A stretch of 64,000 bases of DNA from Limisphaerales bacterium. Lineage in GTDB: Bacteria > Patescibacteriota > JACMRA01. Below the pieces are notes generated by a model. It was not told the origin of the DNA. It ran no database searches and saw only the letters and a list, made by a program, of their open reading frames with translations. The DNA lies in contig JBIKIW010000001.1 of the NCBI GenBank assembly GCA_044361365.1, forward strand, positions 2,501 to 66,500, written 5' to 3'. The position numbers and the translations under genes were made by a program. Shown piece by piece: positions 1-64,000 of this stretch. Numbering within the stretch: position 1 is the first letter of the stretch; each line of letters starts with the position of its first letter.

Positions 1-1
1 T

Positions 2-679
2 CAAGTTAAGAATTTGTATTTAGTTGCGAGCTGCCAAAATATTGGTGATTTTAAAACCGGAAAAGACTTTAGTTTGATCCAAAAAAATTGTGAAAATATC
101 ACCATTTACCATTCCAAAGATGATCAAGTTGTACCTTTTAGCGTGGCTCAAGAAATTGCTAGCAAACTACCTAAGGCAAAGCTGGTTGAATTTGAAAACC
201 GAGGGCATTTTGTGGAAGCAGAATTTGTGGAATTAAAGTCTCAAATTAGTGCGGATTTACGAGTTGAAAACAAGACAGATTTTGAGAAATTTTACCCGAC
301 TCAGGAAATGACAACAGCCAAAGAAATTTTTTATATTTGGATCGTGCGAATGATTATTTTAGGGAAATATTTTACCGGTAAAATTCCGTTTGAAAAGGTG
401 ATTATTACGCCTACAATTTTGGACGAAAAAGGTAGAAAAATGAGTAAAAGCTTGGGCAACGGTCTCGACCCGGTTGTAGCAATTGATCAGTTCTCTTCAG
501 ACAGTCTCAGGCTTGCGATGCTCGGTGGTATGATCCCAAACAGAAACATGAAAATGGGCGGAAAATTAGCCGAAAATATCATGCAAAAATACCGCAACTT
601 TGGGAATAAGATTTGGAATGTAGCTAGGTTTTTGGAGGGGAAGGAAGGGGAGAAGAAACAAGATTTTGATATAAAATAA
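2..679 (+). CDS. valS: Chimeric ORF, 5' partial. The C-terminal end of a YdeN/RBBP9-like alpha/beta serine hydrolase is fused in frame to a valyl-tRNA synthetase catalytic-core segment (KMSKS region).
   Basis: The frame is open to the window edge. Up to about nt 265 it reads like the end of a hydrolase (IYHSKDDQVVPF...FENRGHF). From about nt 266 the same frame reads ValRS core: FYPTQ, IFYIWIVRMI, GRKMSKSLGNGLDP (KMSKS loop), YRNFGNKIWNVARF. There is no stop codon between the two parts. Confidence 0.7.
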   Translation, partial: QVKNLYLVASCQNIGDFKTGKDFSLIQKNCENITIYHSKDDQVVPFSVAQEIASKLPKAKLVEFENRGHFVEAEFVELKSQISADLRVENKTDFEKFYPTQEMTTAKEIFYIWIVRMIILGKYFTGKIPFEKVIITPTILDEKGRKMSKSLGNGLDPVVAIDQFSSDSLRLAMLGGMIPNRNMKMGGKLAENIMQKYRNFGNKIWNVARFLEGKEGEKKQDFDIK

Positions 680-804
680 ACCTCAAAATAAATATTTAGA
701 CACTAGATATAGTGTTAAAACTTAACTTAAAATTACTATATTTAGAAAAAAAGTGAATTTTCATTGACGAAAGTGTTGATTTTAGCGATAAGATTAATAC
801 TTTT

Positions 805-2382
805 ATGTTTGTGAAAATAATAACTCCAAAAACTTACTTTTCAGATTTTTTTGGTGTTGAGCAGAAAACAATTGAAAAATATGGTGCTTTTAATATTTCT
901 TTATTAAATGATTTACCATTATTTATTGACCCATTTTTACTTTTTAATAGCAAAAAAGAAGAGTATCAAAAATTACACCAAGATATTATAGATTATTTAT
1001 TATTTTTAAAATCAATTTCGGTTGAAGAATTAACTAAGGGTGATATTGATAATTATTTTAAATTTCCTGAAATTAAACAAACTTGGCTGGGCTATTCAAA
1101 AACTGGAAATGGTGGGAGTGGGTTAGGTGAAAAATTTGCAAATGGGCTTACGGAAAGTTTTAGAAAATATTTAACCAATTTCGGACAAGAAAAAGGTATA
1201 AGCCCACATTTAGAAAAAATTTGCTTATTTGATACAGGAATTGGTAAAGATAATATAAGTGATTTTACAACTAATTTGATCGTTGGATATTTAGCTAATT
1301 ACACACAAAAATTTTCAAATAAAAATATAGATGATAAATTTTTAGAGGATTTTAAAATTGAAAAATACAAATTTAATTATAACACAAGTAGTTGGGTTCC
1401 AAAAGTTTTTAAGCTACCTTTTATTATCAAAAGTAACGGGAAGAAAGAATATGTCTTATTAACACCTAAAGATATTTTAACTAAAGACAATCCCTGGATT
1501 AATAATAAAGATAAACTTAATCAATTTAATACAATTTTAGAAATACTTCCAAATGAACAATTGAGATCTCAAATAAATAGATATTTTAACTCAATTTTAA
1601 AAAAAGACGAAAAGGGTAGGTCGAGTAAAAAAGATCAAAATCAGGCTAAACTACAAATTTATCAAGAATACCCAGAATTAATAGATTTATTCATTAAAAC
1701 TAAAGAAGAGAGTGGTGATCAGGCTATAGCAAATAGCAGTGAAATTGTAGCTCAAACTGAATCTATCTTTATAGATCTTGCTAGAGAAATTGTTAAAAAA
1801 TTACAATCTGAAACAAATTTCTATAAACAAAAAACAGATTCTTTCGAAGATATTTACAGGAGGTTGCTTTATTTTAAAGATTGGGTTGAAAATAAAGGAG
1901 GTTGGAAGTTATTTTATAATAAACACCGAGAAATTACGAATGAATCTGAACTCCAGCTACTTTTTAAACTAGCTCATTTTGAGTCAAAATTTGATATCAA
2001 CTCGGAAGTAGACAACGGTTCGGGTCCAGTAGATTTTAAATCTTCAATGGGTTCAAAAGATAAAACTATTGTAGAGTTTAAACTTGCGAGAAATAGTAAA
2101 TTTAAACAAAATGCTCACCCACAAGGACAAGTTAGAGTTTATGAAAAATCTAATAATACTAAAAAATCTATAAAAGTCTTTTTTTGCTTTAATAAAAGTG
2201 AAGTTCAGAAGGTTGAAAAAAGTATAAAAGAGTTTAAGCTAAATGAAAATCAAATTGTAATTATAAACTGTAATAGCCAAGTTTCTGCTTCAAATGTTGA
2301 TCCTGCTAAGTTTGATGATTGGGATATAGAGAAAATGAGCGAACCCTCTTTTGAAGAGCAAGAATTAAATTGGAAGATATAA
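805..2382 (+). CDS. Hypothetical 525-aa protein with a C-terminal PD-(D/E)xK nuclease-like motif
   Basis: Long uninterrupted ORF. The C-terminal segment ESELQLLFKLAHFE...GPVDFKSSMGSKDKTIVEFKLARN fits the E...D...(D/E)xK pattern. The N-terminal 350 aa are not recognised. Confidence 0.6.
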   Translation: MFVKIITPKTYFSDFFGVEQKTIEKYGAFNISLLNDLPLFIDPFLLFNSKKEEYQKLHQDIIDYLLFLKSISVEELTKGDIDNYFKFPEIKQTWLGYSKTGNGGSGLGEKFANGLTESFRKYLTNFGQEKGISPHLEKICLFDTGIGKDNISDFTTNLIVGYLANYTQKFSNKNIDDKFLEDFKIEKYKFNYNTSSWVPKVFKLPFIIKSNGKKEYVLLTPKDILTKDNPWINNKDKLNQFNTILEILPNEQLRSQINRYFNSILKKDEKGRSSKKDQNQAKLQIYQEYPELIDLFIKTKEESGDQAIANSSEIVAQTESIFIDLAREIVKKLQSETNFYKQKTDSFEDIYRRLLYFKDWVENKGGWKLFYNKHREITNESELQLLFKLAHFESKFDINSEVDNGSGPVDFKSSMGSKDKTIVEFKLARNSKFKQNAHPQGQVRVYEKSNNTKKSIKVFFCFNKSEVQKVEKSIKEFKLNENQIVIINCNSQVSASNVDPAKFDDWDIEKMSEPSFEEQELNWKI

Positions 2383-2527
2383 AAAACAACATAGGTTATT
2401 TTAGTTTAATTAAAATTTAAAAGATAGATTCTCATAAACCCCTATTTAATCAACAAATATCTTTTTATACGAAAGAAAAAAAGTTTTGTGAAAATTAAAG
2501 AAAATAAAAAAAGAAACTCGGACTTGC

Positions 2528-2983
2528 TTACCCCACCAACTTAATCTTTTGAAATTTAGAATATTTCTTACTTAGTTCAATATCCCTAGTCACAAACATA
2601 TCAACATTATTGTTAATACAGCAGGCGATTTGCAGGGCATCTTCAAAATCTTTTTGACCATAATTACTTATTGCCCATTTTGCGTCTTCTTTAGATGCAT
2701 TCATTATTTCAAAATCTTTCGTAATTTCTTCAGCTAAGGTTAAAAAATTCTTTTTATAATTTTCTTGATCTAGCTTGGGAATATCTTCAAATTTAAGGTT
2801 TTTTAAATCTTTTTTAAAACCAGATTCTGCATAATAAAATATGGTATGTAGCGATAAAATAGTTACTGCAGGAACGTCATCATGTGCTAACTCTTGTATA
2901 AAAGAAGTGCTTGTTTCGTGAGATTCTCTATGAGAATTCATTATGTCCAAAATTATGTTTGTGTCGAAAAGAATTGTTGCCAT
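2528..2983 (-). CDS. vapC: PIN-domain toxin (VapC-like)
   Basis: N-terminus MATILFDTNIILD carries the first acidic residue. The C-terminal FVTRD motif, the size (151 aa), and the position immediately downstream of a small antitoxin-like ORF fit VapC. Confidence 0.8.
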   Translation of the reverse strand: MATILFDTNIILDIMNSHRESHETSTSFIQELAHDDVPAVTILSLHTIFYYAESGFKKDLKNLKFEDIPKLDQENYKKNFLTLAEEITKDFEIMNASKEDAKWAISNYGQKDFEDALQIACCINNNVDMFVTRDIELSKKYSKFQKIKLVG

Positions 2984-2989
2984 GTATAA

Positions 2990-3280
2990 TTATATTTTAC
3001 GTTCGTTATAAAGTTTATTTATATCAGTATTTGGATTGATTGGTGGTAATTTTGAAGATATTTTTTTTTGTTTATCAAGAAATGAAACTACTCTTTTATT
3101 TTCGATTTTTGAGTCAGCATTTAGCACAATACTAAATCGTTTCATTTTTTCACCGCGACCGTAGGTAAATTCGACTTCTTCGCCGTTGTAATAAATATCG
3201 TTGACGATATCACTTAGGTTTTGGCGGAGTTGTTTGGCTGAGACTGTTTTCATAAAAGTTAAAAGGTTGAACTTTGTCAA
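2990..3280 (-). CDS. Phd/YefM-like antitoxin (VapB partner)
   Basis: MKTVSAKQLRQNLSDIVNDIYYNGEEVEFTYGRGEK resembles Phd/YefM N-termini. The gap to the PIN gene is 6 nt. The true start is more likely the ATG at 3253 than the TTG at 3280. Confidence 0.7.
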   Translation of the reverse strand: MTKFNLLTFMKTVSAKQLRQNLSDIVNDIYYNGEEVEFTYGRGEKMKRFSIVLNADSKIENKRVVSFLDKQKKISSKLPPINPNTDINKLYNERKI

Positions 3281-3298
3281 GGTAAAAGTAGTAGATAA

Positions 3299-3327
3299 AA
3301 CTTACCACTACTTTAAAGTATTGTCAA
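3299..3327 (-). promoter_or_regulatory. Candidate sigma70-type promoter with an overlapping inverted repeat (putative TA autoregulatory operator)
   Basis: On the minus strand: TTGACA (3327-3322), a 17-nt spacer, then TAAGTT (3304-3299). The inverted-repeat arms aaagtagt (3285-3292) and actacttt (3307-3314) bracket the -10 element. Confidence 0.35.
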
Positions 3328-3476
3328 GTATTATCAATAAAGTAGCTAATAAATTGTATTTAATAAAGTTGAAAGGTTAAACTTTTGATGGTATTTTTGG
3401 ATTTATTTATGTCAACTTAAATATTGCCCTGCCAAAACAATTTGCCCAAACTTAAAAAGATTCGTTAGGTTTAGAT

Positions 3477-4025
3477 GTGTCCAAAACTGTTTTGATTTCT
3501 TGTTATGGGGTGTACGATTTAGAGCATCGAAACCCACTTCAGATCCAGGGTTTGCAGTCTTATTTTGGGGGGATTTATAAATATTTAAAGCCTATTAAAG
3601 ACGATTTAAAGTCGGTGATTTTTTGTGGAGGTTATCGGAATTTGGCAATTAGTGAAAGCCAAACTAGTCGGGATTATTTTTTAACTTTAGGTGCTGATTT
3701 TGAAAATTTCCCCTTGCTTTTAGAAACTAATTCTAAGTCCACACTTCAGAATCTAGCTCTAGGCTTTTTAACTGCCAACGAAGGTTTTTTGGGTCAAGAT
3801 TTGCTGATAATTTGTGATAGTTTTAGAGTAGAAAGAGTTAAAAATTTATCCAAGATTTTGTTTGAAGATCTAGGGCTAAAAATTGAAGTAAAAGGCTTTG
3901 AACGAAAAGATGATCACCCTCATTCTGATCAAAAATACCAACTAGAAACTGCTCTTCCGGGAGATTTAAACAGTCCAGAACTACAAACTTGGAAACAACT
4001 TTTAACCACTCAAATTACAAAATAA
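3477..4025 (+). CDS. DUF218/YdcF-like protein
   Basis: CGGYRNLAISESQTSRDYF...LLETNSKSTLQNLALG...LLIICDSFRVERV matches the DUF218 pattern (GG..SEA, S.nT.eN, vTs.fH..R). The stop at 4023-4025 lies 3 nt before the ATG of the valS C-terminal fragment. Confidence 0.55.
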   Translation: MSKTVLISCYGVYDLEHRNPLQIQGLQSYFGGIYKYLKPIKDDLKSVIFCGGYRNLAISESQTSRDYFLTLGADFENFPLLLETNSKSTLQNLALGFLTANEGFLGQDLLIICDSFRVERVKNLSKILFEDLGLKIEVKGFERKDDHPHSDQKYQLETALPGDLNSPELQTWKQLLTTQITK

Positions 4026-4028
4026 TTT

Positions 4029-4847
4029 ATGCTACAAACTCAAAATTTATCGCCGGCTTCCATTTGGATTTTGCAAAAATATGTGGAATTAGAAAACAGA
4101 TTAGAAGAAAATTTGGTGACCTACGAATTAGCTCATTCGGTGGACGGTTTATACAAATTTTTGTGGGATTTTTATGCCGATTGGTATGTGGAATATATCA
4201 AAACTGACCCAAGTCAGGTGCCTTTTGCTAAAGATCTTTTTAAGCAATTTATAGTTACTCTAAACCCGTATTCACCGTTTGAAACTGAAGCCCTGTGGCA
4301 AGATTTTTTTGGAGAAAAAGAAAGTTTAGCTTTGGTGCAAAAAGATGTAAGTTGGGCTAAAAATATTTGGTCGCAGATTGATCAAAATAGGGTAGGTGAG
4401 TTCCAAACAATTGTGGATTTTATTTCAGATGTGAGATCTCTGAGGGGTTTATTTGCTATCGACCCGGCAGTTTTTTTGGAGGTAAATTCGTCCACCAAAT
4501 TGCTATCGGTTTATGCTGATTTTATAAAATCCAGCTCAAGAGTACACATTTTGGATCAAGAAGTTGAGGGTTTGTACGAAGTTGCTAGTCAAAATTATAT
4601 TTACAAAATTGATATTATTAAATACATTCCAGACTTCCAAAAAGAAATTAAACGAACTGAAAAAATCTTAGAAAGCCTAGAAAAGCAAATCAAAGCTTTG
4701 GAAAGTCAGCTACAAAATGAATCATTTTTGAAAAACGCTGAAGCTGAAGTAATAGCAGAAAAAAGACAAGATTTAAGGAATAGAGAGTTAGAAAAAACCC
4801 AGCAAGAGCAAAAACTAAAATACATAACAAGCTCGATTTTAAGCTAA
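4029..4847 (+). CDS. valS: Valyl-tRNA synthetase C-terminal fragment (anticodon-binding domain plus C-terminal coiled coil)
   Basis: SIWILQKYVELENRL...YKFLWDFYADWYVEYIK aligns to the ValRS segment that directly follows the NKLWNASRF motif. The heptad-like tail IKALESQLQNESFLKNAEAEVIAEKRQ is typical of ValRS. Confidence 0.85.
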   Translation: MLQTQNLSPASIWILQKYVELENRLEENLVTYELAHSVDGLYKFLWDFYADWYVEYIKTDPSQVPFAKDLFKQFIVTLNPYSPFETEALWQDFFGEKESLALVQKDVSWAKNIWSQIDQNRVGEFQTIVDFISDVRSLRGLFAIDPAVFLEVNSSTKLLSVYADFIKSSSRVHILDQEVEGLYEVASQNYIYKIDIIKYIPDFQKEIKRTEKILESLEKQIKALESQLQNESFLKNAEAEVIAEKRQDLRNRELEKTQQEQKLKYITSSILS

Positions 4848-4883
4848 TAATTGCACTACCACAACTAAACTAAATTTATAATT

Positions 4884-5336
4884 ATGCACTGTCCAAAATG
4901 TTATCACCAGCACACCAAAGTCTATGATACTCGCCTAAGCCAAGGTGGAAAAGCCACTCGAAGACGCCGAGAATGTGAAGACTGTGGCTATAGATTTACA
5001 ACCCTTGAAGAAGTAAAAGTGTTAGATTTGAAAGTAGAAAAACGAAATGGACAGTTGGTTGATTTTAGCCAAGAAAAGCTAGAAAAAGGTATTCGAAAGG
5101 CTTTTAACAAGCGAAATACTGACAACCAAAAAATTGCTCAGCTGGTTCAAAAAGTAATTGAAGATACTTTAGCTACCGGCAAAAACCCTATTAAATCAAC
5201 TAGAATTGGTAAAATTGTACTCAAAAATCTCAAAAATACCGACGAAGCCGCATATGTTTGTTTTGGAGCAATGTTTTTAAGCTTTGAGAGTATTGAAGAT
5301 TTCCAAATGCTTCTTAAAGATGTTCAAAAGGATTAA
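4884..5336 (+). CDS. nrdR: Transcriptional repressor NrdR
   Basis: MHCPKC...VYDTR...RRRRECEDCGYRFTTLEEV zinc ribbon followed by an ATP-cone region; 150 aa. Confidence 0.9.
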   Translation: MHCPKCYHQHTKVYDTRLSQGGKATRRRRECEDCGYRFTTLEEVKVLDLKVEKRNGQLVDFSQEKLEKGIRKAFNKRNTDNQKIAQLVQKVIEDTLATGKNPIKSTRIGKIVLKNLKNTDEAAYVCFGAMFLSFESIEDFQMLLKDVQKD

Positions 5337-5350
5337 CACATTTTAAATTT

Positions 5351-5917
5351 CTATTTTGAAGTATCTCTTTCCGAGTATTCATCTTCAACGGTATTTACCA
5401 GGATTTGCTCTCCAATTTTAATAAATCCTGGTACTTTCACAACTTTTCCAGTTTCAATGGTAGCATCTTTCATTACCCCTTGAACAGTATTTCCCTTATC
5501 TACATCTGCAGTAAGAATTACTTTATAAGAAATCTTAATAGGCAAATCGATACTTATAGGATTTTCGTTAAAATATATAATCGCAATCTCCAAACCTTCT
5601 TTAAGGTAATCAACTTTATCAGCCATAATACTACCAGGTATTTCTACAGTTTCATAGGTTTCAGACTCCATAAAACTAAGAACTTCTCCAGTTTTATACA
5701 TAAAAGTTGCCATTCTTTTGGCAAGATCTGCCTCTTCTACAGATTCTCCACTTTTGAAAGAGTAATCTACGTTATTACCGGTTATCAAGTTTTTCATAAC
5801 ACACTTCTTAACAGGTTTTCGTTGTTGCATTCTCAAAAAGTCACACTTTACAATCACACAAGGATTGTTATTAAACTGAACCACTTTACCCAGTTTAATT
5901 TCAGAAAAATCGAGCAT
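5351..5917 (-). CDS. efp: Elongation factor P
   Basis: 188 aa with the EF-P three-domain layout, including LRMQQRKPVKKCVMKNLITG and C-terminal OB-like repeats. Confidence 0.9.
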   Translation of the reverse strand: MLDFSEIKLGKVVQFNNNPCVIVKCDFLRMQQRKPVKKCVMKNLITGNNVDYSFKSGESVEEADLAKRMATFMYKTGEVLSFMESETYETVEIPGSIMADKVDYLKEGLEIAIIYFNENPISIDLPIKISYKVILTADVDKGNTVQGVMKDATIETGKVVKVPGFIKIGEQILVNTVEDEYSERDTSK

Positions 5918-6032
5918 AAATTAAATATAATTTAACTTATTTCAAAAGAGTTTGTTTTGTCAAAATATACCATGAATTAGGCTCGAATCGGCACCGTTTA
6001 GGCATGCTTAATAACTTATTTTTTATAACTGT

Positions 6033-6061
6033 TTGACAATCAACCAAGCTTTTCGTAGATT
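6033..6061 (+). promoter_or_regulatory. Candidate promoter of tRNA-Ser
   Basis: TTGACA (6033-6038), a 17-nt spacer, then TAGATT (6056-6061). The tRNA 5' end at 6068 lies 7 nt downstream. Confidence 0.45.
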
Positions 6062-6067
6062 ATATTT

Positions 6068-6155
6068 GGAAGTGTCGCCTAGTGGCCTATGGCGGCGGTC
6101 TTGAAAACCGCTTGGGCTTATACCCTCGTGAGTTCGAATCTCACCACTTCCGCCA
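6068..6155 (+). tRNA. tRNA-Ser (anticodon UGA), long variable arm, CCA encoded
   Basis: Acceptor GGAAGTG/CACTTCC. Anticodon stem GCGGT/ACCGC with loop CTTGAAA. Variable arm TTGGGCTTATACCCTC. T arm GTGAG-TTCGAAT-CTCAC. Confidence 0.9.
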
Positions 6156-6192
6156 TCTTTTTGATTTAAAAAGTCACTCTTATACAAAAAAT

Positions 6193-6456
6193 ATGAAAAC
6201 AAATAAAAAAATAAATCCCAATATTGCTATAATAGTTGTTTCTATTATTTTGATGATCGGTGTTCTAGTTTTAATAATTAGTTCAATTATCAGCAAGCAG
6301 GACACAGGAGGGTCAAGCTCTTCTTCAAAATCTTCTTTTTCTAGCTTTTCCACGTCTAGCGTTGGCACGAGTTCTTCTTTGTCGAAAAGTGAACCACCTA
6401 AGCCAAGTAGTACTCCTACTCCTCAAGTTTTGCCAAGTACTCAAAATTCAAATTAG
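6193..6456 (+). CDS. Small membrane protein with a Ser/Pro-rich tail
   Basis: The ATG at 6193 lies downstream of the tRNA, whereas the ORF-track start at 6082 lies inside the tRNA. One hydrophobic helix (IAIIVVSIILMIGVLVLIISSII) is followed by a low-complexity S/P tail. Confidence 0.5.
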   Translation: MKTNKKINPNIAIIVVSIILMIGVLVLIISSIISKQDTGGSSSSSKSSFSSFSTSSVGTSSSLSKSEPPKPSSTPTPQVLPSTQNSN

Positions 6457-6512
6457 CTTGACATCATTAAGTAATTGCTAGACTTCCTTCGCTTAATCTA
6501 ATAATTTTTTAT

Positions 6513-7007
6513 ATGTTCGAATCATTTTCAAAAGCTTACGAATCAATTTTTCGTGTGATTTTTATTATTTGGGTCTCGTTATGGGGGTTTATTAACCTAA
6601 TTAATTTGATAGTCCAATATGCCAATTTTTCCTCAATTTATGATGCTGGAGGTAACCAACTTGGTCTTTGGTGGGTAAATACAATTGGACATGTTTTAAC
6701 TATTACTTTTGGAGTTAGTTTGTTTGCTTTTATGCTTACAATTCCAAGCAAAATTAGAAAAGAAAAAACTGTCAGTAATGTAGGACTTATGGTTGCTTTG
6801 GTCATCTTTTACTACTTGTTTATTACAGTTATGAATATTGTAGCTAATCTACTTTTTGATCCAGGTAATTTTGCTAAATACTTTGCTTTTTCGACAGCTT
6901 GGTTATTGCCTAGTATAGTTTTGATGGTCTTCCATATTCTATATTTTGTGAATATCAATAAATACAATTTAGAGCTTGAAGAAAAGATGAAAACACATTC
7001 TAAATAA
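6513..7007 (+). CDS. Integral membrane protein, unknown function
   Basis: 164 aa with four to five hydrophobic segments. Confidence 0.6.
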   Translation: MFESFSKAYESIFRVIFIIWVSLWGFINLINLIVQYANFSSIYDAGGNQLGLWWVNTIGHVLTITFGVSLFAFMLTIPSKIRKEKTVSNVGLMVALVIFYYLFITVMNIVANLLFDPGNFAKYFAFSTAWLLPSIVLMVFHILYFVNINKYNLELEEKMKTHSK

Positions 7008-7013
7008 TTCAAA

Positions 7014-7838
7014 ATGCTTACTAAATTCTTAATAGGGACAAAAGATTTTTTGTTTGATACTTGGTGGAAAACAATCATAACTTGGATTTTACTAATTGCC
7101 TTACTTTGGGTCGCAGCTTCTTTTTATTTACTTTCTCAAACTTCAACTTTAGTTTTTAATAACACTGTTAGTTGGGCTCCAGTTCCAAATATTGGATTTG
7201 AGCAAAATTATGTAAGAAACTCTAAAAACGAAAATATTTCACTTGCTTATTTTCCTAACTCAAACAAAAAAGAAGTTATTTTATATTTACATGGAAACGC
7301 AGGAAGAATCAATGATTTTTTCAAAGATTTAACTGCACAAGCTAACGTTTTATCACCAGCTTATACGGGTTATCATGAATCTGAAGGAGATCCAACTCCA
7401 GAAAAAGTCTATGAAACTGCCCGATTAGCCTACGATTGGCTTGTTAATGTAAAAGGTTATAAAGAAAATCAAATTACAATTCTAGGTCACTCTCTTGGTG
7501 GATCTCCATCAACTTACTTAGCTAGTATCAGACCACAAGCTAAAAGATTAGTATTAATAAACACCTTTAGTAGTATTCAGAGCATGTGTTTTAGAAGTTA
7601 TACAATTTTATGTGGTTTCACTGGTGGGGTTTTTAACTCTGCTGAAAATGCTAAAAAAGTGGAGATTCCAGTTAGACAATTTGGTTATAAAAACGACCTA
7701 ACAGTTCCTTTTGAAGAGGGAAAAACTTTATATACCTATTTTGAAAAAAGCCCAGATAAAAAGTTTATAGAATTAGATGAGTTTACTCATACTTTTCCTA
7801 ACTTTAAAAAAGTTTTTGCAGAGGTCAGCTTTAGTTAG
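7014..7838 (+). CDS. Membrane-anchored alpha/beta hydrolase
   Basis: N-terminal TM helix, LYLHGNAGR oxyanion region, and nucleophile elbow GHSLGG. Confidence 0.75.
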   Translation: MLTKFLIGTKDFLFDTWWKTIITWILLIALLWVAASFYLLSQTSTLVFNNTVSWAPVPNIGFEQNYVRNSKNENISLAYFPNSNKKEVILYLHGNAGRINDFFKDLTAQANVLSPAYTGYHESEGDPTPEKVYETARLAYDWLVNVKGYKENQITILGHSLGGSPSTYLASIRPQAKRLVLINTFSSIQSMCFRSYTILCGFTGGVFNSAENAKKVEIPVRQFGYKNDLTVPFEEGKTLYTYFEKSPDKKFIELDEFTHTFPNFKKVFAEVSFS

Positions 7839-7876
7839 TTTTTTAATCTTTGGTCAGACATTTTCCAATTAAGGCA

Positions 7877-7906
7877 GCCCTGAATTTATTTCAGGGTCTT
7901 TTTTTT
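7877..7906 (+). terminator. Rho-independent terminator between convergent genes
   Basis: Hairpin ccctgaa-tttat-ttcaggg (7878-7896) followed by tctttttttt. Confidence 0.6.
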
Positions 7907-7941
7907 GGATTGAAGTAAAAAGTGAAGTAAGAGAGCTTTTA

Positions 7942-9318
7942 CTAATCAGCAATTCTTAACTCTTTAGGGTAAAAGGTGTTAATCCTTTTTTCGTTTACTT
8001 TTGCCCAAGATAAAGGTATATTTTGGTAAGTTAAAATAATCCAGTCACTCTTTGTGTGAACTTCTTGAATCATGAGACCATCGATTTCTAAGGTTTTACC
8101 TTGCATCACCTCAAGACTTTTTTGTTCACTAATTTCTAGGGTAGGGATGTTTTTATTTTGCTGACAGCATAACAAAGTTTGGTGATGAGGAACAAACTCT
8201 TTATGTCCAAAAGTACCCACTTTAAAGCTATATTTGTGAACTCTAAAGTCTAGTTCAAGAAATTTTAAAATATCTTTATGGTGCATTTTATTGATAGCCA
8301 AAACCTGATTATCCTTTTTATATAAGAAAAAGTTGTTTGTATTTTGAATAAACTTTGCCACTACTTCTAAGTCTTGTTTGTTTAGTTCTTTAAACACAAA
8401 CTCAGATTTTTTAGGCTTGAATTCATTCGTTAAAACCTTTTCAAGTCTAGCCTTTTTCTTGAAAATAGCAAAAGAAAACCCTTCACCATCAAGCTTGTGT
8501 GGTAACATTTTATAACACCCCTTTTGAAGGCTAAACAGATTCCACTCTTTATTAAATTCTAAATCAATTGCTTCTAATTCTGGGTATTTTTCTAGCAACC
8601 AAGTTGTGATATCTTCGTTTTCTATTTTGTTAAAAGTACAAGTTGAATAAACCAAATAACCACCAACTTCAATTGCTGGTAAAATATTTTCTAAAATTTC
8701 TTTTTGTCTGAGGGCATCCTTTTTAACCATTTCCAAAGACCAGTGATTCCACAAAAAAGCGTCTTTTCTAGCTAAACCTTCGCCACTACAAGGAGCATCG
8801 ACTAAAACACAGTCAAAAAACTCTCCAAGCCTTGAGAAATCCTGACCCTGATTTTGAGTTACTACAACATTAGAATTTCCCCATTTTTCGAGATTGTCGA
8901 TCAGCTTATGAACTCGTTTTGTAACCACTTCGTTGGCTATTAAAAGGCTTTCTGGGGTTATTCTGGCAAGGGCCAAAGTACTTTTTCCACCAGGACTAGC
9001 ACACAAATCTAAAACTTTTTTTGGCTGCAATTGGCTTAAAATTTCACCTAAAATCATGGAAGAAGGTTCTTGAGAATAAACCGCTCCTAAGTGCCAAAGT
9101 GGATCATTTTTGTAAGTTTTTTCAGGTAATACATACTCTGCATCTAGTGACCAAGGTACAGGATTTTTAAGAGTTGGTAAAATTTTATTTGGATTATAAC
9201 GAGTGGCTCTTTTGGAGGTTAATTTTAAGGATTCAATAAAGCTAAAAAACTCTTTTTTATCAGTAAAAATAGGTTCTACGGTGTTTATAAAATCTTGTGG
9301 TATTGGGGCTGTTTGCAT
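7942..9318 (-). CDS. NOL1/NOP2/Sun-family RNA m5C methyltransferase (RsmB/RsmF-like)
   Basis: SAM motif VLDLCASPGGKST, catalytic VDAPCSGEG and YSTCT motifs; 458 aa. Confidence 0.8.
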   Translation of the reverse strand: MQTAPIPQDFINTVEPIFTDKKEFFSFIESLKLTSKRATRYNPNKILPTLKNPVPWSLDAEYVLPEKTYKNDPLWHLGAVYSQEPSSMILGEILSQLQPKKVLDLCASPGGKSTLALARITPESLLIANEVVTKRVHKLIDNLEKWGNSNVVVTQNQGQDFSRLGEFFDCVLVDAPCSGEGLARKDAFLWNHWSLEMVKKDALRQKEILENILPAIEVGGYLVYSTCTFNKIENEDITTWLLEKYPELEAIDLEFNKEWNLFSLQKGCYKMLPHKLDGEGFSFAIFKKKARLEKVLTNEFKPKKSEFVFKELNKQDLEVVAKFIQNTNNFFLYKKDNQVLAINKMHHKDILKFLELDFRVHKYSFKVGTFGHKEFVPHHQTLLCCQQNKNIPTLEISEQKSLEVMQGKTLEIDGLMIQEVHTKSDWIILTYQNIPLSWAKVNEKRINTFYPKELRIAD

Positions 9319-9391
9319 AAATGAAAAATGTATAATAAAATCGTGTAGAAAGTTAAGATTTCAAACAAAATCAAAAAATCAAAGACAAAAA

Positions 9392-11128
9392 ATGTATCGA
9401 CCAAATACTTATAATCAAAACCCTAATTGGCAAGGCGACCCCTACAATCAAAATAATGGATATTACCCACCTCAAAATAATAATGGATACAATCCTTACC
9501 AAAATCATCCTAGTTTTCAACAATATTATCCTCAGAATTTATCTCAGCCTCAGCAGCAAAACAATTCTTTTAGAAACTTTAACCAACAACTACAACCTGC
9601 TTCAGTAATTACCCAAGAAGAGTTAATTGCTAATCATTTAGAGCAAACCAGAAAACAAAGAAAATACAGACAGGTTCCGATCAGAACTAAAGTGGTAGAA
9701 GATACACATCAAGAATTACAGCGAAGGCTTTTGGGCAAAGTGGTTGAAAAGTCAGCTAACTCAACTAACAGTAGTATTGTTCCTGTAAATATTTACGTTC
9801 ATAAAAATCAACCTGTAAGTCCTGTTCAAAGTGAAGCTAGGAAAGAGATTAAAACAAACCCATCTTTTAAAAATTCACAACCTTTTACCTCTCAGCAATC
9901 TGCTATTAATCCAACCTTAAACAACACTGATAATAAAAGTTTTGCTTCCAAGATTGAATCAGATAATGAAATTTTAAAATCTTTTAGTATTAAAAAGAAG
10001 CCCAATTTTTCAATTTATCAAAAAGATTTCGAACCGAACAAGGCTTCAGCCAAAACCTCTAAGGTTTCTCAAACTCATTCTAAATTTCCTAAAAAAATCT
10101 CAAAAAGAAGAACTAAAGTTGCTGCTATAATTTCTATTTTTTTGTTATCAGCTAGTATTTTTGGGATAAGCGGTTTTAGTTATTATCAAAAATTCTTTAA
10201 ACAAACACAACCAACAGTTGCTGGAGCTATGGAGGTAGCCAAGCCAAAAGTTGTTAATTATGATGAATACAAAACTTGGATCGAGTCTAAAAACGAAGGT
10301 AGCTTTTCTGAACCAGATTTAGATTTAGATAAAGATCAGCTTAGCAATTATGAAGAATTTTTAATTAGTTCAAATCCTATTTCAGCCAATACTTGTGATC
10401 CAAAAACAAGTGATAGTAAAAATTTGTTTCAACTTATAAACCCAGCTACTTGTAAGCCAATTGACTTGAAAGATGAAAACCAAGCTAAACTCTTCGGTAC
10501 TCTTTTGAGTGTTTCGGATAGTAGCCAGCGTTTTGTAGAAAGTTTTGTTGAAGATTCTAAAGCTAATTCTACAGTTACAAACAGTTCAGTTTTAGATTTA
10601 TTTGGTGTAAAAGAGTATTCTGAAATAGATAAAATTACCAACGAAAGTTTGGATCAAAAAGCCACTCAGGAAAACCTTAAGAAAGATTACTTAAAATCTA
10701 TTCAAAAAACTAAAGATTATATTGATAAGTACAGATCTTACGAAACATATGATAGAAATTATGATTCTCCAGTGCATCCAGCAGTGTATTTAGAAATGTC
10801 CATAAAGTACGGAACTCCACTTAAATACATGTTGGCCATTGCTCGTACTGAAAGTCGTTTTGGTACTGATAGATACACAAATAGTGGAGCCTTAACTAGA
10901 CCAGGTCAGTTTCAAAATATCTACTCCATGGGTCTTACTGATAGCGGAAGTAACTTTGGATTTATGGCTTGGGAAGAAGGGGTTGAGTCTTTTGGTAAGT
11001 GGTATAAGAAATTTCAAGACAGGGGTGTAGGGGATTGTAATAAATGGAGAATATATAATCCAAATGGTGACTATTGTTCCAAGATAGAAAATTTGGCTGC
11101 CGAGATTGAAGTTTTTTTAAAGTCTTAA
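9392..11128 (+). CDS. Membrane protein with a Q/N/P-rich N-terminal tail and a C-terminal lytic-transglycosylase-like domain
   Basis: The start was moved to the ATG at 9392, because the ORF-track start at 9203 overlaps the divergent methyltransferase gene. TM helix AAIISIFLLSASIFGISGF. C-terminal LAIARTESRFG resembles an SLT catalytic E-S motif. Confidence 0.55.
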   Translation: MYRPNTYNQNPNWQGDPYNQNNGYYPPQNNNGYNPYQNHPSFQQYYPQNLSQPQQQNNSFRNFNQQLQPASVITQEELIANHLEQTRKQRKYRQVPIRTKVVEDTHQELQRRLLGKVVEKSANSTNSSIVPVNIYVHKNQPVSPVQSEARKEIKTNPSFKNSQPFTSQQSAINPTLNNTDNKSFASKIESDNEILKSFSIKKKPNFSIYQKDFEPNKASAKTSKVSQTHSKFPKKISKRRTKVAAIISIFLLSASIFGISGFSYYQKFFKQTQPTVAGAMEVAKPKVVNYDEYKTWIESKNEGSFSEPDLDLDKDQLSNYEEFLISSNPISANTCDPKTSDSKNLFQLINPATCKPIDLKDENQAKLFGTLLSVSDSSQRFVESFVEDSKANSTVTNSSVLDLFGVKEYSEIDKITNESLDQKATQENLKKDYLKSIQKTKDYIDKYRSYETYDRNYDSPVHPAVYLEMSIKYGTPLKYMLAIARTESRFGTDRYTNSGALTRPGQFQNIYSMGLTDSGSNFGFMAWEEGVESFGKWYKKFQDRGVGDCNKWRIYNPNGDYCSKIENLAAEIEVFLKS

Positions 11129-11200
11129 TTTAAATCATTTTTAGGAATAAATTTGTTCTCTAAAATAGAGTTTTAATATAAGTATTTGAAAACTTTTTGC

Positions 11201-11230
11201 AAATAAAAAATTCCTCTAAATTAAGAGGAA
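11201..11230 (-). terminator. Candidate terminator downstream of the minus-strand tRNA cluster
   Basis: Hairpin ttcctct-aaatta-agaggaa (11211-11230). On the minus strand it is followed by ttttttattt. Confidence 0.4.
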
Positions 11231-11247
11231 AACATTTTGAATTTATT

Positions 11248-11335
11248 TGGTGGGTATGGGTGGATTTGAACCACCGACCAGTCGCTTTGCGACTCTGCTA
11301 CTTCGTATCAGGCAGACTTATGAGCTAAGTTCTGC
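11248..11335 (-). pseudogene. Partial tRNA-like copy with no 5' half: anticodon loop with CAU, a 32-nt insertion, then T arm and acceptor 3' strand plus CCA
   Basis: 11248-11279 is identical to the 3' 32 nt of the adjacent tRNA. The sense strand reads CTCATAAGTCTGC, then a 32-nt insert with hairpin AGTCGC-AAA-GCGACT, then GGTCGGTGGTTCAAATCCACCCATACCCACCA. No GGGTATG 5' acceptor strand lies upstream. Confidence 0.5.
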
Positions 11336-11410
11336 TATTTATGGTCGAACAAAGTCCGATCCTTCTCAGCATTCACTTCGTTATGCTTTCTCTCAATCGC
11401 CACTTGGCTT

Positions 11411-11486
11411 TGGTGGGTATGGGTGGATTTGAACCACCGACCGCAGACTTATAAGATCTGTGCTCTAACCCCTGAGCTACATACCC
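11411..11486 (-). tRNA. tRNA-Ile (anticodon UAU), CCA encoded
   Basis: Sense strand: GGGTATG-TA-GCTC-AGGGGTTA-GAGC-A-CAGAT-CTTATAA-GTCTG-CGGTC-GGTGG-TTCAAAT-CCACC-CATACCC-A-CCA. This gives a clean cloverleaf of 76 nt. Confidence 0.75.
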
Positions 11487-11564
11487 AAATCACATTAAAT
11501 CTGATCTAAGTTTCTAAAATCGGTCAAGTAAAACTGATTGTAGTTCAATTAATTTGGGTCAAAT

Positions 11565-12197
11565 TTACTCTTTTGTTTCTATATATTCAAACGGGAAAGG
11601 ATCTCCCCAATATCTTTGTCTGCTAAACACCCAATCTCGGAATTTAAAATTAATCTGCTTTTCACCCTTTCCAAGGTCAACCAATTTATTAGTAATTTTT
11701 TGCTTTGCTTCTTTTCCATCTAAACCACTAAACTCACCAGAGTCGAATAAAATTCCATATTTGGTAAAAATATCTCCATTTTTTAACTTTTCCTCACAGT
11801 TTTCTCTTGGCTTTCCGTCTTCACTAATAGTTTCTTTGAGAGGAATGTTGTATTTTAAAGCAAATTCTACGTCTCTTTCGTCGTGAGCATCTGCCATAAC
11901 TACCCCAGTTCCGTAATTAGCTAAAACAAAATCGGCAATCCAAACAGGAATTTTATCTCCTCGTAGTGGGTGTTTAACAAAACTACCTGTGAAGACTCCA
12001 GTTTTTTCTTTGTTAATTTGCCTCTCTCGTTCACTTTTGGCTTTGGCTTTTTGGATGTATTTTTCAACCTCTTGCCTAAATTCTGGTTTGGTTATCTCTA
12101 AAACCATCGGGTGTTCTGGAGCCATTACTAAAAATGTGGCTGCATAAATAGTATCAACTCGGGTAGTGAAAGTGGAAAGTTTGGTAGGTTTTGACAT
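11565..12197 (-). CDS. leuS: Leucyl-tRNA synthetase fragment (CP1 editing domain through the RDW..SRQRYWG strand only)
   Basis: TTRVDTIYAATFLVMAPEHP, IPVWIADFVLANYGTGVVMADAHDERDVEFA and FKFRDWVFSRQRYWGDPFP align to the LeuRS CP1 region. The HIGH, KMSKS and anticodon-binding parts are absent. The ORF has its own ATG and stop. Confidence 0.85.
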   Translation of the reverse strand: MSKPTKLSTFTTRVDTIYAATFLVMAPEHPMVLEITKPEFRQEVEKYIQKAKAKSERERQINKEKTGVFTGSFVKHPLRGDKIPVWIADFVLANYGTGVVMADAHDERDVEFALKYNIPLKETISEDGKPRENCEEKLKNGDIFTKYGILFDSGEFSGLDGKEAKQKITNKLVDLGKGEKQINFKFRDWVFSRQRYWGDPFPFEYIETKE

Positions 12198-12264
12198 ACA
12201 AAAGTCTTATTTATTGTAGAATTTCACAAGTATTTTGGTTAGTCAAACAGAGAAGAGTTATTTT

Positions 12265-14505
12265 TTAACTAAATAAAGTGTCTTGACCGCTAGTTTTTAT
12301 CTTCCACCTATCGTCTTCGGTTCTTTCAGCAATATCTTCCAAAACTCTTAAAATATCTTGGTTTTCAGGTGTGATTCCATTTTTAAGTAGTGGAATAATT
12401 TCCCAACAAATTTCATCAAAAGTAGGCAATTGTTTTTCTCGTTCTCTACGATTTAAAAGACTAATTAAATAGTATTTTATCCTTAATTCTAAAGGGATAT
12501 GAGTTCTAAATTTTTTATTTTCTCTGATAAAGTATTTTTGTGAATTAAAATCGTAGTCAAAATTGGCTGTCAAAATTGGAGTTAAATCGCTATATTCTTT
12601 GCTTAAAATATCCAAAAAACCAAGTTCCAAACCTTGGATAACCAAGGCGTCATTGATTTCTTCCAAAGTTGCTCCATGATTTTTAGCAATAATTCCTTCG
12701 ATAGTCTCCAAAACTATAGCTGCAATATCTGTACCCAAATTTGCTTTTAGGATATTTTTTGGACTGCGGACTTTTTTGAAATTGATAATCAGTTGTCCAG
12801 CGATTACAGTAAAAGGATTTTGTCGTTTTTTAAAGCTAGTTTGCCCATTTGCTTGCTTGACTGCTCCTGCGTACTCAAATCCCATCTTTTCAGCTGTTTC
12901 TACGATAATATGCCAGTAGTGGGGATCTTTGTGAGCAAAAACAAAACTCATCCAGCGATCAAATTTTAGCACCCTGTACATTTCAGATATACTTTTAGCT
13001 ATCAAGTCCGAATACTCATGTTTGGTCTTATTATGGCTACCTCCCTCGATGGCTTCTTTTTCAAAATCCTCTTCAGTTACGGGCAAATCCAGCCAAGCAT
13101 TCCACATTGCTGACAAATCCAAATAAGCAATTTTAGCTCCGTAAGGTGGGTCAGTATAAATATAATCTACAGATTCGTCTTCAACTTTATTCAAATCAGT
13201 AGCATCACCTTTATAGACTTGTAAATCTTGAATAGTTTTTTGGTTAATTTTGTCCTTGATTTCTTGTTTGGCTGAAATTATTTTCTTCACTTTGTTTTCA
13301 AATGAATTTATCAAATTTAATTCAACAGGAGTTTTAGCTACTCTGTATCTATAATAAGCGAAAGCAGCAGCATTTCCAGCATTTTCTCCACGAGAACTAG
13401 AGGCATGATAGGTTAAGTTGTGTTTGGTAACTGTACTTGAAAAAGCTAATAAAAGTGAATTTTGAATACTTTTGTCTTTTACTTTTTTGATTAAATGCTT
13501 CAAAAAGGCTAATTCGGCAGTTTGTAGCGAGCTAAATAATTCAGCTACAGTTTGGACATCGGCAGTTTTATCGAGCTTTATATTTTTTAGGTTTTGCCAT
13601 TCAGTTTTATATTTTTCAAGATATTCTTGAGGTTTTTCTTTAATTTTATTCTCTTCGTTTTCATACTTTTCTTTAATTTTTAAAAATTCTTCATGTAATT
13701 TAGCAATATCTGTAGGCTCACAAAGACTGTTGATTATAAAAACTGGTAAAGGATTGAGGTCGATTCCAATAGTTTTGCGAGCTTGCATTAAAGATTCGAT
13801 ACTAGTAACACCACTTCCTACAAAAGGATCTAGTACCAAATCTCCAGGCTGGGTAAAATGCTTGATATAATGACTAACAATATTCCAAGCTTGTTTGGTA
13901 AAATATCCGTGAACTCCAAAATGCCTAGCAGTTGACTGTTTTTTTACTGGTATTTCTTTTGGTAATGGTCGGTTCAAATAATCAAAGTCTGGTTGTAAAG
14001 CTGGCGACACGGTGGTCGCCTCTACGGAAAGGGAATTGGGTTTGTTGAAATTTTTTGGTGAAAGGAGTTTTTCTAACTTACCCCAATAATAATCAATTTC
14101 TTGAAGATCGAAACGAAGTAGGTTCTGGCTACTTTCTTTTTCCCAAAGGACAAATTCTCTTCCGTTGCACATTGCAAAATATTTAGCACGAATTTCTGGA
14201 TGAATAGCATAACCATAAACCTGTCCATCATCTTCACACTTTTCTTTTGGAGATTTCGCATCAAGAACACAAATTGAAAGCCCATTAGTTTGTAATAGAT
14301 AATCTGGTATTTCAGTTATTTGTCTTTTATTTGATCCAATTTTGTAAAAAGGATTTCTCAAACCTTTGTGTGATAAAATTTTAGCATCTTCTGTTGACCT
14401 AGAATAACCAAGTTTGATTAAAATTGGCATTATCAGGTCTTCCCGTACAGAGTCTTCTTTAAAATCTGGTGAATTTAACAAATCAAAGTTGAAGTTGGAA
14501 AACAT
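12265..14505 (-). CDS. Fusion of an HsdR_N-like PD-(D/E)xK fold with an amino (N6-A/N4-C) DNA methyltransferase
   Basis: N-terminus DSVREDLIMPILIKLGY...IPDYLL...VLDAKSP (nuclease-fold motif). SAM motif DPFVGSGVTS. Catalytic motif YTDPPYGAKI. 746 aa. Confidence 0.8.
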   Translation of the reverse strand: MFSNFNFDLLNSPDFKEDSVREDLIMPILIKLGYSRSTEDAKILSHKGLRNPFYKIGSNKRQITEIPDYLLQTNGLSICVLDAKSPKEKCEDDGQVYGYAIHPEIRAKYFAMCNGREFVLWEKESSQNLLRFDLQEIDYYWGKLEKLLSPKNFNKPNSLSVEATTVSPALQPDFDYLNRPLPKEIPVKKQSTARHFGVHGYFTKQAWNIVSHYIKHFTQPGDLVLDPFVGSGVTSIESLMQARKTIGIDLNPLPVFIINSLCEPTDIAKLHEEFLKIKEKYENEENKIKEKPQEYLEKYKTEWQNLKNIKLDKTADVQTVAELFSSLQTAELAFLKHLIKKVKDKSIQNSLLLAFSSTVTKHNLTYHASSSRGENAGNAAAFAYYRYRVAKTPVELNLINSFENKVKKIISAKQEIKDKINQKTIQDLQVYKGDATDLNKVEDESVDYIYTDPPYGAKIAYLDLSAMWNAWLDLPVTEEDFEKEAIEGGSHNKTKHEYSDLIAKSISEMYRVLKFDRWMSFVFAHKDPHYWHIIVETAEKMGFEYAGAVKQANGQTSFKKRQNPFTVIAGQLIINFKKVRSPKNILKANLGTDIAAIVLETIEGIIAKNHGATLEEINDALVIQGLELGFLDILSKEYSDLTPILTANFDYDFNSQKYFIRENKKFRTHIPLELRIKYYLISLLNRREREKQLPTFDEICWEIIPLLKNGITPENQDILRVLEDIAERTEDDRWKIKTSGQDTLFS

Positions 14506-14546
14506 AAATACTTCTCTTAAAGAGGTCTTAGAAGTCTATCTAATTT

Positions 14547-17360
14547 TTACTTCGCCTCATTTTCCAAGATTTCAGCTGGAACTAGATCTGGAGTGACTTT
14601 GAAAATGGTTCGGGAAACTTCTTTATCTACCTCTTGTAAAAGATTGATGAAAATGTTTAAACCTTCTTCTTTAAATTCAGTAAGAGGGTCTTTTTGAGAG
14701 TAACCTCGAAGTCGTACAGCATCTTGTAAATGTTCGATTGTTACCAAATGTTCTGTCCACAAAATATCGATTGCTCGTAGGAAAATAAACCTAACCATCG
14801 CACCTTTTTCTACAGGAGTGTAGTCAGTCCATCTTTTATTCATTTGGAATTTGATTTTATCAAACAAAAAGCTAGCTACTCTTTTGTATTTGTATCTTTC
14901 ATCTTTCATCAAAACTTCCAAAATTTCCGAGTCAAAATCATGTAAAGAAACAACACTTTTTAGATCTTCGCTGGTAGTTTTTAGCTCTTTTTGGTAAATT
15001 TCAGCATTTTTTCTTTTTGGTGGCTGCACTTGACTTACAGCTCGTAAAGTTTCTCTTTGTAAAGATTTTTCAACTTCATCTTGCCATTCAAAACCATCGT
15101 TTAAAAGTACTTTTTTGCGTCTAGCATAGATTACACTTCGTTGGCGATTGATTACATCATCGTATTCGGTAACGTGTTTACGGATATCAAAGTTTTGTCC
15201 TTCAATTTTCTTTTGAGCCTGTTCGATCAACCAAGAAAGCTGTCCATTAGAAATTGGTTCATCATCAGCAATTGGTAAAATACTGTAGTACCCAACTCGG
15301 TCTCCTCCAAAAATTCTGAGGATAAAATCTTGTAAAGAAACATAAAACTGACTTTCTCCTGGATCTCCTTGTCTTCCAGCTCTCCCTCGTAACTGGTTAT
15401 CAATTCTTCGGCTTTCGTGCCTCTCACTTCCAATTACGTGCAAACCCCCTAAGCTTTTAACTTCTTCGTGTTTCTCTCTCCAATCTTCCATTTTTTCATG
15501 ATTTTCTGGTGGCTCGCCTCCAAGCTTGATGTCAATTCCACGACCTGCAATGTTGGTAGCTAAAGTTACAGCTCCTTTTTTACCAGCTTCAGCGATAATT
15601 CGGGCTTCTTGTTCGTGGTTTTTAGCGTTTAATAGTTGGTATTTTACCCCAGCTTCATCAAGATATTTAGCAAGTAGCGAATTTTTCTCGATGGAAGTTG
15701 TGCCAATCAAAATTGGCTGACCCTTAGCATTAATAGCTTTTACGTCTCTAGCAATTGCTTTGAATTTACCGTCTTCAGTTTTGAAAATTTTATCAACAAA
15801 ATCTTTTCTCACAATCGGTTTGTTTGTTGGGATTGTAACTACCAAAAGTTTGTAAATTTTGAACAATTCCTCTGATTCAGTGCTAGCAGTTCCAGTCATT
15901 CCGGCTAGTTTTTTGTATAATCGGAAGTAGTTTTGGAAGGTGATCGAGGCTGTAGTTTTGCTTTCTGGTTGAATATTTAGACCTTCTTTAGCTTCGATAG
16001 CCTGGTGTAAACCTTCGTTGTAACGACGACCAAACATCAATCGACCTGTGTTTTCATCTACAATAATAATTTCTCCATCTTTAGCGACATACTCTTTTTC
16101 TCGTTTAAATAGAGCTTGAGCCTTTAAAGCTTGGTTAAGGTGATGAACAATGGTTACATTTTCTACAGAATCGTATAAATGAGTAATGTTTAACATTCTT
16201 TCAATTTTCTCAACTCCTAATTCGGTTAGGGTTACAGTTCGGCGTTTTTCATCTACATCGTAGTCAAGATCTGGGTTTATTTTTGCAACAATTTTGGCGA
16301 AGTTTTTGTATTCTTCTGAAGAGTCTTTATCTTGAGCTGAGATGATAAGGGGAGTTCTGGCTTCGTCGATTAAAATAGAGTCAACTTCATCTACAATAGC
16401 TACATGGTGACCAGCTTTTTGAGATATTTCGCTAGGTGTGTTTGCCATGTTGTCACGCAAATAATCAAATCCAAATTCGGAATTTACTCCATAAACAATA
16501 TCGACAGGCTTATCTGCTTTTTCATCAAAATAAGCTCGTTTTCGATCGCAAGGAATAAGGTGTTTTACGTCCAAAACCGTGCGTGATTCTTGTTTCTCAC
16601 CATCTTCGTATGTTTCCAAAAGTCCAGCAGCTCGTTTCTTTTCAGAATTTTCATCACTCCCAGCTCCAAGTTTAAAGTAAAAACTAGCCTGGTTTTGAAT
16701 AACTCCAACAGTTAGTCCCAAAAAATTGTAAATTTGACCCATCCAGCTAGCACCAACACGAGCAAGGTAGTCATTTACAGTAACCAAGTGAACTTGATTT
16801 TTTTCAGGTAAAGCGTTTAGATAACCAACCAAGGTTGATACCAAAGTTTTTCCTTCTCCAGTACGCATTTCAGCAACCCGTCCTTCATGAAGCACCATTG
16901 CTCCAATAAGTTGAACAGGAAAGTGTTTTTGACCGATTGTACGGTGAGCCGCTTCTCTAACTACTGCAAAAGCCTCAGGTAAAAGCTCTTTTAGTTTCTT
17001 TTCAATTTCTTTTTCATCTTTAATCCCTTTCATGCGGTTTCGAAATTCTTGGGTCTTCCCTCTTAATTCCTCATCTGACAAAGCTTTAGTTTTTTCATCC
17101 AAATCCAAAACTTGTTGCACTACCGAATCGTACCTACCAATTTCTTTTTTCTCTCCAACTACACTACTAAAAAACTTGGAAATAAGACCTTTGTTTTTAT
17201 CGTTATGAGTGGTGGTTTTGTAGCTTATTGAGGTAGATTCTGGTTTAATTTCAGCAGAAATTTCTACTTTCATTTTTGGTTCTGTTTCGGTGATTTTGTC
17301 AGAAACTGGCTTCTTGGAAACAACTTTTTTGTGCTTTTTAGTCGTAGTAGTTTTATTCAT
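14547..17360 (-). CDS. secA: Preprotein translocase ATPase SecA
   Basis: MRTGEGKTLV Walker A, DEVDSILIDEARTPLIIS, TNIAGRGIDIKLGG, and the C-terminal HWD/IRA regions. It has a Lys/Thr-rich N-terminal extension of about 58 aa. Confidence 0.95.
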   Translation of the reverse strand: MNKTTTTKKHKKVVSKKPVSDKITETEPKMKVEISAEIKPESTSISYKTTTHNDKNKGLISKFFSSVVGEKKEIGRYDSVVQQVLDLDEKTKALSDEELRGKTQEFRNRMKGIKDEKEIEKKLKELLPEAFAVVREAAHRTIGQKHFPVQLIGAMVLHEGRVAEMRTGEGKTLVSTLVGYLNALPEKNQVHLVTVNDYLARVGASWMGQIYNFLGLTVGVIQNQASFYFKLGAGSDENSEKKRAAGLLETYEDGEKQESRTVLDVKHLIPCDRKRAYFDEKADKPVDIVYGVNSEFGFDYLRDNMANTPSEISQKAGHHVAIVDEVDSILIDEARTPLIISAQDKDSSEEYKNFAKIVAKINPDLDYDVDEKRRTVTLTELGVEKIERMLNITHLYDSVENVTIVHHLNQALKAQALFKREKEYVAKDGEIIIVDENTGRLMFGRRYNEGLHQAIEAKEGLNIQPESKTTASITFQNYFRLYKKLAGMTGTASTESEELFKIYKLLVVTIPTNKPIVRKDFVDKIFKTEDGKFKAIARDVKAINAKGQPILIGTTSIEKNSLLAKYLDEAGVKYQLLNAKNHEQEARIIAEAGKKGAVTLATNIAGRGIDIKLGGEPPENHEKMEDWREKHEEVKSLGGLHVIGSERHESRRIDNQLRGRAGRQGDPGESQFYVSLQDFILRIFGGDRVGYYSILPIADDEPISNGQLSWLIEQAQKKIEGQNFDIRKHVTEYDDVINRQRSVIYARRKKVLLNDGFEWQDEVEKSLQRETLRAVSQVQPPKRKNAEIYQKELKTTSEDLKSVVSLHDFDSEILEVLMKDERYKYKRVASFLFDKIKFQMNKRWTDYTPVEKGAMVRFIFLRAIDILWTEHLVTIEHLQDAVRLRGYSQKDPLTEFKEEGLNIFINLLQEVDKEVSRTIFKVTPDLVPAEILENEAK

Positions 17361-17613
17361 AACTAGATGATAGTAAATAATTTGGGAATTTGCTTTGGAG
17401 GTTGCTTTGGTACAGTTATTTTGTCAAGAAGTAAAGTAATAGTCGGTTGATTTAGATTAGGCTTTTGAAAATTGTGTCGCTTGTTTGATTTAATGAGAAA
17501 AGCTGTTTGATAAATTATTTTTGGGTTTGTTTAAAAAACGATGAAATGCGAAGTTAGTAGATTTAAGTTTTTGACTTTGACGAAGAAAAATAAACCGCAT
17601 AGCAGTTATTTAT

Positions 17614-20600
17614 ATGCCAAAAGATCTTCACCTTTTTGATAGTTACCAAAGAAAAGTTTTGCCGATCCAGTGCAGCGAAGAAGATAAACTAAAAATTTAC
17701 GGCTGTGGTCCAACAGTATATAATTATCAGTCTATTGGAAACATGCGAGCAGTCTGGTTACCGGATACAATTTCAAAAGTTGCTAAAATTGCCGGGTACA
17801 AAACTGAGTGGGTTAGTAACATTACCGATGTTGGGCATTTGGTGGATGATGGAGACGATGGTGAAGACAAAATCGAGAAAGGTGCCAAGCGAGAGCAAAA
17901 AACCGTGGAGGAAATTATCAACTTTTATGTACAAGATTTTAAGGATCAGTGCGGGGCATTAAACTTTGATTTGCCAGCTGGAAAATACCAACCAAAAGCT
18001 ACACAATATATTGGTGAACAAATGGTTTTGGCTTTGGAGCTACTGCGAGATGGGAAAGCTTACCTGACAGATGACGGGATTTATTTTGAGAATATCCCAC
18101 CAGATACAACATCTCCCCAACCCTTGTGGAACAGAGAAACACCCCCCCAACCCCCTTCAAAGGGGGAGTACATCAAGCTTACTAGTGTTCTTGAGGATAG
18201 GGATGTGTATTCTTCTACCTTTAGCCACCCCCCCAGCCTTCAAAGGGGGAGTACAAAGTCTAGGTTAGAACTTGCTCGGGAACACAAATTAAACAAAGAA
18301 GGTTGGGATTTTGTAGTTTATAACAATAAGTTGAATAAGTTTTCTAAAGAAATGCGAAAAAACCCCACGAAAGCGGAGAAAAAGTTTTGGGATGTTGTCC
18401 GTAAAGATAAGTTGTTGGGTGAATTTACCTGGAATCGACAAAAACCTATAGATAATTTTATAGCTGATTTTTACTGTAGGGAGTTGAAAGTGGTTATTGA
18501 AATTGATGGAGGTGTGCATAATTCTGAGCAAGCCAAAGGCTACGATAATGAGAGGGATAATATCCTAAGAGGTTTAGGTTTAGAAATGCTTAGATTTACA
18601 AATGATGAAATACTAGTTAATCCAAATTCAGTTTTGGCACAAATAAATGATTGGGCTAACTTATCACCTACGAGCTTTCAAGTCGAGAATACCCCCCCCT
18701 TGAGGGGGGTTGGGGGGATGTCTCCATTAAAGGGGTTAAGCCAAATTATTGAAACGATTCAAAATCTCCAAAAAGAAAAACCAAACAAACCTTTGATAAT
18801 AACTATCGACGGGCGAGGTGGGAGTGGAAAGTCAACTTTTGCTGAAAAATTGATTGAACTAATCCCAAATTCAGCTGCAATTGAACAAGACAAATTTTTG
18901 GAATTTATGAAAGGAATGGATACCAAATCTGACTCCTGGAACCATCGAAATTTTGAATTAGATAAACAATCTTTGCAGGAAGAATTGGAAAATCACAAAG
19001 ATAAAAAAGTGATAATCCTAGAAGGCATAAAAAGTTTTGCAAATATTGAATCTGATCTAAAAATTTGGCTTGATTCTAGTCAAAAAGATAACAAACAAAG
19101 AGCTAAAAAAAGAGATGTAAAAGGTGAAGTAAATTCAGATGGTTTTGAAATATTTTGGCAGGAGTTTGAGGTACATTCTCAAAAATATATTCAGGATTTT
19201 AAACCCGAGGAAAAAGCTGATTTCATAGTTTCGATAGAAGGTGATGGGTATGAGGTAATTTCAACTGATGACACAGAACTCGAAAAAATAGTTGGTACTA
19301 TTAATCGACTCAAAAAAGATAAAGGTGATAAACCAATTATAATAGCTATTGATGGTCGAGGCGGGAGTGGAAAGTCAATTTTAAGTAAGAAAATAGCTGA
19401 AAATCTCGAGGATGTAGAAGTTTTAGAATGTGATGATTTTTTTGATTTTGAAAAGCTAGATGAAAAGGTTTTTTTCTGGGATAAAGAAAGATTTAAAACT
19501 CAAATTCTAATACCACTGACTCAAGGCAAAGAAGCTATCTTTGAAAGCAATAATTGGATAGATCAAAAACTAGTCGGTAAAATAAATAAAACTGTGCAAT
19601 CAAAAAAATTTATTATACTTGATGGTTTGTGTACTTTGCAACAAGATTTGATCAAGTATTACGATCTTAATATTTGGGTTGAAAAAGAATTAGAATCATC
19701 ACTTCATGCCGCTAAAACACGAGATGTAAATGAGAGAAATAGAGCAGAACAAGAATTTCATGAATTGTGGGATAAATGGATTCCAGTTCAAGAGAAATAT
19801 ATCAATTTAGTAAAACCCCAGGAAAAAGCTGATATTATTATTTCTACTGAAAATGGTGGGTATGAGATTTTGGAAGATAGAACCAATCAAAACTACACCG
19901 GTCGTAACATAATCCAAACCGAAAAAAGAAATCCGCATGATTTTGCTTTGTGGAAATTTGTATCCGAAAATAGTTTGCAAAAATGGAAGTTTAATCAGTT
20001 TGAAAATACTGAAGATTTGATGATTGAGATTATTCAAACCCTCGATTCTAAAGATTACGATTTACCAAATAGATGGGGTTGCCCTGGTTGGCACAGTGAG
20101 TGCGTGGCGATGATTAGTGAGATACTTGGGCATCAGAGATTTTCTGGAAAGTTTGGGCATCTTCTCAAAGATAATTTGTATGAAATCGACATTCATACCG
20201 GCGGCGAAGATCATATCGATATTCACCACAAAAATGAAATTTTACAATCCAAAGCTCTTGGTTTTCATTTGTCCAAATATTGGGTTCACAACAAATTTGT
20301 GCTGGTTGATGCTAAAAAAATGAGTAAGAGTTTGGGGAATGTTTTTTTGGTTAAAGGCGATTTTAAAACAACAGGTTTTTATAGTTTCCAAAACCCGCCA
20401 ACTCAAGATTTTAGCGAGGAGTTTAAACAGCAGATTATTAAGAAATATAAGGAGCTGAAAATTTATGATTTGAATAAAAATCTAAGTGAAGTAGAAATAC
20501 CCCGTCAGTCTATGACTGCCACCCCTTCGCAAGCAAAGGGGAATATGGAGTTTGAAGAACAGTCCAAAAAAGAAAGTGTATTTTGGCAGAATTTTAGTTT

Positions 20601-21120
20601 CGACCCCATTGCTTACAGGTTGATGCTAATGGAACATCACTACACTGAACAGATGAATTTTACCTGGGAAAAGCTTTGGCAAAGCCAAATGAGACTCTGG
20701 AATTTGCGAAAAGATGCTGCTAGAATTATCAGTTTTGCAACTCAAAATAAAACTAAACCAGAAACCGATCAAAAACAAATTCAAATACTTTTGGACTATC
20801 TTTTAGATAATTTAGATACACCAAAATTTGTGGAAAAATACCAGAACTTTTTGGGAGATGTTATAAATGAAATTGCAAAAAATAATGTTTTAAACCCTAA
20901 AAATTTGGGAGCAATTCTATTTTGGGAAAAGGAACTTTTGAAGTTAAATTTTAATCCAAAAATATCACCTGAAGTTATTGAGTTAATCGAGCAAAGGCAA
21001 GAGGCAAAAATTGCCAAAGATTATCAAAAATCTGATCAAATTAGAGTTCAAATTCAGGCTCAAAATCTGCAAGTTGATGATTATAGTTGGGGTAGTGGAG
21101 TTTGGAAGAGATTAAATTAA
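17614..21120 (+). CDS. cysS: Cysteinyl-tRNA synthetase with two large in-frame insertions
   Basis: CysRS motifs: YGCGPTVYNY, RNPHDFALWK, GCPGWHSEC, DIHTGGEDHIDIHHKNE, KKMSKSLGN, MEHHYTEQMNF. The ORF is interrupted in frame at 18097-19890 (598 codons) and at about 20365-20592 (76 codons). Confidence 0.9.
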   Translation: MPKDLHLFDSYQRKVLPIQCSEEDKLKIYGCGPTVYNYQSIGNMRAVWLPDTISKVAKIAGYKTEWVSNITDVGHLVDDGDDGEDKIEKGAKREQKTVEEIINFYVQDFKDQCGALNFDLPAGKYQPKATQYIGEQMVLALELLRDGKAYLTDDGIYFENIPPDTTSPQPLWNRETPPQPPSKGEYIKLTSVLEDRDVYSSTFSHPPSLQRGSTKSRLELAREHKLNKEGWDFVVYNNKLNKFSKEMRKNPTKAEKKFWDVVRKDKLLGEFTWNRQKPIDNFIADFYCRELKVVIEIDGGVHNSEQAKGYDNERDNILRGLGLEMLRFTNDEILVNPNSVLAQINDWANLSPTSFQVENTPPLRGVGGMSPLKGLSQIIETIQNLQKEKPNKPLIITIDGRGGSGKSTFAEKLIELIPNSAAIEQDKFLEFMKGMDTKSDSWNHRNFELDKQSLQEELENHKDKKVIILEGIKSFANIESDLKIWLDSSQKDNKQRAKKRDVKGEVNSDGFEIFWQEFEVHSQKYIQDFKPEEKADFIVSIEGDGYEVISTDDTELEKIVGTINRLKKDKGDKPIIIAIDGRGGSGKSILSKKIAENLEDVEVLECDDFFDFEKLDEKVFFWDKERFKTQILIPLTQGKEAIFESNNWIDQKLVGKINKTVQSKKFIILDGLCTLQQDLIKYYDLNIWVEKELESSLHAAKTRDVNERNRAEQEFHELWDKWIPVQEKYINLVKPQEKADIIISTENGGYEILEDRTNQNYTGRNIIQTEKRNPHDFALWKFVSENSLQKWKFNQFENTEDLMIEIIQTLDSKDYDLPNRWGCPGWHSECVAMISEILGHQRFSGKFGHLLKDNLYEIDIHTGGEDHIDIHHKNEILQSKALGFHLSKYWVHNKFVLVDAKKMSKSLGNVFLVKGDFKTTGFYSFQNPPTQDFSEEFKQQIIKKYKELKIYDLNKNLSEVEIPRQSMTATPSQAKGNMEFEEQSKKESVFWQNFSFDPIAYRLMLMEHHYTEQMNFTWEKLWQSQMRLWNLRKDAARIISFATQNKTKPETDQKQIQILLDYLLDNLDTPKFVEKYQNFLGDVINEIAKNNVLNPKNLGAILFWEKELLKLNFNPKISPEVIELIEQRQEAKIAKDYQKSDQIRVQIQAQNLQVDDYSWGSGVWKRLN
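18140..18168 (+). repeat. Left terminal inverted repeat with internal hairpin cccccttcaaaggggg
   Basis: Read directly from the sequence; the hairpin spans 18151-18166. Confidence 0.7.
18226..18255 (+). repeat. Second, direct partial copy of the left repeat
   Basis: The 19-mer ccttcaaagggggagtaca is shared between 18154-18172 and 18237-18255. Confidence 0.7.
18691..18720 (-). repeat. Right terminal inverted repeat
   Basis: The sequence accccccccttgaggggggttggggggatg is the reverse-complement match to 18140-18168. Confidence 0.7.
20497..20544 (+). repeat. GC-rich two-hairpin element (about 48 nt), copy 1, in frame inside cysS
   Basis: ataCCCCGTCAGTCtatGACTGCCACCCCTTcgcaagcAAAGGGGAAt. The same architecture occurs at 34125-34172 and 34260-34310 on the opposite strand. 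Confidence 0.7.
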
Positions 21121-21122
21121 AT

Positions 21123-22136
21123 ATGAAAAAAATAATTTTTGTTTTTATTGTTTTATTACTATTAGCTTTATTTGTATTCGGTGGTTTTGTGCTGTATAAG
21201 AAATTTAAAATATCCGAAAACCAAAAGTCAGTAGCTAAAGTCTTTAACAACGAAATAAATGTTCAAAGAATTAAACCATCTCAAACTGATAAAGAAATTA
21301 ACGATCCGAATAATGATTATCTTGTGGCAACTTCTAAAATTTCAGAAAAAACAAATAAACTGGTTATTTTTCTTCCAGGGACTTTTGGCAATCCTGATGA
21401 CTACTCCTTGCTAAACTCATGGTTAGCAGATCAAGGTTATTATAGTATTTCTATTAGTTATCCAAATGATTCTGCAGTTGTGAGTGTTTGTAAAAACAGC
21501 TTTGACGAAGATTGTGCTGGTAAAATCAGAGAAGAGCGTTTTAGCGGCAAAGACAAAAGTGAATTGGTAAAAGTTAGCCAGTCTAATTCAATTGAAAATC
21601 GTATTCAAAAACTTTTAGTATACCTTAAGAAAAATGATAAAAACAACAACTGGTCACAGTTTTTAAAAAATGATGAGACTAATTGGTCAAATATTATTGT
21701 TTCTGGACATTCTCAGGGTGGTGGGATGGTAGCCTACATAGCTAAAAAAAGATTGGTTGATAGGGCGGTTATGTTTTCAGGGCCTGGAGATTGGGATTAC
21801 AAAACCGAAAAATCTTCTAAATGGCTTTACGAATCAAGTATAACTCCAGCAAACCGGTATTTTACAGTTAGGCACGTAAAAGAACCATCAACAGAAATCA
21901 TTCAGTCGAATTTTGAAGCTTTGGGTTTGTCAGAATTTGGTCCTGAAAAAGAATATACAGATTATTCTAGTCTAAATAATACACATCGGATATTACTAAA
22001 AATTGAACCAAAAGAAGCTAGTATAGGGATTTTTAACAATTTTCACTCTGCATCAGTTACTGACAAATTTACTCCAGTTGATAAAGATGGCAAGCCCATT
22101 TTAAATGATGTTTGGAAGTTTTTATTTTCAACCTAA
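21123..22136 (+). CDS. Secreted or membrane-anchored alpha/beta hydrolase
   Basis: Start at the ATG at 21123 (MKKIIFVFIVLLLLALFVF signal/anchor). Nucleophile elbow GHSQGG. Confidence 0.7.
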   Translation: MKKIIFVFIVLLLLALFVFGGFVLYKKFKISENQKSVAKVFNNEINVQRIKPSQTDKEINDPNNDYLVATSKISEKTNKLVIFLPGTFGNPDDYSLLNSWLADQGYYSISISYPNDSAVVSVCKNSFDEDCAGKIREERFSGKDKSELVKVSQSNSIENRIQKLLVYLKKNDKNNNWSQFLKNDETNWSNIIVSGHSQGGGMVAYIAKKRLVDRAVMFSGPGDWDYKTEKSSKWLYESSITPANRYFTVRHVKEPSTEIIQSNFEALGLSEFGPEKEYTDYSSLNNTHRILLKIEPKEASIGIFNNFHSASVTDKFTPVDKDGKPILNDVWKFLFST

Positions 22137-22161
22137 AGTTAATTCTATTTACTATTCTAAC

Positions 22162-22189
22162 TTGACAACCATACAACCAAAAGTATAAG
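22162..22189 (+). promoter_or_regulatory. Candidate promoter
   Basis: TTGACA (22162-22167), a 16-nt spacer, then TATAAG (22184-22189), upstream of the ORF at 22221. Confidence 0.4.
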
Positions 22190-22220
22190 TGCTGTTTGTA
22201 GATAAGAATTCAAATACAAA

Positions 22221-22610
22221 ATGCAAACTAAAAATTCTTCAAGCTTATCGAAAGTTAGTACCTATTCTTTAATAGTTAGTTTAGCTTTGGTTTTGTTTTC
22301 TTTAATTTCCTCACTGATTAGTTTTGTAGGCTCTTTTTTTATTTTTCAGTTTGGTTTTAAAGATAAATTTCTAGCTTTAGATTATACTCAGAAACTTAGC
22401 TCTGGTATTTTGGTGGTTGCTATTTTGATGGGGATTTCTTTATTTTCAGCCAACAATTTTTTGAGTGTTCGTATGGAAGAGATTGAAGAAAGTGTAGGTT
22501 CGGTTTTATTATCGATTTTATCACTCATTTTATCAACTCTACTATTGGTTCTTTTTTATTTTTCTTTTAGCTATTTTATCAGCTATTTAAGTACTCGTTT
22601 TTGGTCATAA
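22221..22610 (+). CDS. Integral membrane protein, unknown function
   Basis: 129 aa with four hydrophobic segments. The stop is 1 nt from the next ATG. Confidence 0.6.
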   Translation: MQTKNSSSLSKVSTYSLIVSLALVLFSLISSLISFVGSFFIFQFGFKDKFLALDYTQKLSSGILVVAILMGISLFSANNFLSVRMEEIEESVGSVLLSILSLILSTLLLVLFYFSFSYFISYLSTRFWS

Positions 22611-22611
22611 T

Positions 22612-23151
22612 ATGAAATTTAGTAACAACTTCAACTTCAATAGACGCACACTTTCTTCGTATTATGTGTCTATCTTAATAAGTTATTTTTTGATTCAGCT
22701 GATCGAGCCGCTGGTTAGAAGTTGGACGATCTTTTTTGCTAGCTATTTTGCGGTATCAGACTCTACAGCTTTTTTGTCCACCGGCAGACAATGGGTTATT
22801 TTTTTCATAATTTGTTTGCTTATTTTGATTTTAGTTAGGCAGTTTATTGCTGAACCTTTGACACTTTTTGTTGATACAGATGACGGAAAAGGTTGGGAAG
22901 CCTCCATTTTAGTTTTAGTTTTGCTCGGGTTTTATGCTTATCTACTAAATCAAATTTTTGAATATCCTATGCCTCGTGAATGGTGGTCTCCAAGTTGGTT
23001 GGTGAGATTATTAGGTGGTTATAGAGCTACTTATTTACCAGGAATTGCTAGAGCTAGCTACCAAGAAGAGTGGTGGCTTTTACCTTGGTTTTGGTTTTTA
23101 GCTCCAATCGGGATAATATTTGCACGCACTAAGATTGCGATTAAAGAATAA
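22612..23151 (+). CDS. Integral membrane protein, Trp-rich, unknown function
   Basis: 179 aa with multiple TM segments, coupled to the preceding ORF. Confidence 0.6.
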   Translation: MKFSNNFNFNRRTLSSYYVSILISYFLIQLIEPLVRSWTIFFASYFAVSDSTAFLSTGRQWVIFFIICLLILILVRQFIAEPLTLFVDTDDGKGWEASILVLVLLGFYAYLLNQIFEYPMPREWWSPSWLVRLLGGYRATYLPGIARASYQEEWWLLPWFWFLAPIGIIFARTKIAIKE

Positions 23152-23247
23152 GTGGTGGTTAAATTTAATCAGATTAGGTTTTAATTATTTAAGATTTTGG
23201 TTACAAAAAAAACTAGAATTTTAAAGCTCTCAAGAGTTGTATTTTTC

Positions 23248-23276
23248 TTGACAAAACGCTGGTTTACAACTTTAAA
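23248..23276 (+). promoter_or_regulatory. Candidate promoter of tRNA-Leu
   Basis: TTGACA (23248-23253), a 17-nt spacer, then TTTAAA (23271-23276). Confidence 0.35.
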
Positions 23277-23289
23277 TTAAGTTGATGTT

Positions 23290-23375
23290 GCCGTGGTGGC
23301 GGAATGGTAGACGCGAAGGACTTAAAATCCTTTGTCTTTACAGACGTGAGGGTTCGAGTCCCTCCCTCGGCACCA
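23290..23375 (+). tRNA. tRNA-Leu (anticodon UAA), long variable arm, CCA encoded
   Basis: D arm GCGGAATGGTAGACGC. Anticodon stem AAGGA/TCCTT with loop CTTAAAA. Variable arm TGTCTTTACAGACG. T arm GAGGGTTCGAGTCCCTC. There is one T-T mismatch in the acceptor stem. Confidence 0.85.
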
Positions 23376-23433
23376 ATAAAAAATCTTTTACTTAGAAGAA
23401 TTAACCGATTTCAAATATTTGATATTTTCATAA

Positions 23434-23462
23434 ACACCTTTTTTAGGGTGTATTTTTTTTGT
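23434..23462 (+). terminator. Candidate terminator after tRNA-Leu
   Basis: Hairpin acacc-ttttttag-ggtgt followed by attttttttt. Confidence 0.4.
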
Positions 23463-23557
23463 TTGAATTAAATTTGCCTAAACCAAAATCTTACTATATA
23501 ATAGTGGTAGTTGGCTAAAACTTTAGCTCAAAATAAATACAAAAACATATACAATTT

Positions 23558-24107
23558 ATGCCACAATTACCAGCAGTAGGTGCTACAGGATGGGGAACTA
23601 CCTTACATTTTTAGAAACAGCTCATGATAATACTACCAGTGCTACCAATAGTGGTAAAATCAAACCAGCAGGGATTATAGGAGGGACTGAAGGGCAGGTT
23701 TAACAACAACGGCAAGTGGAGTGCCTGCTTGGGGAAGTGCAGCTGGAGGTGGAAACCTTGATTTTTCAGCACCAAATTTGTTATTTCTTCAAAATGAAAC
23801 CTTAGTTGGAAATAGTATAGCAAATATTATTCCAGGAGATTCAACAAAAACAACTCTAGTAGGAATTGATTATTATGGCAATCTCGTTGCAGGAGCAACA
23901 TCGTCATATGTATCTACTACTTTAGTCAAAAATGGAACTTTCGTACCATTTGACGCAAGAATAGGCTATATGACCTACAACGTAACATTTGGTTGGTACA
24001 TGAAAGAAACCTTAAGTTTCCCTTTTAAAGTTGCTTCTAATCAGGTTATTAGGTTTATTACAGATGCTAATGTTCAGAGCATGACGCTTCAGCTTAGATG
24101 GGTTTAA
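23558..24107 (+). pseudogene. Phage tail-fibre-like gene broken by two single-base frame changes in T runs
   Basis: MPQLPAVGATGWGTTLHF stops at 23612-23614. Adding one T to T5 (23608-23612) and one T to T3 (23699-23701) restores a continuous reading: ...LHFLETAHDNTTSATNSGKIKPAGIIGGTEGQVLTTTASGVPAWGSAAGGGNLDF..., running to 24107. Confidence 0.6.
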
Positions 24108-24138
24108 TAAATATCAAGCAACTCTCATACCCAGAAAT

Positions 24139-24693
24139 TTGAGCAGAATCGATTGTAATTTTTGTATTAAAATAGCTTTGACAGAAATTTTAGGGATAAA
24201 TAAAACAAAAAAAGCCTTGACTCAAACTTTCCCCTTCCAAATCCGTGGCGACTCTATGTTTCCCACACTCAAAAACCTTCAGGAGGTGGAGATTGTGGCT
24301 ATTAGTTCAGATGAATCGATCGATCGTGGTGATATCGTGGTTTTTAGTTTGGATACAGATTCCTCCAAAACCGCCGACCAAAAACTTTGGCATGTAAAAA
24401 GGATTATCGGCTTGCCAGGTGAGCAAGTAATTTTTAGAAATGGTTCAGCTTGGACTAAAAACTCTCTAAACGAAGAATCTCAGTTAGATGAGTCTTATCT
24501 TCAAAACGATTCTAGCTACAAATTAGGGATCAGAAATTATACTGAAAATGGTAAAGGAAATGTGGACTATTTTGAGCCTATTTTAGACCGTAATCAATTT
24601 TATGTGTTGGGTGATAACCGCACAGGAAGTAGTGATTCTAGAAATTTTGGAGCTATTGATGTTGGTTTAATCAAATTCAGAGTGGTGGTTTGA
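24139..24693 (+). CDS. lepB: Signal peptidase I
   Basis: IRGDSMFPTL (catalytic Ser), VKRIIGLPGE (catalytic Lys box), VLGDNRTGSSDSRNFG. Confidence 0.85.
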   Translation: MSRIDCNFCIKIALTEILGINKTKKALTQTFPFQIRGDSMFPTLKNLQEVEIVAISSDESIDRGDIVVFSLDTDSSKTADQKLWHVKRIIGLPGEQVIFRNGSAWTKNSLNEESQLDESYLQNDSSYKLGIRNYTENGKGNVDYFEPILDRNQFYVLGDNRTGSSDSRNFGAIDVGLIKFRVVV

Positions 24694-25557
24694 TTACCCC
24701 AACAAATTCTCCCAATCTTTAACGAATTTTATTAGCCCTTCTTCGGTTTGAGAATTGTAAATGTCATAACTTTCCCAAGGTTTGTTTAGATCAATTTCTT
24801 GGTATTTTGGCTCGGTTAGACTTGGTGAACTTAGATCAAGATGAGCGGGAATTTCGAGACCTGCTTTTTTCCATTCTAAAATTAGTGGCAGTGAAACTGT
24901 GATTATTTCTGGTTTGGTAATTAAAGAAGCTTGAAACTGAGCTAAACTTCTAAAACTAGCTGCCAAAACATGCACATGACCATCGCCCTTTTTGTACAAT
25001 TTTAGTACATTTTCGAGTTGAGTTATGCCGTTGATATGATTATCAAAAAGTCTGCCGATAAAAGATGAATAAAAAACATCTCCAGGTTTTGCTCCCAAAG
25101 TTGCTGCATAAACTGCCGCTGCCTGCTCTGAGGTAAAACAGAGTGTCATGTTTACTCTTCCACCTTTTTTGACAAATGCTTCGCTAGCTCCAAGTCCAGC
25201 TTTGGTAGTTGGGAATTTGATGTGGGCATTTGGAATCCAAGCAAACATTTCTTCAGCTTGTTTGAGTAAATCTTCTTTGGTAGAATCAGGTTTGGCATCG
25301 ACTTCGATTGAAACCGAACCTTGTGGAATTAAGCTAGAGATTTCTTGGATAATTTCTTTGTAAAAACCGTTTAAAGATTCTTTGGTAAGTTTTTGACCAC
25401 TTTGAATTTTTTTCTGAATTTGGGGGTTTTTAGTTACAAGTGAGGGGTTGGTAGTTTGTCCGTCCAAAAAACCAAGTTCGGCTAGGGCTGTACGAGTTTC
25501 AGCTGGATCACCTGAGTCTAAAAATATTTTGGATTGTAAGTTGTTTGGCTTGTTCAT
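24694..25557 (-). CDS. Transaldolase-family enzyme
   Basis: IFLDSGDP...DGQTTNPSLV and the Schiff-base lysine context HIKFPTTKAGL; 287 aa. The stop codon abuts the lepB stop with no intergenic base. Confidence 0.85.
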   Translation of the reverse strand: MNKPNNLQSKIFLDSGDPAETRTALAELGFLDGQTTNPSLVTKNPQIQKKIQSGQKLTKESLNGFYKEIIQEISSLIPQGSVSIEVDAKPDSTKEDLLKQAEEMFAWIPNAHIKFPTTKAGLGASEAFVKKGGRVNMTLCFTSEQAAAVYAATLGAKPGDVFYSSFIGRLFDNHINGITQLENVLKLYKKGDGHVHVLAASFRSLAQFQASLITKPEIITVSLPLILEWKKAGLEIPAHLDLSSPSLTEPKYQEIDLNKPWESYDIYNSQTEEGLIKFVKDWENLLG

Positions 25558-25698
25558 ATTTTGCTAAAATTAAATTAGTATAAAATTGAAACTTATCTCT
25601 CGCCATTTTTCTGTCAATGGAAATTTGTAGTTCTGAATTGAGTTTTATTCGCACAAACTTGCTAATTTTTTAAAGCCAGGTTTTAGTAGATTTGAATT

Positions 25699-26691
25699 AT
25701 GGATTTTGACCCCAAAGAAATTATCAAAAACTTGCCTCACGAGCCTGGAGTTTATCGTTTTTATTCTTCCAGTGAAGATCCACTTTATATCGGAAAAGCT
25801 AAAGACCTCAAAAACCGAGTTAGTAGTTATTTTCAAGATGGGCGTCCTAAAAACCAGCGACTAAGTTTGATGATTTCTCAGATTGAAAGGATTGAATATA
25901 CTGTTGTAAAAACTGAAAAAGAAAGCCTAATTTTGGAGGCAAATTTGATCCACAAACTTCAGCCAAAATACAATATTTTACTCAAAGATGATCGTAATTA
26001 TTTGTATGTGCGGCTGACGAACGCCGATCCGATTCCAGGATTTTTCTTGACCCGCAGAAAATACGACCCACGAAGTGACTATTTTGGTCCATACACCAAG
26101 TTAAGCGGAATAGTCCAAACCATGAGGACTTTAAGGCTTATTTTTCCGTACTGCCAAGAAAAATTTCCCAAAAAAAAAGCTTGTAGTTATGTGGGGATTA
26201 AGCAGTGCGATGGAATTTGTGCGGGGCTTGAAAGCAAACAGGATTATCTCAAAAAATTAGATCAAATTAAAAATATTTTGAGTGGGAAAATTGAACCAGC
26301 CGAAAACTTTTTGACCCAAAAAATGCAAGAAGCGGTGGCAACTCAAAACTTTGAACTAGCGGCACTTTGGAGGGATAGATTAAAAATGCTTAAAGAAACC
26401 ATCGCCGATCAAAAGATAATTTTGCCACACCCGCAAGATCTGGATTTGGTGACTTTGGTGGTGGACGAACCGGACGGAAATGGCTTGCAAATCGGAAGTG
26501 TTTTTGTGCAAACAATTAGAGAAGGGAAGATTATTAATGTGAACAATTTTTTGCTTAGCGGAAGTGAAGAAGAGAGTCAGGAAAATTCTGCAAATTCATT
26601 TTTAGAAAGATTTTTGGTGTCGTATTATTCGTCTCGAACTGAAAATGCTCCGGTTTTGGTGCAATCTTTTTATAGACAAAATGAGATTTAA
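25699..26691 (+). CDS. uvrC: UvrC N-terminal half only (GIY-YIG nuclease, Cys cluster, UVR domain)
   Basis: PGVYRFYSSSEDPLYIGKAKDLKNRVSSYF (GIY-YIG), CSYVGIKQCDGICAG, QNFELAALWRDRLKML (UVR). It ends at 330 aa with no RNase H-like or HhH2 C-terminal half. Confidence 0.8.
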   Translation: MDFDPKEIIKNLPHEPGVYRFYSSSEDPLYIGKAKDLKNRVSSYFQDGRPKNQRLSLMISQIERIEYTVVKTEKESLILEANLIHKLQPKYNILLKDDRNYLYVRLTNADPIPGFFLTRRKYDPRSDYFGPYTKLSGIVQTMRTLRLIFPYCQEKFPKKKACSYVGIKQCDGICAGLESKQDYLKKLDQIKNILSGKIEPAENFLTQKMQEAVATQNFELAALWRDRLKMLKETIADQKIILPHPQDLDLVTLVVDEPDGNGLQIGSVFVQTIREGKIINVNNFLLSGSEEESQENSANSFLERFLVSYYSSRTENAPVLVQSFYRQNEI

Positions 26692-27472
26692 AAATTTGGA
26701 TTACAAAACTATGCCAAGATTAATGACGCACCTGGTCGCCAATTTCCCTGATCCAAAAGGGTATCAAGAGGCTCTACAAACCATGCTAGAATTTGATGTG
26801 GACTACTTAGAAATTCAACTCCCTTTCAACCACCCAGTAGGAGACGGACCAACAATTTATCAGGCAAACCAAGTCGCTCTGGAAAATCACCTAACTCTAC
26901 AAGAACTTGTTCAGAATTCAGCTCAGTTAAAATCTAAAATTAAAAGCAAAACCAAGCTAATTTTGATGACTTACCTAACGCCAGTTTTAGCTTATGGAAT
27001 GGCAAATTTGGGTGAGCTACTAAAAGAAAATGATTTTTTTGGAGTCATAATTCCAGACCTTCCTTTTGGATCTCCTGAACATTTGGAACTGCACGCAGCT
27101 AACCCTAAACTAGAAATAATTCCGCTAATTTCACCACTTACAAATATAGATAGATTAAACTTTATCAAACAATTTCTAATCCCAAATCAAGTAGTTTATG
27201 CAACAGCTAGAAAGGGTCAAACTGGAAACGGCTCAGATCTGGATAATCCTGAAATTCAGAAATATTTTAGTTTTTTAAAGGAAAATTTAGAAGGGTTTGA
27301 AATCGCAGTTGGGTTTGGAATTGCCCACAAAACTCAGGTAGATTTTTTGAGTGAATTAAATTTTATTTCAGTTATCGGCTCAGAAATTGTACGCAGGCTC
27401 GAAGCCGCTCAAAAAGAAGGCGGATTATATCAAAAAGCTGTGGAGGGTTTTTTACATGGGGTTTTGGGGTAG
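26681..27472 (+). CDS. trpA: Tryptophan synthase alpha chain
   Basis: DYLEIQLPFNHPVGDGPTIYQANQVAL (catalytic Glu and Asp equivalents), VGFGI loop. The ATG at 26681 overlaps the uvrC stop. No trpB is adjacent. Confidence 0.8.
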   Translation: MRFKNLDYKTMPRLMTHLVANFPDPKGYQEALQTMLEFDVDYLEIQLPFNHPVGDGPTIYQANQVALENHLTLQELVQNSAQLKSKIKSKTKLILMTYLTPVLAYGMANLGELLKENDFFGVIIPDLPFGSPEHLELHAANPKLEIIPLISPLTNIDRLNFIKQFLIPNQVVYATARKGQTGNGSDLDNPEIQKYFSFLKENLEGFEIAVGFGIAHKTQVDFLSELNFISVIGSEIVRRLEAAQKEGGLYQKAVEGFLHGVLG

Positions 27473-28126
27473 GGGTGGGTTAGGCTGATCTTTGTTTTCA
27501 TGATTATCTAGCTCGTCAATATGAAACCCAAATTTTGGCAAAGCTTTGTCTCGAAGGTGAAGACACATAACACTTAAAACATCTTCCAAACTGTATCCTT
27601 TTTTATAAATATAATCCTTAATCGGGATAAAGTCGTCTTGGCTAGAGTATGGAGTTAAGACGGTGAGAGTGTAAGATTGAACATCATACGCACTTTTCGG
27701 ATTTAGACTCCGCATAGATTCTGTAAGACTATCAAAATATTTATCTACATACTTGTCGCCACCAGAATCAGTCAACAGACTTATACCTTCATCTGTTAGT
27801 TTTAACGGACTGTTATTTGCCATAAGACCTTTGTTAACTTTCTTACTACTAAAGACTACCATCTTAATTTCTGTAAAACTGACTTCAATTGTTCTAATTT
27901 CTCTGATCAAGTCATCTTTGTTTGTGTCTACTTTACTACTTAAACTGTCTAACTTGCCTTCAAAGCTATTAAATTTTCCGTTAACTTCGTTTTTTAGCTC
28001 TTTCAGCTGATCCTTCACACCTTTTATGCTTTCATTCAAAGCTCCAAAAAAGTAAAACCCACCACCTACTGTAACAAGTAAGCTAATTAAGGTGCTAACT
28101 AAACTAAAGATAATTGATACATCCAT
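27452..28126 (-). CDS. Hypothetical membrane-anchored coiled-coil protein
   Basis: N-terminal TM helix followed by heptad-like KGVKDQLKELKNEVNGKFNSFEGKLDSLSSKV. The C-terminal domain is not recognised. It overlaps the trpA 3' end by 21 nt (convergent). Confidence 0.55.
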   Translation of the reverse strand: MDVSIIFSLVSTLISLLVTVGGGFYFFGALNESIKGVKDQLKELKNEVNGKFNSFEGKLDSLSSKVDTNKDDLIREIRTIEVSFTEIKMVVFSSKKVNKGLMANNSPLKLTDEGISLLTDSGGDKYVDKYFDSLTESMRSLNPKSAYDVQSYTLTVLTPYSSQDDFIPIKDYIYKKGYSLEDVLSVMCLHLRDKALPKFGFHIDELDNHENKDQPNPPLPQNPM

Positions 28127-28233
28127 AAAATTTACTATAAAATTATTATATACTTTTTGTTAATTGGGAATTTGCTTAATAGGGTACATCAAAACGCTCT
28201 TAGTCAAATTTATTTTTTCAACATTTATTTATT

Positions 28234-28866
28234 TCAAATTTTTGCAAACTGCTCTTTACCTAGTTTTTCCAAAACATCAAAATCAGTTTTTGTGCCTGAC
28301 TGAGTATTTGTAATAAAAACATTTTCTTTTATTGCCATTATAAAAACGGGCTTTTCAGGTTCAATTATAAACCCAATACATTTTTCACCTACATCGCATG
28401 GTAATTCTTGTGCGGTTGGCACAGCCTTTTTAACCTCGCTTTTCGCATCATTTAATTGTAGTGATAGATCCGAACCTTCTTTATAGACTGATACTGATTG
28501 TTCAACCACTGAGTACAATCCTTGTACTTTTTCACTTGTACTTACGGTTGTAGTATAACCTTTTAGCCAATAATCTTTTGCTCCCTGTGAAATCTCGTCT
28601 TTGCTTCTTGGAGAATTAGAGACCAAGAAAGTATAATCTTTAAGCCCACCTTCTTTTTCATTAACAATTATTTTTTTTGGGTCTCTAGCTTCCACATTAA
28701 TTTTTGACGAACTGCTAGACGTAGCAACTGATGCTTTATCATCTTTTTTAGCGATATTTTGTTGGCTGTAAAAATAGATACCCCCACCAGCAACGCTGAT
28801 AAACAAAACCACACCTAAGATAATAACTATTATTTTATTCATAAATTGCAACAAATTTTCAAACAC
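28234..28866 (-). CDS. Hypothetical secreted or anchored protein
   Basis: N-terminal hydrophobic anchor. The ATG at 28842 is a plausible alternative start. Confidence 0.55.
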   Translation of the reverse strand: MFENLLQFMNKIIVIILGVVLFISVAGGGIYFYSQQNIAKKDDKASVATSSSSSKINVEARDPKKIIVNEKEGGLKDYTFLVSNSPRSKDEISQGAKDYWLKGYTTTVSTSEKVQGLYSVVEQSVSVYKEGSDLSLQLNDAKSEVKKAVPTAQELPCDVGEKCIGFIIEPEKPVFIMAIKENVFITNTQSGTKTDFDVLEKLGKEQFAKI

Positions 28867-29011
28867 CTTATAAAATAGGGTTTGCTTTAAATTGTCAAGG
28901 TTTTAGCCGCTCAATTTCAACAAGTTTGTTGCCCCCCAAAAAACCATCACCACCTTTGATTTAAGTCACGATTTTGGCCTTATCTAGCTAAAAAATTGAT
29001 TTGGCTGTGAA

Positions 29012-29359
29012 CTACAAACTTTTACTTTCATACTTTTCCCCATAACTTTTGATAGCCTCTACTATAAGATGTAAGTCTGTGCCTTTTTGGGTTAAGCTGT
29101 ATTCCACGCGGGGAGGGATTTCTGGGAATGAAACTCGTGTTAAAATATTTTCAGATTCTAGTAATTTTAACCTCTGAACAAGGGTTGAAGAGCTAATACC
29201 TTTTAGGGATTCTAAGAGTTCGTTAAACCTTTTTGCACCTTTCAAAAGGTCTCGAATAATCAAAAGTGTCCAAATATCGCCAATTATTTTACTAGCCGCC
29301 GCCATTGGGCAATATCCATTGATTTCTTTGTGTTCAGTAGATTTTTTGATTTTCAGCAT
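29012..29359 (-). CDS. HxlR-family transcriptional regulator
   Basis: CPMAAASKIIGDIWTLLIIRDLLKGAKRFNELLESLKGISSSTLVQRLKLLESENIL...RVEYSLTQKG matches the HxlR wHTH signature. Confidence 0.85.
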   Translation of the reverse strand: MLKIKKSTEHKEINGYCPMAAASKIIGDIWTLLIIRDLLKGAKRFNELLESLKGISSSTLVQRLKLLESENILTRVSFPEIPPRVEYSLTQKGTDLHLIVEAIKSYGEKYESKSL

Positions 29360-29372
29360 ATTCTATAGGTTT

Positions 29373-29384
29373 GTAGTTAACTAC
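29373..29384. promoter_or_regulatory. Perfect 12-bp palindrome GTAGTTAACTAC, a candidate HxlR operator
   Basis: Lies 14 nt upstream of the hxlR-like start codon (29359), in the gap to the co-directional VOC gene. Confidence 0.3.
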
Positions 29385-29471
29385 TGTTACATTAAATTAA
29401 TCAAATTGGCAAGTTTATCAGCAATCTATTCTGATTTCTCGTTTGTGATTTTATACTAAATCTGGCTATAT

Positions 29472-29867
29472 CTATATTGAAATCAACTCGACCATGACTT
29501 TATCTGGGGTGTAAAAAGTAAAAGTGAAATATTCTTTTCCGTGGTGCATAGCCATTTCTAGATTTTCTCGTAGAGCTGGGTTCAATTTTAGAATAATTTG
29601 TTTAGCAATGTTTTCAAGCTTTTCTCTGGTTTCAATTTCTAAAGCAAAATGTGACATTCCAACTTTAAATCTATCATATTTTTCACCTTCAAATTGTTGG
29701 GAGCTTGAAACAATTCCAATGCTCAAATTATCTTTAGAAAAAGCGACAAAACCACCATCTGTATAGACAAAGGTTTTTTGGAATTCTAAAATTTCGAATA
29801 AACTCTCAAACCAGCTCAGATTTTTATCAAAGTTGTTGATTGTTAGGTATAGGTGATTTATTTTCAT
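29472..29867 (-). CDS. VOC/glyoxalase-bleomycin-resistance family protein
   Basis: 131 aa. MKINHLYLTINNFDKNLSWF and the paired beta-alpha-beta-beta-beta pattern with HFALEI. Confidence 0.7.
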   Translation of the reverse strand: MKINHLYLTINNFDKNLSWFESLFEILEFQKTFVYTDGGFVAFSKDNLSIGIVSSSQQFEGEKYDRFKVGMSHFALEIETREKLENIAKQIILKLNPALRENLEMAMHHGKEYFTFTFYTPDKVMVELISI

Positions 29868-29895
29868 ATTTCTTTATTAAATCTATTTTTATTTC

Positions 29896-29969
29896 TGGCA
29901 CGGGTGGAAGGAATCGAACCCTCGACAAAGGTTTTGGAGACCTCTATTATACCATTTAACTACACCCGT
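29896..29969 (-). tRNA. tRNA-Trp (anticodon CCA), CCA encoded
   Basis: Sense strand: ACGGGTG...GAGGT-CTCCAAA-ACCTT...GAGGGTTCGATTCCTTC-CACCCGT-G-CCA. Confidence 0.9.
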
Positions 29970-29998
29970 ATGTAGCTTTAAATCAGTTTTATTTTGAC

Positions 29999-31126
29999 CT
30001 ATTTGTCAAGAATATCCTTAATCTTTTGGTAATAATTTTCTAGGTTTTTGTGAATTTGGGTCGAGCTTTTGAATTTGTTATTTAGAAAAGCTTTTGGGTA
30101 ATTTGCTTGAATTTGGGAAAGCCAGTTTTGGCTATTTTTTTGCTCCAAAATGTAAAATTTATCTTTTACAAGTTCAGCATTCAATTCTTGATGTGAGTCT
30201 GGAAGTGGAATCAAAAAAGCTGGTTTGTTTAGGTACTCCAATTCGCTAATCGAAGCTAGTCCTGCTCTGCAAATTACCAAATCAGACAGACTCAAAATTG
30301 GTACCATTTCTGCCACAAAAACTTTGGTTTGAAAGTAATTTTCCCGTTTGATTTTAAATTGTTCTGTCTGCAAAATTCCTGTTAGGTGAATGATTTTAAA
30401 TTTTACCAAAAGACTTTCCAAATTATCAATTGTCCACTTATTTATAGCTTCAGCTCCACTGCCTCCACCAAAGATAAACAGCGTGGGTTTGTCAGTTTTT
30501 TCTTGAAGAAAATTATACAGTTCAAAATTACTTTTTTGCAGGATTTGATGCAGTTCATTTTCAGTTTGATTGTATTTTTTTTCATCGATTGGATTGGGTG
30601 TTAATAAAGCTTTTGAGAAATTTTTGAAATGACTTTTTGTGTAATCAAAAACACACGAAACCAAATCAGCAAACTTAACTGTAACTCGATTAGCAAGCCC
30701 TGGTAAAGGATCTTGTTGGTGAATCAGAATTTTACTATTTGTAAGCCTCAAAAAGTTAGTAATTTTGCTACTAAAAATAATTGGAACTGCCAAAAAACTC
30801 CCAGTTGAAATTATCAAGTTTGGTTTGTATTTTAGAAGTAAAAAAATGGATTTAAAGAATGAAAAAATGAGTCTAAAAACATCTAAAAATGTTAAAAAAA
30901 GATTGGCGATTTTTTCTAAAAAAGTTTGATTTTTAAAGCTCAAAATTCCTAATTTCACTTCCGATAAAAATTCTAACTTCCAATTATTTTGGGTACACAC
31001 TTTTTGTTCAAAACTATTTCTAACTCCAATAAAAATTGGATTGTATTCCGGCAAATTTTGAGCAATGGTAGGGAGTGGGAAAAAAGGACCACCTGTTCTG
31101 CCAGCAAGTAAAAAAATGTTTTTCAT
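29999..31126 (-). CDS. murG: MurG-like glycosyltransferase (GT28)
   Basis: AGRTGGPFFPLPTIA (G-loop), FGGGSGAEAIN, ICRAGLASISELEYLNKPAFLIPLPDSHQELNA. Confidence 0.8.
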   Translation of the reverse strand: MKNIFLLAGRTGGPFFPLPTIAQNLPEYNPIFIGVRNSFEQKVCTQNNWKLEFLSEVKLGILSFKNQTFLEKIANLFLTFLDVFRLIFSFFKSIFLLLKYKPNLIISTGSFLAVPIIFSSKITNFLRLTNSKILIHQQDPLPGLANRVTVKFADLVSCVFDYTKSHFKNFSKALLTPNPIDEKKYNQTENELHQILQKSNFELYNFLQEKTDKPTLFIFGGGSGAEAINKWTIDNLESLLVKFKIIHLTGILQTEQFKIKRENYFQTKVFVAEMVPILSLSDLVICRAGLASISELEYLNKPAFLIPLPDSHQELNAELVKDKFYILEQKNSQNWLSQIQANYPKAFLNNKFKSSTQIHKNLENYYQKIKDILDK

Positions 31127-31289
31127 GGGTTAGATTTTAAAGAAATTCTAAAAAATTTAGTTTGGCAAATTTGGACTAATTGAAATACTTAATGAATTTA
31201 GCCCGTAATTAACCATCAATCATTTACAATTTACAATTTACAAACCCTTCGTTTGCCCAAAAGCTGTTTTTCTGTTTAGAATTTGACTT

Positions 31290-32231
31290 GTGTCTTTCGC
31301 AACCAACCCGACCTTTTCTAGAGAGTTTTTATCTGAATTAAATCAAGTTATCACCACCGATCAATGGAGCCAGAGTTTGTACGATTTACTTACTCCAATT
31401 CGAAATTGTCTATTAGCTGAAACCAATTTACTAAGTTTTTCCATCGCTCGCCACGCTGGAGCCCCAATCAAAATTGCATTTTTTGCCGAGTGGAATTATC
31501 AGATTTTAAGACTAACTGCTGATTCCAAGATTTTGCTAGAAGAAAATCGCAAATATTTCCGTAAAAAAGTTCCAGTCCGTTTGCGAGGAGTGCCTGGTTT
31601 GTATGATTTAATAGACAAACATATCAACGAAGTCTTTCAACCCAAACAAAATATTTTGATGAATCTTAAGTCTGAAGAATTAATGAATCAGCTTGGGCAA
31701 AACCATGAGTATTACAAAAAATACTTTAGTAAAGAGTTTTTAGCCAAATTTCAGCAAAGCGAAATGCTGGGAGTGCGTCCACTTTATCAAGAAACCGTAA
31801 ATGTAAGTCAGTATCTGGAAGCTCAGGGTATGAGACTCGGTTTTATTAAAATTGGTTTGCCGGTTTTACTCGGATTTTTACACACTTTTTATTTGGTTCC
31901 TAAAAATTCTACTAAGAGCATTCGATGGGTTTTGCTCGAAGAAGTTTTACGGGGAATTTCAGCTCTCCACCAAACCGGAGAAACCAAGGATTTGCAAAAG
32001 TTTATTTACGCTAGCAGGTTAAACGAAAAAGAGGAGTTTCAGTGGTGGCAACAAGACGAAAGCAAACAACTTCAAATCGCACTTTCTAGCACTGAAGCCC
32101 GCGAAATCAGCAAAGAAGCCAGAGAAAAAATCTACCACAACACTAAAAACAACCTCGCCTCAGTAGGACTTTCCACCAACCAAAGAGAGATACTGGAAGA
32201 CCTTTTGAACTGGACTTATAAGATGGGGTAA
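31290..32231 (+). CDS. Hypothetical protein
   Basis: 313-aa ORF with a GTG start and no recognisable motif. Confidence 0.5.
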   Translation: MSFATNPTFSREFLSELNQVITTDQWSQSLYDLLTPIRNCLLAETNLLSFSIARHAGAPIKIAFFAEWNYQILRLTADSKILLEENRKYFRKKVPVRLRGVPGLYDLIDKHINEVFQPKQNILMNLKSEELMNQLGQNHEYYKKYFSKEFLAKFQQSEMLGVRPLYQETVNVSQYLEAQGMRLGFIKIGLPVLLGFLHTFYLVPKNSTKSIRWVLLEEVLRGISALHQTGETKDLQKFIYASRLNEKEEFQWWQQDESKQLQIALSSTEAREISKEAREKIYHNTKNNLASVGLSTNQREILEDLLNWTYKMG

Positions 32232-32238
32232 AATCAAA

Positions 32239-33522
32239 CTACTCCTGCCAAAATTCGCTGGTTTTTTGCTCTATGTATTTTTGAAGTCTTTGCATGTCTG
32301 TTGGTAGTTTTGACAAATCCATAGTATCAACCATTTGGCTAATTTCTTCGTAGCTTTTGGTGTCTAGCCCAAGCAATTGATCTAGCTCTGAATCGAATCC
32401 GCTTTGACTTTGACCAAGCATGTTTCCAGCTCCACGAAGTTCCAAATCTTTTTGAGCCAGTTCAAAACCGTCATTGTATTGCACCAAATATTTCAGTCTT
32501 TTGGCGTATTTAAAATTCGGGTGAGTGACCAAAATACACAAATTATTTTCTAGATTATTTCTACCAATTCTACCTCGTAATTGATGCAAAGCTGCTAGTC
32601 CAAACCGCTCAGAATTTAAAATCAAAATCATTGTTGCAGACCCGACATCAACCCCAACTTCAACCACACTTGTTGCCACCAAAATTTGCTTTTCGGGGTT
32701 ATCTTTAAACTCTTGCAAAATCTCTTTTTTTTCTTTTAGTCTGCCGTGAACTTGTAGTACTTTTCCTCTAAAAAATGACTCAAAATAATTGTAAGTTTTT
32801 TGCACATTCCAGACTTCATTTTCTTCCACTTCTTCGCCCTCTTCCACTTTCGCACAAATCACATAAACCTTTTCTCCAAGCAAAAGTTTGTTTTCAATTT
32901 CAGCAAAAGTTTGGTTTAATTTATCAAAAGTTATAACGTTAGTCTGGATCGATTTTCGGGTGGCAATTTTTTGCAAAAAATGGGGCTGCAAATATCTATA
33001 AACTGTAAGAGCTAAAGTACGTGGAATTGGGGTAGCTGAAAAGGATAAATAGTGAGCCGAAAGTTCTTGTTTTTCACTTGCATTTTTAGTCAAAACTTCA
33101 CGCTGTCTTACTCCAAATCTGTGTTGCTCATCCACCAAAACCAAGTCAGGTTTTACCTCCGCATCAAACAGTAAAGCTTGAGTCCCAATCCAAAATATTT
33201 TTGCCTCAGCTTCAAACAACCTTTCTTTCTCTTTTAAAAACTCTTTTTTGGTTAATTTTTGTCCATTTAAAAAGTATTTTTTCCCAGCTACCAAAAACAC
33301 CTCAAACCAATTTAGTAGTTCTGGATTTTGATTTTTTAATTCCAAAAGGCTTGCCGCGTGCTGACCTGCCAAAACCTCGGTTGGAGACATCAGAGCAACT
33401 TGGGATTTTGGTAAATTCTGCATGTAACAAAGTGCAATTACAAAAGCTACAATGGTTTTTCCACTTCCTACATCTCCAATTATAATACGGTTTACAGCCG
33501 AAATGAGATTATCTTTTGGCAT
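32239..33522 (-). CDS. recG: RecG-type helicase core without the N-terminal wedge domain
   Basis: GDVGSGKT, LVDEQHRFGV, SATPIPRTLAL, QLRGRIGR, ELRGAGNMLGQSQSG. Only 427 aa, and the Walker A motif begins about 15 residues from the start. Confidence 0.85.
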   Translation of the reverse strand: MPKDNLISAVNRIIIGDVGSGKTIVAFVIALCYMQNLPKSQVALMSPTEVLAGQHAASLLELKNQNPELLNWFEVFLVAGKKYFLNGQKLTKKEFLKEKERLFEAEAKIFWIGTQALLFDAEVKPDLVLVDEQHRFGVRQREVLTKNASEKQELSAHYLSFSATPIPRTLALTVYRYLQPHFLQKIATRKSIQTNVITFDKLNQTFAEIENKLLLGEKVYVICAKVEEGEEVEENEVWNVQKTYNYFESFFRGKVLQVHGRLKEKKEILQEFKDNPEKQILVATSVVEVGVDVGSATMILILNSERFGLAALHQLRGRIGRNNLENNLCILVTHPNFKYAKRLKYLVQYNDGFELAQKDLELRGAGNMLGQSQSGFDSELDQLLGLDTKSYEEISQMVDTMDLSKLPTDMQRLQKYIEQKTSEFWQE

Positions 33523-33532
33523 AAAGTTTTTT

Positions 33533-35386
33533 TTATTCTAATTCAAACATTGACTCAACTTCAGACTCCCACTCATCATGTATATTTTTAGCTACAGGTG
33601 ATGGAATTTGATCTTTATAAACTGGCACATTTGGATTAGAAAAACCTTCTGGAATTTGCTTATAAACTTCATAAAAAATCTTTTTCCCTGCAACCAAATT
33701 CAAATTATTTTCAGGTTCATCTTGAGTAATTTTTGGAGGTGGGGTTGGAGTGTCAAAATCTTGAATTTCGTACGATTCTTTAGGTGGTTCTTCGTAGCTA
33801 ATATCTTGAAAATTTTCTGGTTCAAATTTTGGATTTGGAGCTGTTGATTTTGCCCGAATTATATTTTCAATTTGAGGTGCAAATTTTAATTCAGAAGTTA
33901 AAAATTCTTTCAAAAAGTTTTGCAAAGTTGTCGACTTTAATTGGCTCAAAAAAAGATTGGTTGTGACACTAAAAATTGCCTTGTTATTTTCTACACTTTC
34001 TAACCTCAAATCGTGACCCAACATTTTTAAAATCGTAGGTGCGTTCGAAGCCTTCAACATCTTAGAAAAAAGTGAATTTGAGTTTGTATTTAAATCACTT
34101 TCTAGGTTGGAATTTTGAGTAAGCAATTCCCCTTTTGAAAGGGGTGGCACCGAAGGTGACGGGGCATGTTTGCCACTTTCAGATTCAACTAAATCAACTT
34201 TTTTTATGCTCGATAAATTTTCTTTTGATTCACTTTCATGCTTGGAACCTGGAGTCAATAATTCCCCTTTTTCAAAAGGGTTGGCAGCGATAGCTGACGG
34301 GGTATGTTTGTCGTTTTGAGAATAAGCAAAATCAACTTTTCTTACCTCTGAATTTACTACAGTAGATCTGTTCTCAACTGGCTTTTTTTTTACACTAACC
34401 ATTCCTTCTTTCTGATTCAAATTTGCCTGCAAAAGTGCAATTGTTTGAGCTATCGAAGTCACTGGTAATTTCCAACTTAAAACCTCAGCCGTAGTCGGAA
34501 CCAGGCTACCATAATCTGAATTTCCAGACAAAGTTTGGTCTAATAAAAATTCTAAAAATTGTCCCAAAAAAGTTTCCGCATCAAAGTTAATTTGAGTTAG
34601 TTTTTGTAAAAAGTTTTTATCTAAATTTTGACTTACAATTTTATCTGCAATTTCTACCAAAAAAGTTTCTGGAATTACACCCAAAATCTCAGCAGTTTTT
34701 TCAACCGAAAATTCATCCAAATTATAACTAGAAACTGTCTCCATGAGGTTGATTGCATCGCGTTGACTTCCTTCAGCTCTTTTAGCAATCAGCTCCAAAC
34801 TTTCTGTGTCAATTTTCAAAGTTTCAGCCTTAGCTATGAATTGTAATCTACCTACAATATTTTGAATTGTATGAGACGAAAGTGGAAGCTTGGTAAGCCT
34901 AGAAAGTACAGTAGGTAAAAGCTTTTCGGGATTGGTGGTGGCAAGCAAAAATACTACATGTTTTGGTGGCTCTTCTAGGGTTTTGAGTAATGCACTCATG
35001 GCACTTTTGGACAGCATGTGTACCTCGTCGATGATATAGATTTTGTACTTACCCGAAAGTGCTGGGGTGCTGGCGTTTTCAATAAGTTGTCTGATGTTAT
35101 CAATCCCGGTATTTGAGGCTGCATCTAGCTCGATAATATCAATTTTGGCTTCAGGGTAAGTTTCTACCTGGTTCAAAAGATTCGCAAAAATCCTGGCTAG
35201 TGTGGTTTTTCCAACTCCTCGTGAACCCGAAAAAAGATAGGCTTGTTTGATCAAATTTTTGGCGATTGCATTTTGCAAAACTGATTTTACTAACTCCTGA
35301 CCAACCACATCTTCAAAAGACTGGGGGCGATACTTGTTGTACCATGACATATACTTATTTCTTGGGTTAAAAATAACTTTAGTCAA
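33533..35386 (-). CDS. dnaX: DNA polymerase III gamma/tau subunit
   Basis: YRPQSFEDVVGQ, GSRGVGKTT, IYIIDEVHMLS, LLKTLEEPP, SRL. The linker region contains the tandem repeat listed below. Confidence 0.9.
   Translation of the reverse strand: MTKVIFNPRNKYMSWYNKYRPQSFEDVVGQELVKSVLQNAIAKNLIKQAYLFSGSRGVGKTTLARIFANLLNQVETYPEAKIDIIELDAASNTGIDNIRQLIENASTPALSGKYKIYIIDEVHMLSKSAMSALLKTLEEPPKHVVFLLATTNPEKLLPTVLSRLTKLPLSSHTIQNIVGRLQFIAKAETLKIDTESLELIAKRAEGSQRDAINLMETVSSYNLDEFSVEKTAEILGVIPETFLVEIADKIVSQNLDKNFLQKLTQINFDAETFLGQFLEFLLDQTLSGNSDYGSLVPTTAEVLSWKLPVTSIAQTIALLQANLNQKEGMVSVKKKPVENRSTVVNSEVRKVDFAYSQNDKHTPSAIAANPFEKGELLTPGSKHESESKENLSSIKKVDLVESESGKHAPSPSVPPLSKGELLTQNSNLESDLNTNSNSLFSKMLKASNAPTILKMLGHDLRLESVENNKAIFSVTTNLFLSQLKSTTLQNFLKEFLTSELKFAPQIENIIRAKSTAPNPKFEPENFQDISYEEPPKESYEIQDFDTPTPPPKITQDEPENNLNLVAGKKIFYEVYKQIPEGFSNPNVPVYKDQIPSPVAKNIHDEWESEVESMFELE
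34125..34172 (-). repeat. GC-rich two-hairpin element, copy 2 (inside dnaX)
   Basis: Sense (minus) strand: caaacatgCCCCGTCACCttcGGTGCCACCCCTTtcaaAAGGGGAAtt, translated as KHAPSPSVPPLSKGEL. Confidence 0.7.
34260..34310 (-). repeat. GC-rich two-hairpin element, copy 3 (inside dnaX, 135 nt from copy 2)
   Basis: Sense (minus) strand: caaacataCCCCGTCAGCtatcGCTGCCAACCCTTttgaaAAAGGGGAAtt, translated as KHTPSAIAANPFEKGEL. Confidence 0.7.
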
Positions 35387-35434
35387 AAATCAAAATTTAT
35401 AATTCAACATTTATAATTCACAAATAACTCACCT

Positions 35435-35463
35435 TTGACATAAAATCACCCTACGGCTATGGT
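35435..35463 (+). promoter_or_regulatory. Candidate promoter of ssrA
   Basis: TTGACA (35435-35440), a 17-nt spacer, then TATGGT (35458-35463). The tmRNA 5' end at 35472 follows. Confidence 0.5.
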
Positions 35464-35471
35464 TAAAATCT

Positions 35472-35959
35472 GGGGATGACCTAGTTTTGACAGTTGGATA
35501 TTGGCTAAAACATACTAGATAGTTTTGCTTATTTTTTCTATAAAAACGAGTAGCACTTTTAAATGCAAACAATTCAACTTCTGCCTTTGAGAAAATCGGA
35601 GGACGTATCGCACAAGCTTTAGGTCTCGAGATCACTCAGGGCGTACCCCAAACAGCAATCGCCTAGTTTAGTTGCCACTTATTGGCAGAATATCCCTCCG
35701 GATAAAATCTAAACATGGGGTACACAATTACTTTTATATTGGATTTGGCGTAAGAGTAAATTGTAGAAAAACAACACAAATTCCTTGGTTAAGTTGTTAG
35801 CGGGCTAACCGAGTACAATGCTAACAGTGTGCTTAAAACTTTTTTGATTTGGTTTGAGATCACACTTAAAACAATTAAATCAAATATGCGTCTAGTTTGA
35901 AAAAGTGTTTTAGACCCAAATCCAATTGGACGGGGGTGCAACTCCCCCCATCTCCACCA
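35472..35959 (+). ncRNA. ssrA: tmRNA (SsrA)
   Basis: The 5' GGGGATG pairs with the 3' CATCTCC, including the G3-U pair, followed by ACCA. The T-arm-like GGACGGGGGTGCAACTCCCCCC precedes it. A candidate tag frame starts at GCA 35565. The length of 488 nt is at the long end for tmRNA. Confidence 0.85.
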
Positions 35960-35988
35960 AGAGAAAAATAATAATTAAATGATTTAAA

Positions 35989-36459
35989 ATGCCTGAAACT
36001 TCAAAAGTATCGATGGATTTACTACTATACCTTTACGGTTTATACAAAACGAACTTAACACTATTTAAAAAAATAGACTTATTTTTTGACCCACCTGCAA
36101 AACTTATGAATACAACTTACAGTGGTGGCGAAGAATCTGATCAGTTAAAAGAAGATTTCTTAAAAGTGTGTCAAACAGCTGATGAAATGAGAAGATCCTT
36201 AGATTTTCTTGAAAACGAAGGTTTTATTAGCTATAATAATTGTAAGTATGATGAGTGGAGTGTAGAGTATAAAGAGTTTAATCTTCACTCTTCGGGAATC
36301 AAAATAATCGAAGGTATTAATGACAAGAATCATAGAAAAAGTTTTTCAGATAAATTCCATATTACCATAAATGTTAATTTAGAAAGTCTTATAAAAAATG
36401 AACTAGGAGGTCTAAATTTAAGTTTGCTGAATTTAAAAGATTTACTCGGAATGCTCTGA
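35989..36459 (+). CDS. Hypothetical protein
   Basis: 156-aa ORF directly after ssrA. The segment RRSLDFLENEGFISY is wHTH-like, but this is weak. Confidence 0.5.
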   Translation: MPETSKVSMDLLLYLYGLYKTNLTLFKKIDLFFDPPAKLMNTTYSGGEESDQLKEDFLKVCQTADEMRRSLDFLENEGFISYNNCKYDEWSVEYKEFNLHSSGIKIIEGINDKNHRKSFSDKFHITINVNLESLIKNELGGLNLSLLNLKDLLGML

Positions 36460-36579
36460 AATTCTTAAACTGAGAAATAACTTAATTAGTACAACAATAC
36501 CAAATTTAACCGAGGAAATATTAGGTCTTGAAAGGTTTAGTTAGGTTAATTAGATCGAATTTACTCTGTTTGAATATAT

Positions 36580-36852
36580 TTAAAACCAGAATTTCTTCAT
36601 TTGAACTAAGAAATTTTTATCTATTTCTACATCGCTATTTGCAATAACTGAATCAATTCCACAATTAGGACAAATAGCTGTTTTACATTCGTGTTTTGCT
36701 TCGTTAACCCATTCGCTAATCGTATTTGGGTGATAAATTTCTAAACAATAAAAACAACCACAACTATCAGATTTTGCTAGACTTGGTTTATTACAAATAC
36801 AGAAATCGTGGTACTTTTGCAGTTCTTCTTTGGATAGAATTTCGTTTTTCAT
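36580..36852 (-). CDS. Small cysteine-rich (probable zinc-binding) protein
   Basis: 90 aa with nine Cys, including CGCFYC and CPNCG pairs. Confidence 0.55.
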   Translation of the reverse strand: MKNEILSKEELQKYHDFCICNKPSLAKSDSCGCFYCLEIYHPNTISEWVNEAKHECKTAICPNCGIDSVIANSDVEIDKNFLVQMKKFWF

Positions 36853-37011
36853 AAGTATGAATTATCTTTTTATAACTTATTTACTTTAAATGCAAATTTA
36901 TCAACTCAAATTTTACTCCACTCTACCCCAATTTGACCACCTATTTAAAACTCAAACTACAACATCAGCTCATCCCTTTACAGTCCACAACAATCCAACT
37001 AAAAACACACT

Positions 37012-37605
37012 ATGACAAAAAACACACCAAATCCAAAAGTTGATTTTTATTTTACTAAAGCCAAAAAATGGCAAGTGGAGTTAGAAAAATTGCGAAAAAT
37101 TGTCCTTGATTGTGGACTAAGCGAAGAATTGAAATGGGGTGTTCCTTGTTATACTTTTGAGGGAAATAATATAGTTTTGATACATACATTTAAAGAGTAC
37201 TGTGCAGTTTTGTTTTTTAAGGGAGTTTTGTTAAAAGATATCAGTCATATTCTAATCCAACAAACTGAAAACGTGCAGTCAGCTCGCCAAATACGATTTA
37301 TAAATATTGAAGAAGTGGTTGAAAAGGAAGAGGTTATAAAAGCCTATATTGATGAAGCCATAGAAGTAGAAAAATCATGGTTGACGGTGAATTTTAAAAA
37401 GCCTGCGGAGTTCACATTTCCTGAAGAATTTCAAAACAAATTAAACGAAATTCCTACCCTAAAAACTGCTTTTGAGAAATTGACTCCAGGACGACAAAGA
37501 GCATATATTCTATATTTCTCCGCACCCAAACAATCCAAAACCAGAATCTCTCGAGTTGAAAAATACATCGACCGAATTTTGGACGGATTCGGAATAGACG
37601 ATTAG
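37012..37605 (+). CDS. YdeI/DUF1801-family protein
   Basis: N-terminal DUF1801-like region (KKWQVELEKLRKIVL...ELKWGVPCYTF) and the C-terminal YdeI signature LTPGRQRAYILYFSAPKQSKTRISRVEKYIDRIL. Confidence 0.75.
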   Translation: MTKNTPNPKVDFYFTKAKKWQVELEKLRKIVLDCGLSEELKWGVPCYTFEGNNIVLIHTFKEYCAVLFFKGVLLKDISHILIQQTENVQSARQIRFINIEEVVEKEEVIKAYIDEAIEVEKSWLTVNFKKPAEFTFPEEFQNKLNEIPTLKTAFEKLTPGRQRAYILYFSAPKQSKTRISRVEKYIDRILDGFGIDD

Positions 37606-37610
37606 ACAAA

Positions 37611-38642
37611 CTAAACCACCCCCGTCAACCTCCTAACAATTTCCTCCTCACTAGGTAAAAACTTGGCGATATTTTCTGGGAGATCTGAGAAATTTTTGTA
37701 TTGATTATAGGTTGCTACTCCAACGGGTTGATTTTGAGCTTCAAGTAAATACTCTACCACTGTTCTGTCTTTATCTTTGCAAACTAAAATCCCAATTGTA
37801 GGGTTGTGTTCTGGTTTTTTGATAGTTTGGTTTGTGGCTAACAAATACATCTGCAATTGACCTAAATCTTTTGGATCAAATTCTCTAGCCTTTAGTTCAA
37901 AAACTACATAACAATTTAGCGTCAGATTAAAAAACATTAAATCCACAAAGTATTCTTTTTCCCTATATTCTAGCCTAAACTGCCTGCCCACAAAAGCAAA
38001 ACTTCCACCCATTTCTGACAAAAACCTCACAATATTAGTCACAATGCTACTTTCTAATTCTTGCTCCTCAAATGGACTATCGGGGTTTATCAGTTCCACA
38101 TTGTAGTCATCTACAAATTCCCAGGCAACTCTACTTTTCAAATCTTCAGAAATTGTGCTGCCAAAGTTATTTTGTGTAAGCAATTGTTTTTGATAAAAGT
38201 TTTGCTGAATTTTGTCTTTTAGATCAAGTTTTGACCAACCCATTTGTGCGGTCTTTTTGAGGTAAAATTCTCTTTCCAAATCATCTTTACACTTTTCAAT
38301 AATCATACAATTTTGCACCCAGCCAATTTCTGCCACTAGCGGTGTCAGTTTTGCATTTTTTGAATAAACTTCATACAAAGACTTCATTCTCCATATATTT
38401 CTAGCTGAAAATCCTTTTGTTCCTGCAAATTCAAATTGTAAGTCTTTGGCTAATTTTTCGACCGTGCTATTACCCCAACATTCCAGCTCAATTTTCTCAG
38501 AAATAGTTTTGCCAATATTCCAGTACAGCTCCACAGTTTGCCTCGAAACGGATTTTAGCATGCTGTACCTAGCAAGTCTTATGTTTTCAACAAGTTGCTT
38601 TAGGGTTTGAGAATATTCGGTTGATAATTGGCTTTTGGTCAT
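37611..38642 (-). CDS. DUF1016/YhcG-family PD-(D/E)xK nuclease-domain protein
   Basis: N-terminal VELYWNIGKTISEK...WGNSTVEKLAKDL...KGFSARNIWRMKSLY. C-terminal nuclease core YFVDLMFFN...VVFELKA. Confidence 0.85.
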   Translation of the reverse strand: MTKSQLSTEYSQTLKQLVENIRLARYSMLKSVSRQTVELYWNIGKTISEKIELECWGNSTVEKLAKDLQFEFAGTKGFSARNIWRMKSLYEVYSKNAKLTPLVAEIGWVQNCMIIEKCKDDLEREFYLKKTAQMGWSKLDLKDKIQQNFYQKQLLTQNNFGSTISEDLKSRVAWEFVDDYNVELINPDSPFEEQELESSIVTNIVRFLSEMGGSFAFVGRQFRLEYREKEYFVDLMFFNLTLNCYVVFELKAREFDPKDLGQLQMYLLATNQTIKKPEHNPTIGILVCKDKDRTVVEYLLEAQNQPVGVATYNQYKNFSDLPENIAKFLPSEEEIVRRLTGVV

Positions 38643-38792
38643 CAGTTAAATTTAAAAAATAGTTTCTACTAAAGATCAAGCGTGTTCAATTGTTTTTGCA
38701 AATAACGGTCAAAATGAGTATTAATTTGGTCAGTATGTTTATTTTGGATAAATAAAAAATGATGTGTATTCGAAACAATCAGACTCTAAATT

Positions 38793-39143
38793 CTACCCCA
38801 AAACCTCTCCCCATTCCCCAATTTCAAACCCTCGAAGCACAACCTCCCCTTCTTTTTCAACCATCGGTCGTTTAATGGAATTAGGAGTTTTTAGCATAAA
38901 TTCAATAGCTGATTTGGTATCCACAACTAAATTTTTGTCTGATTCTAGGGCTTTTCGCCACATCATTCCTTGTCGGTTCAAAACCTGTTCCCAGCCAAAT
39001 TTATCACACCAAGACTGCAAATGAGTTGCGTCAATTCCTAATTTTTTATAGTCGTGGAAATTATAATTTATTTCGTTAGATTCCAGCCAATTTCTAGCTT
39101 TTTTTACAGTAGAACAGTTTGTAATTCCATAGACAGTAAGCAT
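38793..39143 (-). CDS. ArsC/Spx-family protein (YffB-like)
   Basis: The start is taken at ATG 39143: MLTVYGITNCSTVKKARNWLE...NRQGMMWRKL-type motif...SIKRPMV. Confidence 0.8.
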   Translation of the reverse strand: MLTVYGITNCSTVKKARNWLESNEINYNFHDYKKLGIDATHLQSWCDKFGWEQVLNRQGMMWRKALESDKNLVVDTKSAIEFMLKTPNSIKRPMVEKEGEVVLRGFEIGEWGEVLG

Positions 39144-39264
39144 ATTTTTGAATTTCTCCAGCAAGTTTGGGTTTGTCAAAAGCTATCTTCAGAAAAGATC
39201 TGCACAATTTTTTGTGTTTTGCGGTAGAAATTTCAACTCTTGATTAGTCGTTTTCCCCTTTGTA

Positions 39265-41247
<1,983 letters not shown>

Positions 41248-41255
41248 ACAAAATT

Positions 41256-41969
41256 ATGCTTGATATTGCCGTTTTTGAAGAACAAATTGGATATGTTTTT
41301 ACAGACAAAGTTTTATTAAAAATTGCCCTTACTCATAGATCTTATTTACACGAAAAAGAAAAAGACCCTGATATAACTAACCACAATGAAAGGTTGGAAT
41401 TTTTGGGCGATGCAGTTTTGGAACTGATTGTTACAGAGTTTTTGTATTCAGATTTTCCTGGTTCAGAAGAAGGTTATCTTACTTCTTTGCGGGCTGCCTT
41501 GGTGAATTATCGAAACTTAGGCGGAATTGGTAAAAAATTAGAGTTAGAGAAAAAAATGCTACTAGGAAGGAGTGAAAAAAGCGATCCGTCAGCAGATAAA
41601 ATAGTCTTGGTTGCTAACGCCATGGAAGCACTTCTTGGGGCAATTCACCTAGATGGTGGCTATGAACCAGCCAAAAAATTCGTGCAAAAGTTTATTTTGG
41701 TTGAAATAGATAATATCATTGCCACCAAAATTTACCGTGACAGCAAAACTGAATTCCAAGAACTAGTTCAAAGAAAATTAAAAGTTACCCCTCGCTACAA
41801 AATCATCGAAAGCCACGGTAAAGATCATGAAAAAATGTTTATTTCTGGGGTTTTTTTGGATGATAAAATGATCGCTCAAGGGATGGGTAAATCTAAACAA
41901 GAGGCAGAAACTATGGCAGCAGAAGAAGCACTGAAAGAAATGGCTGAAGAATTAGAAGAGGTTCTTTAA
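41256..41969 (+). CDS. rnc: Ribonuclease III
   Basis: NERLEFLGDAVL signature, a second acidic cluster ANAMEALLGAI, and a C-terminal dsRBD. Confidence 0.9.
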   Translation: MLDIAVFEEQIGYVFTDKVLLKIALTHRSYLHEKEKDPDITNHNERLEFLGDAVLELIVTEFLYSDFPGSEEGYLTSLRAALVNYRNLGGIGKKLELEKKMLLGRSEKSDPSADKIVLVANAMEALLGAIHLDGGYEPAKKFVQKFILVEIDNIIATKIYRDSKTEFQELVQRKLKVTPRYKIIESHGKDHEKMFISGVFLDDKMIAQGMGKSKQEAETMAAEEALKEMAEELEEVL

Positions 41970-41991
41970 ATTCACTTGGTAAGTTATTGAT

Positions 41992-43755
41992 TTAAGCAAT
42001 TTCTAGTTTAGATTTATGTCTGTGCCTGCCAAGATCATCATCACAAAAGCCTAGATGAAAAAGAGCATCTTTAGTTTTATCAAAAACCTTCCCATCAGAA
42101 TACATTTTTTTAAAAAAGGAGCTCTGTCTTAAAACTACTTCTACATCTTTGCCAGCGGAACTTATTAAAACATTTTTTCCAACTGCACGAAAATTGGTTA
42201 CAATTTCTTCCAAGGCATCAAGACCATCAATATCAACATAAAACAAATCTCGCATTCTTAAAATCACAGCCTCCAAACCAGGCATAGCTTTTATTTTTTC
42301 TAAATTTTCTTGATGAGCTTGGGTGTCTAAATAGACCATTACACCTTCAATACTATAGACCACTGTATCTACATCGCATTTAGGCATAAAAAGTGAATGC
42401 CCATGTTCGTATTCCACAACTTTTTTATTGGAGTTAAAAGTAATTTCGAATTCACCACGACTAAGCTTATCTACAAACATCAAAAGACTTACTACCACGC
42501 CAAGTAAAATCCCATATGAGGCATCTTCAGCAATTGTTATGCCAGCAACTAAAAGACTAACTATCAAACTTCCTGTTTCTTTTTTCCAGAAACGTTCAAA
42601 TTTTTCTATTTCAATCAATCCTAGGGCAGTATTAAAAAGTATTGCTGCAATCGCTGCCATTGGAATATACTGAAAAAATGGTAGGAAAATAATAGCCAAA
42701 AAACCTGTAAAAATAGCCGCTAATCCGGCAGAAAGCTTTCCTTTTGCTCCAGTTTTTATATTTAATCCGGTTCTAATAAAAACTCCGGTAGCAGGTAGTC
42801 CACCAAAAAAACCAGATGCAATATTCGCTAAAGCTAAACCTAGAACTTCTTTACGAACATTAGTTTTAGTTTTAGTTGTTTTATCTGCTATTCGGGCTGA
42901 GATTAGAGTTTCTAAAATAGCTATAGCTGCCACAACTATAGCTGTACTAATAAGCCTAGAATTAAAAGAATTGTCGTTTTGAATTAAATTAAGAATTTTT
43001 GAATAATCTGGAAAATTCCATATAGCTGGCTTTATTTGTCCAAATTTGTTGATTAGCGTTATTGGTTTTACCCCAAAATTAAAACTTGTAGTTATCCAGC
43101 CTAGAGCTATGCCGATAATTGAAACTATAATAGCTCCTGGGATTTTGAACTGAATTTTTTTTAGGTAAATTAAAATCGCTAAGGAAATAAAAAATATCGC
43201 CAAAGAGGTTGGTTGCCAAGTATCAATTTTATCAAAAGAAGCGACTAGTTTTTCAAAAAAGTGATTTTCTGAGTGCACACCTTGAAGACCAAGAGCATCG
43301 TTTATCTGTCCAAAAGCAATTAAAATAGCTACCCCTGCGGCAAATCCGTACATCACTGAACTTGGTATATAGATCAAATATTTATCTAATCTCAACATCC
43401 AAATAATAAGCGTAACTAAACCAGTTGTCATTGCAAGTAGGGGTAGTGCAAAAACCAACTCTTGACCATTAAAGTTGGCAAATGCAAAAAGTATTGTAGT
43501 TAAAGCTCCAGCAGCTCCAATGATATTATATTTACTACCACCAAATATAGCAGCTATCAAACCTGCCCAAACTCCAGTTATTACACCTGGTATCGGTCCA
43601 GCCCCGGAAGCGATTGAAAGTGCAATTCCAAGAGGTAAAGATACAAGAGCAACTGTAAGTCCAGCCGCCCAGTTTTGACTTAAATTAAATAAGATATTTT
43701 TTCCAAAGTTATTATTTTCCAAGTTTGTATCTTTTTCAGACACTAAATCAATCAT
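41992..43755 (-). CDS. SulP-family anion permease with a C-terminal STAS domain
   Basis: Multi-TM core with the SulP pattern (GLTVALVSLPLGIALSIASG, NIASGFFGGLPATG) plus a STAS-like tail. Confidence 0.9.
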   Translation of the reverse strand: MIDLVSEKDTNLENNNFGKNILFNLSQNWAAGLTVALVSLPLGIALSIASGAGPIPGVITGVWAGLIAAIFGGSKYNIIGAAGALTTILFAFANFNGQELVFALPLLAMTTGLVTLIIWMLRLDKYLIYIPSSVMYGFAAGVAILIAFGQINDALGLQGVHSENHFFEKLVASFDKIDTWQPTSLAIFFISLAILIYLKKIQFKIPGAIIVSIIGIALGWITTSFNFGVKPITLINKFGQIKPAIWNFPDYSKILNLIQNDNSFNSRLISTAIVVAAIAILETLISARIADKTTKTKTNVRKEVLGLALANIASGFFGGLPATGVFIRTGLNIKTGAKGKLSAGLAAIFTGFLAIIFLPFFQYIPMAAIAAILFNTALGLIEIEKFERFWKKETGSLIVSLLVAGITIAEDASYGILLGVVVSLLMFVDKLSRGEFEITFNSNKKVVEYEHGHSLFMPKCDVDTVVYSIEGVMVYLDTQAHQENLEKIKAMPGLEAVILRMRDLFYVDIDGLDALEEIVTNFRAVGKNVLISSAGKDVEVVLRQSSFFKKMYSDGKVFDKTKDALFHLGFCDDDLGRHRHKSKLEIA

Positions 43756-43869
43756 AGTAATTAATATCAGGGTAAAAATGTATAATTAAAAACATATTAA
43801 TCTTAAAGCCCTCTTGTCAAGATTTTAAGCCTAGACACAAAGTAAAAAACTCTATTAATTAAAATTATT

Positions 43870-45528
43870 GTGACTTCCAAAAAAACATTCCTTAAAAGAT
43901 TTATCAATTTTTCTTGGTTAAAAGAGATTAGTGGTGAAAATCTATTTCTGATTTATGCTATTTTAGTTTTATTAATAAGTTTTTGCACCTATTTTGTAAA
44001 CTATCAAAACCCTCAAGCTCCATTTTGGGATGAAAATTTTCACATAGCTTCAGCTGAAAAATATATTCAAGGAGACTTTTTTATGGAAAACCATCCACCA
44101 CTAGCCAAGATGTTGATTGCAGTTGGTGAGGTGATTTGGAATCCAAACAAAGATATCGATAAATCTGAATTTGTAAAAACTGATTATATTAAGGAATTTC
44201 CTAAAAATTATTCATTTACAGGAGTTAGATTTTTCCCAGCTCTTGCGGGTTTTTTGAGTTGTTTTTTGTTTTTTTTGCTACTGTACTTAATAAGTAGAAA
44301 CAGCCACTTGTCTTTTTTGTTTTCAAGTTTATATTTGTTTAACAATCAGATGATAGTTCATTTTCGGGGGGCTATGTTGGAGAGTATTCAGATTTTTTTT
44401 GGACTTTTGGTGCTTTTGTACACAGTTCATCTTTACCTTAGAAGTAAGAAAATCAAACTGTGGGAATATTTAATTCTGGGGGTTTTGGTTGGATTGGTTG
44501 CTAGTGTAAAAATAAACTCGCTTATAATGCTATTGGTTTTTCCATTTTTGTTTCTTACACGTACTCAATTCAGTGTTTTAGATAGGAAAGAAATCTTTCA
44601 GACCATAAAAAAATTAGTAATTAAAGGTTCGTTTTTTGTTTTTGGAGTCGGATTAATTTTTATGAGCATTAGTTACCTTCACTTAGCAATTGCTCACAAA
44701 CAATTACCTGATAAAGAAAACAACAATGGATATAAAATTATACCAAGTTATCAAGAAGTTTTGGATAAAAAAGACTATTATAATCCGCTAAACGCCTACA
44801 AAGCTAGCCTTGCCTGGTATTTTTATCAAAATCAGTACAACAACGGCGTACCTAAATTAGACGAAGCTAAACCGGATGAAAATGGTAGTTATCCCACTGA
44901 CTGGTTGGTTGGTAGAAAAGCTATTAGTTATAGATGGGAAAAATATCCAATCGAGAAAAAAAACCATTTTACTTATAATCTTTTTGAGCCTGATGGTAGC
45001 AAGACAATCACTCTGGACGAATATTCTCAGCTTCCAGAAAATGAAAAAAATAACTGGTTTGTGGTGGTAAAATATCTATATATTCAAACTAATCCGATTA
45101 TTACTTTTGTGAGCTTAGCAGCCTTGGTTTTAGCTCTTGGTTTGATTATTGCAGTGGCTTTTTTTGGTCTAAAAGTGCAAAATAAAAATCTTTTTAATCT
45201 AATTCTTCTCTTTATCTTTTTGTATGGGTTTTATATGTTTTCAGCTCTTCGAACGGAGCGGGTTTTGTATTTATACCACTATCTAATTCCATCTATTTTC
45301 TTGTTTATAGCAGGCTTTCTGGTGTTTTTGTATCGCTTTGAAACAATCCTTAGAGAAGATGATTATTGGCGAAAAAGATTGTATTTTTTGGTAGCTTTGG
45401 TAGCAGCAGCTATTTTTATTAGCTTTGTTTTCTTCGCTCCCTTTACGTACTATTTACCACTTTCTTCTCAGGAATTTCAAATGCGTAATTGGTTCAGTTT
45501 TTGGGGATTAAAAGATGTTAGCGGGTAG
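43870..45528 (+). CDS. PMT/GT39-family phospholipid-carrier-dependent glycosyltransferase
   Basis: FWDENFHIASAEKYIQGDFFMENHPPLAKMLIAVG matches the PMT loop-1 DE motif and the HPPL box; multi-TM protein. Confidence 0.8.
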   Translation: MTSKKTFLKRFINFSWLKEISGENLFLIYAILVLLISFCTYFVNYQNPQAPFWDENFHIASAEKYIQGDFFMENHPPLAKMLIAVGEVIWNPNKDIDKSEFVKTDYIKEFPKNYSFTGVRFFPALAGFLSCFLFFLLLYLISRNSHLSFLFSSLYLFNNQMIVHFRGAMLESIQIFFGLLVLLYTVHLYLRSKKIKLWEYLILGVLVGLVASVKINSLIMLLVFPFLFLTRTQFSVLDRKEIFQTIKKLVIKGSFFVFGVGLIFMSISYLHLAIAHKQLPDKENNNGYKIIPSYQEVLDKKDYYNPLNAYKASLAWYFYQNQYNNGVPKLDEAKPDENGSYPTDWLVGRKAISYRWEKYPIEKKNHFTYNLFEPDGSKTITLDEYSQLPENEKNNWFVVVKYLYIQTNPIITFVSLAALVLALGLIIAVAFFGLKVQNKNLFNLILLFIFLYGFYMFSALRTERVLYLYHYLIPSIFLFIAGFLVFLYRFETILREDDYWRKRLYFLVALVAAAIFISFVFFAPFTYYLPLSSQEFQMRNWFSFWGLKDVSG

Positions 45529-45707
45529 GGCAACTAGATATAGTTGTTAAGTACAATTTTAGATACTACAAGTTGAATTTTTTATTTGATAAATTGGTTA
45601 TTTTTAAGTAAAAAACCCTTTAAAAAGAGGATATTGATGTTTTTGACCAGAATTTAAAATTATTTCAGGTGATTATTAATAAATAAAATCAATAAATAAT
45701 TAAAAAA

Positions 45708-46955
45708 ATGCTCAAAATATCAAATGTTGAGAAAGGTAACAAGTTTGAAGCTGAAGTAATACCAATGTTTGAAAAATTATTACAAAATGGAGAATTGTCA
45801 GTTAATCCTAAAATTTCTAAATTAAGAATTAAGCCAAAATATTACAATAAAGACAGAGGTAGCTTAGATGCTTTTGACTTATCAATAGAAACTTATCCAG
45901 TGGGTGCTAAAATGCCGTCTTTGGTTCATATAATAGAATGTAAGCACTTTTCAGGAACTATAAATGTTGATGAGCTTGAACAAACCCTTTCCTTAACTTC
46001 AAATCATTTTCTAAAAGTAAGTAAAGATTCAGATTATAGTTTTGCAGTAAAAGTGATTTTTATATTCAAAGGTAAAATATCTCAAACACTTTCTACTAAA
46101 GCTAAAAATAATGGGGTTATGTTAATAGAGGTTTTGGATAAAAAAGATTACAAGATTCTTCTCTATAAAAATGAGAAAAAAGATTTTAGAAAATATGTTT
46201 GTCTTGATAAAAATATTGAAAAAGAGTTGGTAAAAACGGTTTACAGTTTAATAAATAACAACAATATAAATCAACCCAAAATTGAAGGTCTTAGAAGGCT
46301 TTCTAGGGTAGATGTTAAAGAAATTGCAAGAAAAGAATTTAAAAAAGTTGGAGCAATAAAATCGACTAGGTGTTTAAAAACACGAATTGTAAATTATATT
46401 GAAGAAACTTATTCTATTAAGGTTTGTTATAAAGTTTTTGACGGTTGCACGGAAGACAGTTTAGGGTACTTAGATATAAACTCTAATTCTATTTTTATTA
46501 ACGAAAACTTACGTGACACAAAATTGGAAATGTATCCAATTTGCCATGAAATAGGACATTTTATTTTACACAAGGATTTAATAAATAAAGATAATTTCGT
46601 GGACTATTTGAATTTGCCAGATTCTCTATATAATCAAAAAACTGGAAAATATGATTTAGTAAATGACAGGAATTTTATTGAATATCAGGCAAATACTTTT
46701 GCAGTTGAGTTTTTTCTTAATGAAGAACTTCTGAGATCTTTACTAGTAGAAAAACAAATTGAGATGGGCTTTAGTAAAACAAAAACAGGTTATATCTTTG
46801 CTGATAATCAGTATTGTAATTTAAAAGACAAAGAAGAAATAATCTCTCATTTATCAGAATATTTTAACACAACAAAAAAAGTTATAGAAAGCAGATTGGA
46901 AGGCTTAAAAATGTTAAGGTGTAATCATTTTACCCAATCACAGCCTGTTTTTTGA
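45708..46955 (+). CDS. Fusion of a restriction-endonuclease-like (PD-(D/E)xK) N-domain with an ImmA/IrrE (M78) zinc metallopeptidase C-domain
   Basis: N-terminus GNKFEAEV...DAFDLSIE...VHIIECKHFSGTINVDELEQ. C-terminus ICHEIGHFILH (HExxH) with downstream EYQANTFAVEFF, typical of ImmA/IrrE. Confidence 0.7.
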   Translation: MLKISNVEKGNKFEAEVIPMFEKLLQNGELSVNPKISKLRIKPKYYNKDRGSLDAFDLSIETYPVGAKMPSLVHIIECKHFSGTINVDELEQTLSLTSNHFLKVSKDSDYSFAVKVIFIFKGKISQTLSTKAKNNGVMLIEVLDKKDYKILLYKNEKKDFRKYVCLDKNIEKELVKTVYSLINNNNINQPKIEGLRRLSRVDVKEIARKEFKKVGAIKSTRCLKTRIVNYIEETYSIKVCYKVFDGCTEDSLGYLDINSNSIFINENLRDTKLEMYPICHEIGHFILHKDLINKDNFVDYLNLPDSLYNQKTGKYDLVNDRNFIEYQANTFAVEFFLNEELLRSLLVEKQIEMGFSKTKTGYIFADNQYCNLKDKEEIISHLSEYFNTTKKVIESRLEGLKMLRCNHFTQSQPVF

Positions 46956-48603
46956 CCAAATCGAACGAAACTGAGCCAAGTGTGAGATCTACGGTAACTG
47001 GGTTTTTTTCGTAGGCGTAACCAGCTTCTGATTTTCCGTTGGATTTTAGAACCGCAAGTTTTACTTTACTTTCTGCTTGTTTACCCAAAATTGCACGTCT
47101 AAGTGGGGAAGGGTTGTTTCTACTGGAGACGATTTTCTCACCATCGACTTCCAAAATAATATCACCTTCTTTCAAACCTGCCTGAGCTGCGGCTGAATCT
47201 TTAGCAATTGGGCTACCTTGTTCGCTGAATATAATTTCTCCATAATCTACAGGAATCCAAGAATTTTGAGACTTTCGCAGAGGTGTAATTTGTAATGAGG
47301 CTAAACCGATTCTAGGACGAACAATTTGACCTTTGGTTAGATAACCTTCCAAAACAGTCTTTATCGTTCGGGAAGGGATTGCAAGTCCGATATTTTGAGC
47401 ATCAACAGTACCCAAAGTATTCATGCCAATTAACTGACCAGAAGCATTAAATAGCGGTCCTCCAGAGTTTCCACGGTTAATAGCTGCGTCGGTTTGAATA
47501 AGGTTGTCAGCTTGAAAAGTAGTGTCTGTACATTGGTCTTTTATTTCAGTTTCAAAACTTCTATCCAGACCTGAAACTATCCCTCGAGTAACAGTATTTT
47601 GAAGCTCTCCTAATACGTTTCCGATGGCTACAACTTCTTGCCCTAATTTCAACTTTTCACTGTCAAAAAAGCTTACGGTTTTGAATTTCTCAGTACTGCC
47701 TTCTATTTTTAAAACAGCTAAATCATCAACTGGGTCTATACTTTTTAGGGTTAGATTATAAATTTTTTGATCACTAGAAACTCCAGTAATTTGAATTCTA
47801 GAAATATCGTTTTTACAGACCGTAGCAACTACGTGCTTATTGGTAACCACCAACCCATCCTCACTTACAATATAACCACTTCCAGCACTTAGATCTTGTC
47901 CTAAATCTACACCATTGCTTTTGCTTTTCAAGCTTATAGATAACACTGTTGGAAAAACGTCTTCCACAATTTGGGTCACTTCTTTACTATCAGTTGGGTC
48001 TTTGAAAGCTAAGTTTGGATTATTGCTAACAGCTGTAGAGCTATTTTGAGAGGAGCTTGAGCTTGTTTCACCTTGAGTTACTGTTGTTGATACGCTTGAA
48101 CCTGAGGATGATTCAACCAAATTGTTCAAAAAACTATTTTTAATAACCCACTTACTTCTCTCATCTTTTGGATTTACCACCACCAAGACCACAGCAATAC
48201 TACTCAAAATTAATCCCAAAACCAGTATAAAGGCTACCGTTCTAGCCATGCGTCTGATCGAGGAGGTTGTATTTGTTATTTTGGAGTATTTTTTTGGTTC
48301 AAAATTAAGGGATTCTGGGTTGCTATTTGAATTTGAATTTTGATTAGGCTGGTTGAAACTATTCGGATTGTTAAAATTATTTTGATTCGTAGAACTTTGC
48401 GAGAAGTCGTTTAAGCTGTCTCCACCAAAAGTATTATTTAACTCAGCATTGCTGAATTGCTGGTTGGAATTTAAATTTTCTAAGCCTTCTGTCGAGTTTG
48501 ATGTAGTTGGTTTCCAATCATTATTAAAATTAAAATCGGAATTTTGCCAATCTTGATTTGGGTTGATTGGTTCTGGGTTTTGTTTTTGATCGTCTGGTTG
48601 CAT
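46930..48603 (-). CDS. HtrA/DegP-type serine protease with a PDZ domain and a Q/N-rich N-terminal tail
   Basis: TNKHVV (His), DLAVLKI (Asp), GNSGGPLF (Ser), and a C-terminal PDZ (GLKEGDIILEVDG). One TM helix follows the low-complexity tail. Confidence 0.85.
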   Translation of the reverse strand: MQPDDQKQNPEPINPNQDWQNSDFNFNNDWKPTTSNSTEGLENLNSNQQFSNAELNNTFGGDSLNDFSQSSTNQNNFNNPNSFNQPNQNSNSNSNPESLNFEPKKYSKITNTTSSIRRMARTVAFILVLGLILSSIAVVLVVVNPKDERSKWVIKNSFLNNLVESSSGSSVSTTVTQGETSSSSSQNSSTAVSNNPNLAFKDPTDSKEVTQIVEDVFPTVLSISLKSKSNGVDLGQDLSAGSGYIVSEDGLVVTNKHVVATVCKNDISRIQITGVSSDQKIYNLTLKSIDPVDDLAVLKIEGSTEKFKTVSFFDSEKLKLGQEVVAIGNVLGELQNTVTRGIVSGLDRSFETEIKDQCTDTTFQADNLIQTDAAINRGNSGGPLFNASGQLIGMNTLGTVDAQNIGLAIPSRTIKTVLEGYLTKGQIVRPRIGLASLQITPLRKSQNSWIPVDYGEIIFSEQGSPIAKDSAAAQAGLKEGDIILEVDGEKIVSSRNNPSPLRRAILGKQAESKVKLAVLKSNGKSEAGYAYEKNPVTVDLTLGSVSFDLVKKQAVIG

Positions 48604-48631
48604 AGTGCAGAATTAAGGAGTTGCTAAAAGA

Positions 48632-49927
48632 TTAGTTTATTTTGATTTTATTAATTTCCGCTTTGTTGCTTACGATCACAACCTTTTTTTCTAAGAGACT
48701 TTTTTGAACATCTTGATAGATTTTTTTAACTTCAGCGATGGTCACTTTTGTTAATCTTTGCAAGTAATTCTCCAAATTTTCTGAGATTCCATAATTTAGC
48801 AGACTACTCTGGGCAAATTCAGTCTCGGCAGAAATAGTATCGGAGCTGATTTCAATTTTTTTGCGAATAGTTTGTTTCAAATCTTCAAATTTTTTCTCCT
48901 CAAAGAATTTTTCAAAATTGCTAAAGGTATCTGAGATAATGTCTAAAATTCGATTTGCAGAGTCTATTTCACACGAAAAATTTATAATCATTTTTCCTAA
49001 AGTCATATCGAAATTATTACTCATAGAATAAATCAAACCCTCTTTGTTTCTTAGCCTATCATACAAAATCCCGTAGTATTTTAAAAATAACTCATCAAAA
49101 ATTTTTAGAATCGGTTTGTTTTCAAAAGAAATTTCCAGTGGAATATAAATCGTTACATCAGCATGAGCATGAGCAAGTTCATGTACTATCGATAAAAAAT
49201 CAAAGTTTTGAAACTCGCTTTTTACTGAGAAATTAATCTTATCTTTACCTTCTACTTGATTGATAAGAGATTTTTCTGCTTTGTGTAAATTAAAATTCTT
49301 CTTAATATTATCGAGCGCTTCATCAAAACCAAAACCACCGCTAAGAGTTATTAAAAAGTGACTTTTAGCTAAATTTTCTCTATGGAGTCTCTCAAAATCT
49401 TCAATTATAGTTTGAGCGACACACTCGGAATCTCCCAAAACCTCATGATTTTCAAGACTATTAATTTCAAAAACTTGATTCATTACGGCGTAGTGCAAGC
49501 GATAATTAGGATCACCTCTTCTCTCTGAAATTTCTCTTAAAACAATCTCTTTTTCTTGGGCTAAGATTTCAGTATCAAAAGTTGGACGGATACTAATTTC
49601 CATAATTTTAGCAATCATATCTTGGGCATTTTCAGTATGACCTTGAGCATTTACTCCCATGGTCAGGGGGCTGGTATAAGCGTTGACCATTATGTTGCTT
49701 GCAAACTGAAAATCATGAAAACCTTGAAAATTTAACTCTTTAGTTCTGGAGGCGATACAGTGTTCTAAAAGATGTTTTTTACCTCGATCTAGATTTTTTT
49801 CAAACCAACTACCACCACTGGAATAAGTAACCTCAATTTCAAATTTTTTCCGTTCAGATGGTTTGGCTAAAACATGAATAAATGGGGATAATTGCTGATA
49901 AAACATAGTAATAATTTTAAATAACAA
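48632..49927 (-). CDS. M16 (pitrilysin) family peptidase-like protein
   Basis: Inverted zinc motif HLLEH followed by REISER-like EKEIVLREISER. Confidence 0.75.
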   Translation of the reverse strand: MLFKIITMFYQQLSPFIHVLAKPSERKKFEIEVTYSSGGSWFEKNLDRGKKHLLEHCIASRTKELNFQGFHDFQFASNIMVNAYTSPLTMGVNAQGHTENAQDMIAKIMEISIRPTFDTEILAQEKEIVLREISERRGDPNYRLHYAVMNQVFEINSLENHEVLGDSECVAQTIIEDFERLHRENLAKSHFLITLSGGFGFDEALDNIKKNFNLHKAEKSLINQVEGKDKINFSVKSEFQNFDFLSIVHELAHAHADVTIYIPLEISFENKPILKIFDELFLKYYGILYDRLRNKEGLIYSMSNNFDMTLGKMIINFSCEIDSANRILDIISDTFSNFEKFFEEKKFEDLKQTIRKKIEISSDTISAETEFAQSSLLNYGISENLENYLQRLTKVTIAEVKKIYQDVQKSLLEKKVVIVSNKAEINKIKIN

Positions 49928-50041
49928 TTAAATTTATTTTTCGTGCAAATTTTCAAAAATAAAAGATATTTACTTGACAAAAACCATTTCCTAGTTGATT
50001 TCGGTTGGTTATCTTTAAAAAATTATTTATTTATTATTGTT

Positions 50042-50341
50042 ATGGCTACTAAAACAGTTAAAAAAGCAAACCGCACCCAACTTATTGATAAGTTGTCTAT
50101 CACTCTTGGAGTTTCCAAAGCTCAAGCAGAAAAAACTCTAAATTCAGTTTTACAATCTGTTGTTGACATGGTTGTTGACGGATACGATCTTAACCTTACG
50201 GGTTTCGGTTCTTTCTACAAAACTTATAGAAAAGACAGAATTGGAGTTAATCCAAAAACTGGAGAAAAGATGAAAATCGCTGCTTCTACTAGCGTTGGTT
50301 TCAAAGTTGGAAAAACTTTTAAAGAAGCTGTTAAAAAATAG
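50042..50341 (+). CDS. HU/IHF-family DNA-binding protein
   Basis: Start at ATG 50042. GFGSFYKTYRKDRIGVNPKTGEKMKIAAS is the HU arm signature. Confidence 0.9.
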   Translation: MATKTVKKANRTQLIDKLSITLGVSKAQAEKTLNSVLQSVVDMVVDGYDLNLTGFGSFYKTYRKDRIGVNPKTGEKMKIAASTSVGFKVGKTFKEAVKK

Positions 50342-50364
50342 TTTTTTAGAAATTAAAATTCAGG

Positions 50365-50390
50365 AATTCCCCGCAAGGGGTTTTTCTTTT
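50365..50390 (+). terminator. Rho-independent terminator
   Basis: Hairpin cccc-gcaa-gggg (50369-50380) followed by tttttctttt. Confidence 0.65.
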
Positions 50391-50511
50391 GTCTCATAAA
50401 AGACCCTCCTTTCATTTGAAGGCAAGACGTGTTTCACTTAGTAGGCCAGATGTTTTAGGCTATTTAGATTGACAAATAAGGGAAATTCAATTTTTTTGAA
50501 AAGGAAATATT

Positions 50512-51090
50512 ATGCTTGCTCCAAATAAGCAAAACCTACTCATCCAAAAGAACCAAAAAAAACTGATTCTAAACGGCTATAAACTACTTAAAGAAAAGAG
50601 AGCTGGTCTGATAATTACTTTCTTGGAGTTTGCTAGCAAAGGAAAAAAAATAGAAAAAAAAGTCTCCAACCAAATATCTCAAATCTTAAGCTCGTATCGA
50701 ACTGGACTAACCTTTGTAAGCAGCCAAACTCTGTTTGAAAATTTGCAATCAACACCATCTTTAAATTTGAATGTATCCAAAAAAAGAGTTTCTGGCGTTT
50801 ATATAGATTCTTTAGATTTACAGACCAAAATCCCTGATAGAAAAGATTTAAAAGCTGATATAGAAACTAGCTTAAAAGCTTTTGGTTGGTTTTTTCCGAT
50901 TCTTTTGGAACTAAGTCAACTAAAAATAAACACTCTTAGAATTGCTGCTGAAATTGAAAAAACTAACAGACAGATCCAAAACCTAGAGAAAAAAACTGAG
51001 GACATAGAAGCTGAAATAAAATTCATCGAAAACGCCTTAAATGAAAAATCCAATCTTGAAAAAGCAACCTTAATTAAAATTTTTAAATAA
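50512..51090 (+). CDS. V/A-type ATPase subunit D
   Basis: APNKQNLLIQKNQKKLILNGYKLLKEKRAGL, LRIAAEIEKTNRQIQNLE and the C-terminal LNEKSNLEKATLIKI align along the whole length with NtpD/AtpD-type subunit D. Confidence 0.85.
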   Translation: MLAPNKQNLLIQKNQKKLILNGYKLLKEKRAGLIITFLEFASKGKKIEKKVSNQISQILSSYRTGLTFVSSQTLFENLQSTPSLNLNVSKKRVSGVYIDSLDLQTKIPDRKDLKADIETSLKAFGWFFPILLELSQLKINTLRIAAEIEKTNRQIQNLEKKTEDIEAEIKFIENALNEKSNLEKATLIKIFK

Positions 51091-51091
51091 T

Positions 51092-51361
51092 ATGTCATAC
51101 ACTAATTTTGAAGAATACTTAGCTAGCTTAGCTAAAAAAGTTAAAAACCTAAAGTCTAAAATTGATGAAGCTGGAAAATCAATTGTAGAACAGGGTTTAA
51201 GTTTTGAAATCAAAAAAAACGATCTATATGAAGTAGTTGCTGGAGAGCAAAGAGGTTACAAACCATCTGGAACAGGCTTAAATATCAATATAAATTCTGA
51301 TTCTAAAATTTCAAACGAAGAAATAACTAAAATTTTATCTTCAATGTATAAACTTTCCTAA
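51092..51361 (+). CDS. Hypothetical 89-aa protein between V-ATPase D and I
   Basis: ORF tightly coupled to subunit D (1-nt gap). No motif recognised. Confidence 0.45.
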   Translation: MSYTNFEEYLASLAKKVKNLKSKIDEAGKSIVEQGLSFEIKKNDLYEVVAGEQRGYKPSGTGLNININSDSKISNEEITKILSSMYKLS

Positions 51362-51379
51362 AATTAAATTACTCGAAAC

Positions 51380-53155
51380 ATGTCCGTAACATCCACAATA
51401 TCAAAGCTTGTAAACATACCAGCAAAAAAAGTAGATTCTTTTTTCAGATCTTTAATGAAAACTGGAATTGATTTTGAAGTATTAGACCCAAAAGACCTAG
51501 AAGGAAAATGGTCTGCAATTAGCTATTATAAAACTGAAGGAGTTGAATTTGCCGGTCAAAAACTAATCACCATAGATGAAATTTTAAGCACCAATCTTCC
51601 TAAAAAAAGCTTTTTAGAGTCATTTGCTGACGATAGAGTTGAAGTTAGTTTAGGCGAACTAAAAAATATTGAAGATGAGAAAGTTGAACTAGATAATCTT
51701 GTTTCAAAACTAGCCCTAGTCAACGAAAAATCTCAACTTATAAAAACTGATATTGCTGATGAAAGTAAAGAAGAACTCCAAAAAGAAATAGATCAAATTA
51801 AAGACTCATTAAAAGATTATTTAGAAAAAGATTTATATATAAACTCTGAGACCAAGAAAAAATTAACCCTATTGTACGGATACTACCAGTTGCAGGCTAA
51901 AACTGAAGAGATTAGGTCTAAAGCTTTTAGGTTAAATGATAAATCTGAAGCTGTATTTGCTTTTATTGCTGTTAAGGAAAAAGACGAAGCTAAACTTGCT
52001 GAATTCTTACAAAAAGAAGAAGTTTTTGGAGAAAATATCGATTGGAATAAAGACATTGTTGATTGGGATAATCCAGGGGCTTTAAAATCTTTTCAAGATG
52101 TAGCTCAATCAATTGGAACTATTGATAAAAAAGAAGCAGACCCAACTTCAGGAGTTGCTGCATTTTTCATGATTTTCTTTGCTTTTTGCTTGGGAGACGC
52201 TATTTATGGAGCAATAATAGCTTTATTTACAGGTTATTTTCTATTTATCAGAGGTGTGAAATCTAACTTTAAAGGTATCTTTAACATATTTTTCTATTCA
52301 AGTCTTATTGCTATTTTGATTGGCGTCGTGACTAACTCTTGGGCTGGAGACTTTTTCAACAGTTCTTTGGTGAAGCAACTATTTGGAATTAGTACTGACC
52401 CAGCTCTTTCCACTTCTACACCGATTAACGACTTTCTGGTTAATTTCCAGCTCATCGATGTTCTAACTGCTAGTGCTAAAGTTCCTGTTAATCAAGCCAT
52501 GAAAGATACCAGTCCTATCATAATCATGATGTTGGCTGCTGGTTTTATTGGTTTTTTAAATCAGCTTTTGGGTTATATTTACAGAATTATCACAAATGCA
52601 GCTAATGGTCTTTGGAATGTTGTTTTTGGTCAGTTTGCGTGGTTACTTTTCTTATCGATGTCTATAGGTCTTATTGTTGTAAATTCAGTTGCTCCTAGTA
52701 TAAGCTCCGTAGCTTTAATAGCACTCTATGTTTCTTTAGGTATTTTGTTTATTCTAAATCAAGCAGACTCTTTTGGAGGAAAAATACTTGGATTCTTGTT
52801 AGGACCAAGAGGTATTTACGGTATATTACAATTAGGATCAAACCTTATCTCTTATGTTCGTATAGTCGCCATTGGTTTAACTGGTACTATTATTGCCCAG
52901 ATAGTAAACCTTTTAGCAGGTCTTATGTATGCAAGTGCCGGACCGGTTGTTGGTTTGATTTTAGCCTTAATTATTTTGATTATAGGTCATGTATTTAATT
53001 TTGTTCTAGCTGCTTTTGGAGCATACATTAACCCACTTCGTCTTACATACGTTGAATTTATGCCTGGATTTTTTGAAGGAAGTGGAAGACAACTCGCTTC
53101 AGCAAGGCCTGAATTTAAACATCTAAAAATAGTTTCTAACTCAGAAAATTCATAA
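51380..53155 (+). CDS. V/A-type ATPase subunit I (a-subunit)
   Basis: A soluble coiled N-terminal half of about 250 aa, then a multi-TM half with LISYVRIVAIGLTGTIIAQ (the conserved Arg helix). Confidence 0.7.
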   Translation: MSVTSTISKLVNIPAKKVDSFFRSLMKTGIDFEVLDPKDLEGKWSAISYYKTEGVEFAGQKLITIDEILSTNLPKKSFLESFADDRVEVSLGELKNIEDEKVELDNLVSKLALVNEKSQLIKTDIADESKEELQKEIDQIKDSLKDYLEKDLYINSETKKKLTLLYGYYQLQAKTEEIRSKAFRLNDKSEAVFAFIAVKEKDEAKLAEFLQKEEVFGENIDWNKDIVDWDNPGALKSFQDVAQSIGTIDKKEADPTSGVAAFFMIFFAFCLGDAIYGAIIALFTGYFLFIRGVKSNFKGIFNIFFYSSLIAILIGVVTNSWAGDFFNSSLVKQLFGISTDPALSTSTPINDFLVNFQLIDVLTASAKVPVNQAMKDTSPIIIMMLAAGFIGFLNQLLGYIYRIITNAANGLWNVVFGQFAWLLFLSMSIGLIVVNSVAPSISSVALIALYVSLGILFILNQADSFGGKILGFLLGPRGIYGILQLGSNLISYVRIVAIGLTGTIIAQIVNLLAGLMYASAGPVVGLILALIILIIGHVFNFVLAAFGAYINPLRLTYVEFMPGFFEGSGRQLASARPEFKHLKIVSNSENS

Positions 53156-53208
53156 GATTGACTTTTTAGGCTAATTATGTATATGATAAGTACTAATTAT
53201 TTGAATTA

Positions 53209-53877
53209 GTGAATATTATGCATGTTGGCTTTATAATGGATGGCAATCGAAGATGGGCAAAAAAAGGTAATTTTCTTCCATACTTTGGTCACAACATGGG
53301 AGGTGAAACGCTAGAGAAATTATTAGAAATTTGTCCTAAATTTAACATCACAACTGTCACAATATATGCACTTTCTTCGGAAAATTTAGAAAATAGATCT
53401 AAAGCAGAAGTTGTGGCATTGATGAGTTTGTTAAAAATAATGGCAGAGAGCAAAAAAGAGAAACTATTCAAAGGAGGTATAAGAGTTAAGATTGCAGGCA
53501 ATTTAAAGCCATTCCCAGAATCTACTTCTAAAGCTTTGATTGAGCTGGAAGATTACACAAAGGATTGCAAAAATAGCTTGCTTCAAATTTGTGTAAATTA
53601 CGGGGGAAGGCAAGAAATAATTGAAGCTGTCAAAAAGACTCTAAAAGACGGAGAAGATATAAATGAAAAAAATATAAGTAAAAATTTACAAGCTGGTGGT
53701 GATCCTGATTTGATTATTCGTACAGGTGGCAGACAAAGACTATCTAATTTTTTGCTTTGGCAAGGAACTTATTCTGAGCTATATTTTTCTGATAAATTGT
53801 GGCCTGAGTTTGATGAGGCTGAGCTTAAAAAAGCGATAGAATTTTTTGAAAGCCAAGAAAGAAACTTTGGTAAGTAA
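53209..53877 (+). CDS. uppS: Undecaprenyl-diphosphate synthase
   Basis: HVGFIMDGNRRWAKK, TIYALSSENLENR, IRTGGRQRLSNFLLWQ. Confidence 0.9.
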   Translation: MNIMHVGFIMDGNRRWAKKGNFLPYFGHNMGGETLEKLLEICPKFNITTVTIYALSSENLENRSKAEVVALMSLLKIMAESKKEKLFKGGIRVKIAGNLKPFPESTSKALIELEDYTKDCKNSLLQICVNYGGRQEIIEAVKKTLKDGEDINEKNISKNLQAGGDPDLIIRTGGRQRLSNFLLWQGTYSELYFSDKLWPEFDEAELKKAIEFFESQERNFGK

Positions 53878-53946
53878 AAACTAATGCATCTAAGTTGCTT
53901 TTAAAATTTCAATCTCTGAGTTTTTATGACTATAAATCCTTGGCGT

Positions 53947-56900
53947 TTAATTAATTTCAACTGTTTGTTTCGGAGATAAATTTAAACTTGAATCTGATTT
54001 TAAGTTTTCAATGGTGGCACTTTGTACATTAAAACCCCCAGCACTAAAAGCTTTTGCAAAATAGTTTATTTTTATTGTTGATAAGCCAGTTTGGTTGGGG
54101 TAGATACAAAAATTAATAGTTTTAGTATCGTTTTGATAAGGTGTAATTTGGTTTATAGAGTCAGTTATTTTTTCGGGCATTATTTTGAGTCCAGCAGGTA
54201 CTTGATCACTAACTTTGTAGCAACCATCTAGCAAGTTATTTCCAAACTCGATTTCCAAGCCAACGTTAACCAAATCATTTTTATTAAACTTGTTAGTTGG
54301 AGTATTTTCAGTTTGGTAAATTCTGGTAATTTTTGGTTGATTAGGGTTAGATTCAAAAGCCAATGTGTAGTTTAAACCAAGAGATATTTCTCCAGTTTTA
54401 ATTTCTAAATTTAAATCTTCTAAAGCTTTTTTATTTAAGTTAATTTTAAATAATTTATTGTATTCAACTGTTACTTCTTTTTTCTGACCATCGATTTGAT
54501 AACTAAAAATAATTTTATCAGTTTTGAGATTTTTTAGAGTTTTTTGAAGATATAAAATTTGCTTAAAAGAAGAGTAATTATTCTTGGCTAAATACTCATT
54601 TAAATCTTTAGCATCTGGTTCATTTAGTAGATTAGCTAAACCTAAAGCCTGATTAGTTAATTCCAAATTCTGATCCAAATTATCACCCTTTATATATTTA
54701 GAATTATCACTCACTTGAGAGTTTTCTTGTAAAATTTGGTAGTAATTCTGACGAGCTTTTTCTTTATCACCAGCATAATCCAAAGCTTGCGAAATTATCA
54801 ATTTTTGGTTTAAAGTTAAATCAGTTTTTTGGTTCAAATTTTGTAATTGTTGCAAAACATTGTGTTGGTTTAAAGTTAGTCCAAAAAGTATCCAAAGGTG
54901 ATCTTCAAAATTTTCTTGAACTTTACTATTTTCTGCTTTAAAAAAGTTAAAGGATCTTGTTCCAGTTAAATTATTCAAATCACTTTCTAAAACTTGAGTT
55001 GTAAATTTTATATCTTTTTGAGAATCGGGGAAATTGCTAAAACCTCCATTTTTATTAAACGTATCTAGTTCTGGGGCGTTCGGTTTTTTAGTTGAATCGT
55101 AATATTGAGTAAGTAGTTTTTTAGCTAAATAAGAAATTTGCAAACTCTCTAAAGTTCCGCTATCTGAATTCGCCATTTTTTGTAGCTGAGTGTAGTATCC
55201 AATATTTTCAGCCGAGCCTATTACCACCTGAAAGGTTTGATCTTCGGGTAAATTTGTTAGACTAGCTTTTTGGCTTAATTCTGGGTAGGTAAACTGTTGG
55301 GTAATACTTTTTTGATTAGTGGATTTAACACTTATAATCTGTTGAATTTTGCTCTGCTTTTCTCCATTTTTGACACTAAGATTGAGTTCTAATTCTCCAA
55401 TCTTAAGCTTTGGTAATTGAACTTCGACCCCTGAAGCTAAGCCTTTTTGAGTTTTCTTAAATTCTAAATAGGGGATTTCTATTGTATATTCAACCTCAGT
55501 TTTGGGATCTAGCTTTTCACCAATAGTTTGTAATTTAATCGAGGGTTGGTCATTTTCTAGATAATCTGAGCTTAAAATACTTGCAATTTGTAAATCTGTA
55601 GCGGTGTAAATAGTTGCTAAGTTACTGCCAAAAAATAAATCTGAACTAACAACTTTAGCCAAAATATCCCAAGAATCAAAGCTATCAGGTAAATTAAAAT
55701 TAGCTTTAGCAAGACCGTTTTGATCACTTTCAATTTCTTCAAAAAAGATAACTTCAGATTTTTTAGGTTCATTTTGTAAATCAGATTTTGTAAGTTTTTG
55801 TGGGGAAGTCGAATCCGAATGAGAATTGTAGTTTTGATTAATTCCTGTACTTAAATTACTATAAATGTTTTCTGACTTATTTATTTCTAAATTTTCACCA
55901 TTAGCAGTTTTCGGACTAACCCAGACTAAGATTTTAGATTTCTTAGGTTCGTTTTTTAAGTCACTTATTTTAAATTCTACAGAGGCATTTTCTCCTGATT
56001 GATAGACACTTTTGTTACTAAATATTTCTACTTTTAATTCCTGATTTTCTTTGGTAAAATTAACTGGGTAACCTTCTGGGCTAATTTTAGAATAGTTTTT
56101 ACCGTCAAACTTTACACCTGAAAAATTTATATTTGGAATACCACTTTCAGTAAAATTATATTCGTATTGAGATTTGCTTTGCAAGCTATATTTTTTGATT
56201 CCATTTTGACTTTGAATAATTAGATAATTGCTATTTGTTTGAGGGATATCGGTTTGACCATTTTTTTGAATTTCCAATTTTACCACTTCTCCGGGTTGGT
56301 AGTTTTTTTGAGAAAGATTTTGAGCTTTTTGATCTATAAATTGAAAGTTTTGGGTTGTTTCAGGTGAACTATTTGTAGTTGTAGAAAAATAGCGACTGAA
56401 CAAAATATTTTTATTATCAGAATCCGTTAGTTGCAGATTTATTTGGTAGTAGGTTTCTGATTCAAAGCTTATTTCTAGCCTAGCCAGACCCTGATTGTCG
56501 GTGCTGACTTTGGTTTCAGTTTGTTTTTTGTCACGCCTAGTATATGAGTACTGAGTTTCAGTTTGCTTAGTAATTGGGTTGTAATTTTGGCCAGTTTCAA
56601 TTTTATCAAAAACATAGCTAGTTATTTGAGCTAAAATATCTTTGCTACCAATTGGATTTCCTTTCAAATTGTTAATATTTTGTAGCCCACTAGTGTATTT
56701 GAAGGTATCTAGAGAGTTTAAATTGATATCAAGGATTCCTTTACTAGTGTCTGTTTTGGATTGATCAGAGATGATTATTTGGTATGGGAAGTAGGGTATT
56801 TTTAAACTACTTTTAATATCAGATTCTTGTGGGTTTTTTAGTTGAACTAAAATGCTAGTGTGTGCAATTGGCTGGTAGCTTTTTTGAACAATCGAAGAGA

Positions 56901-58851
56901 CTGGATATTTGATACTAAAATTACCAAAATTATCTGTAACAACTTCTCCATTTACATCTCCAGAATAATTTAAACTCACTTGACTAGCTGGAGTTTGGTC
57001 TTTGAAATTTACTTTTCCACTGATTACAATTTCTTCATTTTTTAAATAAAACTTTTTGTTCGATTCTAAGAGAATTTGGTAGTTTTTTGGCGTAGGATTT
57101 TGAACTCTAAAATTGCTATTAATTATAATCTCATTTTCAGTATTTTTTTGTAAATTTAGTTGGTAATTTCCCTCAGGCAGATTTTGTAAATTAAGACTTG
57201 ATAGGAATGTATCTAAAGAAGAAAGTGAAATAGTTTGATCCTGAATTAAGACAGTTTTTTGGTTTTCAATTTTATAAACAACAGCTTTTAGAGAGTCTAT
57301 TTTTTCGCCAGTTCTAGATTTGGCTAAACCCCAAAAAGAAATTTTATCACTGGGTTTGTAGGTATTTTTGTCGAGGTATAAGTAACTCCAGTAATTAGCA
57401 TTTTTAGTTTCATTTAAAGGTGAATTTTGTTTTGTTTTGGTTGTTGATACGATTAGTATTTCTTTGTCTGAGATTACTTGATAAAATTGATATCTGTCTT
57501 CATTATTTTTTGGTTTTGGTTTATCAAAAAAAGCTAGACCACTATCGTCTGTAACGGCTAATTGCTCACCATTTATGTCTTTAATTTGAGCTATGGAAGC
57601 AGGTTTTTGGGTTTGTATATTGTTTGCCCAAGCTAAAATTTTGTTGTTGTCTGTGGTAAAATTTACGGTCAAATCAGTAGATTGCAAAATAGCTGAGTTT
57701 TGATTTTCAGGAAGGTGCAAAAGATAAAAACCTTTTTCAAGCTGAGCTGGGAATTTTACAAAATTTTGAGTATCAGTTTTTTCAATTCCAAAACTTTCAC
57801 CTAACACTTTTTGTAAATTTTTGAGATCGTATTTTTCTTTTTGATCTTGATAATTTGTCCAATTTGGTAGCTGTTGCTTGGTTTTAAGATATTCCAAAAA
57901 CTGCCCCAAATCTCTAAATTTATATAGCTCAAGATTAGCTTTGTCACCAAGTTTTCCGCCAAGGGTAATATTTGGAGATACGCTTTGAGAAAATTCATAA
58001 AACTCTTGGTTAAAATAAGTTCTGTTTTCTGCAACCTGGGAGTCTTGTTGAGTTTCAAACTGCCAGCTAAAATCGTTGTCTAAAAATTGCTTACTACCTT
58101 CCAATGCCAAGCCTTTTTTGATTGTTATGGTATAAATTGTAGCGGGCTCTAGTTTTTCTGGAATGAAATTAATTTTGTTACCAATTTTTACAAATTTACC
58201 CTTGGTTGGTGGAGAGATTTCCCAAAAGTTTTCGATTGATTGAAAAGTCTCGGTGTTAAACTCTACTTCAATTTTGGAGTTGGTGGAGATGTCGGAAGTA
58301 TTAGATTCTGGAATGGTTTTTGTGACAGCAAATTTTTGGTAAGTTTGAAAAGCCCAGCTAAGTTCTTTAGTTTGATTTTGGTTACTAGTATCTTCTATGT
58401 TAAGACTAAATTTTTGTACCGAACCGGGGTCAAAAACGTTTTTTAGTTTGAGTAAAAATTCTTTATCGCTTTTTTGAGTGATTTCTATTTCTTGCTTTGG
58501 GTCTAATTTTAGATTGTCAGTAACTTGGTATTTAGTTAGTTTGATTTCACTTTTAAGAATATATTTAGAGCTTTCCAGAACCCCTATAGAATCTGATTGT
58601 TCGGGAGTGAGGGTGATTTGGCTGGGTTTGATTTGAATACTTTTGGTTGGAGAAATTTCAGCGTTATTTGGTTGGTTAAATTGGATAAGTTGTTTGCCGC
58701 CAGCTGTATTTAAAATCACAGCAACCACTAAAATCAGCACCAAAACTAACCCCAAACCAAAGCTCCAAAATAACGATCTTTTTTTAGTCTTTTGAGGTTG
58801 ATTGGCAGGATTTTGTTTTTGTTTTTCAGCGTGTGGTGAATTTGCCATCAT
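53947..58851 (-). CDS. Alpha-2-macroglobulin-family giant envelope protein (1634 aa) without a thioester motif
   Basis: N-terminal TM anchor and repeated Ig/MG-like segments. A2M_N-like DSFDSWDILAKVVSSDLFFGSNLATIY. The sequence SGTLES sits where the GCxEQ thioester would be. There are only two Cys in the whole protein. Confidence 0.7.
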   Translation of the reverse strand: MMANSPHAEKQKQNPANQPQKTKKRSLFWSFGLGLVLVLILVVAVILNTAGGKQLIQFNQPNNAEISPTKSIQIKPSQITLTPEQSDSIGVLESSKYILKSEIKLTKYQVTDNLKLDPKQEIEITQKSDKEFLLKLKNVFDPGSVQKFSLNIEDTSNQNQTKELSWAFQTYQKFAVTKTIPESNTSDISTNSKIEVEFNTETFQSIENFWEISPPTKGKFVKIGNKINFIPEKLEPATIYTITIKKGLALEGSKQFLDNDFSWQFETQQDSQVAENRTYFNQEFYEFSQSVSPNITLGGKLGDKANLELYKFRDLGQFLEYLKTKQQLPNWTNYQDQKEKYDLKNLQKVLGESFGIEKTDTQNFVKFPAQLEKGFYLLHLPENQNSAILQSTDLTVNFTTDNNKILAWANNIQTQKPASIAQIKDINGEQLAVTDDSGLAFFDKPKPKNNEDRYQFYQVISDKEILIVSTTKTKQNSPLNETKNANYWSYLYLDKNTYKPSDKISFWGLAKSRTGEKIDSLKAVVYKIENQKTVLIQDQTISLSSLDTFLSSLNLQNLPEGNYQLNLQKNTENEIIINSNFRVQNPTPKNYQILLESNKKFYLKNEEIVISGKVNFKDQTPASQVSLNYSGDVNGEVVTDNFGNFSIKYPVSSIVQKSYQPIAHTSILVQLKNPQESDIKSSLKIPYFPYQIIISDQSKTDTSKGILDINLNSLDTFKYTSGLQNINNLKGNPIGSKDILAQITSYVFDKIETGQNYNPITKQTETQYSYTRRDKKQTETKVSTDNQGLARLEISFESETYYQINLQLTDSDNKNILFSRYFSTTTNSSPETTQNFQFIDQKAQNLSQKNYQPGEVVKLEIQKNGQTDIPQTNSNYLIIQSQNGIKKYSLQSKSQYEYNFTESGIPNINFSGVKFDGKNYSKISPEGYPVNFTKENQELKVEIFSNKSVYQSGENASVEFKISDLKNEPKKSKILVWVSPKTANGENLEINKSENIYSNLSTGINQNYNSHSDSTSPQKLTKSDLQNEPKKSEVIFFEEIESDQNGLAKANFNLPDSFDSWDILAKVVSSDLFFGSNLATIYTATDLQIASILSSDYLENDQPSIKLQTIGEKLDPKTEVEYTIEIPYLEFKKTQKGLASGVEVQLPKLKIGELELNLSVKNGEKQSKIQQIISVKSTNQKSITQQFTYPELSQKASLTNLPEDQTFQVVIGSAENIGYYTQLQKMANSDSGTLESLQISYLAKKLLTQYYDSTKKPNAPELDTFNKNGGFSNFPDSQKDIKFTTQVLESDLNNLTGTRSFNFFKAENSKVQENFEDHLWILFGLTLNQHNVLQQLQNLNQKTDLTLNQKLIISQALDYAGDKEKARQNYYQILQENSQVSDNSKYIKGDNLDQNLELTNQALGLANLLNEPDAKDLNEYLAKNNYSSFKQILYLQKTLKNLKTDKIIFSYQIDGQKKEVTVEYNKLFKINLNKKALEDLNLEIKTGEISLGLNYTLAFESNPNQPKITRIYQTENTPTNKFNKNDLVNVGLEIEFGNNLLDGCYKVSDQVPAGLKIMPEKITDSINQITPYQNDTKTINFCIYPNQTGLSTIKINYFAKAFSAGGFNVQSATIENLKSDSSLNLSPKQTVEIN

Positions 58852-59031
58852 CTAAGGCTATTTTTAGCCAACAAGTAGTTTTGGTCAAAGGGGTGGGTTG
58901 GTGAATTAGGTTGATTTAAAAACCAAGAAGGTATTCAGCTTTAAATAATAACAGGGTTGATTTTTTTAAACTGATTAGGCTTAAATCACAAACTTGCCTA
59001 TTTTTGAAAAACTGTTAATTTTTCGCTCATT

Positions 59032-59334
59032 ATGACTACATGCCCACATGGACACGGAAACCTCAACAAAATAAACAAACAAGGTATTGAAATCGAATAT
59101 TGCCCAGTTTGTGGCGGAGTTTGGCTGGATAGAGGGGAGCTTGAAAATTTAATCGATTTAGCCTCCAGAGCCAGTGCTTCAGCTCAAAATATGGCACCTA
59201 ATTTAGATTTTGATAAGCCAAAACAAACCGACAACTTTTCTCAAAATAGAGACTCCCAGCCATACAACAAAGATTTCAAGAAAAAGAAAAAAGAAGGGTT
59301 TTTAGGTGAGATTTTCGATTTCGATTTGTTTTAG
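59032..59334 (+). CDS. TFIIB-type zinc-ribbon protein
   Basis: CPHGHG...IEYCPVCGGVWLDRGELENL matches the zf-TFIIB family pattern. Confidence 0.7.
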   Translation: MTTCPHGHGNLNKINKQGIEIEYCPVCGGVWLDRGELENLIDLASRASASAQNMAPNLDFDKPKQTDNFSQNRDSQPYNKDFKKKKKEGFLGEIFDFDLF

Positions 59335-59453
59335 TTTTGTAAGATAAAAAACGGTATAAATCAAGATTTTTTTAAACTCGAAGAAAATTTATAGTGCTAA
59401 AATAACTTTATTGACAAATAGCACATTACTATATTTTTTATAATGACACCGTT

Positions 59454-60506
59454 ATGACGCCAACTCACTTTAAATTTATTGATCTGTTTGCAGGAATAGG
59501 AGGCTTTAGAATAGCCTTGGATAATTTAGAGGGCGAGTGTGTTTTTAGCTCTGATATTGATCTGGAGTGTCAAAAAACTTATCAAGCAAATTTTGGAGAA
59601 TTACCTTTTGGCGATATTACAAAAATTGATCCAGAAAATGTACCTCAGCATGATGTTTTGTGTGCGGGTTTTCCATGTCAGCCATTTTCTATTTGTGGCT
59701 TGCAGAGGGGTTTTGAAGATACCAGGGGTACCTTGTTTTTTAATATAATGCAGATTATTAAAGCACAAAATCCTAGTATAGTTTTTTTAGAAAATGTAAA
59801 ACATCTTAAACATCACGACAAAGGGCGAACTCTAGAAGTTATTGTAGAAACCTTGCAAAACGAAGGTTATTTTGTAAATTGGAAAGTTTTAAATGCAAAA
59901 AATTTTGGTTTGGCTCAAAATCGAGAAAGAATCATTATTATAGGCACAAAGAACAAACCTTTTAATTTTAATAAAATAACTACAAAAAAAGCAGTCAAAA
60001 TTAGAGATATTTTAGAAACTAGAGACGATTTTAGTTATTTAAACCCAGAGGAGTACACTATTTTGGATAGAAATTTGTGGAAAGTGCAAGAAAGCGGTTT
60101 GATATTTTGTGGTTTTAGAAATAAATCAATTAGAACTAAAGGAACCAGACCAGACACCGAACATTTGTCCAGAGTTCACAAGCAACCAAACAGAATTTAC
60201 CATATTGATGGCACTCACCCAACTATACCTTCGCAAGAGGTTTCAGGTAGGTTTTTTATTTATGACGGTGAAAAAGTCAGAAAAATGACTATAAAAGAGT
60301 GTTTCAGGTTACAAGGTTTTCCAGACGATTACAAAAAAATTAGTTCAAATGGAAATTTATACAAACAAATTGGTAACTCTGTAGCCATTCCGATGATTCA
60401 AGCAGTTGGGGAAGAGTTGGTAAAAAGTCATTTGATTGATAGAAGTCCTATTTTAAATCATGTTTTTAGTTTGGAGAAAGTATCAGTGATGGAAAGGTTG
60501 TTTTAG
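59454..60506 (+). CDS. dcm: DNA (cytosine-5) methyltransferase
   Basis: Motif I FAGIGGF, motif IV GFPCQPFS, motif VI ENVKHL, motif VIII QNRERIIIIG, motif X YKQIGNSVAIPM. Confidence 0.9.
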   Translation: MTPTHFKFIDLFAGIGGFRIALDNLEGECVFSSDIDLECQKTYQANFGELPFGDITKIDPENVPQHDVLCAGFPCQPFSICGLQRGFEDTRGTLFFNIMQIIKAQNPSIVFLENVKHLKHHDKGRTLEVIVETLQNEGYFVNWKVLNAKNFGLAQNRERIIIIGTKNKPFNFNKITTKKAVKIRDILETRDDFSYLNPEEYTILDRNLWKVQESGLIFCGFRNKSIRTKGTRPDTEHLSRVHKQPNRIYHIDGTHPTIPSQEVSGRFFIYDGEKVRKMTIKECFRLQGFPDDYKKISSNGNLYKQIGNSVAIPMIQAVGEELVKSHLIDRSPILNHVFSLEKVSVMERLF

Positions 60507-60507
60507 T

Positions 60508-61191
60508 ATGGCTAATGTAATTATCAATGGAATCCAGGCGGAAATTGATAATGGTTTATCAAACATTGTTGGTTATAATTTTTTAAAAACCGTATTTTCA
60601 AATCATCAAACTATTCAGAAAAAAAGAGCAGAAGAATTTTTAGAATTTATCAAAGAAAATGAACAGAAATTTACTGTTGAACTTATAAATAATGAATGTT
60701 TTGTATCAGGCTTAGCTTTAACTTTAAGAGAAATAATTCAACAATACTCAGAAATTAAAAGGGTAAAAATTTACTCAATTTTTCTAGGTTTTGTAGAGTC
60801 AGAAGATAAAGAAAATTTTGAGTTAGAAAAAATGTATCATACTTTGAATTTGATGTCGCTAGAAGACCTACACATCTTAAATAACTATAGTGGCTTAGGA
60901 GTTTTTAGATTAACACAAGACGAGGTTGTGCAAGAGACAAAAGATGGTATTAAGGTTTTATTTAGTCGTGAAAATATGAAAAACTTAGCCTCGATAGGGA
61001 TTGTAAAGGAAGACATAGAATTTAGAGATGAAAAGGAGGCAAGGGTCGGGAATTTAAACAGCTCAACATTTTCAGTTTTGGAAGATTCATTGTTTAAAAA
61101 AGGTGTTATCTATGTTGAAATTTATGAATACACCAATTTTGGTAAAAAATTTAAAAAATTCGCTTTCTCACAAAACAGATTAAAAATATAA
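60508..61191 (+). CDS. Hypothetical 227-aa protein embedded in the R-M operon
   Basis: The ATG lies 1 nt after the methyltransferase stop. No Vsr, HTH (C-protein) or nuclease motif is recognised. Confidence 0.55.
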   Translation: MANVIINGIQAEIDNGLSNIVGYNFLKTVFSNHQTIQKKRAEEFLEFIKENEQKFTVELINNECFVSGLALTLREIIQQYSEIKRVKIYSIFLGFVESEDKENFELEKMYHTLNLMSLEDLHILNNYSGLGVFRLTQDEVVQETKDGIKVLFSRENMKNLASIGIVKEDIEFRDEKEARVGNLNSSTFSVLEDSLFKKGVIYVEIYEYTNFGKKFKKFAFSQNRLKI

Positions 61192-61203
61192 AATAATTCT
61201 GAC

Positions 61204-62340
61204 ATGTCCCAAGCCCATCACCAACTTTTAGAAGATATTTACAACCAAGTTTTAGCTGAACTTGAGGCAAGGGATTTTGTGGCTAACACACCAAAAGAAT
61301 TAAATATTGAAGTTATAAATTGGATTGAAATAATTGCCAAAAATAGCGAGAATTTTTTGGGTGTTTTGAATGTAACTGTAACCAGTTTAACTGAAAAAAT
61401 AGTTAGTCCTAATCAAGATATTAGAAAACATCAGGCAAAAATGGAAGGAGGTTATTCTGGTAGAACGCTGGACACAAAAACCATTGCACCTTGGCTCAAA
61501 TCTAAAAAACTTAAATCCATGGTAGAAAGTGGCTGGCTTACAAGGTCTTTAGAGCAAGATTCTCCTTATACTTTGGATTACAAGGGAGCTATTAGAAATA
61601 AAGAGGTTAAAGAAGCTTTTTTGCAACTACTCAATTTTATACAAAATAATCAAGCGAAAACTACTTTGTGTTTAAAATATCTCTTTCAGCTTTTAATTAT
61701 TCAAAGAGAACAAAATAAAGTAGAAATTAACCCGCTAGCTAAAAAATCTAAATACTCTATAACTGAAATAATTGACTTGTTAACCAAGCATTTTACTCAA
61801 ACCAGTCAAGTTGGAACTGCTAGGTTGCCTGTTTTGGCTATCTATTCAGTTTATCAGATCATTATAAAAGAGGTAGGCAGGTATGAAGAAAAAACTTTAC
61901 AACCTTTAGGGTCTCATACTTCTGCTGACCTCCGTTCTGGCGATATTGGAGATATTCAAATAAATGACAAAAATGACAAACCTTTTGAAGGGGTAGAGGT
62001 AAAATATGGTAAGCTAATTGACCATGCTTTGGTGGAAGACGCTTTTGAAAAAATCAAACAATATCCAGTAAATAGGTATTATTTGCTTTCAACAGAAATA
62101 ACCACTGGTGAAGAATTGGTCAAAATCCAAACTACTATTGATGAAATAAGCAAACAACACGGTTGTCAGGTAATAGTTAATGGACTTATTCCTACAATCA
62201 AATATTATTTAAGATTGATTAGTGACACAGACGATTTTTTACAAAATTACACAGACAATATCATCAATGACCCAGCTATAAAAATTGACCATAAAAGATA
62301 TTGGAAAAACTTGGTTGAAAACTCTACTAATAAAAACTAA
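61204..62340 (+). CDS. Putative type II restriction endonuclease
   Basis: Position behind the C5-MTase. Candidate PD-(D/E)xK core SGDIGDIQ...FEGVEVKYG. Confidence 0.5.
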   Translation: MSQAHHQLLEDIYNQVLAELEARDFVANTPKELNIEVINWIEIIAKNSENFLGVLNVTVTSLTEKIVSPNQDIRKHQAKMEGGYSGRTLDTKTIAPWLKSKKLKSMVESGWLTRSLEQDSPYTLDYKGAIRNKEVKEAFLQLLNFIQNNQAKTTLCLKYLFQLLIIQREQNKVEINPLAKKSKYSITEIIDLLTKHFTQTSQVGTARLPVLAIYSVYQIIIKEVGRYEEKTLQPLGSHTSADLRSGDIGDIQINDKNDKPFEGVEVKYGKLIDHALVEDAFEKIKQYPVNRYYLLSTEITTGEELVKIQTTIDEISKQHGCQVIVNGLIPTIKYYLRLISDTDDFLQNYTDNIINDPAIKIDHKRYWKNLVENSTNKN

Positions 62341-62367
62341 CACGAATCAGTGGAATCGAAAGTCCAC

Positions 62368-63438
62368 CTAACTCAACCCAACCTCCTTACATAAATACAC
62401 ACTTTGCACGGCTTTGAGGATTTCCACACCTTCTTCCATTTCTCTTTGAAAAGCTTTGCGTCCCATAATTAAGCCACTTCCACCAGCTTTTTTGTTGATT
62501 ACAGCTGATCTTACAGCATCTTGTAGGTCATTGTCAGCACTCCCACCTCCTGAGCTGATTAGAGGAATCTTGCCGCTGTAGCAGTTTAGTACTTGGTATC
62601 TAGCTAGGTCAATTGGGTGTTCGCTGGTTAGATTTGTGTAAATCTTTTCATCTAGTTTTCCGTAGCTGGAGCTTCCAGTATTCATAGCTTTAAAACCTCC
62701 GTTTATGTCTGGTAATTTTTGCTTGATAATATCAGCTTCAAGTGTTACTCCAAGATGATTAGCTTGCCCGGTAAGGTCGGCTGAAGTTTCGTAGTTTTTG
62801 CCGTTTTGTTTAAAATTATCGTTACGAACATAGCACCATAAAATCGTGAAAAGTCCTAATTTATGAGCTTTTTGAAAGGCTTTACGAATCGCTTGAATTT
62901 CCTCTCCAGAATTTGGCGAACCAAAATAAATTGTAGCTCCAACTCCCACCGCTCCCATATCAAAAGCCTGATCAACTTCAGCAAAAAGCTGCTCGTTAAA
63001 TTTATTTGGGTAGCTCAAAAGTTCGTTGTGATTTAGTTTCAAAATAAAAGGAATTTGGTGAGCGTATTTGCGAGACATTAACCCCAAAACTCCAAGAGTA
63101 GAAGTGACACCACTACAACCTGCATTTATAGCCAATTTGATTATATTTTCTGGGTCAAAATAAATTGGATTTTTGGCAAAACTTGCTCCTGCAGAGTGTT
63201 CAACTCCTTGATCAACAGGTAGAATTGAAAGATAGCCAGTTCGTCCCAAATTGCCGTGATTATAAAGCGAGGATAGATTTCGTAAGACTGAATTATTTCT
63301 ATCGGAGTTCATCATTATTTCAGAAATATGATTTGGATTTGGGGAGTGTAGGGAATCTTTGGATACAGTTTTGGACTCGTGATTTAGAAGGTAATCAGCG
63401 TGATCGCCGAGGATTTTTTGAATGTCAGAATATTGCAT
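62368..63438 (-). CDS. fbaB: Class I fructose-bisphosphate aldolase (FbaB/DhnA type)
   Basis: Near-colinear with E. coli FbaB: GYLSILPVDQGVEHSAGASFA, KLNHNE, GAVGVGATIYFGS, ADLTGQANHL, DIIKQK, VINKKAGGSGLIMGRKAFQ. Confidence 0.9.
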   Translation of the reverse strand: MQYSDIQKILGDHADYLLNHESKTVSKDSLHSPNPNHISEIMMNSDRNNSVLRNLSSLYNHGNLGRTGYLSILPVDQGVEHSAGASFAKNPIYFDPENIIKLAINAGCSGVTSTLGVLGLMSRKYAHQIPFILKLNHNELLSYPNKFNEQLFAEVDQAFDMGAVGVGATIYFGSPNSGEEIQAIRKAFQKAHKLGLFTILWCYVRNDNFKQNGKNYETSADLTGQANHLGVTLEADIIKQKLPDINGGFKAMNTGSSSYGKLDEKIYTNLTSEHPIDLARYQVLNCYSGKIPLISSGGGSADNDLQDAVRSAVINKKAGGSGLIMGRKAFQREMEEGVEILKAVQSVYLCKEVGLS

Positions 63439-63561
63439 AATATTTTTAGGTTACAAGAGTTTGATTTTTCTGTAAATGTTATTTTTTCAAGATCTTGTGC
63501 AGGTGGAATTATTTTTGGGAGAATTTGACATAATACTGAAATCAGTATATTTTACTGAAAT

Positions 63562-63807
63562 ATGATCACCAAAACCGTTAGAATAACTTTAGATTTACCC
63601 CTTAAATTGCACACTCAAGTCAAAACTAAAGCAAGTCAAAATGGGCAAACTCTAAAGCAGTTTTTTATAGATTTGGCGACTGGTAAAAATCAAAATTTAG
63701 TAAATGCCAAAAAAAATACTAGGAAAATGCCAAAAGGTGTGAAACTTGGTGTAAATGAGGATCAGATCAAACAAATAATTAGTGAAACATGGCTACCAAA
63801 GTTTTAA
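63562..63807 (+). CDS. Ribbon-helix-helix antitoxin (VapB-like)
   Basis: VRITLDLPLKLHTQVKTKASQNGQTLKQFFIDL is an RHH pattern. It overlaps the downstream PIN gene by 19 nt. Confidence 0.55.
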   Translation: MITKTVRITLDLPLKLHTQVKTKASQNGQTLKQFFIDLATGKNQNLVNAKKNTRKMPKGVKLGVNEDQIKQIISETWLPKF

Positions 63808-64000
63808 TTGATACCAATGTTTTGATTTACACTTTCGTTGTAGATAGTCCATTTTATGCAAAAAGTAGAGAGTTTTTGGAAGGTTTAATTCAAGATAAAG
63901 AAGTGGAAATTTGCATTACTGAAAAATCACTTTTTGAAATGGTAGTTGTTTTTGCAAGTCCAGCTTTTTTGGGCAAAATTGAAGTGGTGCAAATAAAAGA
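63789..64000 (+). CDS. vapC: PIN-domain toxin (VapC-like), 3' partial
   Basis: The MATKVLIDTNVLIY N-terminus is nearly identical in style to the PIN gene at 2528-2983. The ORF runs off the window. Confidence 0.75.
   Translation, partial: MATKVLIDTNVLIYTFVVDSPFYAKSREFLEGLIQDKEVEICITEKSLFEMVVVFASPAFLGKIEVVQIK

Follow-up and report, generated by a model that had tools for sequence, protein, structure and literature searches.

Housekeeping enzymes in several pieces and in-frame guest domains in a freshwater Patescibacteria-type lineage

Split genes in the window and across the genome

The cyanobacterial dnaE gene is naturally split and its product is rejoined by a split intein. 'Fractured genes', in which split inteins flank a nuclease gene, also exist (PMC2677866). 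We analysed a 64,000-nucleotide window and the metagenome-assembled genome to which it belongs (77 contigs, 88 % complete), from a freshwater Patescibacteria-type (CPR) lineage with a tiny genome. As in cyanobacteria, dnaE was split here, but Pfam scans identified no Hint or intein domain in any piece scanned. A piece search of the whole genome identified three genes in three pieces (valS, leuS, alaS) and three in two (uvrC, dnaE, recG), of which alaS and dnaE extend the list in the original prediction. The pieces of each gene jointly spanned the entire enzyme and retained its catalytic motifs, and in a search of this 88 %-complete genome none of the split genes had a further, intact copy. The pieces of LeuRS, AlaRS, DnaE, UvrC and RecG were found on different contigs, and the neighbours of most pieces were ordinary housekeeping genes. 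Features are listed in Table 1.

The valS gene had been described as lying in at least two pieces with a hydrolase fusion, and this was borne out. Piece 1 lies on contig C47, which is separate from C77 in this assembly but contiguous with it in others; valS therefore comprises three collinear pieces, parted by gaps of 2.3 and 3.4 kb with other genes inside. The full piece 2 gene (C77:603-3179, 858 aa, corresponding to E. coli ValRS residues 128-652) begins 1898 bases before the first position of the window and carries an in-frame Ser_hydrolase guest (PF06821); the window holds the end of this guest, then the FYPT...KMSKS catalytic segment and the stop. Piece 3 encodes the anticodon-binding domain and C-terminal tRNA-binding arm as a separate protein (E. 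coli residues 669-931).

For leuS, uvrC and recG, the predicted losses were accurate at the window genes but did not hold genome-wide. The window contains only the CP1 domain of leuS; the N-terminal HIGH piece was found on C43 and the C-terminal KMSKS/anticodon piece on C33 (972-aa frame), such that the three pieces span E. coli LeuRS residues 9-236, 243-438 (CP1) and 447-859. Likewise, uvrC lacks its C-terminal half in the window, but the RNase H/HhH half was present on C5. The recG gene in the window is a helicase half without the wedge, starting about 20 residues ahead of Walker A, and a putative partner was identified on C23. Relatives encode separate proteins homologous to this 272-aa frame, and one of these proteins scores above the RecG_wedge model cut-off. 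By hhalign, the frame aligned collinearly to E. coli residues 23-285 (E 0.0013, probability 19 %); its AlphaFold2 pLDDT was 52, and its assignment as the wedge is weak.

Table 1. Positions of the features discussed (window coordinates unless a contig is named)
Feature	Position	Strand	Description
valS piece 1	contig C47		118 aa; N-terminal, HIGH motif
valS piece 2, 3' part	1..679	+	Pfam tRNA-synt_1 E 1.3e-22
valS gap 2 first gene	805..2382	+	525-aa candidate defence protein, DUF8370/DUF8371; PADLOC PDC-M36A E 7e-26
PIN-domain toxin	2528-2983	-	PIN_3 E 3.9e-9
Small Phd/YefM-like antitoxin	2990-3280	-	PhdYeFM E 0.0078 (weak)
DUF218 gene	3477..4025	+	DUF218 E 7.6e-6, just under cut-off; ends 3 bases before valS piece 3
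valS piece 3	4029..4847	+	272 aa; Anticodon_1 E 1.1e-15, Val_tRNA-synt_C E 9e-8
leuS piece 2, free-standing CP1 editing domain	11565..12197	-	210 aa; PF13603 E 5.3e-51
DNA methyltransferase	12265..14505	-	746 aa, directly upstream of CP1 gene; N6_N4_Mtase (Pfam), PADLOC PglX E 5.9e-45
cysS	17614..21120	+	one 1168-aa ORF, two in-frame insertions; tRNA-synt_1e E 2.7e-50 in two stretches
cysS insert 1a	18097..18729	+	DUF559 (Vsr-like nuclease) module, E 3e-31
cysS insert 1b	18730..19908	+	two tandem P-loop kinase domains (PRK/AAA_18-like); PRK E 1.7e-12, AAA_18 E 4.2e-8
cysS insert 2	20365..20592	+	about 76 codons, one GC-rich two-hairpin element, core 20500-20525 (pattern search)
uvrC piece 1	25699..26691	+	330 aa, GIY-YIG + UVR domains (Pfam); E. 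coli residues 5-319
uvrC piece 2	C5:21651-22634		RNase H endonuclease + HhH; E. coli residues 331-582
recG piece 2, helicase half	32239..33522	-	DEAD, Helicase_C, RecG_dom3_C; E. coli residues 292-642
recG piece 1, putative wedge domain	C23:28805-29620		272-aa frame
dnaX	33533..35386	-	617 aa; DNA_pol3_delta2 E 1.1e-31

Conservation of the splits

The fragmented state of this assembly, including the C47/C77 break, might suggest chimeric joins or mixed populations concealing intact genes. We consider such an artefact vanishingly improbable, as each piece has a clean start and stop within a long contig and the same layouts were present in dozens of metagenome assemblies built independently, with different samples and pipelines. 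The exact CP1 protein was found on 39 contigs from independent assemblies, and valS-3 and valS-1 were indexed in 69 and 96 blocks, respectively (22 and 24 contigs read). The same splits also recurred in about 20 other genomes and in a closed single-contig relative (G017), where ValRS, UvrC, AlaRS and DnaE were all split. In G017, ValRS-3, UvrC-N and AlaRS-2 each gave one match only, with no second copy, and DnaE-C gave two adjacent matches within one 366-aa frame. This closed relative speaks against intact copies hidden on DNA missing from the present assembly.

Comparison with relatives indicated that the splits are old, family- or order-level traits, some of which arose again independently at different sites. 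The ValRS tail had its own frame in about 15 of the 24 family genomes (one of these closed), and the break between pieces 2 and 3 was common to at least 13 genera. UvrC comprised separate frames (332-378 aa) in about 20 of the 24 and was whole outside the family; the C-terminal piece of DnaE was separate in all matching family genomes, and DnaE was unsplit in the sister family and in more distant lineages. AlaRS was split across the whole order, with a second split in eight genomes, and RecG was whole (676-706 aa) only outside the order, with separate partners of 268-285 aa in three genomes (G012, G018, G009). CP1 was separate, with identical ends, in G000 and G012, and about 17 stand-alone homologues were identified at 52-93 % identity.

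Reduction and frequent dependence on a host characterize CPR bacteria, and CheckM-type completeness is low throughout this family, which would fit decaying remnants, with a host or undetected intact copies doing their work. Such decay is nevertheless very unlikely. The dN/dS values were 0.02-0.12 (0.02-0.06 for the core of valS piece 2 and 0.05-0.12 for its Ser_hydrolase guest), and both core and guest are under purifying selection. Stand-alone pieces persisted from genus to genus, and ValRS tails of this kind formed 75 clusters of uniform length (259-298 aa, with outliers of 329 and 195 aa) at 42-81 % identity. Catalytic motifs were intact, the genome search found every piece, and none contained internal stops or frameshifts. 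Import of an aaRS or DnaE is not known in any bacterium. The multi-piece layout is thus inherited and maintained by selection, and is neither damage nor assembly error.

The cyanobacterial precedent raises the alternative that the pieces are joined during or after translation, by split inteins, trans-splicing, or programmed read-through or bypass, and in some relatives adjacent pieces are indeed parted by a single stop. Against this, beyond the lack of Hint domains in the scanned pieces, direct reading of the piece ends left no spare residues for intein halves. No stop-codon recoding was found either, and translation past the stops yielded nonsense sequence. With the pieces of five enzymes on different contigs, and those of valS kilobases apart with other genes between, we regard joining as extremely unlikely.

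Guest domains, gap cassettes and repeats

Aminoacyl-tRNA synthetase (aaRS) genes had been predicted to be the preferred targets. This was supported for in-frame cargo, with guests in 6/17 aaRS genes versus 0/9 other large genes (one-sided Fisher p ~0.05, on small numbers and with some genes judged by length comparison only), but not for splits, as three of the six split genes do not encode an aaRS. Guests in this lineage's aaRS included Ser_hydrolase, NUDIX, HAD, DUF952, DUF2000, DUF218, DUF559 and P-loop kinases, and ThrRS, GluRS and LysRS, which the original prediction had not listed, also carried guest domains. Guests were swapped among aaRS types, and the Ser_hydrolase also occurs as a free-standing protein. 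Rather than selfish DNA, the majority of guests carried in frame are hydrolases and kinases of housekeeping type, evolving under purifying selection. In this lineage, aaRS genes probably accommodate complete guest enzyme domains within their reading frames, at connective-peptide and linker sites exposed on the surface.

In LeuRS, the guest insertion sites were also the fission sites: depending on the genus, the two sites flanking CP1 carried either a guest or a break in the gene. Site 1 was occupied by NUDIX in G001, by a break in G004, by Ser_hydrolase in G005, and by two NUDIX domains with another, unassigned segment in G015. Site 2 held a stop in G001, NUDIX in G005 and HAD in G015. Both G006 and G025 carried Ser_hydrolase downstream of CP1.

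The two predicted in-frame insertions in cysS were confirmed in a single ORF. Insert 1 lies in the CP region, flanked by segments matching E. coli residues 2-151 and 167-278. Its DUF559 module is edged by GC-rich inverted repeats (18140-18168 and 18691-18720, read from the sequence), and a self-match showed its two kinase domains to be 33 % identical to one another. The exact CysRS protein was present on seven independent contigs; the large insert was seen in this genome only, the frames of relatives being 467-778 aa. An 83 %-identical CysRS (P0133) carried kinase 1 plus HAD at the insert 1 site, and lacked both the DUF559 module and a block of about 29 codons containing the hairpin element of insert 2. 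The repeat elements predicted in dnaX were likewise present, as two in-frame GC-rich two-hairpin copies (cores 34141-34164 and 34278-34302, pattern search) of the same family as that in cysS, which numbers 38 copies genome-wide by pattern search. DUF559 had two further copies in the genome, one in frame within a 1136-aa methyltransferase-like ORF. Both the DUF559 module, with its inverted GC-rich ends, and the hairpin repeats could plausibly be mobile elements that insert in frame; the close CysRS relative has neither.

The valS gaps contained different cargo. Gap 1 held an Mrr nuclease and methyltransferase cassette; gap 2 held a strain-variable candidate-defence gene, a VapBC-type PIN/antitoxin pair and the DUF218 gene. 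The position of the first gap 2 gene was occupied in other strains by DUF4365, SLFN_AlbA_2 or two unknown ORFs; these alternative alleles were bordered by flanks of 93-99.9 % identity, the variable block running from about 652 to 2419, or to 3098. PIN/antitoxin alleles also varied by strain (131, 137 and 151 aa). The DUF218 gene was present in all strain contigs; other genera lacked it at this place, none of 13 relatives having it ahead of valS-3, and in another lineage the domain (PF02698) is an in-frame CysRS guest (P0151). In other genera, valS pieces 2 and 3 were either unlinked or separated by unrelated genes (YgjP-like peptidase, amine oxidase).

The original prediction explained the whole pattern by selfish or defence DNA targeting essential genes, chiefly aaRS, as safe harbours, with insertion splitting the genes and function rescued by domain-boundary breaks or in-frame read-through. 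The defence-like cassettes in collinear valS and their exchange between strains agree with this, as do the methyltransferase adjoining CP1 (PglX/type II-like and conserved in strain contigs), the DUF559 and hairpin insertions in cysS and dnaX, and CysRS genes elsewhere with in-frame DUF559 or RayT-type transposase domains. However, the split long predates what now fills the gaps: the cargo is species- or strain-level and differs in other genera, whereas the splits are family- or order-level, so the present cargo did not cause them. In G012, CP1 is flanked by cell-division and glycolysis genes; aaRS make up only half of the split genes, the pieces of the other half having housekeeping neighbours; and most in-frame guests are conserved metabolic hydrolases or kinases. 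The original explanation is partly supported: a defence-like or selfish character applies to genes in the valS gaps and plausibly to the DUF559/hairpin elements, but not to most guests, and safe harbours are an unlikely explanation of the splits themselves.

Probable origin and working of the split enzymes

In the likeliest route to fission, a guest would insert first and the gene would then acquire a stop and a restart, an order drawn from comparison of states. LeuRS piece 3 illustrates the expected outcome, in which the guest remains on one of the pieces. The same pattern could come from a simple nonsense or frameshift mutation plus a restart, or from genes that were separate at first and later fused. 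After a split, the gap would behave like ordinary intergenic space, and both valS gaps in this species have probably become places where restriction, defence and toxin-antitoxin genes land and turn over between strains. Small GC-rich palindromic repeats and DUF559 modules inserting in frame, as in cysS and dnaX, would form a second layer.

In sum, the original view that this is coherent biology rather than a set of isolated oddities stands, with function apparently kept through breaks at domain boundaries, inserts that preserve the reading frame and purifying selection. Large multidomain housekeeping enzymes of this CPR lineage have probably been broken repeatedly at inter-domain linkers into separately translated polypeptides. 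The pieces most likely reassemble non-covalently into working enzymes, and free CP1 may dock on, or work in trans with, a LeuRS body formed by the other two pieces.

Split enzymes in the genome and in the window

The genome studied is a metagenome-assembled genome of 1.475 Mb in 77 contigs (designated C5, C14 and so on, C77 being the contig of the window), with approximately 34 % G+C, 88 % completeness and 0.2 % contamination; the genomes of its relatives span 0.7–1.6 Mb. Contigs with the same genes came from freshwater metagenomes, and one distant CysRS homologue (40 % identical) bears the label 'Patescibacteria group'. A census was performed using Pfam scans and tblastn searches of the entire genome with 27 E. 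coli K-12 proteins. All of the oddities that the original prediction had listed for the window were recovered by these methods. Where it had described gene parts as missing, they were indeed absent from the window gene, but the genes were not incomplete, since the rest was encoded elsewhere in the genome.

Among the approximately 26 large genes examined, split genes comprised three aminoacyl-tRNA synthetases (aaRS; Leu, Val and Ala) and three others (dnaE, uvrC and recG), alongside whole copies of rpoB, rpoC, secA, gyrB, dnaK and most aaRS genes. The view of leuS as the CP1 editing domain only was accurate for the window, but genome-wide the other two pieces lie on C43 and C33. LeuRS is therefore three genes on three contigs, each piece with clean ends, with breaks by tblastn at E. 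coli residues 236/243 and 438/447, either side of CP1. Piece 3 starts with a Ser_hydrolase domain and carries Ser_hydrolase, NUDIX and HAD guests (whole enzyme domains lying in frame inside an aaRS). The proposed split of valS and its hydrolase fusion proved correct, with three genes and an in-frame Ser_hydrolase in the second. The three-piece split of AlaRS, and that of DnaE into two, where the break separates the HhH domain from the OB-fold domain, were additions to the earlier list. At the window uvrC gene the C-terminal half is lacking as described, but this RNase H/HhH half is present on C5. Similarly, the window recG is a helicase half lacking the wedge domain, with a separate 272-aa putative partner on C23 that is homologous to separate 268–285-aa proteins in three relatives. 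The homologue of this partner in the relative G012 scored 24 bits against the RecG_wedge model (PF17191; cut-off 23), whilst the partner itself had no Pfam match, an hhalign E-value of 0.0013 at 19 % probability, and an AlphaFold2 pLDDT of 52 from a four-sequence alignment.

Every split aaRS piece is its own ORF with start and stop inside the contig; most split pieces have an ATG among the first few codons, and their stops are mostly TAA or TAG. By tblastn with E. coli queries, the pieces together cover residues 9–859 of LeuRS, 1–931 of ValRS and 4–696 of AlaRS, with HIGH and KMSKS present. Intact second copies of the split aaRS, also sought by tblastn, were not found in this 88 %-complete genome.

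Some further features were noted around these genes. A tRNA-Ile gene lies immediately downstream of the CP1 gene. The first alaS piece and the second uvrC piece are 1.2 kb apart on one strand, with genes between them that by eye look peroxiredoxin-like and Hsp20-like, a proximity that may reflect coincidence or a common expression unit. The 3′ end of uvrC piece 1 is overlapped by 47 nt by an ORF located where the rest of uvrC would be, and which by eye looks like trpA.

Locations of split-gene pieces and other features in the genome studied
Feature	Location (strand)	Size	Content
LeuRS piece 1	C43	246-aa frame	HIGH half of Rossmann fold, E. coli residues 9–236
LeuRS piece 2	window 11565–12197	210 aa	CP1 editing domain, E. 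coli residues 243–438
LeuRS piece 3	C33	972-aa frame	E. coli residues 447–859
valS-1	C47	118 aa	HIGH region
valS-2	C77:603–3179	858 aa	Editing domain, KMSKS, in-frame Ser_hydrolase
valS-3	window 4029–4847	272 aa	Anticodon domain and C-terminal arm
AlaRS, three pieces	C5, C54, C14		tRNA-synt_2c positions 1–259, 272–369, 384–453 plus tRNA_SAD (Pfam)
alaS piece 1	C5:19556–20467
uvrC piece 2	C5:21651–22634
ORF overlapping uvrC piece 1	window 26645–27472 (+)
tRNA-Ile	window 11411–11486 (−)		Anticodon UAU
Replaced block of valS gap 2	window ~652–2419 (or to 3098)
Polymorphic segment	window 6468–7308		End of 164-aa membrane ORF, first part of 274-aa alpha/beta hydrolase
Peptidase_M78-matching protein	window 45708–46955 (+)	415 aa
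Methyltransferase-like ORF	C33:39109–42516 (−)	1136 aa	In-frame DUF559, three GC-rich elements
GC-rich element copies in window	20500–20525; 34141–34164; 34278–34302
Repeat unit around GC-rich core (example)	C29:6786–6907	~125 nt
tmRNA gene	window 35472–35959 (+)	488 nt	Whole Rfam model (positions 1–374)

Persistence of the splits and their distribution among relatives

Genes in pieces may also reflect faulty assembly, decay into pseudogenes or products joined by protein splicing. The exact CP1 protein was present on 39 contigs from several sources and the exact 1168-aa CysRS on seven, whilst the arrangement of valS-2, the genes that follow it and valS-3, as well as that of valS-1, was found again in contigs from many samples. 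In public data, stand-alone ValRS tails formed 75 clusters, nearly all 259–298 aa and 42–81 % identical, on contigs of up to 1.27 Mb, and stand-alone CP1 formed about 17 clusters. Values of dN/dS between strains, measured among aaRS pieces for the second valS piece only, were 0.02–0.06 in the ValRS core and 0.05–0.12 in the Ser_hydrolase guest. Pfam scans identified no Hint or intein domains in the split pieces or cysS, and the piece ends align to host sequence directly; because there is no Hint splicing domain, the guests must remain in the mature protein. The genetic code is standard. Stop-codon reassignment was rejected, as reading TGA or TAG as sense lengthened ORFs by only 5–9 % and read-through of piece ends yielded nonsense. 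Recovery in independent assemblies and relatives, selection and persistence, the lack of Hint domains and the nonsense read-through therefore make assembly artefact, pseudogenes and protein splicing very unlikely. A Shine–Dalgarno-like motif was seen neither before the predicted starts of 14 split-gene pieces nor at any gene start examined, and the motif is for that reason uninformative as a test of independent translation; initiation in this lineage may proceed without it.

The same splits recur across relatives (genomes G001–G025), including the closed, single-contig G017, where ValRS, UvrC, AlaRS and DnaE are all split. In G017 the ValRS tail, UvrC N-half and second AlaRS piece each gave a single match, and the two matches of the DnaE C-terminal piece lay side by side in a single 366-aa frame. 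AlaRS is split order-wide, with an additional break in eight genomes. Approximately 20 of 24 family genomes encode the UvrC N-half separately, UvrC being whole outside the family, and approximately 15 of the 24 do so for the ValRS tail. The DnaE C-terminal piece occupies a 236–393-aa frame in all family genomes with a match, and the corresponding region lies inside a 1142–1404-aa frame in the sister family and beyond. G012 also has a separate LeuRS CP1, which begins and ends at the same residues as in the genome studied but has different, housekeeping neighbours. Overall, the distribution was part nested and part mosaic: G002, G006 and G008 carry AlaRS in three pieces and ValRS whole, with the reverse in G001 and G009, and ValRS in other genera is broken elsewhere, with the break following residue ~152, ~200 or ~320 of the middle piece. 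The mosaic pattern and the differing ValRS break positions argue for fission having been recurrent in the lineage, as opposed to a single accident.

Completeness estimates were 68–93 % for all family genomes (86 % for the closed single-contig genome) and 94–100 % in most other families of the phylum (one MAG at 87 %). Split or decorated marker genes may, and probably do, lower such estimates.

Guest domains, the valS gaps and in-frame repeats

Comparison of the LeuRS sequences flanking CP1 revealed that stops and guests occupied the same positions in different genomes.

State of the two LeuRS sites flanking CP1 in the genome studied (G000) and relatives
Genome	Site 1 (before CP1)	Site 2 (after CP1)
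G000, G012	stop	stop
G001	NUDIX	stop, same residue as G000
G004	stop	none seen
G005	Ser_hydrolase	NUDIX
G015	two NUDIX plus further segment	HAD
G006, G025		Ser_hydrolase

In G004, CP1 and the C-terminal half are continuous in one frame against E. coli residues 240–859. Across these genera, guest insertion sites in LeuRS coincide with its fission sites. Together with the Ser_hydrolase that opens LeuRS piece 3, the guest and stop states suggest that the guest came first and the stop plus restart after, an order derived from comparing states across genera. A guest would thus enter a permissive linker, stop plus restart would then break the gene, and the resulting pieces would assemble without covalent bonds, by analogy with Aquifex LeuRS, the Nanoarchaeota and Aeh1 NrdA. 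Separate ORFs, full enzyme coverage, conservation, purifying selection and the lack of inteins and recoding are the steps of this scheme that were observed.

Ser_hydrolase is free-standing (~200 aa) in many genomes; ValRS and LeuRS also contain it, as does CysRS in other organisms. In long homologues of CysRS from elsewhere, the same connective-peptide site is occupied by a kinase, HAD, NUDIX, alpha/beta hydrolase, DUF218, DUF559 or RayT-type transposase domain, so the guests appear to form a common pool among aaRS types. Further carriers in this genome were ThrRS, with a DUF952 guest; GluRS (C34, 712 aa), with an in-frame NUDIX between the catalytic and anticodon-binding domains; and LysRS (C40, 794 aa), with a C-terminal DUF2000 and an N-terminal extension of ~170 aa. 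IleRS was rejected as another, its 1221-aa frame having no foreign Pfam domain. Direct reading indicates that the guest catalytic motifs (NUDIX box, HAD DxDG, GxSxG and P-loop) look intact; roles tied to synthetase chemistry are speculative. The proposal that aaRS genes are preferred targets did not hold for splits, which are evenly shared between three aaRS and three other genes, but they are probably preferred for in-frame whole-domain cargo: guests were present in six of 17 aaRS genes (Val, Leu, Cys, Thr, Glu and Lys) and none of nine others (one-sided Fisher P~0.05), counts that for some genes rest on length comparison only. Between strains, dS in valS-2 was 0.43–0.74 in the Ser_hydrolase guest against 0.09–0.24 in the flanking ValRS core, a three- to fourfold difference that suggests recombinational swapping of guest alleles.

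The valS locus differs from the other split genes in having collinear pieces with a nuclease gene in the gap; those of leuS, alaS, dnaE, uvrC and recG are not linked to one another. In other samples, contigs that run on into C77 share their upstream end with C47 (overlap at 100 % identity), which shows C47 and C77 to be contiguous. The order in 24 contigs read, all on one strand, is valS-1, Mrr nuclease, SAM methyltransferase, glyoxalase, valS-2, a cassette (PDC-M36A-like and PIN/antitoxin genes) and valS-3. Gap 1, between valS-1 and valS-2, contains the Mrr nuclease and methyltransferase genes, and in one strain three extra small ORFs. Gap 2, between valS-2 and valS-3, contains a block that is replaced between strains, with flanks 93–99.9 % identical. 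Four alternatives were seen (a 525-aa PDC-M36A-like gene, a DUF4365 gene, an SLFN_AlbA_2 gene or two ORFs), and the PIN/antitoxin alleles also vary. Gap 2 is a variable hotspot, with non-homologous alleles between near-identical flanks within the population. The PIN/antitoxin, SLFN_AlbA_2 and DUF4365 genes are suggestive of defence; the PDC-M36A match (E 7e-26) is to a candidate defence system only, and two gap-2 alleles had no match.

Such contents raise the possibility that an inserted element split valS. However, the break between the second and third ValRS pieces is common to at least 13 genera, where the pieces are either unlinked or separated by genes for a YgjP-like peptidase, an amine oxidase or other proteins, and the cassette genes of this species were found in none of these genera. 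Gap contents thus vary by strain and genus around a common break, and no known homing endonuclease family was found in the valS gaps. A break shared across genera with different contents indicates that the cargo is younger than the break, such that the gap serves as a landing pad and is not the scar of the present element. The claim of selfish or defence-like DNA at aaRS sites is borne out at the valS gaps, the DUF559 module and the GC-rich element described below, but not at the other split pieces, which have ordinary neighbours; the younger cargo did not cause the valS break. DUF218, whose gene precedes valS-3 here, was rejected as a conserved partner of valS-3 or a guest that it once carried, as it is not upstream of valS-3 in 13 relatives.

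Elsewhere in the window, a segment spanning the end of a membrane ORF and the first part of an alpha/beta hydrolase gene displayed presence/absence polymorphism in the population, being missing from four of seven strain contigs. The 415-aa protein matched Peptidase_M78 (IrrE-like) and PADLOC capP over residues 231–351, and its N-terminal part had no family match in the scans.

The two in-frame insertions reported in cysS were confirmed by Pfam and tblastn in a single 1168-aa ORF, with DUF559 plus two kinase domains in the connective-peptide region and a second insert of 76 codons further on. The DUF559 module is flanked by ~25-nt GC-rich inverted repeats and has three genome copies, two of which are in frame in larger ORFs. 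The repeats noticed in dnaX are two copies of a GC-rich hairpin element of the form CCCCGTCA-hairpin-TGCCACCCC-hairpin, with a core of about 48 nt and compensatory variation in the first stem. We identified 38 copies, all full matches to the extended pattern, compared with fewer than one expected by our own estimate; the 8-mer CCCCGTCA occurs 51 times, where our calculation from base composition predicts ~8. Approximately 20 copies sit in a miniature-transposon-like intergenic unit of 125 nt, which has ~20 full and 25 partial copies genome-wide and a predicted consensus structure (strand as given) pairing its 5′ and 3′ segments. Approximately 15 others are in frame in ORFs of 137–1179 aa, mostly restriction-modification-like, cysS, dnaX and an ELP3-like gene being other carriers. 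The methyltransferase-like ORF on C33 carries both an in-frame DUF559 and three elements, and in-frame colonisation is thus heaviest in restriction-modification-like genes. Neither the DUF559 module nor the element-bearing block is present in P0133, a CysRS 83 % identical, and both are therefore recent insertions. The DUF559 module and the GC-rich element are the truly element-like parts of this system. A RayT (Y1) transposase was rejected as mobiliser of the repeat, as tblastn with CysRS-embedded Y1_Tnp proteins matched only CysRS parts (a single test on an incomplete genome). Rfam identified only tRNAs and tmRNA in the window, with no family for the GC-rich repeats; the tmRNA gene probably contains an insertion of about 110 nt.

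Precedents and implications

Textbooks treat naturally split synthetases, such as Aquifex LeuRS and Nanoarchaeum AlaRS, as rarities, and noncovalent assembly has another precedent in E. coli synthetases that were split artificially. Free-standing editing proteins are represented by AlaX, YbaK/ProX and crenarchaeal ThrRS-ed, which CP1 and the AlaRS editing piece resemble in being editing domains made as separate proteins. AlaX-type proteins, however, are paralogues or are split only from the editing function, whereas in the present enzymes the break also runs through the catalytic Rossmann fold, which is made as two polypeptides. Palindromic elements that occur in frame in protein-coding genes are known from Rickettsia; like them, the GC-rich element is a multicopy short palindrome found between genes and in frame, including in housekeeping genes, without destroying them, but it belongs to an unrelated sequence family, is GC-rich in an AT-rich genome and has two hairpins. 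The Rickettsia elements are mentioned in PMC1166351 and PMC1779305.

The α and β parts of Aquifex aeolicus LeuRS are products of separate genes that assemble noncovalently into an active enzyme (cited in PMC3643597). The LeuRS described here is likewise a bacterial LeuRS made from separate genes, and noncovalent assembly into an active enzyme would follow by analogy. The Aquifex enzyme has two pieces and a break inside the leucine-specific domain; ours has three, with breaks flanking CP1, a free 210-aa editing domain, and Ser_hydrolase, NUDIX and HAD in piece 3. Nanoarchaeum equitans and other Nanoarchaeota also carry split genes, including a two-piece alanyl-tRNA synthetase (PMC3655853, PMC3491384). 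The resemblance extends to a tiny genome, a probably host-associated life and many essential multidomain genes, AlaRS included, cut at domain boundaries and dispersed; the differences are a bacterial lineage, up to three pieces, nested and recurrent fissions in one family, and in-frame guests alongside. For the valS locus, and likewise for the safe-harbour model, nrdA-a/mobE/nrdA-b of phage Aeh1 is the best precedent; there the split evidently stems from an inserted homing endonuclease, which also supplies interaction peptides (PMC3045599). The valS pieces are similarly collinear with a nuclease gene between them, and function in Aeh1 is kept by protein assembly, but the valS gap contents are variable, differ between genera and are younger than the split. 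Inteins and the 'fractured genes' of split inteins (PMC2677866) also place foreign coding sequence and nuclease modules in frame in essential genes, as DUF559 does here, but no Hint domain is present.

Naturally split and domain-decorated enzymes are already known, and what is unusual here is the scale, the three-piece synthetases with a free CP1 and the link between insertion and fission sites. A literature search returned no description of split aaRS or guest domains in CPR bacteria. The observations behind the original prediction therefore stand and are extended, whilst its interpretation as a strategy of selfish DNA is supported in part. A broader joint reading, which we consider unlikely to hold in full, is that a whole Patescibacteria family makes its core enzymes of translation and replication out of modules that are each encoded on their own (six or more essential enzymes, in two to three pieces); that aaRS are scaffolds for an exchangeable guest pool (Ser_hydrolase, NUDIX, HAD, DUF952, DUF2000, DUF218 and P-loop kinases); that guests are coupled to synthetase chemistry, for example by removing Ap4A or aminoacyl-adenylate by-products or hydrolysing mischarged aminoacyl esters; and that insertion followed by fission at the same linker is a general, ongoing birth route of enzyme subunits.

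Automatic annotation will label such split genes as partial or as pseudogenes. The family nonetheless offers a graded series of whole genes, whole genes with guests, and two-piece and three-piece genes, spanning LeuRS, ValRS and AlaRS as well as DnaE, UvrC and RecG, which are split and free of inteins. How far a Rossmann-fold synthetase can be cut and yet assemble, whether CP1 works as a free subunit and whether domain insertion precedes gene fission are now testable, and the valS locus indicates that, where an essential gene is split, its gaps can serve as a hotspot for strain-variable candidate defence genes.

Follow-up and report, generated by a model that had tools for sequence, protein, structure and literature searches.

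Results and discussion

A valyl-tRNA synthetase gene in pieces

At the start of a 64,000-nucleotide stretch of DNA (the window), from an uncultivated freshwater bacterium whose nearest genome records carry the label Patescibacteria/CPR, two open reading frames that each resemble part of valyl-tRNA synthetase (ValRS) are separated by four other genes, which raises the question of whether these pieces still encode one enzyme and whether the DNA between them broke the gene. We consider it highly probable that the two frames are the last two of three genes that jointly encode a single ValRS, that the pieces reassemble, and that the intervening DNA was not the cause of the split. The relevant features of the window are as follows.

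2..268, + strand: C-terminal part of a serine-hydrolase domain (YdeN/RBBP9-like), from a weak Abhydrolase_1 match and PDB matches
14-679, + strand: listed ORF holding the C-terminal part of valS piece 2, open from base 2, stop TAA at 677-679
269..679, + strand: last 136 aa of valS piece 2 (tRNA-synt_1)
645..2419, no strand: strain-variable slot, from blastn of window positions 1-6000 against L001-L009 and a dip in GC
805..2382, + strand: 525-aa accessory gene (PADLOC PDC-M36A)
2528..2983, − strand: PIN-domain toxin gene, 151 aa (PIN_3 3.9e-9, PIN 2.7e-8)
2990..3280, − strand: putative antitoxin gene, 96 aa, from a sub-threshold Phd/YefM match and its position
3281..3476, no strand: divergent intergenic region between the toxin-antitoxin (TA) pair and the 182-aa gene, with promoter-like sites
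3477..4025, + strand: 182-aa gene, DUF218-like (sub-threshold)
4029..4847, + strand: valS piece 3, 272 aa (Anticodon_1, Val_tRNA-synt_C, AF2 model)
4884..5336, + strand: nrdR (Pfam Zn_ribbon_NrdR and ATP-cone)

A sequence-only reading of the locus had placed the cut where the catalytic core meets the anticodon domain, with nothing lost, and this was confirmed: ORF 2-679 ends 13 residues past the ValRS helix NVARFLE, and the anticodon-domain motif SPASIWIL lies 7 residues after the start of ORF 4029-4847. Set against the fused relative L020, in which the junction reads NVARFLESKEAQKKQFSDPSSASIWILQKF, the window carries NVARFLEGKEGEKKQDFDIK and a stop codon on the piece 2 side, then MLQTQNLSPASIWILQKY on the piece 3 side, and no ValRS residues are missing. 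The same arrangement recurs in 22 independently assembled contigs (ENA, JGI and Logan), so an assembly artefact was ruled out; two of these contigs are 100% identical to positions 1-6000 of the window.

ORF 2-679 matched the Pfam family tRNA-synt_1 (1.3e-22, profile positions 317-403 of 414) with its KMSKS signature present as RKMSKSLGN. Encoded in its ValRS portion, 269..679, are the latter half of the Rossmann fold (FYPT...), the loop with KMSKS and, ahead of the anticodon domain, the helix YRNFGNKIWNVARF; this portion aligns to residues 472-596 of the T. thermophilus ValRS 1GAX. The tail after this helix differs between strains and encodes an SD-like AAGGAGG for the following gene. The full piece 2 sequence, taken from L002:3098-5674, places the CP1 editing domain motif (GTG..K.TPAHD type), here FGTGILKVTPAHDQFDY, upstream of the window. 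It also contains a hydrolase fused in frame: aa 561-721 gave PDB matches to 1UXO YdeN (1.1e-9) and RBBP9, and over aa 634-722 the 858-aa protein maps to the window at 100%. The window holds the catalytic Asp and His regions of the hydrolase (SKDDQVVP and NRGHF), the GHSLGG nucleophile being upstream of it. The sequence-only reading had overlooked that ORF 2-679 opens with ~89 codons from the end of an alpha/beta-hydrolase domain, which are not ValRS.

The same reading had allowed for a ValRS of more than two pieces, and a third was found upstream of the window: a 118-aa piece (L002:495-851) with a HIGH-type motif, NLTGNMHAGH. By Pfam and PDB mapping, piece 1 corresponds to 1GAX residues 32-100, piece 2 to 114-471 plus 472-596, and piece 3 begins at ~602. 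The first break falls within the Rossmann fold, and its gap holds a cassette of Mrr, methyltransferase and glyoxalase genes, in which Mrr gave a PADLOC type IV Mrr match (1.5e-71).

Piece 3 comprises the anticodon-binding helical bundle, a stem-binding module and the C-terminal coiled-coil tRNA arm, with Pfam matches to Anticodon_1 (1.1e-15) and Val_tRNA-synt_C (9e-8). Modelled alone with AF2 (pLDDT 93.8), it is confidently predicted to fold autonomously, and its best PDB matches were 1GAX and 4XKZ, the latter being a ValRS anticodon domain crystallised by itself. The AF2 model of a fused relative, P0175 (pLDDT 82.8, best PDB match 1GAX), maps both breaks onto loops between helices, at 111-119 and 757-764.

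Conservation and selection

A decaying pseudogene, with valS disrupted by the cassette and its work done by an intact copy elsewhere, would be compatible with a window that spans 64 kb only. We regard this as very improbable. Neither the 64-kb window nor the 20-kb flanks of relatives contained a second, intact single-chain valS, and no frameshifts or internal stops were found in the valS pieces across the 22 contigs. Values of dN/dS lie between 0.04 and 0.16 on every piece: comparison with the sister species gave 0.085 for piece 1, 0.157 for piece 2 and 0.127 for piece 3, and comparison between haplotypes gave 0.04 for piece 2 (269..679). Within the species, codon differences in piece 3 are 10 synonymous and 0 non-synonymous, and those in the 3' part of piece 2 are 47-49 synonymous and 9-10 non-synonymous. 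When aligned with 30 fused ValRS of the clade, the three pieces keep 158 of the 160 invariant columns and 263 of the 276 columns conserved at 90% or more. A split that persists down to 42% identity over ~75 clusters, with pieces retained even once unlinked, also argues against decay. Judged by these substitution patterns, all three pieces are functional genes under purifying selection, and these data make an intact valS elsewhere in the genome unlikely. The earlier preference for a functional multi-piece ValRS over a pseudogene is thereby strengthened.

The split state among relatives

The uninterrupted allele that the sequence-only reading had proposed to look for does exist. Among 115 core sequences, 42 are fused, 60 lack piece 3, 10 lack pieces 1 and 3, and 3 lack only piece 1, some of the proteins scored as lacking piece 1 possibly having mis-called starts. 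Stand-alone piece 3 forms ~75 protein clusters (259-298 aa, 42-81% identity). In every one of these ORFs the LSxASxWIL motif comes 2-12 aa after the start, and piece 2 stops 0-13 aa after NVARFLE, always with TAA or TAG and never with TGA. The complete 1.27-Mb chromosome OY969926.1 bears the same split between pieces 2 and 3. The sister species (76% identity) has piece 3 following SecY/SSB/SmpB, with the catalytic piece located on a different contig of the same sample, while in at least seven genome representatives piece 3 has no other piece within 10 kb upstream. A neighbour-joining tree without support values gave no fewer than 11 state changes at one break site and no fewer than 8 at the other. 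These comparisons show an ancient break between pieces 2 and 3 that is inherited across dozens of clusters at species level and that appears to have been gained or reversed on several occasions within the clade. The earlier proposal that a TA-bearing cassette created the split was not supported: the split is far older, the pieces are unlinked in the sister species, and only the slot varies between strains.

Piece 3 often lies apart from piece 2 and has a varied upstream context, so that pieces 1 and 2 alone could make up a working ValRS, with piece 3 being an independent tRNA-binding protein that acts in trans and forms no stable complex, or having a new role; its predicted autonomous fold would also suit this reading. 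We nonetheless find it unlikely. Piece 3 keeps all residues that are invariant in fused anticodon domains and is as constrained in its evolution as the core, and the alternation of fused and split forms among close relatives implies the same function. In ValRS, as a class Ia synthetase, the anticodon is moreover a major identity element, which counts against independence of piece 3.

An intron, intein or excisable element at 680-4028 was also considered and rejected. Such an element (skin-like excision, an intron or split-intein splicing) would restore a single chain, and the pieces do lie on the same strand and in order with a complete junction. However, the cassettes contain no recombinase, integrase or transposase, no flanking direct repeats were found beyond chance, no Rfam intron or ribozyme was detected within the window, and 680-4028 gave no Rfam match of any kind. 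The gap genes lie on both strands, at their termini the pieces have short, variable tails lacking intein blocks, and in many species the pieces are unlinked. We hold removal of the intervening DNA to be extremely improbable; the preferred reading remains that of three separately encoded pieces.

A strain-variable slot between the pieces

The four genes between the fragments had been taken for a single cassette, but they do not form one unit: only positions ~645-2400, extending to 3098 in some strains, vary. The left breakpoint of this slot (~645-652) falls within the last codons of piece 2, and the right one at 2397-2419, or at 3098 in strains with a different PIN toxin. Four alternative gene contents occur within one species between conserved flanks, and GC is 0.23-0.29 in the variable slot versus 0.33-0.38 in the valS pieces. 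Variation is confined to the 525-aa gene plus, in some strains, the PIN toxin gene.

The 525-aa protein matched PADLOC PDC-M36A (7e-26), which is a candidate defence system only, and carries the precomputed annotation DUF8370/DUF8371. Its earlier labelling as a PD-(D/E)xK protein was too firm, the PDDEXK_9 match to the C-terminal region being sub-threshold (0.0026). In other strains its place is taken by two unknown ORFs, by a DUF4365 protein or by an SLFN/AlbA_2 protein. PADLOC gave no match for three of the four alternative large slot genes, and none of the DUF4365, SLFN/AlbA_2, 304-aa and 202-aa slot proteins gave a meaningful one. Family names suggest that the slot genes may serve in defence.

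With regard to the proposed VapBC pair on the opposite strand, the PIN toxin stands, whereas its putative partner gave a single match, a sub-threshold one to Phd/YefM (0.0078; 16.4 bits against a cut-off of 29.8) rather than to VapB. The putative antitoxin ORF precedes the PIN gene by 6 nt on the same strand, which is a type II TA layout, and the recombination breakpoint at 3098 falls inside it. Strains L001 and L009 carry another PIN protein instead (131 aa, 31% identical). The slot genes, both defence-like and PIN TA, are exchanged through recombination in the flanks.

The 182-aa gene and nrdR

The stop of ORF 3477-4025 was measured 3 nt from the ATG at 4029, as the sequence-only reading had stated. 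Its assignment as a DUF218 gene was right as to position before piece 3, but the DUF218 score (26.3 bits) is just below the Pfam gathering cut-off of 27.6, and precomputed annotation gave no Pfam domain for the protein. The gene is genus-restricted, with only 4 homologous clusters (74-100% identity), and has a dN/dS of 0.15 against the sister species, which keeps the pair of 182-aa gene and piece 3, with a 4-nt gap, behind SecY. The 182-aa gene is paired with piece 3 in both species and has core-like GC; it is a conserved partner of piece 3 and not variable cassette cargo.

Promoter-like sites at 3369-3397 (+ strand, with TG) and 3415-3388 (− strand) are consensus matches that do not exceed shuffle expectation. 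The region 3281..3476 is likely to be the promoter region for a transcript of the 182-aa gene, piece 3 and nrdR, and piece 3 would probably be translated by coupling from the 182-aa gene transcript. The nrdR gene is also found downstream of piece 3 in the sister species and in L092, and downstream of valS in the fused L027, and serves as a marker of the 3' flank that valS had ancestrally.

Origin of the breaks

Insertion of a mobile cassette may still be the general cause of the fissions, if an ancestral cassette with its own stop and start entered a permissive loop and the current contents are later replacements. The first-break loop of a relative, P0127, carries a foreign DUF559 domain in frame, and hydrolase, GNAT, NUDIX, HAD and DUF559 domains are inserted at the 1GAX 471/472 site. 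Both gaps in the species of the window hold accessory genes, and each cassette rewrites the tail of piece 2, with its SD-like AAGGAGG. However, no split was caught at its moment of origin, many species have no cassette near piece 3, and a nonsense or frameshift mutation in the linker together with an internal start explains the data equally well. We accordingly treat this origin as a tentative possibility.

Comparison with known systems

To our knowledge, split aminoacyl-tRNA synthetases are few and each represents a single fixed event; no report of a natural split ValRS was found in the literature. In the AlaRS of Nanoarchaeum equitans and the bacterial PylSn/PylSc, catalytic and tRNA-binding parts of an essential or dedicated synthetase are encoded on unlinked genes, in organisms that are genome-reduced or specialised. 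Those enzymes are class II, in two pieces, with the state fixed in the lineage, whereas the ValRS described here occurs in up to three pieces, with recurrent fission and fusion within the clade. Fragment complementation of E. coli MetRS and IleRS shows that cuts in surface loops, even those within the nucleotide-binding fold, can leave synthetases able to reassemble and function in vivo. Engineered split synthetases likewise reassemble and work after surface-loop cuts (PMC9974479), and promoter-carrying transposon insertions in M. pneumoniae give a functional split PheT (PMC12494982). Artificially split synthetases are laboratory constructs, whereas the split ValRS is natural, selected and heritable.

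The LeuRS of Aquifex aeolicus is a natural alpha-beta enzyme whose products, from two genes, reassemble into an active enzyme (PMC3643597). It shares with this ValRS membership of class Ia and natural encoding in separate genes. The Aquifex enzyme is split in the leucine-specific domain before KMSKS, so that the small subunit carries this motif, whereas this ValRS keeps KMSKS in the core and is broken at the boundary with the anticodon domain; it further differs in having a second break in the N-terminal Rossmann half and in being split in many species with fused relatives interleaved. We infer that the three pieces, made as separate polypeptides, reassemble non-covalently into an active enzyme, probably aided by bound tRNA, as artificially split class I synthetases and the Aquifex LeuRS do. 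To such an assembly piece 1 would contribute the HIGH motif along with the early portion of the Rossmann fold, piece 2 the remaining catalytic core, CP1 editing domain, inserted serine hydrolase, KMSKS and pre-anticodon helix, and piece 3 the anticodon-binding bundle and coiled-coil tRNA arm.

The slot recalls the core defence hotspots of Pseudomonas aeruginosa, which are fixed slots between core genes (PMC10250203), in that a fixed position has strain-dependent content including restriction, nuclease and TA genes. It differs in that its flanks are two halves of one essential gene and its left boundary lies inside coding sequence, so that cargo rewrites the last residues of piece 2. In a defence/TA hotspot anchored in this way, cargo would be hard to lose by deletion.

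More speculatively, the ValRS of this clade could be an open scaffold in which a few permissive loops repeatedly capture foreign DNA, fission being recurrent and driven by mobile elements, and apparently so could other class I synthetases, such as CysRS at 17614-21120. If this were true, capture in frame would add a whole enzyme domain (hydrolase, GNAT, NUDIX, HAD, Ham1 or DUF559), and captured stops and starts would break an essential gene into co-dependent pieces, the gap then offering defence and addiction genes a protected site to land in; essential-gene fission would then be a recurrent process, not a one-off accident.

Split synthetases are rare natural experiments on the modular build of ancient enzymes, and in this clade close relatives have ValRS in one, two or three polypeptides, with whole foreign enzymes inserted in the same regions as the cuts, and hence offer matched natural pairs. 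These could be used to study class I assembly, the coupling of tRNA recognition to catalysis in trans, and how genome-reduced symbionts tolerate or exploit essential-gene fission, as well as to choose cut sites for engineering. A practical consequence is that such pieces, annotated as 'partial' ValRS, can bias the completeness and marker-gene estimates made for CPR genomes.

Gene structure of the split valS

In the window species, valS is distributed over three genes, piece 1 lying upstream of the window and the other two being reached by it as follows:

ORF 2-679, open from the window edge: end of piece 2; a tRNA-synt_1 domain (Pfam, 1.3e-22) matching the end of the profile, with KMSKS present
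ORF 4029-4847: piece 3; Anticodon_1 and Val_tRNA-synt_C domains (Pfam)

These ORF positions, as given by an earlier sequence-only reading, match the ORF listing of the window. ORF 2-679 terminates in ...NVARFLEGKEGEKKQDFDIK with a TAA stop at 677-679, and ORF 4029-4847 has the N-terminus MLQTQNLSPASIWILQKY, its ATG being located 3 nt past the stop of ORF 3477-4025; the terminal peptides flanking the break are ...FLEGKEGEKKQDFDIK at the end of piece 2 and MLQTQNLSPASIWILQK at the start of piece 3. At this junction the sequence of a fused relative is NVARFLESKEAQKKQFSDPSSASIWILQKF; the two ORFs therefore abut with zero residues lost, and the initial proposal that essentially nothing was missing between the fragments was thereby borne out. 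Among the labels first given to the genes in the gap, that of the PIN toxin was upheld by a solid Pfam match, while PD-(D/E)xK, VapB and DUF218 all remained below the Pfam threshold. An assembly artefact was ruled out by the presence of the same arrangement, with an identical 272-aa piece 3 protein, on 22 contigs from ENA, JGI and Logan assemblies, two of which match window positions 1-6000 at 100%.

Longer contigs of this species showed the upstream order to be piece 1, then a cassette, then piece 2. The pieces were mapped onto the T. thermophilus ValRS structure 1GAX:

Piece 1, upstream of the window: 118-aa ORF with a HIGH-type motif; 1GAX residues 32-100
First break, L002:495-3097 (a contig extending upstream of the window)
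Piece 2: 858-aa ORF, its last 225 residues being window 2-679; 1GAX residues 114-471, then 472-596
Serine-hydrolase insert in piece 2: window 2-268 and L002:4658-5263
Piece 3: 1GAX from residue ~602 on

The first-break cassette codes for a type IV Mrr restriction enzyme (PADLOC, 1.5e-71), a methyltransferase and a glyoxalase in the window species, and for a glyoxalase, a Tag glycosylase and a further glyoxalase in the sister species; strain L001 carries additional small ORFs and a duplicate glyoxalase in this region. In an AF2 model of the fused relative P0175 (pLDDT 82.8, best match 1GAX) the two breaks map to inter-helix loops, at residues 111-119 and 757-764.

Piece 2 is itself interrupted, in frame and exactly between the equivalents of 1GAX residues 471 and 472, by a YdeN/RBBP9-like serine hydrolase of ~200 residues. 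This insert, not ValRS, accounts for the window's initial 89 codons. The GHSLGG, Asp and His motifs of the hydrolase are all intact, and it evolves under purifying selection.

Evidence that the pieces are functional

Comparison with the sister species, in which piece 3 shows 76% identity, gave dN/dS values of 0.085, 0.157 and 0.127 for pieces 1, 2 and 3, similar to that of the neighbouring nrdR (0.059). Haplotypes of piece 3 within the species are separated by 10 synonymous codon differences and 0 non-synonymous ones; for the 3' part of piece 2 the counts are 47-49 synonymous versus 9-10 non-synonymous. The concatenated pieces retain 158 of the 160 columns that are invariant among 30 fused ValRS of the clade. 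Piece 3 modelled alone reached a pLDDT of 93.8, its best PDB matches being 1GAX and 4XKZ, the crystal structure of an isolated ValRS anticodon domain. No second valS was detected in the 64-kb window by tblastn with all pieces as queries. The selection and conservation data mark the pieces as functional genes; the preference stated at the outset for a functional multi-piece ValRS over a decaying pseudogene is supported by both the dN/dS range and the retained invariant columns.

Age and spread of the split

Searches with piece 3 returned ~75 clusters of stand-alone homologues of 259-298 aa at 42-81% identity. Among 115 homologous cores, 60 lack piece 3, 10 lack both piece 1 and piece 3, 3 lack piece 1 only and 42 are fully fused. 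Piece 2 always ends 0-13 residues past NVARFLE, and all stand-alone piece 3 proteins start 2-12 residues ahead of the LSxASxWIL motif. Reading under genetic code 25, in which UGA encodes Gly as in Gracilibacteria/SR1, could have produced an artefactual split, but the piece 2 stop was TAA or TAG in every case examined and therefore the split is not due to UGA recoding; the window also contains a tRNA-Trp(CCA) and long table-11 ORFs.

The linkage of the pieces varies. The sister species has the 182-aa gene (ORF 3477-4025 in the window), piece 3 and nrdR behind SecY/SSB/SmpB, and a second contig from the same sample carries piece 1, the first-break cassette and piece 2. In seven genome representatives, none of the other pieces lies within 10 kb upstream of piece 3; in three more the pieces are spaced 1.8-5.3 kb apart, and in another seven valS is fused; on the 1.27-Mb chromosome OY969926.1, piece 1+2 and piece 3 are set 5.3 kb apart. 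A rough count on a neighbour-joining tree gave at least 11 and at least 8 state changes at the two break sites. The sequence-only reading had attributed the split to a four-gene toxin-antitoxin-bearing cassette at 680-4028; the ~75 stand-alone clusters and the separate contigs of the sister species speak against this origin, and the split is old and widespread, with the cassette not its maker.

In two distant split species (L090:4945-5490 and L091:8373-8921), a YgjP-like (PF01863) metal-dependent hydrolase gene is located between pieces 2 and 3 and is a recurrent occupant of this gap.

The variable slot and the 182-aa gene

Comparison of strains placed the left edge of a variable slot at ~645-652, within the final codons of piece 2, and its right edge at 2397-2419; strains carrying a different PIN toxin have the right edge at 3098 instead. 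GC content is 0.23-0.29 over 680-3300 and returns to core values at the 182-aa gene. Four contents were observed:

Content 1: 525-aa gene, PADLOC candidate PDC-M36A (7e-26)
Content 2: DUF4365 protein
Content 3: SLFN/AlbA_2 protein
Content 4: two ORFs without assignment

PADLOC returned nothing meaningful for the DUF4365, SLFN/AlbA_2, 304-aa and 202-aa ORFs among the alternative cargo. The tail of piece 2 and its stop differ with the cargo (...GKEK, ...GEKKQDFDIK, ...GEGKGS or ...GEGKSIE before the stop). At DNA level the 3' end of piece 2 (window 3-652 versus L001, L004, L005 and L009) is ~90% identical between strains, and its haplotypes beside the slot show a dS of ~0.55, a depth equal to the between-species value. 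To the right of the slot, identity to the window is at least 99% in L001 and L004 and 94-97% in L009 and L005. The diverged 3' ends are old haplotypes linked to different cargos. Since piece 2 3' dS is ~0.55 while piece 3 shows only ~10 silent differences, the pattern fits whole-allele exchange through recombination in the slot flanks.

No integrase was found among the genes between the pieces. An integrative element with att repeats was rejected, only short chance-level repeats in AT-rich DNA being present, as was an intron or ribozyme: Rfam matches across the full 64 kb were confined to tRNAs and a tmRNA, with no rRNA either.

At L004:5690-5716 and L009:2860-2898, the final codons of piece 2 (KEGEG, AAGGAGGGGGAGGG) make up a strong Shine-Dalgarno-like stretch. 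It lies 4-18 nt before the point where the first cargo gene begins, and in these strains that gene is probably translationally coupled to piece 2.

In every case the 182-aa gene ends 3-4 nt ahead of piece 3, and its transcript probably also serves for the translation of piece 3. A role as a widespread partner or assembly factor was also considered and rejected: the gene is confined to 4 clusters of one genus-level group, and no homologue was matched upstream of piece 3 in other species. It is a conserved local neighbour of piece 3 rather than a general factor.

Proposed assembly and precedents

The data above show the gene structure, its conservation and selection, the location of the breaks in loops and the variability of the slot. 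From these, we propose that the three polypeptides would reassemble non-covalently, likely aided by tRNA, the piece 2 helix YRNFGNKIWNVARF being supplied ahead of the helical bundle of piece 3. Fragment complementation is classic for E. coli MetRS and IleRS. The LeuRS of A. aeolicus is a natural alpha-beta enzyme split in the leucine-specific domain (PMC3643597), split PheT made by promoter-carrying transposons stays functional (PMC12494982) and engineered split synthetases exist (PMC9974479). The window valS is the same kind of thing as these known cases. No report of a natural split ValRS, of a split synthetase in Patescibacteria or of synthetase gene fission of this pattern was found in the literature covered, most subscription journals lying outside it. 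ValRS as the split enzyme, the three-piece form, the Rossmann-fold break, the recurrence and a hotspot anchored in coding sequence are new variants.

Insertions in synthetases and other window features

Relatives carry in-frame foreign domains in ValRS: a DUF559 domain at the first-break loop of the relative P0127, hydrolase, GNAT, NUDIX, HAD and DUF559 domains at the 471/472 site, and HAD and Ham1 domains at the N-terminus. The window also contains the following:

17614-21120 (+): 1168-aa ORF, CysRS catalytic domain (PF01406, 2.7e-50) in two stretches
CysRS ORF, aa 239-345, in frame: DUF559/Vsr-like endonuclease
CysRS ORF, aa ~386-501, in frame: AAA_18/zeta-toxin-like P-loop (kinase-like)
CysRS ORF, aa 630-744, in frame: PRK/uridine-kinase domain (kinase-like)

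This CysRS is a second class I synthetase bearing whole-enzyme inserts. As both the ValRS relatives and the window CysRS carry in-frame foreign domains, a shared process is suggested, and we hypothesise that the capture of foreign DNA in permissive loops may lead either to domain insertion or to gene fission.

A 210-aa ORF at 11565-12197 (-) consists of a LeuRS CP1 editing domain on its own (PF13603, 5.3e-51); this ORF adjoins a 746-aa N6/N4 DNA methyltransferase (12265-14505, -) and is kept in all strains. The remainder of leuS is absent from the window; leuS may also be split, or LeuRS editing may be done in trans. At 11411-11486 (-) lies a tRNA-Ile with the anticodon UAU, an unusual one, bacteria normally reading AUA with a lysidine-modified CAU tRNA. 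Lastly, the tmRNA match at 35472-35959 (+) extends over 488 nt where the model has 374 positions, suggesting either an insertion or a long variable region.

Follow-up and report, generated by a model that had tools for sequence, protein, structure and literature searches.

A partial copy of the tRNA 3' end in the putative structured trailer of tRNA-Ile(UAU) in a Patescibacteria genome

The tRNA-linked repeats (TLRs) of E. coli are elements whose 3' ends are identical over 18–19 bp to the 3' end of the upstream tRNA; their function is unknown (Stenum et al. 2021, PMC8144298). As cited in PMC8144298, they were described by Egan & Landy 1978 and by Rudd 1999. The element reported here lies directly downstream of a tRNA-Ile(UAU) gene and shares the TLR arrangement: it is structured, it is putatively part of the same operon, and it closes with a repeat of that gene's 3' end, identical over 34 of 34 nt with CCA included.

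The locus also differs from E. coli TLRs in several respects. The identity block is 34 nt long rather than 18–19 nt, and the element is present as a single copy, whereas one to five stand at each E. coli locus. Its interior is visibly derived from the anticodon arm of the tRNA itself, with added hairpins, and a separate dispersed repeat unit precedes the copy. The host is without RNase E/G, and the processing logic of E. coli is not directly transferable. No sequence similarity to TLRs and no Rfam RtT match at E<=1 are found, so that the likeness is one of architecture only.

A second known arrangement of this shape is the pair of attL/attR repeats flanking an integrated element. Williams is said to have sorted integrative elements in tRNA genes into sublocation classes in 2002. 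As in attL/attR repeats, the 3' part of the tRNA is directly repeated, the gene being intact at one repeat and reduced to a fragment without its 5' part at the other. Unlike them, the two repeats described here come with no integrase and no island, they stand 129 nt apart, and a native trailer repeat lies between them.

The tRNA-Ile(UAU) locus and its duplicated 3' end

The window (the whole stretch of 64,000 nt that was analyzed) belongs to a Patescibacteria metagenome-assembled genome of 1.475 Mb in 77 contigs, with 34% G+C and 88% completeness. This genome has 40 tRNA genes, and a duplicated end is found at tRNA-Ile(UAU) only. ARAGORN and Rfam both recognize the intact gene that the sequence-only reading had placed on the minus strand, and its body resembles that of the genome's tRNA-Ile(GAU). 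The genes around it are ordinary and encode a LeuRS-CP1 fragment, a DNA methylase, SecA, an unknown 578-aa protein (orf578), and RsmF. The features of the locus are listed below from high to low coordinates, which is the direction of transcription of the tRNA.

11565–12197: free-standing LeuRS CP1 (editing-domain) gene
11411–11486, minus strand: intact tRNA-Ile(UAU), 76 nt, CCA encoded (ARAGORN, tRNA-Ile(tat); Rfam RF00005, 72.1 bits)
11342–11411, minus strand: one unit of a ~66-nt structured dispersed repeat (66–70 nt; covariance model R1, 74.2 bits)
11325–11341, minus strand: 17-nt linker TAAATAGCAGAACTTAG, predicted to pair through its GCAGA with the copy's TCTGC (sequence and fold)
11312–11333, minus strand: diverged copy of the anticodon arm, equivalent to tRNA gene positions 23–44, 17/22 ungapped (repeat search and position list)
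11280–11311, minus strand: 32-nt insert CTGATACGAAGTAGCAGAGTCGCAAAGCGACT with two hairpins, CUGAUAC-GAA-GUAGCAG and AGUCGC-AAA-GCGACU (sequence and predicted fold)
11246–11279, minus strand: 34-nt exact repeat of the tRNA from its variable loop through the T arm and acceptor 3' strand to CCA, followed by AA (repeat search)
11201–11230, minus strand: intrinsic terminator with a 7-bp stem and a T run
9392–11128: orf578 (orf591 of a sister species is 78% identical)

BLAST and a repeat search define an exact direct repeat in which 11246–11279 equals 11409–11442, with 163 nt from start to start and 129 nt separating the two copies. It consists of the last 32 nt of the tRNA and the next two A. The exact end repeat of 32 nt first read from the letters is therefore real, its length being 34 nt once these two extra A are counted.

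The 32-nt insert sits at the junction between the anticodon stem and the variable loop, and no second copy of it is present elsewhere in the genome. Past this hairpin-bearing insert the similarity to the tRNA resumes in register, as had been proposed, with 17 of 22 matching positions at 11312–11333 (binomial P ~6e-6). The 22-nt match contains the exact 10-mer ATAAGTCTGC, and an equally good match arose in 94 of 20000 shuffles. The loop of the copy indeed reads CTCATAA, with CAT at 11322–11320. Five changes distinguish the copy from the tRNA in these 22 nt, namely C25A, A28T, G29T, T31G, and T34C. The substitutions A28T, G29T, and T31G hit the 5' strand of the copy's anticodon stem, and three of the five stem pairs are lost.

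Divergence is thus distributed unevenly along the copy, with five differences in the 22 nt before the insert and none in the 34 nt after it (Fisher p = 0.007). Because of this unevenness, the terminal 34-nt block appears to be kept identical by some process, whether gene conversion, selection, or service as an att core.

The copy is not a tRNA. It lacks the 5' acceptor strand and the D arm, in keeping with the earlier description of a fragment without a 5' half, and no partner strand of the GGGTATG type is found upstream of it. Over the fragment 11246–11333, ARAGORN makes no tRNA call, introns allowed or not, and Rfam at E<=1 returns no tRNA match and only an 11-bit match to a tmRNA end. These searches rule out a complete non-canonical or intron-containing tRNA, a possibility that the sequence-only reading had itself raised against its interpretation. 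A nested insertion of one tRNA inside another was likewise discarded, as no 5' half is found upstream of the intact gene.

The copy is confined to one species and is missing from every other genus sampled. No significant 3'-end copy was detected in the other tRNA trailers of this genome or of G002, a genome of one related genus; only tRNA-Ile exceeds the controls, and the idea that trailers end in a tRNA-end copy as a general rule was rejected on that basis. Within the species, 11 independent assemblies (JGI, ENA, and Logan samples) share this 436-nt intergenic region with 0–3 differences and with unchanged gene spacing. These comprise nine independent assemblies and two further lineages, and were found through LeuRS-CP1 on many public contigs.

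A dispersed repeat unit at tRNA 3' ends

The unit that follows the intact gene has the layout AAAGCC-N4-GGCGAYTGAGAGAAG, hairpin 1, GAACAAGG, hairpin 2, and its first base here is A76 of tRNA-Ile(UAU). By the covariance model, this genome has 32 copies, G002 has 28, three other genomes have one or two, and 36 more have none. Within the family, expansion of the unit is seen in just two genera. Covariation is present in both hairpins: pairing holds in 95% of cells and double changes occur at 9 of 14 pairs, whereas slid alignments used as a control reach at most 41% paired. No Rfam family, ribozymes included, matches the unit at E<=1, and its exact consensus has no match in species-representative genomes.

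In this genome, units begin on the last base of the tRNA genes Ile-UAU, Lys-UUU, and Ala-GGC, and model matches in G002 do so at Lys-CUU, Leu-GAG, Leu-CAA, and Arg-GCG. Over both genera together, at least seven tRNA genes hence share their last base with the first base of a unit, and such starts are far commoner than expected by chance. At tRNA-Ile(UAU) of G002, only a degenerate unit start is present, with no model match. Because units habitually start on the last base of a tRNA, the sequence adjoining the intact gene at our locus would be the native trailer normal for this lineage and not island DNA.

A comparable position is taken by theta ribozymes, minimal HDV-like ribozymes that abut phage tRNA 3' ends (Kienbeck et al. 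2024, PMC10879173). The 66-nt unit resembles them in being small and structured, with its 5' edge at the tRNA 3' end. It differs in having no complement for a P1 helix and no Rfam ribozyme match, and in forming tandem arrays away from tRNAs. We rejected the assignment of the unit as an HDV-like or theta ribozyme, given that Rfam yields no ribozyme match and that no stretch of the consensus is complementary to the first 7 nt.

BOX elements of Streptococcus pneumoniae are modular repeats of the form boxA-boxB(n)-boxC. The unit family is similarly modular, with tandem middle units that vary in number, and is hairpin-forming, intergenic, and lineage-expanded. Its unit sequence is unrelated to that of BOX, and, unlike BOX, it has a strong tie to tRNA 3' ends.

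Units also stand in tandem arrays inside larger modular elements. In this genome, arrays are located at C1:137–203 and 1941–2008, C9:6680–6830, C15:17349–17766, C29:27396–27589, C45:23690–23824, C53:8340–8477 and 28685–28814, C65:4061–4200, and C66:287–426 (contig and positions). Arrays away from tRNAs open with TTGTCAAAGCC, and many arrays close in a conserved tail, AATTATAAATGGTTAATGG...GAGTTTGATCTGTAGCGGCGACCTCCGCGTCGCCATTG, with paired hairpins of the form GTAGAGGAGACC-N4-GGTCTCCAT after it.

At tRNA-Lys(UUU) (C15:17274–17560; locus L018:174–460), the gene is followed by a unit and then by a terminator beyond GGGGTCCACCAAAT. This motif lies 150–160 nt downstream of the tRNA and matches 9 of the last 11 nt of tRNA-Lys(UUU) and 10 of the last 10 nt of tRNA-Lys(CUU). 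Layout and spacing resemble those of the Ile locus, and the GGGGTCCACCAAAT match is at chance level in a control.

A candidate trailer and its competing origins

No terminator- or promoter-like site is found between tRNA-Ile(UAU) and the copy. Directly after the copy stands the intrinsic terminator, and no second terminator lies in the stretch from the tRNA to the convergent gene. Folding of the copy region predicts four hairpins in a row (z = -3.96; 1 of 200 shuffles as good), with the T arm and an unpaired ...CAUACCCACCA tail at the end. In this predicted fold, the anticodon arm of the copy is rearranged into a 9-bp hairpin, GCAGA-A-CUUA/UAAG-UCUGC, with a 5-nt loop, and three of the five substitutions create its CUUA/UAAG pairing. 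In the minimum-free-energy fold of the whole precursor, the 5' acceptor strand pairs with the distal copy, a trivial outcome because the two copies are identical.

These features are consistent with a co-transcribed, structured trailer of the TLR type, a reading to which we assign a probability of about 0.5. Co-transcription, processing of the trailer, and the cause of the identity are what we infer from the sequence. tRNA-Ile(UAU), a 163-nt structured trailer, and the intrinsic terminator would form one transcription unit. The first part of the trailer would be the lineage-specific ~66-nt unit, with its habitual start on the last base of a tRNA, and the second part a 5'-truncated, remodeled copy of tRNA positions 23–76.

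The copy may have arisen by local partial duplication of the 3' two-thirds of the tRNA within the trailer. Its interior would then have been free to change, the anticodon arm turning into another hairpin and two hairpins being inserted at the variable loop. Gene conversion between the terminal block and the tRNA, or selection to keep the 3' end tRNA-like, would have preserved the identity of this block. With an end of this kind, the trailer RNA could be cut and trimmed by the enzymes that mature tRNA 3' ends. The processing enzymes would probably differ from those of E. coli because the genome has RNase Y and RNase E/G is not found in it. Splicing that joins alternative 3' halves to the tRNA was discarded, since no bacterial mechanism for it is at hand and no group I intron features were found.

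As a TLR-type trailer, the locus would be a population-fixed example in a phylum far from E. coli, with its origin from the tRNA itself still visible. It would also be tied to a covarying repeat family, not described before, whose units adjoin the 3' ends of tRNAs in two genera. If such trailers are processed RNAs, they bear on the making of tRNA 3' ends in ultra-small, RNase-poor bacteria; if they are not, the locus is an ordinary duplication relic beside a selfish repeat.

A more speculative extension, which we regard as doubtful, is that the tRNA-abutting modules starting at A76 and the end copy together make up an RNA-level system in some Patescibacteria without RNase E/G. Such a system would define or protect tRNA 3' ends, or would yield stable trailer RNAs, matched to the tRNA end and matured by the tRNA 3'-end machinery. 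TLR-type elements would then be a widespread class and no enteric oddity.

The TLR reading is weakened by the fact that a single element is present here, no other tRNA trailer carrying a significant end copy. The strain polymorphism in the copy's T stem, described below, counts against it as well, and the uneven divergence would also fit the identity block of an att site. The sequence-only reading had seen in the duplicated tRNA 3' segment the scar of site-specific integration and excision. The duplicated segment is there, and no integrase, island, or viral counterpart accompanies it.

For the locus to be such a scar, the 34 nt would be the identity of attL and attR from an element with a tRNA-derived attP, and this element would have been lost by internal deletion, leaving 129 nt. 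The position of the direct repeat, spanning the 3' part of a tRNA gene and extending 2 nt beyond CCA, suits this proposal, as does its sharp edge, with perfect identity on one side against 77% on the other. A mobile-type DNA methylase is encoded two genes upstream, and the lack of conserved synteny with relatives implies that rearrangements have happened here.

Several observations nevertheless make an integration scar unlikely. There is no integrase or remnant of one nearby, and the only PF00589 gene of the genome is on another contig (C40). Just 129 nt lie between the repeats, with no foreign genes, and about half of this length is the native repeat unit. The first 66 nt are the same unit that trails other tRNA genes, and the ends of those genes are not duplicated. 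In IMG/VR, no match was found to either the 34-mer or the insert. A search with the gapped pattern of the fragment gave nothing relevant in species-representative genomes or metagenome contigs, the single metagenome match being an unrelated high-GC tRNA-Met. The proposal also needs two steps, integration and near-total internal deletion, with an end state common to all 11 strains. The larger island between the repeats that was to be looked for in relatives was not found; synteny with relatives is absent, and the 11 strains have the same structure.

The copy could instead be a plain decaying pseudogene, a partial or tandem tRNA duplicate in which the 5' part has been lost and the rest drifts, with the perfect identity over 34 nt due to chance or young age. 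The missing 5' half, the broken anticodon stem, the 32-nt insertion, and the restriction of the copy to one species are all as expected of such a remnant. A polymorphism among strains points the same way: GT>TC at 11274/11273, present in 3 of the 11 assemblies, removes two T-stem pairs of the copy, and because of it the whole T arm is not strictly constrained. The other variable site, G11403A, lies in a loop of the repeat unit.

Simple decay is nonetheless improbable in our judgment. The divergence is not uniform (5/22 against 0/34, p = 0.007), and in the predicted fold the substitutions build a new, stable hairpin instead of inflicting random damage. Variation is near zero over the 11 assemblies, and the last 27 nt of the copy are invariant, yet the overall divergence of the strains is also very low.

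Decoding of AUA and conservation across strains

AUA decoding by a tRNA-Ile(UAU) that does not depend on TilS is known in Mycoplasma mobile, Bifidobacterium, and Neorickettsia (Taniguchi et al. 2013, PMC3575796). As in those bacteria, UAU is encoded in the genome studied here, tilS is missing, and there is no third CAU tRNA. Unlike in those cases, the state, predicted from gene content, is a trait of the whole family, its order, and other Patescibacteria lineages.

The sequence-only reading had pointed to tilS and to further CAU tRNAs as the genes to look for. tilS (PF01171) was not found in this genome, which is 88% complete, nor in any of 26 relatives (25 from the family and one from the order), in a search that recovered 14 of 14 positive controls. 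The only two CAU tRNAs are of the initiator type and of the elongator Met type, and the isoleucine tRNAs are tRNA-Ile(GAU) and tRNA-Ile(UAU). Across 20+ related genomes, tRNA-Ile(UAU) is 85–99% identical, with TAT wherever the locus was read; the 11 relatives' loci that were read all hold the UAU tRNA at the same 85–99% identity. In other families of the phylum, genomes with tilS carry a CAU homologue and genomes without it carry UAU. ATA accounts for 31 of 204 Ile codons in five neighboring genes.

From this gene content, tRNA-Ile(UAU) is predicted to be the decoder of AUA, independent of TilS, and the UAU state appears old and clade-wide. Reading AUA through UAU, at first taken to be rare, is the rule in this lineage. 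A literature search returned, among its top results, no paper tying tilS loss to Patescibacteria.

This bears on the proposal that the UAU gene replaced a lysidine-dependent tRNA-Ile2(CAU) or a Met tRNA and that the copy is a fossil of the gene so replaced. Its CTCATAA loop invites that proposal, and the homologous tRNA does have CAU in the tilS-containing families of the phylum. tilS is absent, however, from 26/26 genomes of the family and order, with UAU where read, which would make the switch far older than a copy whose last 34 nt match the present gene exactly; the copy occurs in no other genus sampled. The 3' strand of the copy's anticodon stem, GTCTGC, is of the family's UAU type and unlike that of both Met tRNAs. 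The C34/T34 difference that had prompted the proposal is present; it is no lone telling difference, C34 being one of five changes in the 22 nt of a remodeled arm whose stem is broken.

Because the UAU state appears old and clade-wide, and the copy is confined to one species with an end identical to today's gene, a fossil of tRNA-Ile2(CAU) would be impossible, and the proposal as a whole, Met tRNA included, is very improbable. The CAU of the copy would thus carry no decoding meaning and be no relic of tRNA-Ile2(CAU). A "CAU fossil" of the switch from lysidine to UAU is not what the locus presents.

An assembly artefact, either a repeat-induced chimera or an unrolled bubble in this 77-contig metagenome-assembled genome, can be dismissed: the same 436-nt region and gene spacing recur in 11 independent assemblies, and the structure of the locus is therefore fixed in the species.

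No conserved synteny with relatives is observed, and both flanks occur in other contexts in the closest species found. In a sister species, CP1 is 93% and orf578 78% identical. CP1 homologues of ~200 aa with 93–52% identity are present in many assemblies (loci L061–L066 and L072). The context in the closest relative is ComM-CP1-tRNA-Tyr-tRNA-Gly-GrpE, and here it is methylase-CP1-tRNA-Ile.

One strain, L072, is a recombinant that diverges in the CP1 gene only. It combines a CP1 allele of the sister type with the tRNA-Ile trailer and orf578 of this species, which places the recombination within CP1. As a gauge of purifying selection on the trailer, L072 was set aside as uninformative, its differences lying in CP1.

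Elsewhere in the window, Rfam matches a tmRNA at 35472–35959 with 72.7 bits. The match spans 488 nt against a model of 374 positions, and ARAGORN reports no tmRNA in the window; this may be an insertion-bearing or otherwise unusual tmRNA. On contig C17 (4763–5969, minus strand), ARAGORN with introns allowed proposes a tRNA-Lys(ttt) with a 1115-nt intron; either the call is spurious or the tRNA gene is interrupted by an intron.

Finally, three independent assemblies of the sister species (loci L068, L069, and L070) stop exactly 93 nt past the stop codon of orf591. The common end point suggests an assembly-breaking repeat at the place where the present genome has the terminator and the tRNA-end copy.

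Follow-up and report, generated by a model that had tools for sequence, protein, structure and literature searches.

The stretch of DNA that we analysed (hereafter the window, 64,000 nucleotides) is C77:2501-66500 of the metagenome-assembled genome of an ultra-small bacterium of the Patescibacteria; this genome has 1.48 Mb, comprises 77 contigs and is 88 % complete. On its minus strand, between a tRNA gene and a DNA methyltransferase gene, lies a small open reading frame (ORF) that encodes the CP1 editing domain of leucyl-tRNA synthetase (LeuRS). The features of the locus are:

11411-11486, tRNA-Ile(UAU), downstream of the CP1 gene and the sole intact tRNA there
11565..12197, minus strand, gene of the putative CP1 subunit of a leuS split in three pieces, 210 aa, ATG to TAA
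11583..11651, minus strand, stretch of the synthetic (Rossmann) body C-terminal of CP1, N183-Y205 (NFKFRDWVFSRQRYWGDPFPFEY), from PDB alignment and conservation
11871..11915, minus strand, editing active-site block Y95-D109 (YGTGVVMADAHDERD), from alignment with LeuRS of the PDB
12150..12173, minus strand, threonine-rich editing-site motif T9-T16 (TFTTRVDT), equivalent of E. coli T247-T252
12218..12246, minus strand, upstream block TTGACTAACCAAAATACTTGTGAAATTCT, of the form TTGACT-N12-TTGTGAAAT(T/C)CT
12265-14505, minus strand, N6_N4 (N6_N4/D12-type) DNA methyltransferase, 746 aa, with a long N-terminal extension
14547-17360, minus strand, secA, upstream of the methyltransferase

As stated in the original prediction, the ORF is free-standing, with its own start and stop codon; an in-frame TAA lies four codons 5' of its ATG, and it is thus flanked by TAA stops. 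The upstream neighbours are also those described, a methyltransferase followed by secA, with no HIGH half of a synthetase. Of the tRNA genes expected downstream only one, tRNA-Ile(UAU), is an intact gene. Downstream of the 93 % ortholog of the ORF, in another neighbourhood, lies a stretch (L031:3225-3516) that likewise resembles tRNA genes by eye. Further along the window, 9203-11128 on the plus strand is a 641-aa ORF with no Pfam match and a low-complexity N-terminus rich in Q, N and P, which independent assemblies call at 578-615 aa.

We confirmed the product of 11565-12197 as a LeuRS CP1 editing domain of the bacterial type. It matches PF13603 (LeuRS editing domain) with 173.2 bits (E = 5.3e-51, against a curated cut-off of 25 bits) over profile positions 21-184/185, and it aligns to TIGR00396 (leuS_bact, 843 positions) at 239-431, or at 238-435 in the search of the whole genome. 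An AF2 model of the protein, with 17 homologs as input, reached a mean pLDDT of 76.5. Its best Foldseek matches, with 1OBH, 2V0C and 1H3N at the top (TM 0.73, rmsd 2.4 Å, 178 columns), are CP1 structures of LeuRS, first from T. thermophilus and also from A. aeolicus and E. coli. The residues of the editing site had been predicted to be preserved, and indeed they are: TFTTRVDT, which includes the TTRVDT noted before, pairs in the alignment with TTRPDT of the T. thermophilus and E. coli enzymes, and the motifs YGTG..M..HDERD and GTGVVMADAHDERD are both present and invariant or nearly so among homologs. When 18 free-standing CP1 proteins are aligned, T9, F10, T11, T12 and R13 are invariant and D15 and T16 are conserved at 90 % or more. 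The same 18 proteins all share Y95, G96, T97, G98, M101, H105, D106, R108 and D109, and the Y95-D109 block contains the universally conserved Asp that is, by alignment, the equivalent of E. coli D345.

The view that the ORF covers only CP1 needs correction at both ends of the protein. Crystallised CP1 constructs start 15-25 residues earlier than the ORF in the PDB alignment; the first hinge strand is missing from the ORF and forms the last strand of the N-terminal piece of LeuRS, which is encoded elsewhere in the genome (the N piece, see below). At the other end, none of the crystallised isolated CP1 constructs of the PDB goes beyond query residues 180-185, yet full-length LeuRS chains align as far as 207. 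The final 25 residues (NFKFRDWVFSRQRYWGDPFPFEY) are therefore part of the synthetic body. The ORF thus retains ~25 residues of the synthetic core (FRDWVFSRQRYWGDPFP), and within this tail F186-Y205 is more conserved than any other block, 15 of its 20 positions being invariant across 17-18 free-standing homologs. Its motif was found neither in the N piece nor in the C-terminal piece (the C piece). In the AF2 model the core tail has a moderate pLDDT only (60-74), which fits the need for a partner and is no proof of one.

The original prediction called for a search of the genome for the other parts of leuS, and both were located:

C43:13554-14276, N piece, the HIGH half, 241 aa, TIGR00396 model positions 3-238
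C33:322-3237, minus strand, C piece, the KMSKS and anticodon half, 971 aa, leuS part 322-2616, model positions 440-843

The proposal that leuS is multiply split, with the ORF as one of its parts, is borne out by the way in which the three pieces abut in the LeuRS model. They do not overlap, each lies on its own contig, and with TIGR00396 scores of 322, 206 and 210 + 95 bits they jointly span positions 3-843. In the 88 %-complete genome the profile search yielded no ORF that passes the TIGR00396 cut-off for a single polypeptide (at least 548.4 bits in one ORF), hence no intact leuS, and no second CP1; nor did this genome yield a complete leuS with a near-identical CP1, as would be left by a duplication that made the ORF a pseudogene. 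The N piece has an intact HIGH motif, as FHVGHG, and its C-terminus reads ...NWIGKSEGVVVGWELV before the stop. The C piece bears an intact KMSKS motif, the anticodon-binding domain and the C-terminal domain, together with three extra modules. The first of these, at the N-terminus, is a YdeN/RBBP9-like alpha/beta Ser-hydrolase with a VSHSNG motif; a NUDIX module with a complete Nudix box (GHVEKGEDPILAIKREVLEESGL) and a HAD module with an FDFDGV motif sit before the anticodon-binding domain. Judging from these motifs, all three modules look catalytically intact.

Alignment of the junctions with canonical and two-piece relatives places both cuts in beta-hairpin loops at the CP1 hinges (model ~237 and ~437), with zero residues lost. 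At hinge 1 the N piece ends in ...GVVVGWELV and a stop, and the CP1 piece begins MSKPTK-LSTFTTR...; at hinge 2 the CP1 piece ends in ...PFPFEYIETKE and a stop, and the C piece continues with ...FRIKLLEENKLPLVLPE.... All three genes are internal to their contigs (40-77 kb), the GC content of these contigs is 33.4-34.3 % (genome 34.1 %), and the three pieces have their nearest relatives in common. We also considered genetic code 25 as a means of merging the frames, because NCBI names some relatives SR1 or Gracilibacteria, in which TGA is read as Gly. It was rejected: there is no tRNA(UCA), and TGA ends 59 of 683 long frames. The piece boundaries themselves are all TAA or TAG.

Dispersed gene pieces need not yield separate proteins. 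In other bacteria, split inteins unite the products of essential genes whose halves lie apart, as for cyanobacterial DnaE, and the three LeuRS pieces could in principle be rejoined after expression in the same manner or by trans-splicing of intron halves. We regard this as barely credible here. The N piece ends 1-5 residues past the hinge strand and the CP1 piece begins only 5-8 residues before TFTTR, which leaves no room for intein halves; neither junction carries extra sequence, and there is no intein Pfam match in the window or the C piece. Moreover, no intron or ribozyme family was detected near the ORF (Rfam, E <= 0.1), and each piece has its own conserved start and stop codons.

Given the incompleteness of the genome, the three pieces could also be decaying remnants, or an artefact of assembly or binning, with a working intact leuS in the missing 12 % of a bin of 77 contigs; among the short CP1-only 'proteins' that databases list, many are indeed truncated or frameshifted calls. 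The recurrence of the locus makes this highly improbable. The exact CP1 protein is present in 74 blocks of a public collection, and the order secA, methyltransferase, 67 nt, CP1 gene, ..., rsmF recurs in at least eight independent metagenome samples (JGI, ENA, Logan). Freshwater samples, such as JGI 3300035680 and 3300062774, are among those with the contig. Assembly chimerism, which had been suspected at 12198-12264, is thereby refuted. In one independent assembly the methyltransferase between secA and the CP1 gene is split into ORFs of 564 and 157 aa; since it is broken there, this gene may be dispensable or mobile. The 93 % ortholog of the CP1 ORF occurs on 14 further contigs in another neighbourhood, with a Mg-chelatase-like gene upstream and grpE downstream, and the comparison of the two gives a dN/dS of 0.08 at a dS of 0.6. 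The CP1 gene is under strong purifying selection, unlike a decaying remnant.

Conservation of the piece boundaries also speaks against remnants. Free-standing CP1 proteins form 17 clusters in a large protein collection (195-231 aa, identity of 52-93 %); every one of them begins just before TFTTRxDT and ends 2-6 residues past ...PFPxEY. The same collection holds ~19 free N pieces, ending 0-5 residues past ...DWE(V/L)V, and ~14 C pieces without CP1, all with the Ser-hydrolase module first. CP1-only database proteins below 50 % identity, many of which are on ~1 kb contigs or have aberrant C-terminal tails, were left out of these counts and treated as truncated or frameshifted calls. All motifs are intact in the pieces, and CP1 is single-copy in 24 of the 24 genomes that have it (27 genomes of the order were examined). 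Dispersal of the pieces has an independent replicate in SRR27730021, in which the N piece and the CP1 piece are on separate contigs of ~100 kb. Among reference genomes, G012 is the only other one with a free CP1; its N piece was not found in a search of the 86 %-complete bin, probably owing to the incompleteness of that bin.

The pieces are thus complementary, single-copy and motif-complete, their boundaries are conserved in the clade, and selection acts on the CP1 gene. On the strength of the complementarity, the boundaries and the selection, we infer that the pieces assemble non-covalently into an active enzyme, a heterotrimeric LeuRS of which the CP1 ORF would be the obligate middle subunit (probability about 0.8). 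In this scenario leuS was ancestrally a single gene, and cuts in the loops of the two beta-hairpins by which CP1 is tethered to the catalytic body turned it into the three genes now scattered over the genome. The CP1 piece would pair through its N-terminal strand with the strand that ends the N piece, as an intermolecular beta-hairpin, and its invariant C-terminal tail (FRDWVFSRQRYWGDPFP) would insert into the catalytic body and complete it. The assembled trimer could then aminoacylate tRNA-Leu and edit post-transfer as a normal LeuRS does. Cleaved class I synthetases have been reconstituted in the laboratory.

Alternatively, the CP1 ORF might be an autonomous trans-editing factor, which diffuses freely and clears mischarged tRNA-Leu for a CP1-less LeuRS made of the N and C pieces, a role that the original prediction had also put forward. 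Such independence would suit a gene that has its own start and stop, that never adjoins the other leuS pieces and whose neighbourhood varies, and the invariance of the editing-site residues would be expected of it. It might also have its own promoter: the block at 12218..12246 is common to the CP1 gene and the 93 % ortholog (22/29 nt) despite their different upstream genes. We offer this block, tentatively and as a weak candidate from sequence comparison, as a promoter of CP1 that perhaps moved with the gene; a consensus scan detected no sigma-70-type site upstream. Both parts of such a system have precedents, since a CP1-less LeuRS is published (PMC3643597) and isolated A. aeolicus CP1 is reported to deacylate in vitro (Liu et al., 2011, as cited in PMC3532385). 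Stable assembly is therefore not strictly required for editing, at least for some isolated CP1 domains.

Nonetheless, we consider a trans-editing factor unlikely, on account of what the protein has kept and what it lacks. Its most conserved part is the core segment (FRDWVFSRQRYWG.PFP), for which an editing domain on its own has no use and which is absent from both the N and the C piece. Conversely, the ORF is without the first hinge strand that the CP1 crystal constructs have, and this strand was reportedly needed for the activity of isolated E. coli CP1 in the work of Betha and colleagues in 2007. Boundaries kept to within a few residues also fit poorly with a freely diffusing factor, and in the 88 %-complete genome there is neither a complete LeuRS alongside the ORF nor a second CP1. 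An obligate subunit of a heterotrimer, with an invariant core tail to contribute and a hinge strand supplied by its neighbour, accounts for these features better.

Naturally split synthetases are already known. The closest case is the alpha-beta LeuRS of Aquifex aeolicus, which consists of two pieces cut within the leucine-specific domain, according to PMC3643597 and the studies it cites (Xu et al., 2002; Ma, Zhao and Wang, 2006). Both are naturally split bacterial LeuRS; the Aquifex subunits assemble non-covalently into an active enzyme that is competent for editing, whereas here the assembly is deduced. They differ in that CP1 stays on the alpha subunit of Aquifex, while here there are three pieces, the cuts are at the hinges (model ~237 and ~437 in this genome, rather than in the leucine-specific domain), CP1 has its own gene and the C piece includes three additional hydrolase modules. 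Isolated CP1 constructs (E. coli 2AJG, A. aeolicus 3O0A/3PZ5, S. pneumoniae 4K47, M. abscessus 7N11) share the fold and the active-site motifs with the ORF. However, they are laboratory truncations with the first hinge strand and without the core tail, and the natural CP1 protein is the opposite in both respects. The LeuRS of Mycoplasma mobile, which is described in PMC3643597 as having lost CP1 and editing altogether (citing Li et al., 2011), is an example of a LeuRS body that exists with no CP1 attached to it covalently; here, in contrast, CP1 is kept as a separate gene under strong selection.

Class II synthetases have free-standing editing-domain relatives such as AlaX and YbaK. Like AlaX, YbaK/ProXp and archaeal ThrRS-ed (PMC6344894 treats the ProRS case), the product of the CP1 ORF is a homolog of an editing domain that has a small gene of its own. 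The class II trans-editing proteins are autonomous paralogs beside a complete synthetase, though, while the CP1 ORF is the only CP1 of its genome, an ortholog of in-gene CP1 and in part synthetic core. The split aminoacyl-tRNA synthetases of Nanoarchaeum and other DPANN (PMC6349945) offer a further parallel, with essential translation genes in dispersed pieces in ultra-small organisms with reduced genomes, but they belong to another domain of life and are other enzymes. In the full-text literature that we searched we found no description of a three-piece LeuRS, of a naturally separate CP1 gene or of a split synthetase in Patescibacteria, and no natural, separately encoded CP1 of class Ia.

A LeuRS encoded by three conserved genes is a natural experiment on how CP1 is tethered. 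It can inform us on the hinge elements needed for translocation of the tRNA 3' end from the synthetic to the editing site, and it probes the modularity of the class I core. The hinge cuts are also ready natural split sites for protein engineering. For annotation, synthetase pieces of this kind are routinely labelled 'partial' or 'class I tRNA ligase family protein', and split synthetases bear on estimates of genome completeness.

Placing the CP1 in a phylogeny, as the original prediction recommended, groups the ORF with in-gene CP1 domains from its own family. The ORF and the 93 % ortholog fall within a well-supported clade that includes CP1 fused to the N piece, CP1 fused to the C piece and CP1 within one ORF; given this nesting, the ORF is an ortholog of in-gene CP1 and not a foreign paralog. 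The family displays a wide variety of leuS architectures, which differ at precisely the two CP1 hinges. Canonical genes encode 815-843 aa, and one-ORF versions reach 1598 aa, with NUDIX, Ham1, HAD, Ser-hydrolase or DUF559 inserted at either hinge or at both. Two-piece genes are split at hinge 1 in G004 and at hinge 2 in G001 and G018, and the three-piece state occurs in G000 and G012. The in-frame hinge modules vary by genus (NUDIX, Ham1/ITPase, HAD, Ser-hydrolase or DUF559 nuclease), as judged from the relatives L011, L012 and L023-L029 (G001, G015, G018, G005, G007, G003, G014, G023 and G021).

On the best tree, parsimony requires at least five changes at hinge 1 and at least three at hinge 2. 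An AU test did not reject a single clade of free-standing CP1s (p = 0.197), and for this reason we limit our claim to the hinges being hot spots and make none for a repeated independent origin of free-standing CP1.

Food for speculation is whether CP1 is a dissociable, separately regulated proofreading module, and the hinge loops a general socket of the Patescibacteria LeuRS for the editing domain or hydrolases, in cis or in trans. We hold this to be doubtful, but its consequences would be considerable. Through the stoichiometry of CP1 a cell could tune the fidelity of its LeuRS, or let LeuRS bodies with different decorations use the module in common. The socket would take Ser-hydrolase, NUDIX, HAD, Ham1 and the editing domain itself, and CP1 would be the first case in nature of a class Ia editing domain at work as a separate polypeptide.

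The hinge loops of the G018 LeuRS hold up to four NUDIX copies, and the Ser-hydrolase of this genome is a separate ORF of 201 aa between the N-CP1 gene and the C gene. Breaks in leuS also occur away from the hinges: in G025 (C37, C39, C19) and G009 (C78, C90), two other genomes of the order, the gene has a further interruption around model positions 551-604, where the Aquifex enzyme is also divided, in the region of the leucine-specific domain.
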